Shown here piece after piece: positions 1 through 39,029 of a DNA stretch of 39,029 nt. Each line of letters starts with the position of its first letter. The stretch's first letter is position 1. A program made the position numbers and the translations under genes. Source of the stretch: a virus (Duplodnaviria; Caudoviricetes); the IMG/VR virus record IMGVR_UViG_3300048848_000223, positions 1 through 39,029 of that record. One strand, 5' to 3'. The notes beneath the pieces are model-generated. The model did not search any database, was not told the DNA's origin, and saw nothing but the letters and a program-made list of their open reading frames with translations.

Positions 1-1260
1 GTGCCCCTGACCGATCGCGCCTGCAGGCAGGCGAAGGGGACCGAGAAGCCGTACAAGCTGGCGGACGGCTCCGGGCTTTACCTCTACGTGGCGCCAACGG
101 GCTTTCGCAGCTGGCGCTGGAAATATCGCTATGCCGGCAAGGAGAAGCGGCTGACGTTCGGGCCCTATCCCGACGTCAGCTTGGCCGAGGCTCGCGATCG
201 CCGCGAGGAGGCAGCGCGGCAGCTACGCTCGGGGGTAGACCCGGCGGTCGAGAAGAAGCAGCAGAGCGCCGCTCGAGCCGCGCAGGCGGGCGCCACGTTC
301 CGGCTGATCGCAGAGGAATGGCACGCCAGCCAGGTGAAGCTCTGGTCGCCGCGCCATGCCGAGCTGGTGAAGAGCAGCATGGAGCGCGACGTCTTCCCGA
401 AAATCGGGAGCCTGCCGATCGAGGCGATCACCACGCCGATCGTGATGGACGTGCTTCGCCCGATCGAACGCCGCGGCGCGATCGAGACAGCACACCGGAC
501 GCGGCAACGGATCTCAGAGGTGTTCGCGCGCGCGATCGGCAGCGGCCTCGCGCAAGCGGATCCCGCGGCGGTGGCGGGCCGAGCGCTTGCGCCTGTGAAG
601 AAGGGACGGTTCCCGGCAGTTCGGACGGTCGAGGCTGCTCGATCGGTGCTCGCGGCCGTGGAGGCGAAGCCGGCGCATCCCATGACGAAGCTGGCCTCCC
701 GCCTGCTCGCGCTGACGGCGGTACGCGCCGGCGTCCTGCGCTTGGCAGAGCCCTCGGAGTTCGAGGGGCTCAACGGCGACGCGCCCATCTGGCGCATCCC
801 GGCGGAAAAGATGAAGCTCGTGGTGGAGCGCAAGGAGGATGCCGCCTTCGAGTTCATCGTGCCGCTGTCGCGGCAGGCTGTCGAGACGATCAAGGTCGCG
901 CTGGTGCTTTCGAGCGGAGCCCCGCTGCTCTTCCGCAGCATACGTCATCCGCGCCGGCCGATCTCGGACAGCACACTCAGCAAGGCGTATCGGGACGCGG
1001 GATATGCCGGCATCCATGTGCCGCATGGGTGGCGAAGCACGTTCTCGACCGTGATGAACGAACTTGCCGGCGACGAGAACCGCGTAGGCGACCGGAGCAT
1101 CATCGATTTGATGCTCGCGCACGTGCAGGGCGGGGTGGAAGGCATCTACAATCGGGCTGCCTACATGCCACGCCGGCGACAGCTGGCGCAGGAGTGGGCC
1201 GACCTGCTTACGGAGGGCCTGCCCGGCCCGGAGACACTGATCGAGGGGCCGCGCCGCTAG
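1..1260 (+). CDS. int: Tyrosine integrase 1, P4/IntA-type with N-terminal arm-binding domain
   Basis: KPYKLADGSGLYL arm-binding motif; catalytic R (LTAVR), HGWR, LAH, Y (IYNRA). Confidence 0.95.
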   Translation: MPLTDRACRQAKGTEKPYKLADGSGLYLYVAPTGFRSWRWKYRYAGKEKRLTFGPYPDVSLAEARDRREEAARQLRSGVDPAVEKKQQSAARAAQAGATFRLIAEEWHASQVKLWSPRHAELVKSSMERDVFPKIGSLPIEAITTPIVMDVLRPIERRGAIETAHRTRQRISEVFARAIGSGLAQADPAAVAGRALAPVKKGRFPAVRTVEAARSVLAAVEAKPAHPMTKLASRLLALTAVRAGVLRLAEPSEFEGLNGDAPIWRIPAEKMKLVVERKEDAAFEFIVPLSRQAVETIKVALVLSSGAPLLFRSIRHPRRPISDSTLSKAYRDAGYAGIHVPHGWRSTFSTVMNELAGDENRVGDRSIIDLMLAHVQGGVEGIYNRAAYMPRRRQLAQEWADLLTEGLPGPETLIEGPRR

Positions 1261-1285
1261 CCGGCACGCGCGGGAGTGCTGCAGC

Positions 1286-2155
1286 GTGACCGCGGGCGCA
1301 CCGTCGTCGCGCGATATCCAACGGCTGCTGAAGGGCGCCAGCGCAAACCTGACCGGACGGAACCGGCGAGGGCCTGATAGCGGCGAGGGGCGGCGCGTCC
1401 CGCGGCGCCACAGCTATGACGAGGCGGATCCGCGCGCGAAGCCCTGGGCGAGGATCCAGGACGGATCGATCGCGGCTGGCCTCGCGCACCGGGAAGCAAT
1501 GATCGCCACGGCCGAGCAGCTGTATGTGGAACAGTGGCGCAAGTTTCCGCTTGCGGAGGTGCGCCAGGCGCGCGCCGAGCGCGCGGCGGCCGCGGCCGAG
1601 CTGGACGATCTTGCGGCCAGGTCACCGGCAGAGGTTCCGATCGGCAGGCCCGCGACGTTGCGCCAGCGCATCGCCAAGCTCGACGAGGAGCTAGACGATG
1701 CCGATCGGCGCCTCCACCGGATCGACGTGACGATCCTGAAGGCGCTGCTGTCGTTCCTCGACTTCAAGACCGGCAAGCTGTTCCCGGCGATCGAGCGCGT
1801 CGCTGAGAAGGCCGGATGCCACCGCAACAGCGTGATCGCGGCACTGCGCCGGCTGAAGGCCAACGGCTTCATCGAGTGGGTGCGCCGCACGACGCTAACC
1901 GGCAACGAGGGCGAGTTCGCGCCACAGCGCGAGCAGACCAGCAACGCCTACTTCTTCGACAATCGCCGCCGAATGGCAAAGGCCACATGGCTGCGATTCA
2001 CGCAGATCCTGACGAGCAAGCTCCGCAGGTTAGGCAGGATACCGCCAGGGCTTTCGACGCCGCCAGCGACCGACCCTGCAGCGCCGCCGGTGCCCGGGAG
2101 CATGGCGGAAGCGCTCGCCAGCCTTGGCGCTGCTCTTTCACGCGCGAGCACTTAG
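1286..2155 (+). CDS. HTH-domain replication initiator-like protein (plasmid RepA-type)
   Basis: LDFKTGKLFPAIERVAEKAGCHRNSVIAALRRLKANGFIEWVRR winged HTH plus QTSNAY motif, resembling small-plasmid Rep proteins of alphaproteobacteria. Confidence 0.6.
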   Translation: MTAGAPSSRDIQRLLKGASANLTGRNRRGPDSGEGRRVPRRHSYDEADPRAKPWARIQDGSIAAGLAHREAMIATAEQLYVEQWRKFPLAEVRQARAERAAAAAELDDLAARSPAEVPIGRPATLRQRIAKLDEELDDADRRLHRIDVTILKALLSFLDFKTGKLFPAIERVAEKAGCHRNSVIAALRRLKANGFIEWVRRTTLTGNEGEFAPQREQTSNAYFFDNRRRMAKATWLRFTQILTSKLRRLGRIPPGLSTPPATDPAAPPVPGSMAEALASLGAALSRAST

Positions 2156-2198
2156 ATTATGCTCTATCCGGCCTTCAGGGACGAAGAGGAAAAGGCAG

Positions 2199-2312
2199 GT
2201 CATCCCTGAACGGGATGACGCGCTATTTGTGGTCCCCCCTCGATCAGCCGTTGCGGCAAAATGAAACCGACAGCCAAGACCCGGCTGTCGGGACGCGGCG
2301 GCTTGCGCCGCC
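2199..2312. promoter_or_regulatory. Hairpin cluster downstream of rep (candidate origin and/or terminators)
   Basis: Inverted repeats GTCATCCC/GGGATGAC (2199-2219), CCGACAGCC/GGCTGTCGG (2267-2291) and GGCGGC/GCCGCC (~2297-2312). Confidence 0.4.
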
Positions 2313-2401
2313 ACGATGCTGCCGAGGGCGTCAGGGTTTGGGATAGGGCGCCTATGGAGCCGCCACCTATTCACTCGCGGCACCGTGGATGAGGGCGCGA
2401 T

Positions 2402-2483
2402 CTTTTTAGTCCGGAACACGTCGCGCTGCGCACGGAGCCACTACGCGGTGTCCGGCCCCCATCCGCCCTGACTTTCGACCCCC
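2402..2483. repeat. Direct repeat copy A of the predicted cos region (second cos-like site)
   Basis: 71/82 ungapped identity to 26934-27015; 20-bp identical core CCACTACGCGGTGTCCGGCC at 2438-2457. Confidence 0.9.
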
Positions 2484-2504
2484 GCCCCCCCTATCTCAAC
2501 CCCG

Positions 2505-2699
2505 ATGCCCGCCCAGCCGCCCCCTACCGACGACGACGCGCCGACCTGCGACGGGATCGGGCACGCTTGGCGGATCCTGCTGGGCGACTGGCACGAGCAG
2601 CACGCGGTGGCGCGCTGCTGCGGCATCCGCGCTGTTTCGCGCTTCGGCGGGCCTTGGGAGCGGGTCGATGAAGGGGAAGCGCAGGCGTCAGCCGACTAG
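2505..2699 (+). CDS. Small hypothetical protein (64 aa, Cys/His-containing)
   Basis: ATG ORF filling the gap and overlapping the int2 stop; no recognised motif. Confidence 0.35.
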   Translation: MPAQPPPTDDDAPTCDGIGHAWRILLGDWHEQHAVARCCGIRAVSRFGGPWERVDEGEAQASAD

Positions 2700-3893
2700 C
2701 GCGGCGCCCCAGGCGTCGAAGATCGCCCGCCTCGGCGCGAGCTGCTGCGCGCGGTTGTAGGCTGCCTCGACCTTCGCCGTGGATCCGTCTTCCTTCTTGA
2801 GGACGTGACCGAGCGCCTGGTCAATCTCGCTGCGCTCCTGCGGCATCTGCAGGTTCATGATCGTCGAGAAGGTGGCGCGCCAGCCGTGCGGCACATGGCG
2901 GCCGGCGAATGACGTCCGCGCGTAGAGCGCGCCGATCGCGGCCTCGCCGAGCGGCGCGGCGTCGCCGGCGCCCGGGAAGATATGCATAATCGGGATGCCG
3001 GCATGCGTATTCTCGCGCATGCATGCATGCAGCACCGCCACGGCCGCCGGCGACAGCGGCACGACATGGTCGTGCGCGGCATCGCCCTTCTTCGCGGCCG
3101 CAAGCTTCATGCGCGCCGCGGGCACGCGCCAGATCGGCGCAGCGCCGTCCAGGTCCTCGATCTCGCTCCACCGCGCGCCGCGCACGGCAGCCCAGCGCAT
3201 GGCAGTCAGCGCCAAGAACCGCGACGCCAGTTTCGCCGCTGGCGCCGCCTCGAGCTGGTCGACCTCGGCGAGCAGCTGGCGCGCGTCGACGATCGTCATC
3301 ACCGCCGCATGATGGCGCACGGCCGCCGGCTTCTTCAGTCCGCGGCCGACCTTTTCGGCCGGATCGTTGGTGCACCAGCCCTCGCCGATCGCCAGCTCGA
3401 ACACGGCCGAGATCCGCTGGCGCAGGCGGCGCGCCGTTTCGCGCGCGCCGCGGCGCTCGACCGTGCGCAGCAGCTCGAGCACGTCGGCTGGCTCGATCGT
3501 TTCGAGCGCCTCGGCGCCGATCGCCGGGAACACGTCACGCTCGAGGCTGCCCAGGACGTCGGCCGCGTGGACCGGCGTCCAGCCTTCCGCCTGGACCGCG
3601 TGCCAGGCGCGCGCGGCCGCCTCGAACGATTCGACGCGCGACGAGCGCGTGCGCGGGTCTTCATTGCGGGCGAGCTGCGCGCGGGCGGCCTCAGCCCGGG
3701 CCCGGGCAGCGACAAGGTCGACTTGAGGATAGCTGCCGATCGTCAGCAGCTGCTCGCGGCCGCCGAAGCGGAACCGGAGCCGGAAGCTCTTGAGCCCGGT
3801 CGGGGCGACGTAGAGGTGCAGCCCGGCGCCGTCGGCGAGCTTGTAGGCGGCCGCGCGCGGCCGCGCGGCTTTCACCGCGGCGTTGGTGAGCAT
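2688..3893 (-). CDS. int: Tyrosine integrase 2, P4/IntA-type with arm-binding domain
   Basis: MLTNAAVKAARPRAAAYKLADGAGL start after AAAGGAG SD; catalytic R (LTAMR), HGWR, LGH, Y (AYNRA) all present. Confidence 0.93.
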   Translation of the reverse strand: MLTNAAVKAARPRAAAYKLADGAGLHLYVAPTGLKSFRLRFRFGGREQLLTIGSYPQVDLVAARARAEAARAQLARNEDPRTRSSRVESFEAAARAWHAVQAEGWTPVHAADVLGSLERDVFPAIGAEALETIEPADVLELLRTVERRGARETARRLRQRISAVFELAIGEGWCTNDPAEKVGRGLKKPAAVRHHAAVMTIVDARQLLAEVDQLEAAPAAKLASRFLALTAMRWAAVRGARWSEIEDLDGAAPIWRVPAARMKLAAAKKGDAAHDHVVPLSPAAVAVLHACMRENTHAGIPIMHIFPGAGDAAPLGEAAIGALYARTSFAGRHVPHGWRATFSTIMNLQMPQERSEIDQALGHVLKKEDGSTAKVEAAYNRAQQLAPRRAIFDAWGAALVG

Positions 3894-4008
3894 CGAAACT
3901 CCTTTGATGTTCCACACCGCGGTCGGGCGAAAGACTTGATCGTCGCCGGTGACACGCTGGACGTTGCGGGGCGGCTAGGGCACCCTTGGACAAAGCAAAG
4001 GGGGGAGT

Positions 4009-4575
4009 ATGTCTTTCAAGATCGACCGCGCGATCAATTTCTTAAGCAAAACCCAGTTCGGCTTCGTTGGCATCGCCATGCTCGCTTCGGTGGGGTCACT
4101 GACAGGCGCGCTGTTCTCCGCGAAGCAAACAAACGAGGTGAGCGCGCTCGCGGACTCGCGGGACGCAATTGTTAAATTGCTCAACGCCGATGATTTTACT
4201 TTGATCAGGAAGCAGGTCGCCGAGCTGCAAGAGCGGTCTCGCCGACTGGAAGCCCGGCCATCTTCGGCCCCACCCGTTGCTACAGACGTGGCTGATCTTG
4301 CGTCGAAGATCGATGCTGTGGCCGCGCGTCAGGCTAAGCTTGAGAACACGCTTACCGACCAACCGTTGAAGGCATTGGAGATCCCGATGCTGCGGCGGGA
4401 TTTGGACAGCCAAAGTAAAGAAATTGCGTCTTTGACAGCGTCTCTCCAGCGAGCCCAAGAAGCTCAATGGGACACAATGAAGTGGGTAATCGGTGGTTTA
4501 GGCGCGGCGATCGCTGCGATCTTCATCCCATTCGTGAACCGTCTTTTAGCGGGCATCCAGAACAGTAACGACTAA
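4009..4575 (+). CDS. Moron: coiled-coil protein with N- and C-terminal hydrophobic segments
   Basis: GGAG SD; visibly lower GC; opposite to flanking genes; TM-like FGFVGIAMLASVGSLTGALF and WVIGGLGAAIAAIFIPFV. Confidence 0.75.
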   Translation: MSFKIDRAINFLSKTQFGFVGIAMLASVGSLTGALFSAKQTNEVSALADSRDAIVKLLNADDFTLIRKQVAELQERSRRLEARPSSAPPVATDVADLASKIDAVAARQAKLENTLTDQPLKALEIPMLRRDLDSQSKEIASLTASLQRAQEAQWDTMKWVIGGLGAAIAAIFIPFVNRLLAGIQNSND

Positions 4576-4599
4576 AACTACTGCTCGTCAGCCGGAACA

Positions 4600-4704
4600 C
4601 GCGGCGGAGGTGGCCTCCGCCGCGGTCAACAGGATGCTAGGTTTTCCGCGGCTTTGCGGGGTGCAGATCGGGTCCGATACCCGTTCCGCCGGGCTCGATA
4701 CCCG
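4600..4704. other. att-like / terminator region: 11-bp inverted repeat plus a CGATACCCG direct-repeat pair
   Basis: CGCGGCGGAGG-TGG-CCTCCGCCGCG (4600-4624); CGATACCCG at 4675-4683 and 4696-4704. Confidence 0.45.
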
Positions 4705-4710
4705 CAACGG

Positions 4711-5553
4711 TCAGCCGCGATTGCGGATGATCAGCTCGGTCACCTTCGTGCCGCGGCCAGCTGCTGCACTGGATAGCGTCCAGGTAGTTTCCACCTCGCT
4801 AATATCAAAGGCGGCGAACGTCTCACGAATGAAGGGCGTGTCGTTGATCGACATCACGAACTGGCCGGCGATGCCGGCGAGCTGCTCGGCCATCGCCACA
4901 TAGTCGGCGCGGCCGAAGCCGGTGCCGTAGCCCGACGTCTCGTCATAGGGCGGGTCGAGGTAGAACAGCGCGCCCTTGCCGTCGTAGCGGCGGATCACGT
5001 CCTGGTAACCCAGCTGCTCGATCGTGACCGCCTGCAGGCGCCGGCTGAGCTTGCGCAGCTCGGCGCGGAGCAGGCTCGCGTTGATCCGCGACGACTGATC
5101 CTTGCGGACGCCGAACGTGCGGCCCTCGATCCTCCCGCCGAACGCCAGGCGCTGCAGGTAGAGGAAACGGACGGCACGCTCGATGTCGGTGAGCGTCGAC
5201 GGATCCACGCGCTTCTGGCGCTCGAACTCATCCCGGCCGGCGAGCAGCCACGTGAATTCGTCGACGAACGGCTCATAGTGCCGACGCACGACGCGGAACA
5301 GGTTGGCGACATCGCCCGACAGGTCGTTGATGATCTCCACGGGCGGCGCCTTGCCGCGGCGCAGGAACACGCCGCCCATGCCGACGAACGGCTCGATGTA
5401 GGACCGGTGCGGGATCTGCTCGATCAGCGCGCAGAGGCGCTTTGCGAGGTTCCGCTTGCCGCCGAGGTAGGCAGCCGGCGGGTTGGCCGCGATCACCGCG
5501 GCGTGGACTTCGTGCTTTCGGGTAAGAATTGCCGGCGAGGTGGTCGCTTGCAT
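4711..5553 (-). CDS. dam: Orphan DNA adenine methyltransferase (D12/Dam class)
   Basis: YLGGKRNLA, EPFVGMG (motif I), INDL, LDPPY (motif IV), MSIND. Confidence 0.92.
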   Translation of the reverse strand: MQATTSPAILTRKHEVHAAVIAANPPAAYLGGKRNLAKRLCALIEQIPHRSYIEPFVGMGGVFLRRGKAPPVEIINDLSGDVANLFRVVRRHYEPFVDEFTWLLAGRDEFERQKRVDPSTLTDIERAVRFLYLQRLAFGGRIEGRTFGVRKDQSSRINASLLRAELRKLSRRLQAVTIEQLGYQDVIRRYDGKGALFYLDPPYDETSGYGTGFGRADYVAMAEQLAGIAGQFVMSINDTPFIRETFAAFDISEVETTWTLSSAAAGRGTKVTELIIRNRG

Positions 5554-5555
5554 GG

Positions 5556-5905
5556 TGGCTCAGCTCTCGGTGAGGAGCACGTCGGCTACGCGCGCTGAGT
5601 TGCCGCCGATCGACGCGATGGGCGGGGTGGCGGACGCAACCTTCGGACCTCCCGAGCCAAGCTCCGAAGGTTCGACGATTGCTGAAGCTGGATGGTGATC
5701 GCTGCGCGGCCAACCGCCGGACGTACCGGGTGGTTAGCCGCGCAGGACCTCGGGAACTGCGCCCCGAGTATTCCCCCAGAGGGGTCTTCTATTCCCCGGG
5801 CCACCCGGCGAACCGGTGCTCGAGGTCAAACCGCGCGCGCGGTGCCCAACATCACGGCTACGCTCCGAGGGGCGGCATCATGATGGCACGGCCAGGCGCG
5901 CGGCG
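5556..5905. ncRNA. Candidate structured RNA / leader between the lysis cassette and dam
   Basis: ~350 nt without a convincing ORF, with stems at 5638-5672, 5702-5745, 5749-5768 and a palindrome at 5830-5843. Confidence 0.35.
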
Positions 5906-5906
5906 T

Positions 5907-6242
5907 CTACCGTCCGGCGGCAGCCGCTTGGTCGATATCGCCGGCGGCCGCCTCGGCCGCACGCAGCTGCTCGAGCTGGTCGGCCGCGGACGACGCCGCG
6001 CGCGCAAGGGCGAACGCGACGTCGGCACGTGCCTCTGCGGTGGCGATCGTCGCCTGCAGCTGGGGCGGGAGGAAGGGCGCCGCGATCGCCGCTGCGATGC
6101 GGATCCGCTGGTAGGACGAATATGCGCGCTCGAGCGACGTGTGCCGATCGGCAACCGGCGGCATGGAAGCGCAACCCGCCAACGACAGCGAGGCAGCGAT
6201 CGAGACGACGATCGCGCGCAGCGGGGCGAAAAGGCGCCTCAC
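5907..6242 (-). CDS. Lysis-cassette lipoprotein (spanin candidate)
   Basis: GTG start overlapping endolysin stop (GTGA); signal peptide with lipobox LAGC. Confidence 0.7.
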   Translation of the reverse strand: MRRLFAPLRAIVVSIAASLSLAGCASMPPVADRHTSLERAYSSYQRIRIAAAIAAPFLPPQLQATIATAEARADVAFALARAASSAADQLEQLRAAEAAAGDIDQAAAAGR

Positions 6243-6799
6243 TTGGGCAGCCCCGTCAGGCACAGCGCGCGCTCGCGGCCGCGACGCGCTACCAGGCCGC
6301 GCAGCACGCGGCCGCCCGCCTTGTCCCACATCGTGAAGGCATCGCAGCCCGCGACCCACTGGCCGGCGTTGAAGCGGCGCGCGGCGGTCGACCGGCAGAA
6401 GCTCGGCCAGCCGATGTTGTACGCCAGGCTCACCGCCGCGGCGGCCTGGTGCGGCCGGGCGTACAGCGCCGGCGCGCATGCCACGACGCGCGTTGCCATC
6501 TCGATCAGCTCGCCCTCGAGGAGGACGGTGCACTGCGCCTCGGTATAGGTCTGCCCCATCCGAACGCCGCGCGTGATGCCGTCGCAGGCGGTCGGCACCT
6601 TCACCGCATCGAGGTAGGCGCGCAGATACTGCGGGCCCGACACGTGGCGGATCGTGGCCGCACCGGTCGGCGCGATCGTCACGGCGACCTTGCGGCCGCT
6701 CTCCTCGAGCGGAACATTGGTCAGCACCGTCGCCGCGGCAACGGCGCTGCCCAGCACGCCGGCGAGCGTGCGGACGATGACCTTCTTCAGATCAGCCAT
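6239..6799 (-). CDS. Endolysin, GH24 lysozyme with SAR-like N-terminus
   Basis: AYLDAVKVPTACDGIT, AVSLAYNIG and LRGLVARRGRERALC motifs; Ala/Gly-rich hydrophobic N-terminus. Confidence 0.92.
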   Translation of the reverse strand: MADLKKVIVRTLAGVLGSAVAAATVLTNVPLEESGRKVAVTIAPTGAATIRHVSGPQYLRAYLDAVKVPTACDGITRGVRMGQTYTEAQCTVLLEGELIEMATRVVACAPALYARPHQAAAAVSLAYNIGWPSFCRSTAARRFNAGQWVAGCDAFTMWDKAGGRVLRGLVARRGRERALCLTGLPK

Positions 6800-7028
6800 C
6801 GAGCTTCTCCTCGTCGACGACGATCGACGCGGCCGGCGCGATCGCGCGGCCACGCCGGCGCACGAGCGCCTGCACCGTGTCGGTTTCGTAGATCCGGATC
6901 AGCGTCCAGAAGATGGTGAGCAGCGCGGCGACATGGGGCAGCAGCTGCGCGAGCGTGCCGACGACGATGCCGGCCGACAGAACGTCGGCCGACGCCTTCG
7001 CGGCGCCGGGCACGTGGTCCAGCGTCAT
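6792..7028 (-). CDS. Holin
   Basis: 78 aa with hydrophobic segments and a charged C-tail, directly upstream of the endolysin. Confidence 0.75.
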   Translation of the reverse strand: MTLDHVPGAAKASADVLSAGIVVGTLAQLLPHVAALLTIFWTLIRIYETDTVQALVRRRGRAIAPAASIVVDEEKLDG

Positions 7029-7071
7029 ATGAAAACTCCGATGAGATGGGGCCGCCTGGGTATCCAGGCCC

Positions 7072-9678
7072 TTATTCGTCTGTGAGGAACGGCAGCTGCT
7101 GGCGGATCACCTGCGTGGCGAGGTTGAGCCCGGCGATATTCGCGTGCGGCGCGTCATATTTGTACGCCGGGTTCCAATCACCGTCGTCGTTGTTCGCCGA
7201 AAGCGCACGCGCCACGTCGAAGAACGGGTAGTCGCCGAAGTAGCGGTTGCGGATGTCTGCGTTGATCGCCGTGTTCTTCGCTGTCTGCCCCGTCGCCGGC
7301 AGCAGCGTGCCAAGCACAGGCATAGCGCCGGTCGACAGGATGTGGCCGATGATCGTGGCTGTGTTCGTACGCCAGACTGCGGCGTCGGTCTCGTTGGTCC
7401 CTAGATTGAGCACGACATACTTCGGCGCGAAAGCTAGCAGATCGGACTGGAGGCGCTCAGCAAGGAAGTAATCGGTGCGATCACCGCCACGGCTCATATT
7501 GAGCGTGTCGCCCTTGCCGCGGATTCGCGAGAGCTGGTTCGGCGGCGCGAAGCGCGAGTTTGCCCCCAGCGGGGAGTTGCCCTCGTAGTTGCTGTCCGAG
7601 ATCCACAACCAGTGGCAGTCGCGCTGCACGTCCGTTTGCGCGTGAAACGAAAGGCATTCGGCGTTGCCCGCGAGGAAGATAGCGCCCGGCTTGCCCCACA
7701 TGCGGCCTACCGGATCGAGCTGGCCCCAATAACCCTCGAGCGTCACCTGCTGCCCGGTGAGGCTGTGCGACACGGCCGCGATCGTACGGCCGAGCCGCTT
7801 GCGCAGCGTCATGACGTAGATGTCGCCGGCCACGACGGTCCACGGGATTGCAATTGAGGTGCCGGGGCCGGCCTGCTGAAATACGCCCGCAATGCTCGTC
7901 CAAGGCTCGAGACGCAGAACGGCCGCGCCGGCGCCGGCCGTCGCGTCGATGCTGGCGACGACGCCGAACGCAAAATTGTTGCCCATCGGGATCGTGCAGA
8001 TCCCGACCTTGCTGGCGACCGACACCATCTGGAAGGCCGCGGTCAGCGTGCGGCGCCCTGCGGCGCTGAAGCGATCGTGGACCGCATAACGATACTGGCT
8101 GGGGCTGGTGGCAGTCAGCTTGCCGTTGATTGCCATGTTGGCGCCGAGCGTCCACCCGGCCGGCGTGGCGGTGCCAGCGAAGGTCGTGCGCGTGATAGTC
8201 GTGCTCTTCCGCAGCTGATCAGCATAGGCGTCGCGCTGCGTCACAGCCGTTTGCAGGATCGGGCGCATCTCGGGCCGGATCGTCGAATGCGCGACCAGCA
8301 CCGCGGCCGACTGCGACGCGTTGGAGACGTTAACGCCGCCAAAGCCCGCCGTCTTGTTGCTATATTGGACGAAGCCGGTTTTCGGGGCGAGCACATACTG
8401 ATCGCCCGGCAGCACTGCCACCGGCGTGTCGAACCGCGCCGTCGCGAGACCGGTGACCAGCGTCACCGCACGACGGGCGATGCGCCGCCATGTGCCGCCG
8501 CCGTTCGGCCGGTAGATGTCAACGAACGCGGCCCCAGGCGTCGTGCCGCCGTAATACTCGATCCCGACGAAGTCCGCGGCGAAAGCAAACACCTCGCCGG
8601 TGCCCCAATGATTAGCGCTCGCGAAATTGCCTCCCGCCACCGGCGCGTCGCCATAAGCGGCCTCCTCAACCGCCGCCGCGGCTGGCTGGGAGCCGGCGCG
8701 CGCGGCGGCGACGTCCGTCGCCACGGCCACCACGTCCTGCAGCGCCACCTGGAACAGCGGCTTGGTCGATCCGCTCGTCAGCGTTTGAGCGACGCCGGCG
8801 GGCTGGCCGGTATTGGTCAGACTGTCGCCCGCCACCCCTACAGCCGCGCCGAAATTCGCATTGCCGGCAGCGCGGTAAATCCCGATCCTGCCGCCGACCG
8901 GCACGACAATCCCTGCCGGGAAATGCTCTCCAGCCTTAAGCGTGACCGCGCCCGTCGTCGGGACGCCTGTGATCGGCTCGTTCACGATGATGTCCCACTT
9001 CCCGCCGGGGCTCTCGGCCGCGACGATCAGCCGCGCGCCTCCATCCCCGACGGCAGTGCACCACGCCAGGATTTGCGCGATGGGCAACTGCGCCTGCGCG
9101 CCAACGCCAAGGAAGCGAACAGTGCCGTCCGCGATGTTGGTCGTGCCGGCCGCCGGGGCGTTGCCGACCACGACCTTTGCCCCCGCATAGCCGGCCGTGA
9201 CCGCCCCCGCCTGCGCGATTGCTTCGACCGAGCCGGTTACCGATGCGGCAGCCAGTTCTGCGCCGATCCGCGCGTTCTGGGAGAGTGGCACGTTGCCGAC
9301 GATCGTTGCCGCGTCGGCGACCACAGCGGCCGCTTGCCCACGCACTTGATCCGTCGCGACGCGAACAGCCTCGACTGCGTCAATCTTGGCGTCGGCCTCG
9401 CCGAGCTTCGCCGCCACCTGCAGATCGACGTCGGTCAACTTACCATCGACCTCGCCGAACTTCTCGGACACGGCCTGGCTGAGTTCGGTCAGGGTCTCGT
9501 CGACGTTTGCACCGGCAGCGGCGATCGCGGCGTCGACCTTGTCGATCGTCTCCGCCTTCAGTGCCGCGCCGGTTGGCGCCGGCAACGCGCGATTACCATC
9601 CTCGTCGATCGTGTTGTACAGGATCTCGGCCGCGTTAGGGCCGTCGTGGCCCATCGCCACGCGTTCGCGGGTGCTCAT
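7072..9678 (-). CDS. Tail spike/fibre with C-terminal SGNH/GDSL hydrolase domain
   Basis: N-terminal coiled coil, beta-rich middle; ISDSNYEG, SRGGD, LGTNE and DAPH blocks. Confidence 0.75.
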   Translation of the reverse strand: MSTRERVAMGHDGPNAAEILYNTIDEDGNRALPAPTGAALKAETIDKVDAAIAAAGANVDETLTELSQAVSEKFGEVDGKLTDVDLQVAAKLGEADAKIDAVEAVRVATDQVRGQAAAVVADAATIVGNVPLSQNARIGAELAAASVTGSVEAIAQAGAVTAGYAGAKVVVGNAPAAGTTNIADGTVRFLGVGAQAQLPIAQILAWCTAVGDGGARLIVAAESPGGKWDIIVNEPITGVPTTGAVTLKAGEHFPAGIVVPVGGRIGIYRAAGNANFGAAVGVAGDSLTNTGQPAGVAQTLTSGSTKPLFQVALQDVVAVATDVAAARAGSQPAAAAVEEAAYGDAPVAGGNFASANHWGTGEVFAFAADFVGIEYYGGTTPGAAFVDIYRPNGGGTWRRIARRAVTLVTGLATARFDTPVAVLPGDQYVLAPKTGFVQYSNKTAGFGGVNVSNASQSAAVLVAHSTIRPEMRPILQTAVTQRDAYADQLRKSTTITRTTFAGTATPAGWTLGANMAINGKLTATSPSQYRYAVHDRFSAAGRRTLTAAFQMVSVASKVGICTIPMGNNFAFGVVASIDATAGAGAAVLRLEPWTSIAGVFQQAGPGTSIAIPWTVVAGDIYVMTLRKRLGRTIAAVSHSLTGQQVTLEGYWGQLDPVGRMWGKPGAIFLAGNAECLSFHAQTDVQRDCHWLWISDSNYEGNSPLGANSRFAPPNQLSRIRGKGDTLNMSRGGDRTDYFLAERLQSDLLAFAPKYVVLNLGTNETDAAVWRTNTATIIGHILSTGAMPVLGTLLPATGQTAKNTAINADIRNRYFGDYPFFDVARALSANNDDGDWNPAYKYDAPHANIAGLNLATQVIRQQLPFLTDE

Positions 9679-10103
9679 TCTGCTCTCCGATCGATGATGA
9701 GGTAGACCGCGCTGCCCGACTGGTCGGGGCGCTGAGCGCCGACCGCTGCCGCGGCGTGCTCGATTGACAGGGGCCCGCGATCGACGGGTTCGTCTTCGTC
9801 GCGCCAAAGGCGGGTGAACGCCCATTCGAGATCGACCAGGCCGGCGAGCGCCGGTCCGACGTGCGCTGGATGGCGCATGATGTGGGTGAAGCCGTTCGAC
9901 AGCTGCCTTGGCGTGCTCAGGGCCGTGACAGCGTCGGCGCTGGTACCCAATGCGGTGCCGACACCCGGGCCGGAGATCGTGAAGGCGAACCGGGCACCGG
10001 GCAGCTCTCGTGCGAAGCCGTTGGCATCGAGCATTTGGTATCCGAGCGCCAGCGCGTCGTGAGCGCGGACGATCATGCGGCCGCTGATGTCGATCGTCAG
10101 CAT
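9675..10103 (-). CDS. Hypothetical tail-associated protein
   Basis: 142 aa, coupled to the tail spike gene by ATGA overlap. Confidence 0.7.
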   Translation of the reverse strand: MLTIDISGRMIVRAHDALALGYQMLDANGFARELPGARFAFTISGPGVGTALGTSADAVTALSTPRQLSNGFTHIMRHPAHVGPALAGLVDLEWAFTRLWRDEDEPVDRGPLSIEHAAAAVGAQRPDQSGSAVYLIIDRRAE

Positions 10104-10168
10104 GCGCGCGTCTCCGCGCGGCCGGCCTGCGCCGTCCGTTCGTCCATGTGGATCTCCATCAGTTCAGC

Positions 10169-13100
10169 TCAGGGGATCGCCGTTCCGCGGCCAAGCCCGT
10201 CGTATCCGCGGTAGCCGGGGGGAGGCGGCGGCGGCGCGACATAGCCACCGCCTGACGCACTCGTTGATATTGGCGGGTAGTAGATCAGCGCGTTGTTCGA
10301 CGTGCCGATCGGCGCGGGCATCGCCTCGGCCAGATAAACCGAGGAAATGAAGTCCCAGAATATCGCGTAGGACGTGTTCGGGCTCAGTCCGCTAATGGTG
10401 CCGGCTGGGAAGGTCCCGAAATCCTGCCCGCTGCGACGCCCATCCGAGAGGACGACGTCATGTGCCGGCACGTAGATCTCGGACGCTGAGCTGCCGCTCG
10501 GGGCATAAATCGGGGAGCTTGTTCCCGGCGAGTAGATCGCCGTCACTTTGTAAGCGCCTTGGTTGGGCGGCAGGCCAGCGTACTTGCGTAAGGCGTCAGC
10601 GAGCAGGTCGATGCCGAACCGGTAGTCGGCAATGCGGCCGTTGAAGAGCGTCCGATCGACGGCCGTGTCGAACAGGGTGTTGTTCCACGCGGGCGAGAGG
10701 GAGTTGCGGTATGCTTCCCAGGCCATGCGCGCGTTGTTGGCCGTGGCCCTGGCGTCGGTAACGGTGGCGAAGCCAGTTATGGCAGCCGCCTGGTCGTCGA
10801 GCAGATCCCACGCGTTGAGCAGCTCGTTGTTGAGCGGGATCAGCTTCGTGATCTTCTCGTTGACGGACAGGACACCGTCGTTCGCCAGCGCCTGGATCTG
10901 GTCGAGCGCGTCTTCCGCATCGCCAGCTACCTGGCTGGTCTTGAACGCTCCGTAGCGGCGCTGAGCGTCCAGCATCGCGTTGATCGAGTCACGATAGTTG
11001 AGCAGCACCGTGTTGTAGAAATTGCGGTTCGCGATCGGCGTGTCAGTCGTCGTATCGTCCCACGCCGGAGCGAGCCCATCGAGATAGTTCAGCCAGACGC
11101 CACGCCAGTAGGCAGCTTGCGTCCTGACATTGTTCGCGTGGTTGAACTCGGTCGTCGAGATGGTCGCCAACTGCGCATCGAGAGCAGACCAGGTCGCTTC
11201 GATTTCCGCGCTGAGCGGGATCAGCTTGGTGATCTTCTCGTTGGCGGTGATGACGTTGTCGTCGGCGAGTGCATCAAGCGCATCGATCGCGCCGTTCAGC
11301 CGCTGGTCGAGCCCGTCGATCAGAATGCCGAGATAGAGCCGCAGCGCTTCCGCAAGTAGGGAGATGCCATAGCGGTAGTCTGCCAACTTGCCGTTGAAGG
11401 TGCTCCGCGCGACCGCGGTGTCGATTGACGTGTTGTTCCACGCGGGCGACAGTGCGTTGCGATAGGTCAGCCAGGCGATCCGCGCGCCGGCTGCGATGCT
11501 GCGCGCGTCCGTCACCTCGGGATCGCTGATCGCGGCCGCCTTGCTGTCGAGAAGCTGCCAGGCGGCCTCCAGCTCGGAGTTGAGCGGGATTAGCTTTGTC
11601 ACCTTCTCGTTGACGGTGAGCACGCCATCGTCACCCAACGCCGCGATCGCGTCGAGCGCATCGGCCGCGTCGCCCGCAGCATTGTTGATCTCGCCGGCGA
11701 GTTGGTCGAGATCCTGCAGGATCGGGTTGAGGGTCCACTCGTAGCGGGTCGGCTCGGCGCCGACGATCGCCGCGGCGTCGTTGCCCTCGCCGAGGTAGAT
11801 ATCGAAATGTTCCTCGCGGAGCATCATCGGCACCACGCCGTCCACCTGGACGGCCATATCGGCGATGCGGAACAGCTTGTTGACCCAGCCGAGCGGCGCG
11901 AACGTGAAGCGCACGACATCGCCCTTCTGGAACTTCCAGCCGGTCGCCTGGAACTCGGCCGTGAAGGTGCCGCCGCCCGAGATGATGCGCTGCAGCCGCA
12001 TCAGCAGCAGGCGCGATCTCTGGCTCGGCGACTGAACGAAGGGCAGGTCGATCTTCTGGTCGCGATCGATCCCGTCAGGGCTGGTGCCGCGGACCTCCGG
12101 GCCCTCGATCAGCTGGAAGAGCGACGCGCTCGAGGGATCGGTATAGCCGCCGCGGATGACGTTGATCGTCTGCTGCAGCGCCGGCGTCTGGTCCCACGTG
12201 AAGGTGCCCAGCACGTCGGCCGTCGTCAGGCTGCCGATCGGCGTGCCGAGGTCGTTGTGCAGGATCTGGATGCGCTGGCGACCACCGACGTCGTCGATGA
12301 TCGCGTTCATGGTCGCCTTGAAGGTGTCGTAGACGACGTTCAGCTCGTCGGCCTCGCTGAACACGCCATCGCCGCGGTACCGCATCTCGGTACCGCCGGC
12401 CGAGCGCGCGACCGGCTCGTCGCAGATGTTCGCGGCGACGGCGAAGCTGTCGATATCGATCCGCGCCGGCGGGACGCCTTTGCCGACCGACAGCCGCCCG
12501 TTGATCCGCCAGCCGATCAGGAAGGTGAGCAGCTGCAGCGCCGGGTTGCCGCACGCCTCGTCCGTGCGGATCCACGTAGCCTGGTTGTCAGCGCGGCATG
12601 CGCCGGATCCGCCACGGGTCGAGTCCTGCCGCGGATCGTAGACCGGCATGCCGTCGCCGACGATCGTCACGCGCGACGGGATCGACTGCGCGAACGGGCT
12701 GTCGCTCTTCTTGCTGTTCCCGGTCAGCTTGAAGCGGAAGTAGACGTAGGCGCAGCCGGTGTAGCGGCGCGAGGAGCCCATGCGTGGCCCCGTGTTGATC
12801 GCGTTGGCGGCTGAGCCCTCGAGCACCGGCGTGACGGTCAGGTAGCCGGCGAAGTCGCTGGTGACGCCGCCAGCAGCCGACCAGGCGAGCTTGTCGTCGA
12901 ACCAGATCTCGCGAATCGCGCGCGCCGCATGGCCGGCCGAGACGACCCAGCGATGCAGGTACGTCTGGTCGTTCGAATATTCCTGGTCGCGCAGGTCGGT
13001 GCCCATCGCGGTGCTGCCGAAGACGCTGAGCCGCGGCGCGCGCGTGTTGATCGACACCTGCAGGCGATCTGCGGTGGACGAGCTGACCTTAGGCGCTTTG

Positions 13101-13285
13101 ATGCCCGGGGCGAGCAACGAGCTGGCGGCGCTGAGCACCGAGCCGGCTGCAAGAAGCAGTCCCGCCGAGATGCCGAATGCCGAGGTCGACAGCGCCAGGC
13201 CCAAGCCGAGCGCTGCGCCGCCAGTTACGATGGCGAGGCCCGCGACGACAGCAACCGTGCCGATGATCTTGAGGGCCTTAGCCAT
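10169..13285 (-). CDS. Central tail/host-specificity protein (J-like) with three ~110-aa internal repeats
   Basis: Position after NlpC-like gene; YDPRQDST and NPALQLL tail-tip motifs; repeated NEK(V/I)TKLIPL...PAW units. Confidence 0.85.
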   Translation of the reverse strand: MAKALKIIGTVAVVAGLAIVTGGAALGLGLALSTSAFGISAGLLLAAGSVLSAASSLLAPGIKAPKVSSSTADRLQVSINTRAPRLSVFGSTAMGTDLRDQEYSNDQTYLHRWVVSAGHAARAIREIWFDDKLAWSAAGGVTSDFAGYLTVTPVLEGSAANAINTGPRMGSSRRYTGCAYVYFRFKLTGNSKKSDSPFAQSIPSRVTIVGDGMPVYDPRQDSTRGGSGACRADNQATWIRTDEACGNPALQLLTFLIGWRINGRLSVGKGVPPARIDIDSFAVAANICDEPVARSAGGTEMRYRGDGVFSEADELNVVYDTFKATMNAIIDDVGGRQRIQILHNDLGTPIGSLTTADVLGTFTWDQTPALQQTINVIRGGYTDPSSASLFQLIEGPEVRGTSPDGIDRDQKIDLPFVQSPSQRSRLLLMRLQRIISGGGTFTAEFQATGWKFQKGDVVRFTFAPLGWVNKLFRIADMAVQVDGVVPMMLREEHFDIYLGEGNDAAAIVGAEPTRYEWTLNPILQDLDQLAGEINNAAGDAADALDAIAALGDDGVLTVNEKVTKLIPLNSELEAAWQLLDSKAAAISDPEVTDARSIAAGARIAWLTYRNALSPAWNNTSIDTAVARSTFNGKLADYRYGISLLAEALRLYLGILIDGLDQRLNGAIDALDALADDNVITANEKITKLIPLSAEIEATWSALDAQLATISTTEFNHANNVRTQAAYWRGVWLNYLDGLAPAWDDTTTDTPIANRNFYNTVLLNYRDSINAMLDAQRRYGAFKTSQVAGDAEDALDQIQALANDGVLSVNEKITKLIPLNNELLNAWDLLDDQAAAITGFATVTDARATANNARMAWEAYRNSLSPAWNNTLFDTAVDRTLFNGRIADYRFGIDLLADALRKYAGLPPNQGAYKVTAIYSPGTSSPIYAPSGSSASEIYVPAHDVVLSDGRRSGQDFGTFPAGTISGLSPNTSYAIFWDFISSVYLAEAMPAPIGTSNNALIYYPPISTSASGGGYVAPPPPPPGYRGYDGLGRGTAIP

Positions 13286-13722
13286 CAGCCAATCCCCCAG
13301 CAGCGGATCCAGTCGGCGCGGCTGAAGCGTACCAGACCGGGCGCTCCGCCCTCTTCGCCGACGAACACGGCCGCGGCGCCGACGCACACGCCCAGGAGGC
13401 CGCCCAGCTCGCCGGCTAGCAGGATCAGATCGCCGCGGCGCGCGAACGCCGGCGCGCGCGTCGGGAACTTGGCGTCGAGCGTCGCGTCGATCGTGCCGGC
13501 GCCGTAGCGGCGCAGGGCGCGCGCCGCGCCGATCCGCGTGAAGTAGCGGCCGCGGAATTCGGGCATCGGATCCACGCCGGTCAGCGCGGTCACCGCGCCG
13601 GCGCCGAACGCGCAGCAGTCGAAGTGCTCCGGATCCTGCGCGTGATCATAGCCGAACACGACGTCGGCGCGATCGGCGAGGAAGGCGTTCAACCGCGCTT
13701 CCCAATCGGGGAGGCGGATCAT
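13285..13722 (-). CDS. NlpC/P60-like tail-associated protein
   Basis: MIRLPDWEARL start; DCCAF and RRGDL motifs; ATGA overlap with upstream gene. Confidence 0.8.
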   Translation of the reverse strand: MIRLPDWEARLNAFLADRADVVFGYDHAQDPEHFDCCAFGAGAVTALTGVDPMPEFRGRYFTRIGAARALRRYGAGTIDATLDAKFPTRAPAFARRGDLILLAGELGGLLGVCVGAAAVFVGEEGGAPGLVRFSRADWIRCWGIG

Positions 13723-14381
13723 GCGAGCCGCACCTGGCCGCCCTCGAACCGGCTGCCGCCGCCGCCGAAGGTGCCGGGCACGATCGGGGTGTTGGCGGTG
13801 AGCGGGCTGCCGCTCATGCCGTTGGCGATGGCAATCGTAGCCTTGGCGCTGAGGTCGCCGGCGTCGAACAGCTCCTGGTCGAGGTAGGTCCGGTTCGACG
13901 CGGCGGTGTAGGCGGCGAGGTACCCCTCGATCGAGACGTTGATCGTCTGCTCCTGCGGCGACCCGCCGATCGTCAGCGCTGTCATCCAGCCGGTGTAGTA
14001 ATGCTGGAAACCGCCCTGCTGCGTGCGCTGCTCGTCGCGGATCACGCGCCACAACCGCGCGGTGCGGCCCTGCCAGTTCGCCTTGTTGCCGATCAGGTTG
14101 AGCAGCTCGTTGTCGAGGCTGATCAGCCCCGAGAGCTTGGCGGTGACGGTCTCCGAGCCGCCTTCCTTGAAGCGGACGGGGCTCACGTCGACGACGGTCG
14201 GGTCGATGCCCCAATAGTCGTAGCCGTCGAGATCCGGGTCGCCGGTACCGGCCGGCGTGATCGTCTTGCCCGCGGTGCACGCACGCAGCGGATCCCCGAT
14301 GATGTCGAGGTAGCAGAAGAAAACCGGGTTGATGCTCTTGCCGTCGAGCGCCGCGACCGCGGCGGGATCCGGCCGGCTCAT
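13719..14381 (-). CDS. Minor tail protein (tail tip/hub, L-like position)
   Basis: Synteny after distal tail gene; 220 aa; coupled overlaps. Confidence 0.75.
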   Translation of the reverse strand: MSRPDPAAVAALDGKSINPVFFCYLDIIGDPLRACTAGKTITPAGTGDPDLDGYDYWGIDPTVVDVSPVRFKEGGSETVTAKLSGLISLDNELLNLIGNKANWQGRTARLWRVIRDEQRTQQGGFQHYYTGWMTALTIGGSPQEQTINVSIEGYLAAYTAASNRTYLDQELFDAGDLSAKATIAIANGMSGSPLTANTPIVPGTFGGGGSRFEGGQVRLA

Positions 14382-14989
14382 CGATCTTCCTCAGCGCGGA
14401 ACGCGAAGGAATAGGTCTGCCCGACGTCGACGTCCCAACCGGGCGGATCGCTGGTGAGTGACATCAGGCCGAACGGCCACTGCATCTCCACCGCCGCCCC
14501 GGCCGCGGGGATCTCGCCCAACTCGACCGACAGCGTCGCGGTCGCCAGGCCGTTGCCGTTGCTGACAAGGTCGTGCTCGAGCACGCCCAGGCGTTGATGG
14601 CCGCTTGGCAGCGCGACCGTCAGCAGCTCGCCGGCGAGCAGCAACACGCTGTTGGTCGGCAGGCCCTGCAGCGGCACCATGTTGCCGTCGTTGCGCCCGC
14701 TGGACGCGATCGTCGGGTTAGCGACGTTCGTCTGGCGCGTCTCGGTCGCGCGAACCGGGAAGGCATGACGCATGCCGCGCAGCGACATGAACCAGCCGCG
14801 CCAGGGCTTGATCGTCTCTTCGCCGATAAAGGTCCGGAACGTCGCGTCGAGCGTCCAGTAGGACGCGCCGGGCAGGCCGATCTTCTTCGATGTGCCGGTC
14901 CAACCCGAGCGATTGCGCTGCATCGGCTCTGGGCAGCGCCATTTCGCCCCGCGCAGCGGGAGCGGCGCGGGTGGGATCTTGATCGCCAT
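14378..14989 (-). CDS. Distal tail protein (Dit-like)
   Basis: First gene after the tape measure; start MAIKIPPAPLP. Confidence 0.7.
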   Translation of the reverse strand: MAIKIPPAPLPLRGAKWRCPEPMQRNRSGWTGTSKKIGLPGASYWTLDATFRTFIGEETIKPWRGWFMSLRGMRHAFPVRATETRQTNVANPTIASSGRNDGNMVPLQGLPTNSVLLLAGELLTVALPSGHQRLGVLEHDLVSNGNGLATATLSVELGEIPAAGAAVEMQWPFGLMSLTSDPPGWDVDVGQTYSFAFRAEEDR

Positions 14990-15003
14990 CGGTGCGCCTT
15001 TCG

Positions 15004-18000
15004 CTAGAGGGTGGCTCGGCCGAGCTGGGCCATCGTGCTTCCGGTCGCGGCCTGGACGATCGCCGGCGCGGCCTCGCGGAACACAGCGCCGCTCGTCTGG
15101 GCAGCGATGACTTCCATCTGGGCCATCAGGTCGGCCGTGAGCACGGCGCCGCGCAGGTCGAACACCAGCGGTCGCTTGTCGGCGGGCGCCTGCAGCCCAC
15201 GCTGGGCGGCAGCGATGCTGGGATAGGCAGGGATGCTCGGCAGGCCGCCATCGGCAAACCGGGGGAACGTGCCCTTGTTCATCGCGTCGATCAGCGGCCA
15301 ATACCGCTGCACCGCCCGCTCGTTGACGATCCCCTCGCCATTCGAGACCATGATCGGTCTGCCGCCGCCCACCAGCGCCAGAATGCTGTCGGAGCGACCG
15401 GTACCGGGCCCGCGAATGATCCCCTGATCGATCGACGGCATGCCGCCGCCGGCGAACCCGGGCAGGCCACCATCTGCGAAGCCGGGAACCAGGCCGCCAT
15501 CCTTCAAGCCGAAGAAGCTCTTCCCGATCGCCGAGACGATTGCCTTCTGGATCGCTAGCCGGATTAGATCCTGGATGATCCCATTGATCACGCTGCCGGC
15601 AACGCCGCCGATCTTCAGCAGGTCGGTGATGGCGCCGGCAGCGGCGCGGCTGCTCGCATCCTCGAGGGCGCCGAAGCCGTTCGCCGCGACGCCCTTGAGC
15701 GCCTCGTCCATGTCCGACGTGGCGTCGACCAGGCTGCGACCGTAGGCCTGCAGCGGATCGTCGTTCTGGCGAGCGAGCTGCTCGTCCTGCATCTCGAAAA
15801 CGCGCGGCAGCTGCTGAAGACGGCCCTGCAACGCTGCTTTGCGGTCGGGATCGCGCTCGTTGGCGATCGCCGCCTCAAGGGCGATGCGCTGCTGATCCTG
15901 CTCGATCTTGAGCAGCTGGCGGGCGATCGTCCGGCGATCGGCCGCGGTGGTTGCAAGATCACCCTGCAGGCGCAGCAACGTGGCCTGATCAGCAAGGGCA
16001 TCGCCTTCAAGCTCCGCCCGCTGCGATACGGAAGCGGCTCGCGCACGCTCCTGGATCGCCGCGGTCTCCGCGCTGGCATTCTGCGCCGTGATCAGCTTGA
16101 CCGCGTCGGCTTCTGCCTGCGTCCACCGATCCAGCTCGACGCCCTTCTGCACCGCGCGATCGAGGTCGGCGCGTTGTCGTTCGACCGCCTGAACGTCGAG
16201 GTTAGCTGCTTCCTCGATCGTGGCGGTGCGCGAACGCTCCACGCGAAATTGCGCCTCTTTCGCCTGGCTGAGCAGGCCAGCGTAAGCATCGGCATTCTGG
16301 GTTTGCCGATCCTCGTCAGCCTTTTCCCGCCGTGCGGTAGTTGCTGCCGACGGACCGGCCTTGCCGAACTCGACATGGTAGACCTTTTGGCCGGGCTCCT
16401 TCAGGACTTTCCGAAGGGCCACCCCTTCCTCGGCGAAGGCTTTCTTGATCGAGGCGACCGAGATGCCGGGGCCGTACGCCACATCGATGGCGTTGCCGGT
16501 TTCATGGAGGCTGGTACCAGGCTTCGCGACGGGACCGTTATGACGGCCGGCGAGCTTGTCGGCGTAGAGCTGCTCCTGCTTCGCGCGCGACCGCGTACCG
16601 CTGGTGACGCGCCCGCCGATCGATTCGATGATGCTGGTTGCACCAGCGACATCTATCTGGCGGCCGAATTGGCGGTTGGCAGCGCCGCTGCCCTTCGCCG
16701 TCTGCTGGCGCTTTTGCTCCTCAGCGATTTTCCCATCGCGCGCGGCCTTCAGGACCTTGAGCTGGCGCGTAAGCTCCGACGTGACAGTACCTTCGGCGAC
16801 CGCGCGCTTCTTCGCTCGCTCGATCAGTCCGTCTTCGCCGTCGTACTGATACCGGATAGCGGCAACCGGATCGTTCGCCCGGTCCGCCGCTTCGCCCGCC
16901 AGATCGGCGCGCGTGCGCTGGCGCGCTGCATTCGCTTTCACGATGGCGGCATCGATCCGCGCGAGACGTGTCTCGAGCGGAGCAATCTCACCCTTCAGCC
17001 GCTCGATCTCGAGACCAATGCCGCGTTCGTTGCGGGTGCCTGGCTGATCCAGCGTCTTGAGCGACGCTCGCTTCTCGGTGAGATCGCCGGAAACATCGTC
17101 CCGAGTTTGTGTGAGCAGCTCCAGCCGCGACTTCGCCCGTATGTTCAGGCGCTCAGCATTGGTCCGGAGGGCGTCGTTTTGCTTCTCGATCTCCTCTGTG
17201 AGGGATCGAACATCGTCGATCAGGCCCGCCTCGGTTGTGGCGAACGCACGCTTCGCATCGGCTGCGACGGTAGCCTGCTCAGCATTCTTCTTGAGCTCGT
17301 CGGCTTCCTTTTTGGCCGCGTCACTACCTTCGAACAGCTTTGCGACAAACGGCGCAGCAACGACGGCTGCGCTACTCAGCGCTACGCCCCAAGGGCCGCC
17401 GAGGAAGCCGAGCACCTTGTTGCCCTCGCCGCCGATTAGCTGCAGCGCCTGGATGACCTGGCCGGATTGCTGCGCGAAGATGATGCTGGCGCTGGTCCCG
17501 AGCGAATATTGCATCGAGATGTCGCCGAGCTGGTAGCTCAGCTGCTGATATCCGGCTCGCGCCTGGCCGTTGATCGAGGTGCTGCGCGCCTGCACCACGC
17601 CAAGGCGACCGAGCTGCGTTTCCACGGTCCCTAGCACGCCCGCTTGCTCACGCAGCGCAGCGGCCTCGGCATGCGCCTCTACCGCGGCGGTCGATGCCGC
17701 GGCCGCATAGGCGCGGGTCGCGGCTGACGTGCCGCCGGTCGCCTGGTCCGCACGCGTCGCCGCCTCGGCCACGATCCGGAGCGCAGCCGCCTTATTTGTT
17801 GCGGCGTCGGCCGCCGCTCTCGCAGCGTTGGCGTCAAGGATCTGGATCGCCGCCTGCCCAGTCGGAGCGTTCGCCGCCTCGCGCGCCGAAGCGCCAATCC
17901 GGCGAAAGCTCTCGGTGTACGCGCGCTCGGCTTCCTTCAGACCGGCAGGCGGGCCGCCGGCGCCGATCTTCTGGAATTCCTTCTCGACCTCCTCGAGCAC

Positions 18001-18120
18001 GTTGACGGCGGTGCCGGCGAAATCGTTGAGGACGGTGCGGCCGACCTTGACGGTATTCTGCAGGCCGCGGACGTCGCCGTTGACCGACAGGTACAGGTCC
18101 TGGCGATTACCTCGTCCCAT
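15004..18120 (-). CDS. Tape measure protein with embedded peptidase M15-like domain
   Basis: 1038 aa Ala-rich helical; QQLSYQLGDI motif; FADGG repeats; VTSGTRS...SLHETGNAID...HVEF. Confidence 0.92.
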   Translation of the reverse strand: MGRGNRQDLYLSVNGDVRGLQNTVKVGRTVLNDFAGTAVNVLEEVEKEFQKIGAGGPPAGLKEAERAYTESFRRIGASAREAANAPTGQAAIQILDANAARAAADAATNKAAALRIVAEAATRADQATGGTSAATRAYAAAASTAAVEAHAEAAALREQAGVLGTVETQLGRLGVVQARSTSINGQARAGYQQLSYQLGDISMQYSLGTSASIIFAQQSGQVIQALQLIGGEGNKVLGFLGGPWGVALSSAAVVAAPFVAKLFEGSDAAKKEADELKKNAEQATVAADAKRAFATTEAGLIDDVRSLTEEIEKQNDALRTNAERLNIRAKSRLELLTQTRDDVSGDLTEKRASLKTLDQPGTRNERGIGLEIERLKGEIAPLETRLARIDAAIVKANAARQRTRADLAGEAADRANDPVAAIRYQYDGEDGLIERAKKRAVAEGTVTSELTRQLKVLKAARDGKIAEEQKRQQTAKGSGAANRQFGRQIDVAGATSIIESIGGRVTSGTRSRAKQEQLYADKLAGRHNGPVAKPGTSLHETGNAIDVAYGPGISVASIKKAFAEEGVALRKVLKEPGQKVYHVEFGKAGPSAATTARREKADEDRQTQNADAYAGLLSQAKEAQFRVERSRTATIEEAANLDVQAVERQRADLDRAVQKGVELDRWTQAEADAVKLITAQNASAETAAIQERARAASVSQRAELEGDALADQATLLRLQGDLATTAADRRTIARQLLKIEQDQQRIALEAAIANERDPDRKAALQGRLQQLPRVFEMQDEQLARQNDDPLQAYGRSLVDATSDMDEALKGVAANGFGALEDASSRAAAGAITDLLKIGGVAGSVINGIIQDLIRLAIQKAIVSAIGKSFFGLKDGGLVPGFADGGLPGFAGGGMPSIDQGIIRGPGTGRSDSILALVGGGRPIMVSNGEGIVNERAVQRYWPLIDAMNKGTFPRFADGGLPSIPAYPSIAAAQRGLQAPADKRPLVFDLRGAVLTADLMAQMEVIAAQTSGAVFREAAPAIVQAATGSTMAQLGRATL

Positions 18121-18135
18121 CGCCGCCTCCCGTCA

Positions 18136-18246
18136 TCACCGCTTGTTCGCCGCGATCCGCGCGTCGACCATCGCCCAGAACTCGTGCGGAGTGGCCCGCC
18201 AGAACTGGTCGGCCGACCATCCGAAGCTATCGAGCGCCAGCCCCAT
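18136..18246 (-). CDS. Tail assembly chaperone C-terminal (gpT-like) part, -1 frame
   Basis: Not in the ORF track; reads MGLALDSFGWSADQFWRATPHEFWAMVDARIAANKR, a typical W-P-x-x-F-W-x-x-T-P-like signature. Confidence 0.85.
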   Translation of the reverse strand: MGLALDSFGWSADQFWRATPHEFWAMVDARIAANKR

Positions 18247-18641
18247 CAGGCGGCGCCAGCGGTCTCCGTCTTCACCGCTGGCGCCTTCGCTTCCCCCGAT
18301 GCCTTCCTCCCGCCGCTCACCGCGTCGGCGAGGACGGCAGTCAGGCGGAAGTTCGCGCCGGCCAGGCCCTGCTCGTAAATCAGCTCGCTGATCCGCTCCG
18401 CACTGACGCCGCGGGTCAGTTCGTCGCCCTCGTCGGCGCCGGCGCGGATCAGCTCGGCCGCGATCGTGCCGAGCTGATCCAGCAACAACGCGCCGACATT
18501 GCCCGCGCGCACCAGCTCGAGCGCGGATCGCTCGGTCGCCCGCTCGATCGCGCGGATCGCGCCGTGGCTCGGCCGAAGCCGATACGTGACGCCGGCGAGC
18601 ACCAGCTCGTGCTCGCCGCGCTCGTCGATCGCGGCCGCCAT
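18246..18641 (-). CDS. Tail assembly chaperone (gpG-like, GTA gp10-like)
   Basis: Between tail tube and TMP; YRLRPSHGAIRAIE motif. Confidence 0.85.
   Translation of the reverse strand: MAAAIDERGEHELVLAGVTYRLRPSHGAIRAIERATERSALELVRAGNVGALLLDQLGTIAAELIRAGADEGDELTRGVSAERISELIYEQGLAGANFRLTAVLADAVSGGRKASGEAKAPAVKTETAGAA
18291..18297 (-). other. Programmed -1 frameshift site GGGGGAA
   Basis: TCG GGG GAA near the end of gpG; the -1 frame is open through to the gpT part. Confidence 0.75.
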
Positions 18642-19066
18642 TACGCCGTGGCGCCGAGGTTATCGACGGTCGGCGCGCCCTTGTTGACCATGTCGAACGA
18701 CCAGGTCGCGGGGCCGTCCTTCGGGTGCGTGGTGGAGAAGTTGCCGATACCGACCAGGCCCGCGAACTTCACGATCGCGCCCTTCACGATGCGCACGTTC
18801 GCCTCGCGCGTGGTCTTGGCGACGGTCGACGCGCGCGAGATACCGGGATCCGGCAGCTTCAGGTTGCCGTTCGCGCGGATGTTGATCTTCTGCTGGCCGA
18901 ACGACGTGCTGCCATAGACGCCGTCGTCCTTGGTGCTCTCGTCCTGCTCGGTCGACGTGCGGCCCCAATCGAAGCTGATCTCGCCGCCGATCGGGTCGAA
19001 GCCCTCGGTTCCGCTCTCGCCATCACCGATCTCGATGCGCCAATCGGCGCCCTGTTCCGTTGCCAT
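18641..19066 (-). CDS. Major tail tube protein
   Basis: Synteny; 141 aa; DESTKD motif. Confidence 0.85.
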   Translation of the reverse strand: MATEQGADWRIEIGDGESGTEGFDPIGGEISFDWGRTSTEQDESTKDDGVYGSTSFGQQKINIRANGNLKLPDPGISRASTVAKTTREANVRIVKGAIVKFAGLVGIGNFSTTHPKDGPATWSFDMVNKGAPTVDNLGATA

Positions 19067-19087
19067 GCTGTTGCTCCTGTTCCCGGC

Positions 19088-19492
19088 TCAAGCCGGCTCT
19101 GCGTAAAGTTCGAAGGTTTGAAGGCCGGCGTAGGTGACGCCATCCGGCGCGGCGCCGCTGGCCGAGCCGGCGACGACGCGACCGCCCTGCAGGGTGACGC
19201 CGTCCGCCTCGAGCTGGACGTCGACGAGCGCGCGCTCGTTCGCGTGCATGATGGCGAGCAAATCGGCGCGATCCTCGCCGCGGTAGATCGTCACGATGTC
19301 GATCGTGATCCGCAGCTCGGGATCGCGCTTCCCGCCCTCGTTGACCCAGTCGAGGTCATCGAGCTGGACGAAGTTGGGCTCCTGGTCCTGCGGCACCGTA
19401 TCGAGCGCAACGGCATTGATGCCGACCAGGCCAGCCGCGATCGCCACGAACACCGCGCCGCGCGCTGCCTCGACCAGGTTGATCTCGCTCAT
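19088..19492 (-). CDS. Tail terminator/completion protein (DUF3168-like)
   Basis: Synteny; DTVPQDQEPNFVQL. Confidence 0.8.
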   Translation of the reverse strand: MSEINLVEAARGAVFVAIAAGLVGINAVALDTVPQDQEPNFVQLDDLDWVNEGGKRDPELRITIDIVTIYRGEDRADLLAIMHANERALVDVQLEADGVTLQGGRVVAGSASGAAPDGVTYAGLQTFELYAEPA

Positions 19493-20061
19493 GCGGAAGC
19501 TCCAGCAGCGGGAAGGGTGCGCGACCAGAAGTCGGCGATCTGCTGCACCGCGACCGCTTCCGCTTTTGGCAGGCGGACGAACTCGCGCGCCTCTTGCGCC
19601 CGCACTTTCATCTTATACGCACTGCCGATCGGCGTGCCCTTGTTTGGGCCGCGCCGGCGCAGCCGCGTCGATGCGCCCTCGTAGATAACACGGCGCTTGG
19701 TGCCGTTCCTGCCGTTGCCCTTGATCCGGCGTTTCAGCCGGCGGGTGACGAGCACAGTTTGCGCCATGCGGCCGAAATTGACGAAGCGGCCGTAGTAGCG
19801 GCTGCCCAGAACGGCTTTCGATCGCGGCCCGCCGGCGATGCCGAGCAGACCGACACGCGCCTGCAGCCGCTCGGTGAGCAGCTGGACGACCAGGCCACCG
19901 CGCAGGTGGCCGGTCTTCTTCGCGACGGCAGCCTGCTGTTCGGCTGAGACGTCGCGCGCGATCCGCCCGATCGTATCGGCCAGCTCGTGCGCCGCGGCAG
20001 CGGGCAGATTGTTGAAAAGCGCATTGGCCTCCGCCAGGCCACGCACGCGATCGCGGCTCAA
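19489..20061 (-). CDS. HK97 gp10-like neck/tail morphogenesis protein
   Basis: TTG start overlapping upstream stop; KTGHLR and YYGRFVNFG motifs. Confidence 0.8.
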   Translation of the reverse strand: MSRDRVRGLAEANALFNNLPAAAAHELADTIGRIARDVSAEQQAAVAKKTGHLRGGLVVQLLTERLQARVGLLGIAGGPRSKAVLGSRYYGRFVNFGRMAQTVLVTRRLKRRIKGNGRNGTKRRVIYEGASTRLRRRGPNKGTPIGSAYKMKVRAQEAREFVRLPKAEAVAVQQIADFWSRTLPAAGASA

Positions 20062-20390
20062 GCCTCGGTGTCCGCGTGGATCACCAGCCAGCGCCGGCGC
20101 CCGTCGGGGTCGACAGCCGAGCGGATATTCAGCGGATCCGGGTCGCCCGCGTATAGGACCTGGTCGCTCGTCAGGATCTCGAGCCGCCAGCGGATCGTGA
20201 TCTTGTAGACGCGGATCCCGCGGAGCACCTTCTCCTTCACCGCCTCGGTGCCGGTGAGCCCCAGCACCTCCGCGGCGACGTCGCCGGCGATCGTCATCTG
20301 ATCGGACGTGAAGCCGCCTTTGCCGGTCGGTCGACGCACGGGCCGAACGATGGCAACGCGGTTGCGCAGCTGGCCGGCGCTGATCGTCAT
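20058..20390 (-). CDS. Head-tail adaptor/closure protein (SPP1 gp16-like)
   Basis: AGQLRNRVAI, ITIRWR and DPDGRRRWL motifs. Confidence 0.88.
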   Translation of the reverse strand: MTISAGQLRNRVAIVRPVRRPTGKGGFTSDQMTIAGDVAAEVLGLTGTEAVKEKVLRGIRVYKITIRWRLEILTSDQVLYAGDPDPLNIRSAVDPDGRRRWLVIHADTEA

Positions 20391-20710
20391 TCGTCGCCCC
20401 CGTCGTCCCACCGCTTGAGCGATTCAGTGATCCAGCTGACGCCCAGCGGCATCTCGCCGCGGCCGTCGGCGCTGATCGCCTCGGGGTTCGCGTACCAGGC
20501 GCCAACGATCATGCTGATCGCCTGACACGCGGTGGCGAGATCGTCGCCGGCGACGTCGGGCGCGTCACCAACGATGACGCGGCCGGTTTTGAGCTCAACC
20601 ATGCGCCGGGCGGCGGTGATGTAGCGCGTCAGCGTCCCGTCGTCGGCCGATGGGCCCGGGTCGAGGCGGTTGTCCGCTTTGACCCGGGCGAGCGTGACGG
20701 GTTCGGGCAT
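20387..20710 (-). CDS. Head-tail connector (HK97 gp6-like)
   Basis: EPVTLARVK...YITAARRMVE...AWYANPEA. Confidence 0.9.
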   Translation of the reverse strand: MPEPVTLARVKADNRLDPGPSADDGTLTRYITAARRMVELKTGRVIVGDAPDVAGDDLATACQAISMIVGAWYANPEAISADGRGEMPLGVSWITESLKRWDDGGDE

Positions 20711-21114
20711 TAGCCGTCCAGGAGGCTCTTGGCGAAGGCGACCGCGTCAGGGTGCGGATCGACGCGGCCGGCCAGCTGCAGCTGCTCGATCGCGAGGGCC
20801 GGGGCGGAGATGATATCGTCGACCTCGTATTCGTCGAAGGCGACGAGCACGCGCGCGTCGAGGATCTCCGGCTCGGGAGCCGGCCCGGGCGGTGCTGCAG
20901 CCGGAGCGTCAGCGGGCGCTGCGGCATCCGCCGGTGCCGGAGCGTCGGTCGGAGGCGATGGCGCCGCGGCCGGCGTGGTATCCACCGGGGCCGCAGCCGG
21001 CGTGGCGTCTGCAGGTGGCGTGTTCGCGGCTGGCGTCGCGATGGCGGCGTCGATCGCCGCCGGCGTCGGCTGACCCCCGGCGGGGTTCGGCTTGCGCTTG
21101 GTCTTGGGGTCCAT
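20710..21114 (-). CDS. Pro/Ala-rich hypothetical protein after the capsid gene
   Basis: GAGGG SD; low-complexity N-half and compact C-terminal domain; TAATG overlap. Confidence 0.7.
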   Translation of the reverse strand: MDPKTKRKPNPAGGQPTPAAIDAAIATPAANTPPADATPAAAPVDTTPAAAPSPPTDAPAPADAAAPADAPAAAPPGPAPEPEILDARVLVAFDEYEVDDIISAPALAIEQLQLAGRVDPHPDAVAFAKSLLDG

Positions 21115-21144
21115 GAACGTCCCTCGTAGCTATCTGGAAGCGAG

Positions 21145-21170
21145 AGGAGGCGGACGCGAGCCCGCCTCCT
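21145..21170 (-). terminator. Hairpin after the major capsid gene
   Basis: AGGAGGCGG/CCGCCTCCT 9-bp inverted repeat; weak U-tract. Confidence 0.5.
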
Positions 21171-21179
21171 GGGCGAGGA

Positions 21180-22430
21180 TCAGCTCGCGGAGTGGCGGAA
21201 TGCCTTCACCGGTGCGCCGGCGGTCACCAGCTTGCCGTCATGGCGCGACCAGGCGAGGAAGCCGATCTGGCCCTTCTTGGTGTACGCGCTGTCGTCGAAG
21301 CGGAAGAGCGTCACCTGCATGATGTCGCGGATCATGTAGGCCGACAGATCGCCGAACAGGATCGACTTCGCGTTGGCGGCCATCACCGGCATGTGCTGGT
21401 TGATGGTGTAGCCGTAGCCGAGGAACACGTCGGGTTCCTTGGTGCTGAAGCCCGGCAGCCAGAGCGGCCGACCGTCGTTGTCCTTCATCTTCTTGAGCTG
21501 GCGCAGCGTGGTGTCGTGGAACATCCAGCCCACGCCCGGCAGCGAACGGTACGCCGGATCGACCGAATGCTCGAGATCGATCAGGTCGTCGGTCAGCACC
21601 GAGGTCGACCCGCCGGTCGCCGCCGTCTTGCCGATCGGCGCCGCGGTGACGACGCCCTCGGGCTCGCCGGTACCGCTGCCCACCGTGAAGTGACGGTTGG
21701 TGATGCGCGCGATCCGCATCGCCAGCGCGCGCCGGATGAACGCCTCGACATCGATGCCCGGACCCTGATCCTGCAGCAGCTCGAACGGTACGGTGACGAC
21801 CTTCGAGCTATACTTGCGCGCACCGATCTGCGTGGTGCCGAAGTTCACGTCGGAATCGGCCGCCGAGACGTTCTCGGGCACGATCTCGCCCTCGGACGCG
21901 GTCTCGTCGACGGTCGGCCAGGGGAGAGGATTGCCGCCCGCGGTAGCGAACACCGTCGCGACGTCGCGCATGCCGCCGAAGGTCGCGAGCGCCTCGAGCA
22001 GCTGGCCGCCCCAGCCCGCCGGTACCAGGTAGCCGCCGGTCGCCGGCGTCTGCGTGGTCTGGACGTTCTGCGGACCGTTGCGCAGGAGCGTCATCTCCTC
22101 CGTCGTCATGCCGCGCTCGCCGCGCACCAGGAAGTTGCGGAAGGCCGCGTTGTAGCCGTCCTGCTGCTGACGCTGGTCGGGCGACAGATCGGCGCGCAGG
22201 CGATCGTTGGAATCGCGGTTCGCCTCGTCCTGCGCCTGGTCGCCATCGATGCGCGCCTGGCGCTCGGCAGCGGAGATGCTGGCATCGATCCGGTCGATGT
22301 CGGCGTAGATCGCGTCGACCTGCGCGCTGATCTCGGCCGTGTAAGCCGCACCGGTGTTGTTTTCGACCAGGTTGCGAGCGGTCTTCGCCTTGTCGGCGCG
22401 CTCGTCCCGGAGCGCCTTGATGTTGATCAT
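21180..22430 (-). CDS. Major capsid protein, HK97 fold
   Basis: N-terminal coiled-coil delta domain; GGYLVP, ELLQD, KDNDGRPLW and ILFGDL motifs; GGAG SD. Confidence 0.96.
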   Translation of the reverse strand: MINIKALRDERADKAKTARNLVENNTGAAYTAEISAQVDAIYADIDRIDASISAAERQARIDGDQAQDEANRDSNDRLRADLSPDQRQQQDGYNAAFRNFLVRGERGMTTEEMTLLRNGPQNVQTTQTPATGGYLVPAGWGGQLLEALATFGGMRDVATVFATAGGNPLPWPTVDETASEGEIVPENVSAADSDVNFGTTQIGARKYSSKVVTVPFELLQDQGPGIDVEAFIRRALAMRIARITNRHFTVGSGTGEPEGVVTAAPIGKTAATGGSTSVLTDDLIDLEHSVDPAYRSLPGVGWMFHDTTLRQLKKMKDNDGRPLWLPGFSTKEPDVFLGYGYTINQHMPVMAANAKSILFGDLSAYMIRDIMQVTLFRFDDSAYTKKGQIGFLAWSRHDGKLVTAGAPVKAFRHSAS

Positions 22431-22443
22431 GGGAAACGTCTCC

Positions 22444-22475
22444 AAAAGAAAAGGCCCCGCGGATCAGGCGGGACC
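22444..22475 (-). terminator. Intrinsic terminator-like hairpin immediately upstream of the capsid gene
   Basis: GGTCCCGC-loop-GCGGGGCC followed by TTTTCTTTT on the - strand. Confidence 0.6.
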
Positions 22476-22511
22476 ACAGGGGTGCCGGGGACGGCGCCAG
22501 GGGTGATCGGC

Positions 22512-23234
22512 TTAGGCGGCCGTTCGTTCGTAAAGCCCGAGCCGGGCGAGCGCGCGCATGCGCGGCGCTTCGTCGACGTCGGGAGATTGCTCGACCAGCG
22601 CCTTGGGCGCCTTGTCGTAGACCGCGAGGTTGAAGGCCCGTGCCTGCGCCTGCGCCTTCTTTCCGGTCACCTCGACGACGCTGTCGGCGAAGCCGGCGTC
22701 CACGGCCTCCTGCGCGCCGAACCAGGTCTCCGCCTTCATCCAGTCGCGCACCTCAGCGTCGGTCTTGCCGGAACGCGCGACGTAGCCGTCGACCAGGACG
22801 TCGTCGATCTTGCCGAGCAGCGTTGCGGTAGCCGTCATGTCATCGGCGTTGCCCATCGCGAACGTCCAGGCCTGATGGATCATGTAGAAACCGCCCTCGG
22901 CGATCTCGACCGACGCGCACGCCAGCGTGAGGGCAGTCGCAGCTGAGGCCGCGAGACCGTCGATCTTGGCGGTGAAGGTCGCAGGATGCGTAGCGATCGC
23001 CGTCATCATGGCCCGCGCCTCGAAGACATCACCTCCGGGCGAGTTGATGCGGAGCGTCACCTTCGGCGTCGTGACCGCGGCCAGCTCGCGCGCGAAATCG
23101 GATGCCGATACGCCCCACCAGCTGTCGATCACGTCATAGACGTAGATCGTGGTCGTGTCGTCGACCACCTCGGAGCGGATGCCGGCGCCCTTGCCGGTGT
23201 TCGCCCGGGCGAGGTTGAAGAGCTTACGCTGCAT
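22512..23234 (-). CDS. ClpP-type (S14) prohead protease
   Basis: INSPGGDVF, GLAASAA, MIHQAW and AETWF motifs. Confidence 0.95.
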   Translation of the reverse strand: MQRKLFNLARANTGKGAGIRSEVVDDTTTIYVYDVIDSWWGVSASDFARELAAVTTPKVTLRINSPGGDVFEARAMMTAIATHPATFTAKIDGLAASAATALTLACASVEIAEGGFYMIHQAWTFAMGNADDMTATATLLGKIDDVLVDGYVARSGKTDAEVRDWMKAETWFGAQEAVDAGFADSVVEVTGKKAQAQARAFNLAVYDKAPKALVEQSPDVDEAPRMRALARLGLYERTAA

Positions 23235-24576
23235 CCTTGGGATCCTTGTCGTCGTCGCCCAGCGCTGCATCCAGCTCCGGGTCGCGGGGTTGCGGCTGCG
23301 CCGGGTCGCCGGTTGGCGAGTAGACCACGTCGCCGCCCTCGATCGGGGGCAGGTTCACCTTCCGGCGGGCTTCATTCTGGGCGAGCCAGCCGGGCAGCTG
23401 GTTGCCGCCGAGGCCGGCGCGCAGATATGCGGCGATCGCCTTGCTGTCGCCCGACAGCAGGAAGTCGTCGTCCCACCATACGAAATGCTCGGGCGTGCGC
23501 GCGCCGACGACCGGGAACAGCTTGCGCGTCCACTCGCCCGCCATCCGCACCTTGTGCGGCAACAGCGTCCAGCGATCGAAGCCGATCGACTGCTGCTCGA
23601 CGCCGGTGCCCCAGTTCGAGGTGCCTGACGTCTCGCCGGCCATGTTGGGCGGCACGCCATAGATCCGGCAGACGTCGACGACGGAATATTGGAGCAGCTC
23701 GAGCAGCTGCGCGTCCTTGGCCGTCACGGCCACGCGTTTCCACTCTGCGCCGTTCTCGAGGATCAGCGGGTTATGGGCGTTCGCAATGCCCATCGCCTTC
23801 TTGCGCAGGTATTCCTTGAACGCCTTGCGCTGCTCGCCCGTGACCGTCTGATCTTTCGGGAACTGGAAATAGTCGTTGGTCATGAGCCCGCGCTCAAACT
23901 GGCCGGCCTCGTAGTCGCGGGTGGCGAGATTGATGCCGACCGATTGCGCGTGGTTGGAGATCGGCGACAGCGCGCGGATCCCGTCGACACTGAGCCCCGG
24001 GCCTTTGAAGTGGAGCACGTATGAGGCTTGATGATCCTCGGTGGACCCATCCTCGTTGGTGAAGCGGTACCAGATCGACTTGTCGGCCGACCGGAATGGC
24101 AGCACTCGCGCCGGGAAGTAGAAGTCGACGCCAGTGATCGTGCCGTTGCGCGCCTGGCGGATCAGGCCGTAGCCGTTGCCGCGCAGCAGCAGCTGGATCG
24201 CGACGTTCTCGATGAAGACCGGCCCGGTCATCTCGTTGTTCGGTTCGCGATTCAGGAACCGGTCGTAGGGATGGTTGTGCTCGCGCACGAAGTCGCCGTT
24301 CGGCAGTGAGCGGAAGACGCCCAGCTCCTGCGTCATCAGCGCGCCCGAGATCAGCGTCACGCACCGCCACACGGCCGTCGAGCGCATCGCGGTCTCGGGC
24401 GTCACGTTCACGCCGGCCGCAAGTTGCCCGGTACCGAACCACTCGAACACGTCGCCATCCATGCCGGTGACGATCGCCGCACTGTCTACGGCCGCGCTGA
24501 CGCCTGGCGCCGATCGGCGCGCTTCGACCTCGGCCGCGCGCCCTGACAGCCGATAGCCGTTGACGATCTCAGTCAT
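23224..24576 (-). CDS. Portal protein, HK97 family
   Basis: TAVWRCVTLIS, LLRGNGY, RIYGVPP and NEARRKVNLPPIEGGD motifs. Confidence 0.96.
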   Translation of the reverse strand: MTEIVNGYRLSGRAAEVEARRSAPGVSAAVDSAAIVTGMDGDVFEWFGTGQLAAGVNVTPETAMRSTAVWRCVTLISGALMTQELGVFRSLPNGDFVREHNHPYDRFLNREPNNEMTGPVFIENVAIQLLLRGNGYGLIRQARNGTITGVDFYFPARVLPFRSADKSIWYRFTNEDGSTEDHQASYVLHFKGPGLSVDGIRALSPISNHAQSVGINLATRDYEAGQFERGLMTNDYFQFPKDQTVTGEQRKAFKEYLRKKAMGIANAHNPLILENGAEWKRVAVTAKDAQLLELLQYSVVDVCRIYGVPPNMAGETSGTSNWGTGVEQQSIGFDRWTLLPHKVRMAGEWTRKLFPVVGARTPEHFVWWDDDFLLSGDSKAIAAYLRAGLGGNQLPGWLAQNEARRKVNLPPIEGGDVVYSPTGDPAQPQPRDPELDAALGDDDKDPKDAA

Positions 24577-26420
24577 GCGTCGTCGTCGCCGTCATCATCA
24601 TCATCGTCGAGGTCGACGCCGTATGATCCGCCATAGGTCTTCCCCTTCATCTCGACGTTATCGGCCGCGCCGGCGCCCATCGCGCAGGTGACGATTCCGT
24701 CGATGCGGCCGCGGGAGCGCTTTTTGTCGAAGCACCGATTTCCCTGCGCATCGTCATCGAGCGCGGCATTGGCCGCGCAGCTGTAAGTCACCGGCGAATT
24801 GTCGATCACGATCGTGCCGGTGAGGATCCGATCCTCGAACCGCTGGATCGATCGCGGCATGCAATATTGCCGATCCTCGAACACGACGCGCTTGCCCTGC
24901 GCGTGGCTGACCATCTTCAGCCCGTTGCCGGCCGGCTCGTCCGAATTCTTGAAGCGCCAGGCGGGAAAGCCGATCGTCTCGCAGGCGGTCTCGAAATCGG
25001 CCATTTTCGCGGGGTCGAACACCAGCTCGACGACGTCGTGCTGCGAGCAGATCGCCTTCACCCGCTCGGCGACGAACGTGTAATCGATCGTCGCGCCGCC
25101 GACCGCGCTCAGATGCCCCGCCTCGATCCACTCGGGATAAGGCGCGCCGTCTTGCTTCGCGCGATCTTCGACGCCGTCCTTGGCGGTCCAGTACCAGGTC
25201 TTCTGCCAGAGGATCCCGTCGCCATCGATCCAGGTGGCGGTGAGCGCCGTCAGATCGTTCTTCTTCGACAGGTCGAGGCTGAGCCAGCAGCGGCACCCGC
25301 GCAGCAGCTGCATTGTCTCGTCATCGATGACGTCGAGGACGGCGCCGAAACTCTCCTCGTTGATCCAGAAGTCGGCCGCGCCCGCGGGAATGCCGAAATA
25401 CAGCCGCTTGACCGACGCGGCCTTTGAAAGGCGGGTTCGCGCTTCCGCCACCGCCTCGCGGATGTTCGTAATCGGATAGGTGACGCCCAGCGCCGGCAGC
25501 GACTTGTGCCAGGCCTCCTCGTTCTCGAAGATCGTGTCGCGATCGCACTTGTCGGTGCGCGCCACGAAGCCGAAGGCCGTGTCGCTTTTAACGTCGCCCT
25601 TCGCCACCGCCTGCGCGGTGTCGGAGATCTCGGTGCCGACGTGCTGTGACATCGCCGGGGTGTTGCTCCCCAGCACCATCATCGCGCTGCCGGCGATCTT
25701 GTCGATCGCCGCCTGCCAGATCTCGATCTGGTCGATCGAGCTAAACTCGTGGATCTCGTCAGCCAGCACCATGCGGGGTCGCGGACCGGACTGCTGCTTG
25801 CCATCGGCCAGCGGCAGGAAGAACGATTGCGAACTCGGATGCTCGATCTTGCCGGCGTTGTCGCCTTCGCCGCGGATCAGGACGTGACCCATTGATTCGA
25901 GCGTCTCGTGCTCGTCGTATCCCGGCACCGGCGCGCGACACATCGCCGTCGCGTCCTTGAACAGCACCATCGACGTCTGCTTGTTCGCCGCAATCGAATA
26001 GATCTGGGAGCGGCGAAACCCGCACCAGCCCATGGCATAGAGGCCGAGGCCCGCCATCATCGGCGACTTGGCTTGACCTTTGCCGGTCTCGACATAGGCG
26101 GTGCGAAATCGCCAGCGGCCGGCGGCATTCACCCAGCCCATCAGCGAGCCGACCACGAACGTCTGATATGGGATCAGGCGGAATGGCTGCCCCTCTGCCG
26201 GTCCGTCCGTGATCGTGAACAGCGAGGGGAAGAAATCCAGCGCACGCTGCGCCAGCTCGGGTCGCCAGAAGTAGCCGCGCGCCGGCGCGTCGCGCAGATC
26301 GCGCAGATGTCGCTCCGCCGCGTATCGGACCAGCTCGCCGACGACGAAGTCACCGCGGACCGCCGCCGCCGCCCAGGCGGTGGTGGGATCGAGCGGCTCG
26401 TCCTTAACCCGGCGAGCCAA
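24573..26420 (-). CDS. terL: Terminase large subunit
   Basis: Walker A-like GKGQAKS, Walker B LADEIH, nuclease LDLSKKNDL and RGRIDG. Confidence 0.96.
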   Translation of the reverse strand: MARRVKDEPLDPTTAWAAAAVRGDFVVGELVRYAAERHLRDLRDAPARGYFWRPELAQRALDFFPSLFTITDGPAEGQPFRLIPYQTFVVGSLMGWVNAAGRWRFRTAYVETGKGQAKSPMMAGLGLYAMGWCGFRRSQIYSIAANKQTSMVLFKDATAMCRAPVPGYDEHETLESMGHVLIRGEGDNAGKIEHPSSQSFFLPLADGKQQSGPRPRMVLADEIHEFSSIDQIEIWQAAIDKIAGSAMMVLGSNTPAMSQHVGTEISDTAQAVAKGDVKSDTAFGFVARTDKCDRDTIFENEEAWHKSLPALGVTYPITNIREAVAEARTRLSKAASVKRLYFGIPAGAADFWINEESFGAVLDVIDDETMQLLRGCRCWLSLDLSKKNDLTALTATWIDGDGILWQKTWYWTAKDGVEDRAKQDGAPYPEWIEAGHLSAVGGATIDYTFVAERVKAICSQHDVVELVFDPAKMADFETACETIGFPAWRFKNSDEPAGNGLKMVSHAQGKRVVFEDRQYCMPRSIQRFEDRILTGTIVIDNSPVTYSCAANAALDDDAQGNRCFDKKRSRGRIDGIVTCAMGAGAADNVEMKGKTYGGSYGVDLDDDDDDGDDDA

Positions 26421-26907
26421 GGAAGGCGTCCGCGCCGGCTCTGCGCTCGCGCTTCGCTACGACCTTCGCGACCTTGCCGCGCCGCCCAGGCGAAAGCCCC
26501 AGCTGCGCCTCGAGCCGCTCGGCCGTGTTCTCCGCTTCGCGCATGGCCTTGTAGTGGATCGACAGGCGGGCAATCGCCTTAGGGTTCTTCTCGTTGTCGG
26601 GCTCGTCGACGATGCCGCCCGATGCGACCGCGTTCGAGCAGCGATTGTAGACCAGGTAGGCGAGCACCAGGCGCTGCACGGCATGACCGTTCGACGATGA
26701 CAGGATCTCGCGTTCGTCCATCTCGCGCGCGATGCGCTGCCAATGGCCGGAGGCTACCTCGCGCTCGCCGATGTCGGGCAGCAGGATCTCCCAATCCGGC
26801 TCGAGCACATTGGCGATCTCGAGGCGGGTGATCGCCGGCGCAGCAGCCGGCTTCTTCGCTGGCGCCTTACGCGGTGCCCGCTTCGGCTTGGAGGCTTGTT
26901 CCGTCAT
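26404..26907 (-). CDS. terS: Terminase small subunit (P27-like)
   Basis: Upstream of terL; LGLSPGRR C-terminal motif; GGAGG SD. Confidence 0.9.
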   Translation of the reverse strand: MTEQASKPKRAPRKAPAKKPAAAPAITRLEIANVLEPDWEILLPDIGEREVASGHWQRIAREMDEREILSSSNGHAVQRLVLAYLVYNRCSNAVASGGIVDEPDNEKNPKAIARLSIHYKAMREAENTAERLEAQLGLSPGRRGKVAKVVAKRERRAGADAFLGSPG

Positions 26908-26933
26908 GGCGTCGCGCCTCCCGATCGCCCGAA

Positions 26934-27015
26934 CTTTTTACCCTGAAACACCTCGCACTGCGCACGGACCCACTACGCGGTGTCCGGCCGCCGGCCGCCC
27001 TCACTTTCGACCCCC
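26934..27015. other. Predicted cos (packaging) region, copy B
   Basis: Canonical location between HNH and terS; on the - strand GGGGGTCGAAAGT then dyad GGAC-ACCGCGTAGTGG-GTCC; duplicated at 2402-2483. Confidence 0.75.
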
Positions 27016-27387
27016 CGGGGCCTGGGCGGGCCGTCGGCGAGGGCGAGGGGGCTCGGCGGGGTCTGCCGGGCGCCGATCGAGGTTCCAGGCATGGTCGGCG
27101 CCGATCGGCCGGCCCGATGCGGTGATGCCGCGCGTGCCGCGCGCCACCTGGTGGCCGAACTGCTCGATCGTGACCTGCTTGTGGTGCGGGTCGCACAGGT
27201 TGCGGGTGTTGGCGTCGACGTCGTAGCCGCCGAGCGCCAGAGGCCGGATGTGGTCGACCACGTCGGCCGGCCTGGTCAGGCCCTCGGCGAGGCACATCTC
27301 GCACAGGCCATTGGTCCGCTTCAGCCGCCTGAGCCGCTGGGCGACGCCAGCACGGCCGCGGAGCCGCTTATTCGAGGACGACGCCAA
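27001..27387 (-). CDS. HNH endonuclease (HK97 gp74-like terminase cofactor)
   Basis: CEMC...VDHIRPLALGG...NTRNLCDPHH. Confidence 0.93.
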   Translation of the reverse strand: MASSSNKRLRGRAGVAQRLRRLKRTNGLCEMCLAEGLTRPADVVDHIRPLALGGYDVDANTRNLCDPHHKQVTIEQFGHQVARGTRGITASGRPIGADHAWNLDRRPADPAEPPRPRRRPAQAPGGRK

Positions 27388-27601
27388 GGTCGCGCAAGTC
27401 GCCGTCGATAACGGCGATGCGCTGGTCCAGCTCGGCGTTGATAACGGGCCTGATCAGCTCGATCATGACTGGATCGAGGCTGTCGCTTGACCAGCTACCC
27501 ACCGAGATCGAGCCCGTGATCTTCGCGTCCTTGCGCAGAGCCAGCAGGTGCTCACGCTGGCGGACCAGGTTGCTGACGAGGTGGACGTCGGTGATTTTCA
27601 C
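27368..27601 (-). CDS. Hypothetical protein (77 aa)
   Basis: Coupled GTGA overlap with gam. Confidence 0.7.
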   Translation of the reverse strand: MKITDVHLVSNLVRQREHLLALRKDAKITGSISVGSWSSDSLDPVMIELIRPVINAELDQRIAVIDGDLRDLGVVLE

Positions 27602-28125
27602 TGCGCTGACACCTTGGCGTCGGGGCTGTCGATGCGCTTGACGAAGAAGGCGTCCTCGCCGCCGGCGATGCGGAAGCCGAGGGCGCTCAGGGCGTTGCCC
27701 ACCGCCGACTTGCCGCGCAACAGGCCGGCGATCGCCGTCTTGTTCAGCACGCGCTTCGTCTCGGTGACCTTCGACTTAAACGGTTGGTCGGCCAAGGTGG
27801 CAAGAGCGAGCTTGTCGTCGCCGAGAGCGAACTCGACCTTCTCGGCCGAGGAACGCGTACCGATGCTGCAGCCGCCGAACTCGATCGACTTGCGCTTGCC
27901 CTTCAGCAGCGCCGGCGACGCCTTCTTCCACCATGGCTCGAGCGCCTGGCGGATGGCCTCGGCTTCTTCCACGAGTGGAGCCACCTTCATGTCGACGTCA
28001 GCGCCGATCGCCGCGAGGCGCTCCTGCCGATCGGCCTCATGCATGGCGACGTCGGCGCCGATCGCGGCGAACCGCTTCGCCAGCTCGAGCGCCTGATCGT
28101 TGGTGCGGGGGATGGCGACCTTCAT
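27598..28125 (-). CDS. gam: Mu Gam-like host-nuclease inhibitor (DNA end-binding)
   Basis: N-terminal coiled coil, then KRKSIEFGGCSIGTR and LNKTAI, typical of the Mu Gam family. Confidence 0.8.
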   Translation of the reverse strand: MKVAIPRTNDQALELAKRFAAIGADVAMHEADRQERLAAIGADVDMKVAPLVEEAEAIRQALEPWWKKASPALLKGKRKSIEFGGCSIGTRSSAEKVEFALGDDKLALATLADQPFKSKVTETKRVLNKTAIAGLLRGKSAVGNALSALGFRIAGGEDAFFVKRIDSPDAKVSAQ

Positions 28126-28304
28126 CGAGCGATCTCCTGGCAGAGGAAGCCGATCGCGGTGCTGGCGCGCAGCTGCGCCGCGGCCGCCTCACCTGCGCGA
28201 AGCCGTATTGCGATGGTGCGGATCATGCTGACGGGCATGGCGACGAGCGCGTCGTCCGCGTGGCCGGCTTTCGCCTGGGCCTCGAGCTGCTCGATGACGC
28301 TCAT
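28122..28304 (-). CDS. Hypothetical protein (60 aa)
   Basis: ATG start MSVIEQLE; coupled overlaps on both sides. Confidence 0.6.
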   Translation of the reverse strand: MSVIEQLEAQAKAGHADDALVAMPVSMIRTIAIRLRAGEAAAAQLRASTAIGFLCQEIAR

Positions 28305-28558
28305 CAGAACAGCGCCGAATGGCCGTCGGCGCTGACGCGCAGCGGCGCCGCGCTCGGCCGGCGCGCGCTGGGCCCGCGAAACGATGCGACCAGTTCGTCG
28401 GCGAACGCCTGCGCGTCGCCCTCGAGCTGATGCAGCTCGCGTTCGGATCGGGTGCCCAGCGACGCGCGACGCACCAGATCGTCCCATCGGGGGGTGAGAC
28501 GGTTCAGCTGGTCGATTGGCGCCGCGCGCCGCTGGGTCGCCGCCGGCATGGAGCTCAC
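28304..28558 (-). CDS. Hypothetical protein (84 aa)
   Basis: Coupled overlaps; GGAG SD. Confidence 0.6.
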   Translation of the reverse strand: MSSMPAATQRRAAPIDQLNRLTPRWDDLVRRASLGTRSERELHQLEGDAQAFADELVASFRGPSARRPSAAPLRVSADGHSALF

Positions 28559-28800
28559 AGGCTCCCTGCGCGGCCGAGCTGGCAGCGTCGGCGTAGCCGA
28601 CGGGCTAGCTTGGAAGGGCCGCGATCGCGGCGGCGAAGGGCGAGGGCTTCACGTCGCAGCGGCAGCTGCTCAGCCGTCAGCCGCACGATCGTCTTCCGAC
28701 GATACTGGCTGAGGATCTTGGCCGTAACGGTGAATTCATCGGCCGCCGGGGCGGCCGCTGCGGCCGTCAACGCGCTGACGATGGGCATGATACTCTGCAT
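28555..28800 (-). CDS. Hypothetical basic protein, probable first gene of the late operon
   Basis: ATG MQSIMPIV after GGGGG; GTGA overlap downstream. Confidence 0.5.
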   Translation of the reverse strand: MQSIMPIVSALTAAAAAPAADEFTVTAKILSQYRRKTIVRLTAEQLPLRREALALRRRDRGPSKLARRLRRRCQLGRAGSL

Positions 28801-28821
28801 GTCGAAACCCCCGAAACGACA

Positions 28822-28855
28822 GCGCCCGCTCGCCCCGGGGTGGGGCAGCGGGCGC
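28822..28855 (-). promoter_or_regulatory. Strong leader hairpin upstream of the late operon
   Basis: GCGCCCGCT/AGCGGGCGC plus GCCCC/GGGGC stem in the intergenic gap. Confidence 0.55.
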
Positions 28856-28936
28856 AACTGTGGCGGGGTCGATTTGCCGTTTACGTGACCGTTTTTCGGC
28901 CTGCTCACTCGCGCAGTGCGCGAAAGCGCAGTGGTG

Positions 28937-29599
28937 TCAGTGGCGTCGCCAGCGATCCAACGCGAGCACCAGGATCGATCGCGCGCGTCGGTTCGACATG
29001 CGCCAGCGACGTGCCGCGGCCGTCAGCGGCACGTCGTCGACGATGATCGCGAGGAGCATGTCGGCATGGGGCGCGACGTCGGCGCGCCACCGCGTATAGC
29101 CCAGCTCGAGGAGCACGCGGCCGATCGGCGCGGCCGAGGCGGCGTTCGGTCCGCCGCCGGTGCTGCGTTCTAGCTTGGCGGTGCGTACCGCCACCTCGGC
29201 CGTGATCACGTCATAGGCGGTTGCGATATCCTGCGCCGCCGCGAGCTGGTGCGCATCGAGCGCGCCTGTCTGCACCAGGCGGGCCAATGCCCCTTCACGG
29301 CTGGCGACTGCCACCGCATACTCGTTTGTCTCAGGCGTCCCGGCGATCCCGCGCCATGCCTCGCGGAGTGCCACTCGTTCCTCAATCCCCGGCGCGAGCT
29401 GGGCGCCCGCCAGCCGCAGCTTCTCCTTGGTGACCTTCCACTCGACCTTGGCGATACCCTTCGGCTTCGCCGGCATCTTCGGGGTCGGGCGCGGCTCATC
29501 AAGCACCAGGTGCGCTACGCGCTGCCGTTCGTGCACGGTCGAGGTGAAGGGCCCGGGGCCGCTGGACCGGTTAAGCGGCTCGTGATGCGTCGACGTCAT
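28937..29599 (-). CDS. Putative late-gene activator/antiterminator (Q-position, C-terminal HTH)
   Basis: ALARLVQTGALDAHQLAAAQDI motif; C-terminal LTAAARRWRMSNRRARSILVLALDRW HTH; sits just upstream of the late operon. Confidence 0.6.
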   Translation of the reverse strand: MTSTHHEPLNRSSGPGPFTSTVHERQRVAHLVLDEPRPTPKMPAKPKGIAKVEWKVTKEKLRLAGAQLAPGIEERVALREAWRGIAGTPETNEYAVAVASREGALARLVQTGALDAHQLAAAQDIATAYDVITAEVAVRTAKLERSTGGGPNAASAAPIGRVLLELGYTRWRADVAPHADMLLAIIVDDVPLTAAARRWRMSNRRARSILVLALDRWRRH

Positions 29600-30002
29600 G
29601 CTCGGGCTTATGCTCGAGGACTGCGACGATCGGCAGCTGCGCTTGCGCGCAGTGCCCGATGAGTTCGCCAAGCGGCGCTGCGGCCATGCCCCCTATGCGG
29701 CGGAACGCTTCGACCACGATCTCCCGCGCGTGGGTGACGTCACGAATGACTAGGTTGCGCTGCAGCCCAGGCGTCCGCCCGACGATCCCGATCTTTACGA
29801 GCTGGTCGACAAGCTGGCGGGCCCGCGTTTCGCTGACACCTACGGCGATCCCCATCTCCTTGTAGCTGGGGCATCCGCGAGCGCGGGCGAGCTGCTCCAC
29901 GAGGAAGGCGAGCAGCTCGTCGCGGCGTAGTGGCGCAGGCGCCTCGGTGCCGCGGCTGAGCCCGGCGCGCGCTGCTGACGAAGACGCGGTGGTAGCGGCC
30001 AT
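29571..30002 (-). CDS. LexA-type winged-HTH DNA-binding protein without peptidase domain
   Basis: CPSYKEMGIAVGVSETRARQLVDQLVKIGIVGRTPGLQRNL. Confidence 0.8.
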   Translation of the reverse strand: MAATTASSSAARAGLSRGTEAPAPLRRDELLAFLVEQLARARGCPSYKEMGIAVGVSETRARQLVDQLVKIGIVGRTPGLQRNLVIRDVTHAREIVVEAFRRIGGMAAAPLGELIGHCAQAQLPIVAVLEHKPEHDVDASRAA

Positions 30003-30019
30003 GTTCCCCCCCGAAGCCG

Positions 30020-30034
30020 GAACATAGGGGGAAA
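30020..30034 (-). promoter_or_regulatory. SOS (LexA) box, one mismatch
   Basis: TTTC-CCCCTAT-GTTC, 17 nt upstream of the ATG at 30002. Confidence 0.65.
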
Positions 30035-30065
30035 CGGTTTGCCGCGCCAGCTAACCGGCTTGTCG

Positions 30066-30581
30066 TCACTGCCTGTCCAGCGGGACGGGCCAGCCACGAT
30101 CGACCAGGCGGCTGACGATCCAGCGCAGGGCCACCTCCCCACCACGGAACGGCCCGTCCTTTCCTTCGCTCATGACCTGCTGCCAATAGGTGGTCAGCAG
30201 CTGCTGATCCCCGACGAACGGGTGGATTACGCGAAGCGCCAGCCGGATCGCTGCCGCCGGCATGACGCTGTCACGTGGCGCTGCCTCCTTCAGGACCTCA
30301 AGCGCCAGCTGGAGCCGTCGCGCGTCAGCACGCCGGGCACGCAGCTCCGGATTGTTCTCGCCGAACGGCACGCCGTCCACGCGCACCGCTCGACTGCGGC
30401 AAACGGGGCACGGCTGGTCCTGCTGGACGGTGCGCCAATCGCTCGAAGCACGCCGGGCGGATCGTGCCCGGATCAGTTCGGCGAGGTCCAGCATCGTCAC
30501 CGCCTTGCAGGACCGACAGGTGATCCGGATCGCGCCGTCTACCTTCTGCAGATCCTCGAGTCTTTTTGGCGGGCCGACCAT
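30066..30581 (-). CDS. SOS-regulated Zn-ribbon protein (antirepressor candidate)
   Basis: CRSC...CPVC; ATG MVGPPKR; perfect SOS box upstream. Confidence 0.75.
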   Translation of the reverse strand: MVGPPKRLEDLQKVDGAIRITCRSCKAVTMLDLAELIRARSARRASSDWRTVQQDQPCPVCRSRAVRVDGVPFGENNPELRARRADARRLQLALEVLKEAAPRDSVMPAAAIRLALRVIHPFVGDQQLLTTYWQQVMSEGKDGPFRGGEVALRWIVSRLVDRGWPVPLDRQ

Positions 30582-30598
30582 TCCGCCGTCGTAGTCCG

Positions 30599-30613
30599 GA
30601 ACATACAAAGAAC
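30599..30613 (-). promoter_or_regulatory. SOS (LexA) box, perfect alphaproteobacterial consensus
   Basis: GTTC-TTTGTAT-GTTC, 17 nt upstream of the ATG at 30581. Confidence 0.85.
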
Positions 30614-30644
30614 GCTAGGGCGTGCGGCAGAAGCCGTGTCTACT

Positions 30645-30908
30645 TCAGCGATCTCCATCGCTGGGCATTTCGTCAATCCTGTCATAGCGGCGAAGGTGTT
30701 CCAATTCCCGCCGCAAAACCGGGCGTCTGAACGGCCAGGAGACGATCATAAATGTGCTCCACAAGATTAGGGCCGGAGGGATAAGCCAGATAAAGCCAGC
30801 TTTCCCCTCAAACGCGAAATCTGGGTTTGATGCTTGGAACCAGACCAAGAGAGCGAGAGCTACGCCGCTGCCTGCAATGATCTGAACGTGTAACCATGGA
30901 AAGCGCAT
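30645..30908 (-). CDS. Small two-TM membrane protein (moron)
   Basis: Two hydrophobic helices; lower GC; start uncertain. Confidence 0.55.
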   Translation of the reverse strand: MRFPWLHVQIIAGSGVALALLVWFQASNPDFAFEGKAGFIWLIPPALILWSTFMIVSWPFRRPVLRRELEHLRRYDRIDEMPSDGDR

Positions 30909-31125
30909 CGCCGCCTCAACAGCACTGCGACGCTTTTGCATGCCGTAACTTGGCTCACCGGACACGAGACTCGCACTCCAAGAACGCGAGCAGGACAATA
31001 GCAGGCGCTGCGCCGTTCCGAAACTGATGATGGCGGAGATACCCTCCGCCGCGGTGGCTGCAATGCCGCAGAAATGCGCGCTGTCACGACGGGGCTCGGT
31101 CGAAAGATACCCCGTCGATACCCTC

Positions 31126-32346
31126 TCAAGGTAGGGGCTTGGGGTTTGTGCCATCTAAAGCGGACCTGAGATTTTCAAGTTCCACCTTCAGAGCATAACG
31201 ATCTTCTTCAAGTTTTCTTCTACGCGATCTCGTTAGTTCTGCCATACTTAGGTGATGTGCTCTATTAGCTAAGTCTTCTTCAGAGGAATTTAGATAATTG
31301 TGTTCATCTTTATAGAGACTCTCTATATTCTCTTCGATACCAAATAATTGCGAGTACTTAGCGGATATGACCCATGATGGACGGTCCTCAATTCTGCTGG
31401 AAGCGCCATCGTTGATTTCATCAAGTGTCAGAGATCGCACCTCTGCGGTTTTAACATCCGCAACAACCTCTTCGGACACCGAAAATGCAGACAGCGCCTT
31501 TGAAAGCGGTGCTAACCTAAGCGTTTTGCCGCCAGTGATTCGTCTATATTCGTCGATAAGCTCCGGGCGCGGCTGAAAAGCGCCGTCGTCACGCACCCAC
31601 CAGTCGGCCTTTTCCTCCATGGTAACGAATAGACAATGGCATCCCCTACGCGACCCTTCCGCTAATATGGTCTTCCAAATTAGGTAATCACCAATCCCAA
31701 AGTCGGTCTTGCCGCCATCCTTGAAACCCGGTGGAATCCTAAGTTCGTACCGCTTAGACAATTCAGCAATTAACTCTTTTCTTCTATCTTCCGAATAGTT
31801 TTCATCGAAAATCGAGTTAGCAAAAACATCTCTATACAATACGGAGAGGCGATCTGAGCTTACGTTTTCACGCAGCCTATCGATCTCCGTCTCGAGACTT
31901 ATCGCAACCTTATTAGCAGACTTTTGCACCTCAGTTGCTTGATCCTTCACTTTCAAAAACGTCTCGTCACTATCCAAGAAAGGAACGGGTTCGATGTGCA
32001 AATTTCGCAGGCGCTTGATTGCGCCCCTTAGCTTAGAAGCGACACTTGCGAGTTTTTGTGGTCGATGAAGAAGAAACTCTCTGACAGATTGACCAGGAAC
32101 AACCAGCCGACCCGATTCCGCGAGTTGCCGATATATTCGCTCAATTTCAGAGACGGCTTCCTTTGATCCAAACTCATATGGCTGAAGAAGCACGTTCGCA
32201 TCGAGAACGACCATGCACTGATCTTTGATCGCGGAAAGCGGTTGATGGTCGAACGAGACTAGTCCCAAAGCATCTGGGAAAACCGCGTGATGCCAAAAAG
32301 GGTCGTTGGGCAGGTCCTTCCCAATAGAGTACTTGTTATCACCCAC
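31126..32346 (-). CDS. PIN-like domain protein (DUF4935-like), candidate defence ribonuclease
   Basis: VVLDANVLL, EF, IPPGFKD, GDYLIW and EEKADWW motifs; AAGGAG SD before GTG; markedly AT-rich. Confidence 0.85.
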   Translation of the reverse strand: MGDNKYSIGKDLPNDPFWHHAVFPDALGLVSFDHQPLSAIKDQCMVVLDANVLLQPYEFGSKEAVSEIERIYRQLAESGRLVVPGQSVREFLLHRPQKLASVASKLRGAIKRLRNLHIEPVPFLDSDETFLKVKDQATEVQKSANKVAISLETEIDRLRENVSSDRLSVLYRDVFANSIFDENYSEDRRKELIAELSKRYELRIPPGFKDGGKTDFGIGDYLIWKTILAEGSRRGCHCLFVTMEEKADWWVRDDGAFQPRPELIDEYRRITGGKTLRLAPLSKALSAFSVSEEVVADVKTAEVRSLTLDEINDGASSRIEDRPSWVISAKYSQLFGIEENIESLYKDEHNYLNSSEEDLANRAHHLSMAELTRSRRRKLEEDRYALKVELENLRSALDGTNPKPLP

Positions 32347-32764
32347 GACGGTTGATCTCCTTGGAACTCCATCTCGCGGCCAAACCAGCCCCGACAATCG
32401 CGGTGCCCAGATCGCCTGCCGCTCCGGCACATTCCGCGAGCATCCAACGATAAGTGCACGGCCCGCGCGACCGGCACGCCCGAGTTGGCCCGCCCACCAG
32501 CACATGCCCCTCGTGCGATGTACCGACTGTTTTGCCGAGCAACCGCAACAGCGCGTCGCGCGCCGCAATCCCGCTCGCTTCGGGGCACGGGTGCCCGCGC
32601 GGGCAACTGCCGTCGAACTCACGCGCGGCGATCTCGGCCAGCCGGATCCGCCGCCTCTCAGCGCAATAGATAGGCCCGTCCCCGTCCCACACGCGCACCG
32701 GCGTACAGGCGAATACCAGGCCGGCCGGCGGCACGATCGTCGCAGCGGCTAAGGCGAGCGGCAT
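32339..32764 (-). CDS. Thermonuclease (SNase)-like protein with signal-like N-terminus
   Basis: VRVWDGDGP, IRLAEIAARE and DLGTAIVGAGLAARW motifs. Confidence 0.7.
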   Translation of the reverse strand: MPLALAAATIVPPAGLVFACTPVRVWDGDGPIYCAERRRIRLAEIAAREFDGSCPRGHPCPEASGIAARDALLRLLGKTVGTSHEGHVLVGGPTRACRSRGPCTYRWMLAECAGAAGDLGTAIVGAGLAARWSSKEINRRG

Positions 32765-33444
32765 CACAGCGGTGGAAGCGCCATCTTCTTGATAGGGCAA
32801 TGACGAGAGACCCGGCTCCAAGCTCGCTGCGTTCCGCGCACTTCCACGGGAACAGTCCGCGGGCTCCCCGCCAGATGCGCGGTGACTGTCACTAGCTCGG
32901 CCTGGCCGATGGCAGAAACGATCTTCAAGGATGTCTCGGGGCTTGCGCGAAGGCCATCCTCGACGGGATCTTCCGACTTCTCGAACACGTACCGTTCATC
33001 GGTCGGCTCGGTCGTGGACTCGGTCGCTGGGCTGATTGTCAGGACGGTCTGATCGGGAAACGGAACCTGCGTCCAGCTCACAAAGAATGTAGGACGATTG
33101 TTCGAGCACCGCATGGTCAGCGTGACATATTCAAGGTCGCGCTTCGGGAAGTACATCTGGAAGGCGTAAACCTTCCGTTCTCCAGTGTTGTTGTCGGTGT
33201 CATCGCTGATGTGCCAGTCACCTTCTTGCGATCGATCGGCAGCTTCGGAGCGAGCCGCTGCCGTCCCTGCTGCCGAGGCAGTCGCAGGAACGCATACCAA
33301 CACTGCGCAAGTTATTGAGAAACGCCAGCCTAGCTTCCTTATCCCAATTAGCCGTGGGAGCAGGATGTTGAGCAAAGCATTGTATCGATCGACCGCAGCT
33401 TGCAGCCAAGGATGCAGGCCGTGCGAGTTGGTGTGCGCGATCAC
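32764..33444 (-). CDS. Exported hypothetical protein
   Basis: Signal-like segment followed by WHISDDTD...LTMRC; coupled to cI (GTGA) and the nuclease gene (TGATG); start uncertain. Confidence 0.65.
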   Translation of the reverse strand: MIAHTNSHGLHPWLQAAVDRYNALLNILLPRLIGIRKLGWRFSITCAVLVCVPATASAAGTAAARSEAADRSQEGDWHISDDTDNNTGERKVYAFQMYFPKRDLEYVTLTMRCSNNRPTFFVSWTQVPFPDQTVLTISPATESTTEPTDERYVFEKSEDPVEDGLRASPETSLKIVSAIGQAELVTVTAHLAGSPRTVPVEVRGTQRAWSRVSRHCPIKKMALPPL

Positions 33445-33920
33445 GATTGCGGTTCGGGAACAGGAGTGGCGGGAGCTACGGGCACATCTGGCGCCGGCGC
33501 AATCACCACCGGCGAATCCGGAAGAAGATCTCGAAGTTGCGACAGCGCAATCGGGAGCCGGCGCGCGAGTAATAGAGCGCGCTCGTCTTCAGATGCGTCG
33601 TCCGGCATCATCCGGAGCAGGGCCACGAACATTTGCGCCAACGCGCGCTCGGGAGGGAGGGCGACCTGCATCGTGACGAACTGGACCGTCGGCGCTGGTG
33701 GCGGCGGTGGCGCATTCGCGTCGGCGTCGTCCGTCTCGCCCGTCAGGTACGCCGGCGTCGTCTGCAGCTCACGGGCAATTTTGTGAAGGTGGCTGGAAGA
33801 CCGAGAGCGCCCGCTAATGAGACCAGCGATCGTTCCTTGCGTGATGCCGACGCGCCGCGCGAGCTCCGATTGGCTCACGCCTGTCGCGGCAATCCGCTCC
33901 CTCAATCGCGCGCTCAACAT
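33441..33920 (-). CDS. cI: CI-like XRE repressor lacking an S24 autopeptidase
   Basis: SQSELARRVGITQGTIAGLISG HTH; divergent from cro. Confidence 0.85.
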   Translation of the reverse strand: MLSARLRERIAATGVSQSELARRVGITQGTIAGLISGRSRSSSHLHKIARELQTTPAYLTGETDDADANAPPPPPAPTVQFVTMQVALPPERALAQMFVALLRMMPDDASEDERALLLARRLPIALSQLRDLLPDSPVVIAPAPDVPVAPATPVPEPQS

Positions 33921-33931
33921 CCCGGCCGAAT

Positions 33932-33996
33932 TTAACGGCGTACCAATAGCGGCACAGCCGAATATTCCATTGACCAAACTAAAGGAACTCCAATAG
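33932..33996. promoter_or_regulatory. cI/cro switch: two 18-bp operator-like sites and divergent promoters
   Basis: TTAACGGCGTACCAATAG (33932-33949) and CTAAAGGAACTCCAATAG (33979-33996); TTGACC -35 at 33970. Confidence 0.65.
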
Positions 33997-34004
33997 ATGG
34001 GCTC

Positions 34005-34265
34005 ATGGGTATTGAGTCGCGCCTCGAATCACCGCTTGCCGAAGCCGTACGCAAAGTCGGCTCGCAATCAGCGTTTGGCCGGCTCGTAGGTAAGAGCCAG
34101 ACTTCCGTCTTCGAAGCGCTTCGCGACGATCGCCCTCTTTGGGCGGAGTCGGTGCTCGCCGTTGAAGAGGCGACCGGCATCAGCCGCCACCGCCTCCGCC
34201 CCGACGTGTACGGACCCGAGCCGATCAGCAACGCCGATTTGCCAGCCGAAGGCGCAGCAGCATGA
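34005..34265 (+). CDS. cro: Cro-like (YdaS family) regulator
   Basis: GSQSAFGRLVG...EEATGISRHRLRPDVYG. Confidence 0.9.
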   Translation: MGIESRLESPLAEAVRKVGSQSAFGRLVGKSQTSVFEALRDDRPLWAESVLAVEEATGISRHRLRPDVYGPEPISNADLPAEGAAA

Positions 34266-34501
34266 GCGGCGAGGGCGTCATAGCATCCGATCCAGAGATC
34301 CCTTTCGGCCGCTGGCATGCCGGCCGGAACCCGCGTGGGCCCACCCAGCCGCACGAGGCGCGGGAAGTTCGTCTGCCATATCTGGAAGTGCTCCCTGGGG
34401 AAGGCGGCGTCGGTGACCGAGCATCGCCGGCGTCGTCTTCTCCCCCGGTGAGCGGGGCAAGTCTCCACCAATCAAATGACCGTTTTCGGGTGCAGGGCTG
34501 A
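34262..34501 (+). CDS. Hypothetical protein (79 aa)
   Basis: Coupled overlaps with both neighbours; low-complexity sequence. Confidence 0.35.
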   Translation: MSGEGVIASDPEIPFGRWHAGRNPRGPTQPHEAREVRLPYLEVLPGEGGVGDRASPASSSPPVSGASLHQSNDRFRVQG

Positions 34502-34992
34502 TGACGAAGCTCCGCGCTCCGATGTCGATCGACGCCGCACTGGCGAGAATCGCAGGCCACCTTCCGGGCGCCTGGTGCGAGATGGCCGCTGTCGCCGGCC
34601 GCACCGAACATACGGTGCGCGCCTGGGGTGATCCGGCGAAGGCTGACGCGATCCCGCTGCCCTGCGGCGTGGCCCTGGATGTCGCTTACCGAAAGGCCGG
34701 CGGGGTCGGCGCCCCTATCCGCGACGCCTACGAGACCCTGCTCGACGCAGCGATGGCCGAAGAGTTCGGCGACCAGATCGAGCTGGCCTACGCAACCGCG
34801 AACGCGATCAAGGAAGTCGGCCAGGCCGAGCATGCGCTCATCCTCGCCTCTCTGCCCGGCGCCACCGACGAGACGATCGCGGCGGCCGAGCGCGAGGCCC
34901 AGGAGGGTCTCGTAGCGCTGAATACGGCAGCGGCGACAGTGAAGCGCCTCCGCCGTCGTCGGCGGGCGAAGCCACCGGCTGCGCCGCCCTAA
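34501..34992 (+). CDS. CII-like regulatory protein
   Basis: Position after cro; GRTEHTVRAWGDP HTH-like segment and helical KEVGQA C-terminus. Confidence 0.65.
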   Translation: MTKLRAPMSIDAALARIAGHLPGAWCEMAAVAGRTEHTVRAWGDPAKADAIPLPCGVALDVAYRKAGGVGAPIRDAYETLLDAAMAEEFGDQIELAYATANAIKEVGQAEHALILASLPGATDETIAAAEREAQEGLVALNTAAATVKRLRRRRRAKPPAAPP

Positions 34993-35110
34993 GACATAGC
35001 GGGCCGCCTCGGCCGCCGCGCCCGTCACCGCCGAGACTTCCTCAATCCGCACCTGCCGCCCGCGTCGCCCTGCGCTTCGCGGAGCGGCTTCGTGCTGCCT
35101 GGACGCCGCC

Positions 35111-35557
35111 ATGACCGCCTTGAACCAAGTCCGCGCACGGCCGACCCCGATGGTGATCCTCACCCCCGGGGCGTACATCAAGCATCGCCGCCAGGCGCAG
35201 CTGCTCAGCCTGCAGGACGTCGCCGATAAGCTCGGCACGGATCCTCGCATCCCGGCACACGAACGCGTCGCCTGGCTTGAGCGGATCGAATGCGACATCG
35301 TGCCGGCCGGCATCGACACGATCGATGCGCTGCGTCGCGTCTTCCGGTTCGATCGAGCAGTCCTCGCCACGCTGGCGGCGATCGCGCGCGGCGAGCGGGA
35401 TCTCGTCCACTATCCACGCATCTGCCGCATCTGCGCCTGCAGCTACCGTGACGCTTGTATCGCCTGCTCGGCCGGTGGGCACGCCGAAGCGTGCGCATGG
35501 GTCCCGGGCGAGGATCTCTGCACCGCCTGCGTCGTCACGCCGGTCGCGGCCGCGTGA
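35111..35557 (+). CDS. XRE-HTH protein with Cys-rich C-terminal domain
   Basis: LSLQDVADKL HTH; CRICACSYRDACIAC...CAWV...LCTAC. Confidence 0.8.
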   Translation: MTALNQVRARPTPMVILTPGAYIKHRRQAQLLSLQDVADKLGTDPRIPAHERVAWLERIECDIVPAGIDTIDALRRVFRFDRAVLATLAAIARGERDLVHYPRICRICACSYRDACIACSAGGHAEACAWVPGEDLCTACVVTPVAAA

Positions 35558-35736
35558 GCCGCTACCGCATCCGGATCCGCGTCGCGCTCGGCACCCTGGC
35601 CTTCGTCATCGGCGTGGCGATCGCCGCTTCGGCCGAGCGCGAGGACACCGGCATCGCGGCCATCACCCTGACCGTCCTCGTCCTGGCCGCGGCAGCGGCC
35701 GACCACTTCATCGCCACTCGGGAGAGCCGCTCATGA
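35554..35736 (+). CDS. Small two-TM membrane protein
   Basis: GTGA overlap; two hydrophobic helices. Confidence 0.6.
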   Translation: MSRYRIRIRVALGTLAFVIGVAIAASAEREDTGIAAITLTVLVLAAAAADHFIATRESRS

Positions 35737-35954
35737 GCCTGCAACGCCCGCTGGATCTTGCCCAGCCATTCCTGATCGATGTCCATCCGATCGGTTGCGA
35801 CTGCACCAACTGTGAGGCGGAGCGCGAGCAGCCGAGCCTTCTCCGCTCGCTGGGCCAGTGCATCGTCCTCGGCACGGGCGGCGTCATCGCGGGCCAGGTC
35901 GCCGGGCACGCGCTCAACGCGTCCGGCATCCTCGCGCTCCTCGGGATCGGCTGA
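35733..35954 (+). CDS. Small protein with H-x-x-x-CxCxxC motif and TM tail
   Basis: MSLQRPLD start; [10 protein letters not shown]; coupled overlaps. Confidence 0.65.
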
Positions 35955-36220
35955 TGGCTGACGAACGCGGCGAGGGCATGGGCGGCGGCCACGTTGCGGC
36001 CGACGAGCTGCGCCTCCTGATCGAGCGCGCCGAGCGCCTCGAGGAGGAGAAAAAGGGCATCAGCGACGACATCAAGGATGTCTTCGCCGAGGCGAAAAGC
36101 CGTGGGTACGACCCCAAGGCCATCCGCAAGATCATCGCGATCCGCAAGAAGAAGCGCGAGGAGTACCAGGAAGAGGAAGCGATCCTCGAGACGTACATGC
36201 AAGCGCTGGGAATGCTGTGA
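35954..36220 (+). CDS. gapR: GapR/DUF2312 (UPF0335) nucleoid-associated protein homologue
   Basis: [44 protein letters not shown]...[10 protein letters not shown]. Confidence 0.93.
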
Positions 36221-36654
36221 TGGCAGACGCATCGCAGCGGCCTCTCCCTGAGGTCTTCCACGACTGGCTCGGCCATACGATTGACGAGAACGGCGTAGAG
36301 ATCCCGCACGGCCTCGTGCTCGATCAAGCGAACCAGCTCACCGTTCTCGCGCTCGCGGTCCCGCCCACCCAAGCGTACCAGGTAATGTTCGGCCAAGTGC
36401 TGAAGCTCGAAGCGCGTGAGGCGATCTTCGCGCTCGATCGATTTGCGAAGCCGAACCAGGGCACGACGCTCGGCGACCTCCTGGCAGGCCACCACTTCGT
36501 CAACGGCAAGTGGCGGCCGTTCGTGGTCGAGTACCAGCACGCGCCGCGCATCGTGAAGCCAATCGACTGGGATAATCCCTTTTGGAACGCCGCGCTGGCG
36601 CAGGAGATGGCCGGCGCCATTCACGCCACGATCAGCGGGCTTGCGGCGCGATGA
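36220..36654 (+). CDS. Hypothetical protein
   Basis: Coupled overlaps; globular composition. Confidence 0.75.
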   Translation: MADASQRPLPEVFHDWLGHTIDENGVEIPHGLVLDQANQLTVLALAVPPTQAYQVMFGQVLKLEAREAIFALDRFAKPNQGTTLGDLLAGHHFVNGKWRPFVVEYQHAPRIVKPIDWDNPFWNAALAQEMAGAIHATISGLAAR

Positions 36655-36893
36655 GTCTGTCGGTCGATGTCTTGGTCCGCCAAGCCCGCATGCGCGCCGC
36701 GCTGCCCGGCCGGCCGCTCCCGGCCGCGATCACCGCCTGCCTCTTCGGCCTCGCGGCCGACCACGTCGCGCGCCTCGAGCTGGTGCAGCGCGCGATGGAC
36801 GCCCCGCGCCAGCGAAAGCGCGCGCCGACGGTTCCCGCCGCCGGCACGCCGTCACCCCTCGAAACGACCGAGAAGGAGACTGCCCGTGCCTAG
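36651..36893 (+). CDS. Hypothetical protein (80 aa)
   Basis: ATGA overlap; start MSLSVDVLV. Confidence 0.55.
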   Translation: MSLSVDVLVRQARMRAALPGRPLPAAITACLFGLAADHVARLELVQRAMDAPRQRKRAPTVPAAGTPSPLETTEKETARA

Positions 36894-38775
36894 CACCACC
36901 GCCACCACCATGACTATCGGCCAGCTCCGGCTGAGCCCGCACAACGTCCGCAAGGATCACGCGCCGCCGGCGATCGCCGCCAAGATCGCGCAGCTCGAGG
37001 CATCGATCCCGCGGCAGGGCCTAATCCAGCCGCTCGCCATTCACCCGATGCGCGGCCGCGGCGACCTATTCAGCGTTTTCGCCGGCGGCTGCCGCTACAA
37101 GGCGATCTCCAACCTGGTCGGCCGCCAGGATCTAGCGGGCGACTGGCCCGTGCGCGTCACGCTCTACGAGGGCTATTCCGACGCCGAACTGATCGAGCTG
37201 TCGCTCGCCGAGAACATCGACCGCGCCGATCTGCTCGAGCACGAGATCGCCGGCGGCGTCGCGCGGGCCCACGCGAAGGGCGACACGATCGAGAAGATCG
37301 CCGAGATCCTCGGCCGGGATCTCAATTGGGCGAAGGAGAAGCTCCGCATCGGTTCGCTAGGCGAGCCGATCTTCGCCGCCTTCACCGCCGGCACGATCAC
37401 GCTCGCCCAGGCGAAGGCTTATGCCTCGACCGACGATCGCGAGCTGCAGCTGCAGGTATTCCACCGGCTGTCGAACGGCGCCTCGTGGGATCACACGCCC
37501 CAGCACATCCGCGCCGCCATGAAGTTCGGCGATCGCGAGCTGATGCGGCTGCTGAACTATATCGGCGGCAACGCCTACCGGGAGGCCGGCGGACGGTTCG
37601 AGCTGCCGCTCTTCCCCGACAGTCCCGGCGATCGCGGCCGCGTCGTCGACGAAGGCCTGCTCCGCCGCCTCGTCGACGAACGGCTCGACCAGCTGCGCGA
37701 GGAAACGCGGGTGCTCTGCGGTCGCCCGAACATGCGCTTCGCCGATCGACCGCCGCAACACGAAGAATCCACCGATTGGTCGTTGCGGGTCGACCCGAAG
37801 GTTCGCGGCGAGGAAACGATCCTCCCGCGCGGCGAGATCATCGGCGTGATCGAGATCGTGGATCCCGGCCACCCTGCAACCAGCTACTGGTGGGAGAGCC
37901 GCAGCGCCAAGCACGGGAGCGCCGACAAGCCCGTCCCCGAGCCTCCGGTGTCGCTCGGGCCCAACCGCCGCACGTTCGAGACGCCGGTCGCGAACGCGAT
38001 CAACGACATGGCGTCACCGGGCCTGCGCCGCGATGCCGACGCCGCGATCAAGGAAGAGGCGGGGCTTAGCCAGGACGCGATTCAGATCCTTCGCGCCGTG
38101 CGCCGCCAGATCCTGCGCGCGGCACTGATCCATGACGCCAACGACGTCGGGGAGGTTGCCCGCGATTACCTCATATGGGCGCAGCTGCGCATGCTCGCCG
38201 GCGCCGAGCATTCGAGCCGCACGGGCATGTGCCGGCTCAACACTGAGACGATCGGCGGCTTCGAACTCGGCGAGAAGGCGCGCGTCCACATGGACGCCAT
38301 GCCGGCGAAAGCCACGATCGACGACGCGCTCGTGCAGCTGACGCGCCAACCCTTCTTCACCGACCAGGACCTCGGCGCAGCCTTCCGCAAGTTCCGGGCG
38401 ACCGATCAACGGCTGAAGGATCTCGCGGCAGCGTTCGTGGCGGGCGCCGCGCTTGAGCGCTCGCTCAACGCGCCCGGGTACAGCCTGCCGATTCACAACG
38501 TCGTCGCGGAGGAGGCCTACGCGACCGACGTCGAGGTCCTGCGCGAGCACTGGACGCCGACGGAAGCGTTCTTGGGCTTATTCCCGGCCAAGCAGCGCCT
38601 GGCGCTGGCCGATGGCGTCGCACCGCCTGATCAGATCCGACGATGGTCGACGTTGCGGACGGCCGACCTGACGCGCGCGATGCTGCCGGCGCTCGAGCAG
38701 CAGGCGTGGATGCCCGAGCTGCTCACCTTCGCCCCGCCGATCGCCGCGGCCGAGCTGAAGGAAGCCGCGGAATGA
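36886..38775 (+). CDS. Long ParB/Spo0J-family protein
   Basis: AAGGAG SD and GTG; LSPHNVRK, GLIQPL, AGGCRYKA, ENIDRADL motifs and HTH. Confidence 0.88.
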   Translation: MPSTTATTMTIGQLRLSPHNVRKDHAPPAIAAKIAQLEASIPRQGLIQPLAIHPMRGRGDLFSVFAGGCRYKAISNLVGRQDLAGDWPVRVTLYEGYSDAELIELSLAENIDRADLLEHEIAGGVARAHAKGDTIEKIAEILGRDLNWAKEKLRIGSLGEPIFAAFTAGTITLAQAKAYASTDDRELQLQVFHRLSNGASWDHTPQHIRAAMKFGDRELMRLLNYIGGNAYREAGGRFELPLFPDSPGDRGRVVDEGLLRRLVDERLDQLREETRVLCGRPNMRFADRPPQHEESTDWSLRVDPKVRGEETILPRGEIIGVIEIVDPGHPATSYWWESRSAKHGSADKPVPEPPVSLGPNRRTFETPVANAINDMASPGLRRDADAAIKEEAGLSQDAIQILRAVRRQILRAALIHDANDVGEVARDYLIWAQLRMLAGAEHSSRTGMCRLNTETIGGFELGEKARVHMDAMPAKATIDDALVQLTRQPFFTDQDLGAAFRKFRATDQRLKDLAAAFVAGAALERSLNAPGYSLPIHNVVAEEAYATDVEVLREHWTPTEAFLGLFPAKQRLALADGVAPPDQIRRWSTLRTADLTRAMLPALEQQAWMPELLTFAPPIAAAELKEAAE

Positions 38776-39029
38776 CGCCCTGGTCAACGGAGGTCGAGGT
38801 CGTCGCGATCGATGGCAACGGGACGGACGTCGTCGACGAAGAGAACGTCGTCAGACTGTCGCTGCACCTGTCGACGGACATCGGTCCGATGCGCGCCTTC
38901 CGCCGCTTCCTCGACGTGGATCTTGACGAGGCGCACGCCACCGAGCTGCTCGGCAAGCTCGCAATCGCGTTGCGAGATCTGCGTGAGCGCGCCGCCCACC
39001 ACGCCCAGGTTCGGGAGGCGGCGCAATGA
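38772..39029 (+). CDS. Hypothetical protein (85 aa)
   Basis: ATGA overlap with the parB-like gene. Confidence 0.65.
   Translation: MTPWSTEVEVVAIDGNGTDVVDEENVVRLSLHLSTDIGPMRAFRRFLDVDLDEAHATELLGKLAIALRDLRERAAHHAQVREAAQ

Follow-up and report, generated by a model that had tools for sequence, protein, structure and literature searches.

A second P4-type integrase, repeated att-like sites and a duplicated cos-like block in a Sphingomonas prophage

Integrons, including phage-borne integrons and CALINs, have been surveyed by Qi et al. 2023 (PMC9892861). The locus analysed here resembles the integrons of that account in having a tyrosine recombinase beside an array of accessory genes with repeated sites, a second, distant array, and defence and stress cargo. 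It differs in that its recombinase is P4-type with an arm-binding domain rather than IntI, and its sites are an arm pair plus a core with a 7-bp overlap rather than attC; we identified no attI and no cassette promoter. IntDOT of CTnDOT, as described in PMC2817482, is also an arm-binding tyrosine recombinase, and it tolerates overlap mismatches given identity next to the first cut; most of the sites described here have G as the first and second base of the overlap. However, IntDOT moves a whole conjugative element in Bacteroides, whereas here many one-armed sites lie inside a prophage, and mismatch tolerance of the second integrase, int2, is suggested by analogy.

Tandem accretion of CIMEs, in the account of PMC5704250, likewise lines up att-derived sites, with cargo that lacks an integrase in the intervals. 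CIMEs as presented there stack at the end of a chromosomal target gene and are bounded by attL and attR, whereas the sites here have a palindromic core unrelated to tRNA, one-sided arms, differing overlaps and a dedicated second integrase. The cos-adjacent defence hotspots of P2 and P4 (PMC9122126, PMC13586616) combine variable defence cargo with a nearby cos, rep and P4-type integrase; as far as these accounts go, they describe neither repeated recombinase sites nor a dedicated recombinase, and one cos each in P2 and P4. The 2026 survey of these phages (PMC13586616) lists candidate exchange mechanisms and, in the text concerned, settles none. The PICI EcCICFT073, with cos1 and cos2, is reported as a two-cos element sharing cosQ/cosN-type sequence with helper phages (PMC6739421), and a 15.7-kb tRNA-Asn element encountered in this work resembles it in size and content. 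Unlike the PICI of that report, the element in the window is a full prophage in which no Rpp-like redirecting protein was identified, and its reduced forms resemble prophage deletions.

At a probability of roughly 0.6, we read the locus as a tRNA prophage in which one cos copy (B) would be the packaging site, the other (A) a spare, and int2 a cassette recombinase.

The prophage and its gene map

The window, meaning the whole stretch of DNA analysed (39,029 nucleotides; IMG/VR record IMGVR_UViG_3300048848_000223), contains the following features.

1..1260, + strand: int1, P4-type tyrosine integrase (Pfam Arm-DNA-bind_3, Phage_int_M, Phage_integrase)
1286..2155, + strand: rep, HTH_36 replication-initiator-like gene (Pfam and gene calls)
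2402..2483, - strand: cos copy A, a complete HK97-type cos-like block in the rep-int2 spacer (repeat alignment, consensus comparison)
2505..2699, + strand: small ORF between cos A and the int2 stop, kept only in the window's close group
2688..3893, - strand: int2, P4-type integrase with arm-binding domain (Pfam), the proposed cassette recombinase
4009..4575, + strand: array 1 cargo gene, 188 aa (gene call; no family match)
4603..4703, - strand: putative cassette site 1, two GGGTATC arm boxes (4676-4703) and core GGCGGA-N7-TCCGCC (4603-4621)
4711..5553, - strand: dam-type methyltransferase, fixed neighbour of site 1 (domain searches)
5907..26907, - strand: lysis, tail, HK97-type head, portal, terL and terS block (domain searches)
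24573-26420, - strand: terL, within the late block
26404-26907, - strand: terS, within the late block
26934..27015, - strand: cos copy B, between HNH and terS (position, conservation in 14 B copies)
27001..28125, - strand: HNH endonuclease, small ORF and Mu Gam-like gene (domain searches)
29571..30035, - strand: LexA-like DNA-binding gene, fixed neighbour of array 2 (weak TIGR00498 match)
31032..31123, - strand: putative cassette site 2, core at 31032-31050 and arm boxes at 31106-31123
31126..32331, - strand: PIN-domain cargo gene ending at the site 2 arms (Pfam PIN_8)
33441..34265, strand not assigned: cI/cro immunity pair, outer neighbour of array 2 (domain searches, relatives)

Domain searches agreed with the gene calls of a preliminary description made from the sequence (int1, rep, int2, dam, lysis, tail, HK97-type head, terL/terS, HNH, gam, cI/cro and ParB). 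The window is likely a single tRNA-integrating prophage of ordinary size, and int1 is likely its own tRNA-targeting integrase. An int1 homolog (83% identical) lies downstream of tRNA-Ser(CGA) in S. dokdonensis, and the int1 clade is separate from that of int2 in a tree of int homologs. The rep gene of S. metalli adjoins the att duplicate, at the opposite end from the early operon and its integrase; integration would separate rep from that operon. Since the long contig of run X1, possibly the source of the window, extends 12.8 kb beyond position 39029, the window is a provirus trimmed to its genes. A conserved CTATGTTC motif, which may be an SOS box, lies upstream of the LexA-like gene in most relatives. 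The small ORF at 2505..2699 has 70-77% identity in G001-G004 and G405, and domain searches found no family for it.

A cos-like block in two places

Realignment recovered the ungapped direct repeats of the preliminary description (2402-2483 and 26934-27015; 71/82 identical, 24,532 bp apart), with the same 20-mer at 2438 and 26970 and unrelated flanks. One more exact 20-bp repeat occurs in the window, inside the tail-fibre gene (10677/11430), so uniqueness belongs to the 82-bp block and not to its 20-bp core. The dyad reported for the repeats is present in the window, but its left arm is not kept among the B copies of relatives. By blastn, the rep-int2 spacer matched the window at E=3e-24, and an Rfam search of the stretch returned no match. 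An assembly artefact was rejected, because in run X1 each copy lies internal to its own contig, with 0 differences and a depth of 16-20 throughout. Contigs of run X2, from a related strain, end at 2455 and at 26958/26987, presumably because of a shared 30-mer that would cause such breaks; X1 and X2 are both assembled contigs, from which virion ends cannot be read.

As had been proposed, copy B occupies the HNH-terS interval, where cos is found in HK97-like phages. Its conservation goes together with that of the terminase, and it is the predicted packaging site of the prophage. Compared with a consensus built on 14 B copies, copy A matches at 92% of the columns invariant among them and at 50% of the variable ones. 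A pattern scan found 21 terS-cos-HNH and 18 rep-cos-int2 loci. The rep-int2 spacer is a second, conserved location of the same cos. Relatives do carry the duplicate, and the central bases of A and B, whose co-variation had been put forward as a test, agree in all three prophages holding both. More than 60 bases are identical between the copies of one of these, G792, where they lie 25.3 kb apart (24.5 kb in the window). A and B copies are intermixed in the tree, which forces at least two origins.

Copy A is absent from 10 of the 13 int2-bearing prophages with this terminase type, and is found beside a lambda-type terminase (G331, G411), a second HK97-type terminase (G002, G794) and a third type (G795 and, weakly, G409). 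It also occurs in terminase-less elements, among which are att-bounded ones of 15.7, 17.7 and 34.9 kb, and is missing from at least six such elements; the class frequencies of copy-A loci are biased because several were found by searching with cos. The 15.7-kb element, at tRNA-Asn in S. dokdonensis, is att-bounded and holds int, AlpA-like, rep and cos but no virion genes, and the same genome also carries a prophage with this terminase. Its int1 is interrupted by an in-frame stop, and it may be a grounded remnant. That every phage carries a duplicate of its own cos was rejected as a general rule: spacers compared with their own genomes gave a long repeat only in the window and a 21-bp repeat in G003 (G792 was found later), and a profile of the second HK97-type cos matched none of the rep-int2 spacers examined. 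A separate int1-rep-cos minimal satellite in tandem with a phage was also rejected, because rep and int2 lie inside the att-bounded prophage and no att duplicate follows cos A.

At somewhat short of even odds, copy A is a spare, hitch-hiking packaging site usable in trans. Such a site would let this terminase type package the element when its own head module differs or is lost. When the window's phage is packaged, the terminase would mostly run past copy A, the head then being about 62% full; alternatively, copy A would be a start point for full-length genome packaging. It is possible, though rather less probable, that copy A has no function and is a relic or a recombination hotspot: a cos would have been captured several times next to the int2 stop, and module exchange and gene conversion would have spread it. 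Its dispensability in most cognate prophages fits this explanation, as do decayed or isolated copies (G358 partial, G409 weak, G018) and a further cos of another type in the early region of G003, and recent capture would also predict a good consensus match. However, A-type loci are nearly as numerous as B-type loci in the pattern scan, and the whole block, to the left and right of the predicted cut, persists next to rep genes whose identity falls as low as 30%.

int2 and its repeated sites

The int2 product matches Pfam Arm-DNA-bind_3 and, in NCBIfam, only the P4-type model PRK09692, with no match to an integron-integrase model. Its catalytic R, K, H, R, H and Y are kept in 51, 51, 50, 51, 51 and 50 of 51 homologs, which form one clade (support 99). 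The start codon is aligned across relatives, and a docking site overlapping it was rejected because nothing conserved lies upstream of the ATG among the relatives compared. A role as second chromosomal integrase was likewise rejected, no locus showing a prophage opened at the dam-int2 site. A motif resembling a tRNA end was present upstream of int2 in one element only among the matches listed.

Each site has a pair of arm boxes, set off by a whole number of helical turns from an inverted core that encloses a variable 7-bp overlap. The two in the window have the same orientation and different overlaps, 26,429 bp apart. An att-like site had been noted near int2; it is there, but it belongs to a repeated family, with a second copy at 31032-31123. 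A profile trained on the same prophage regions with the window left out found site 1 at E=2e-14 and site 2 at E=2e-9, and matched 131 times in the 61 stitched regions and never in these regions read backwards. Sites were found in 54/55 int2 elements and in none of four rep-bearing prophages without int2 (about 40 kb searched in each). Site direction equals int2 direction in 111/111; all face one way, and no attL/attR pair with inward-facing arms was found.

The arm-to-core distance is 40-42, 51-53 or 61-63 bp in 117/137 sites, and the arms are 11-12 or 21-22 bp apart in 135/137. Together with the arm-binding domain and an intact RKHRHY, the inverted core, 7-bp overlap and phased arms provide the features of a lambda/P4-type att system, and in the tRNA attR of int1 elements the same pair of arms precedes the core by about 60 bp. 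The core of the repeated sites is a palindrome and not a duplicate of a host target gene end; tRNA duplicates mark prophage ends only. A terminator function was rejected, as a T-rich tract follows only 4/178 cores. Integron attC sites carry paired RYYYAAC/GTTRRRY boxes, which occurred in 0/178 sites and 1/178 control windows. Overlaps have G at position 1 in 156/178 sites and at position 2 in 161/178, and are hypervariable between close relatives. Adjacent site pairs had identical overlaps in 0/38 cases, which rules out ordinary homology-dependent integration.

The sites form two arrays, in the dam-int2 and cI-late regulator intervals, with up to six per array at single-gene spacing (393-718 bp apart in L144). 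Accessory genes bounded by repeated sites lie next to a recombinase, as in an integron array. Homology between phages stops at the site core: among 103 site pairs, not mutually independent, whose shared upstream DNA reaches the core, 97 end at +15 to +29 and 4 go further. In G037a (array 1) and L144 (array 2), one and the same cargo begins precisely at the core (88% over 524 bp). Cargo comprises defence and fitness genes, with PADLOC matches for 19/127 ORFs, several full length. The window's PIN gene has 47% GC compared to 67% in the late block, and its array 1 cargo gene differs among the close relatives compared and had no match in the family, PADLOC and domain searches run. In each array the final cargo lacks a site after it and lies directly against the int2 start codon, where no sequence is conserved. 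Cargo that is inverted between same-direction sites in G026 is not given by simple excision and reinsertion. Among the phages compared, no clean pair differed by exactly one site-to-site unit, and no excised circle was found.

These comparisons make it quite probable that int2 is a cassette recombinase acting on repeated att-like sites, and the system likely works like an integron without IntI or attC. We propose that int2 would bind arms and core like lambda/P4-type integrases, cut at the overlap edges and tolerate overlap mismatch except at the first two bases, as IntDOT does, and would thereby insert or remove genes lying between sites. More doubtful is an extended form, an integron-unrelated platform in Sphingomonas phages built from a repurposed duplicated integrase and one-armed, mismatch-tolerant att sites, which would also excise the 26-kb late block to give a cos-A satellite of about 13-16 kb. 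It is unlikely that the repeats are instead int2 multimer-resolution sites, or terminator or linker sequences with cargo arriving by ordinary recombination. In favour of this, even strict homology dependence would allow two identical sites in a dimer to recombine, the prophage has ParB and a rep of plasmid-like type, and terminal cargo, found in both orientations, has no trailing site; however, the number and single-gene spacing of sites, the hypervariable overlaps and the rarity of T-rich tracts argue against this.

Packaging alternatives, breadth and meaning

We consider it quite unlikely that int2 recombines the two window sites and so deletes the 26.4-kb late block, cos B included, as one giant cassette. 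The remainder would be a helper-packageable replicon of some 13 kb, carrying rep, int1, int2, the immunity genes and cos A. The window's sites are direct repeats that would leave one cos per product, the S. dokdonensis tRNA-Asn element has exactly that content, att-bounded and with cos A, and G238 joins cI, sites and int2 without late genes. However, int1 of the tRNA-Asn element is interrupted, G238 lacks cos A, and most terminase-less elements retain pieces of the late block (G003, G253, G311, G321, G171, G263, G791), so those deletions did not run site to site. Linkage of dam and int2 across site 1 also speaks against it: 14 of 17 pairs with dam more than 85% identical have int2 above 75%.

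Lateral transduction, in which packaging would start at copy A of an integrated prophage replicating in situ and proceed outward, past rep, int1 and attL, to take in host DNA, is very unlikely. Copy A is oriented outward, adjoins rep and lies 2.5-5 kb from att, but cos-type terminases, as reported in PMC6687093, require a second cos for the terminal cut. In addition, sequence conserved between A and B ends 27 bp before terS, so any TerS sites inside terS are missing at copy A.

Least tenable is the proposal of the preliminary description that cuts at both cos copies yield a 24.5-kb structural segment with int2 and a 15-kb replicon with int1, with compatible ends: the agreeing cores, the similar A-B distances and the occurrence, in two metagenome samples, of A and B cores that match but lie on different contigs would suit it, but neither rep-cos-HNH nor terS-cos-int2 junctions occurred in 39 distinct loci classifiable on both sides, most cognate prophages lack copy A, foreign terminases accompany it, every locus holding both dam and int2 has them contiguous within the prophage, prophages end in tRNA att duplicates at int1 or another end integrase and not at int2, and X1 depth is flat over both segments.

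In the genomes sampled, the exact site pattern was found in 4/401 genomes of the order, and int2 at E<=1e-70 only in the centre genome among 301 of the class; the best match to a cultured phage in the sample was 45%, and no plasmid in it matched at 1e-60. We found no description of this int2-site system in the literature searched, although supplementary prophage tables could mention it.

Candidate mechanisms have been listed for how temperate phages gain and exchange defence genes at fixed hotspots (PMC13586616), and here a candidate enzyme and its candidate sites adjoin. The site profile marks the edges of cargo, most of it of unassigned function, and thereby points to candidate defence genes. 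If int2 does tolerate mismatches, an integrase of this kind with so compact a site could serve as a tool, and the spare cos hints at how a prophage might turn directly into a satellite.

Duplicated cos-like block and its terminase pairing

The ungapped direct repeats of the preliminary description were confirmed (71/82 positions identical, 24,532 bp apart; E=3e-24 in a blastn comparison of the spacer with the window), as was their 20-bp identical core between unrelated flanks, and its gene assignments agreed with our gene calls. The following features of the window are discussed below.

1-1260, int1, P4-type integrase
1286-2155, rep
2297-2312, hairpin GGCGGCTTGCGCCGCC, 3' of rep
2402-2483, copy A of the cos-like block, rep-int2 spacer
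2688-3893 (-), int2, second P4-type integrase
4603-4703, att-like site with arm boxes and inverted core
10677-11691, repeats within the tail-fibre gene, about 370-380 bp long, with a further exact 20-bp repeat among them
26934-27015, copy B, between HNH and terS
30020-30035 (-), CTATGTTC motif 5' of the LexA-like gene
31032-31123, second copy of the att-like site
35954-36220 (+), phage-borne GapR-like nucleoid protein gene, early operon

Using a cos profile built from ten HNH-terS spacers only, we recovered copy A from the window as well as from some rep-int2 spacers. The copy B consensus matched 18 A copies at 92% of 32 B-invariant columns versus 50% of 41 variable columns. In the tree, which like this comparison omitted one partial copy, one weak copy and duplicate records, A and B copies were intermingled, and well-supported branches required a minimum of two origins. 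The central bases matched in all three prophages carrying both copies. Among 13 prophages that have int2 and this terminase type, copy A was absent from 10.

Copy A in relatives' genomes and elements, by terminase
This terminase type, copy A absent: G005, G097, G252, G299, G292, G057, G041, G333, G1094, G1095 (last two by blastn only)
Lambda-type terminase, copy A present: G331, G411
Second HK97 terminase type, copy A present: G002, G794
Third terminase type, copy A present: G795, weakly G409
No terminase, copy A present: G003, G253, G311, G358 (partial), G791, tRNA-Asn element
No terminase, copy A absent: at least six other elements

Judged from this distribution, the pairing of copy A with the terminase of its own phage is loose. 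The reading we tentatively favour, at slightly short of even odds, is that copy A offers one terminase type a spare site and travels with the replicon end. Lambda cuts cos poorly when the head is below about three-quarters full. Excerpts of published work state that cos terminases require a second cos (PMC6687093) and describe a PICI with two cos sites (PMC6739421).

Two further cos-like blocks were observed. One is of the second HK97 type; flanked by cro and a cII-like gene in an element without head genes (G003:C1:21304-21391, locus L021), it has a 21-bp core in common with that element's cos A. The other is a weak copy 1.2 kb from an isolated att-like site beside a Crp-like gene (G018:C1:3043570, L180), with int2 absent from the surrounding 20 kb.

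Integration as a single unit

The window is an entire virus record, a Sphingomonas-type provirus cut back to its genes. It may derive from run X1, whose main contig continues 12.8 kb beyond the window end; both copies are internal to X1 contigs and identical to them, at a depth of 16-20 all along. Contigs of a second run, X2, from a related strain, end at both repeat positions.

In S. dokdonensis the order is tRNA-Ser, int1, rep and copy A, and the remaining phage lies on another contig, which has a 16-base overlap at its end and a 14-bp duplicate of the tRNA end; we infer that the two contigs join into a prophage of about 38 kb. S. metalli has another integrase, at the early-operon end, with a 46-bp tRNA-Val duplicate beside rep, 43.8 kb away, and copy A is not present in this prophage. 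The same end, tRNA-[int1]-rep / int2-dam, was seen again in most of about 60 loci, these being the best rep and int2 matches (39 rep matches used; rep matched in 152/401 genomes). We conclude that the phage integrates as one unit and that rep is parted from the early operon on integration.

The preliminary description had proposed a bipartite phage, cut at both cos copies, whose segments could re-ligate. Re-ligating, integrating segments should leave hybrid cos junctions, and none was found when IMG/VR and JGI contigs were scanned for the cos pattern without regard to location (67 loci, 53 distinct, several from the same samples; 21 terS-cos-HNH, 18 rep-cos-int2, 2 classed on one side only and 12 on neither), so this proposal is not supported; we rate it as very unlikely.

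In the window, as at the prophage ends in genomes G004 and G005, rep and the early operon are on opposite sides of attP, so that integration cuts rep off from the cro-side promoter. The integrase can occur on either side of att and belongs to one of at least three kinds (P4-type, a different tyrosine type and large serine). The hairpin after rep, with a conserved upstream block, occurs in relatives with and without cos A and is a candidate origin element. Just right of cos A in G004 (C5 start and C13 end), the final bases of contig C5 align with C13 on the other strand, 60 bp inside that contig and flanked by short inverted repeats, representing either a micro-inversion or a library artefact.

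int2 and the associated site arrays

A conserved element lies 5' of int2 in relatives, consisting of two GGGTATC boxes, a spacer and GGCGGA-N7-TCCGCC. With a profile built without the window, this element was located at 4603-4703 and a second time at 31032-31123. A second-round profile gave 131 matches (one a reversed partial) in 61 stitched regions (two of them duplicates) and none in the same regions read backwards. The sites form two arrays, from dam to int2 (array 1) and from cI to the LexA-like gene (array 2), with the same orientation as int2 in 111/111 counted. Sites were present in 54 of 55 int2 elements (49/51 in a first count, plus G253 after extension and four further elements), the exception being a 12-kb remnant, and in 0/4 related prophages without int2.

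Among 137 sites with two exact arm boxes, the arm-to-core distance was 40-42, 51-53 or 61-63 bp in 117 and the arm-to-arm spacing 11-12 or 21-22 bp in 135, a one-turn periodicity such as a complex bridged by protein should show. This arm pair recurs in the attR ends that int1 uses, at about 60 bp from the tRNA core. In a quick tree, int2 formed its own clade of 51 members with intact catalytic residues; it is P4-type rather than IntI, and attC boxes were found in 0/178 sites. We propose from these sequence patterns that int2 is a cassette recombinase (probability about 0.7).

The motif 5' of the LexA-like gene is kept in most relatives and resembles an alphaproteobacterial SOS box. Several arrays (G005, G066, G263, G311 and G321) contain small hairpins of a second family, TGTCCGC...GCGGACA, some 95 bp ahead of cores; these immediately precede the arms in 8/178 sites, follow two cores and may bear on cassette formation.

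Probable exchange at the core, cargo and related systems

In a comparison of 273 site pairs sharing upstream DNA only, the homology of 170 did not extend to the core and in most cases stopped where dam ends; of the 103 reaching it, 97 end at +15 to +29, two inside the core and four further on; the pairs are non-independent, and the conserved motif itself draws alignments through the core. One cargo starts exactly at the core in both array 1 of G037a and array 2 of L144, a locus with six sites. The overlap is hypervariable, with 77 types among 123 sites; positions 1-2 are mostly GG, and 0 of 38 adjacent site pairs have identical overlaps, a pattern that would fit an IntDOT-like rule (PMC2817482). 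A simple cassette cycle is argued against by the final cargo of each array, which has no trailing site, and by inversion in G026 of the cargo shared by G037a and L144. Also against it, an exact filled/empty pair was not found among the loci compared.

A second element of S. dokdonensis DSM 21029, at tRNA-Asn, spans 15.7 kb (G004:C4:394168 to C8:13277; L017, L178), is bounded by an 18-bp att duplicate and has no virion or other late genes. It contains int1, rep, copy A, int2, cI/cro, an AlpA-like gene and three cores, whose cargo includes a PIN gene and an Eco57I-type methylase; the same content would remain if the late block were lost from between the two arrays. Both rep and int2 are intact; an in-frame stop interrupts int1, which counts against an active satellite.

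PADLOC matched 19 of 127 mechanically called cargo ORFs (≥110 aa) at 1e-5, some through generic domains. Full-length matches were PDC-S33, S35, S42, RmrA/T, PifA, NsnA, PDC-M11 and retron VI. Pfam added a beta-lactamase with LysR, an SMR pump, MntP, glyoxalase, NUDIX, GGDEF, YadA and MucR, and most cargo ORFs had no Pfam family. In G321 (L080:15499-17337), a beta-lactamase with a LysR regulator is flanked by two sites within an att-bounded prophage remnant of 23 kb.

The literature searched yielded no description of the int2/site system; a 2004 work on site-specific recombination in P2-like phages is known by title. Available extracts place P2/P4 hotspots next to cos (PMC9122126) and leave their exchange mechanism open (PMC13586616). 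The int2 sites differ in core, arms and location from CIME accretion as outlined in part of PMC5704250. Found almost only in the Sphingomonas sample, the system differs from integrons, as partially covered in PMC9892861, in both recombinase and sites, but would work like an integron with a second array.
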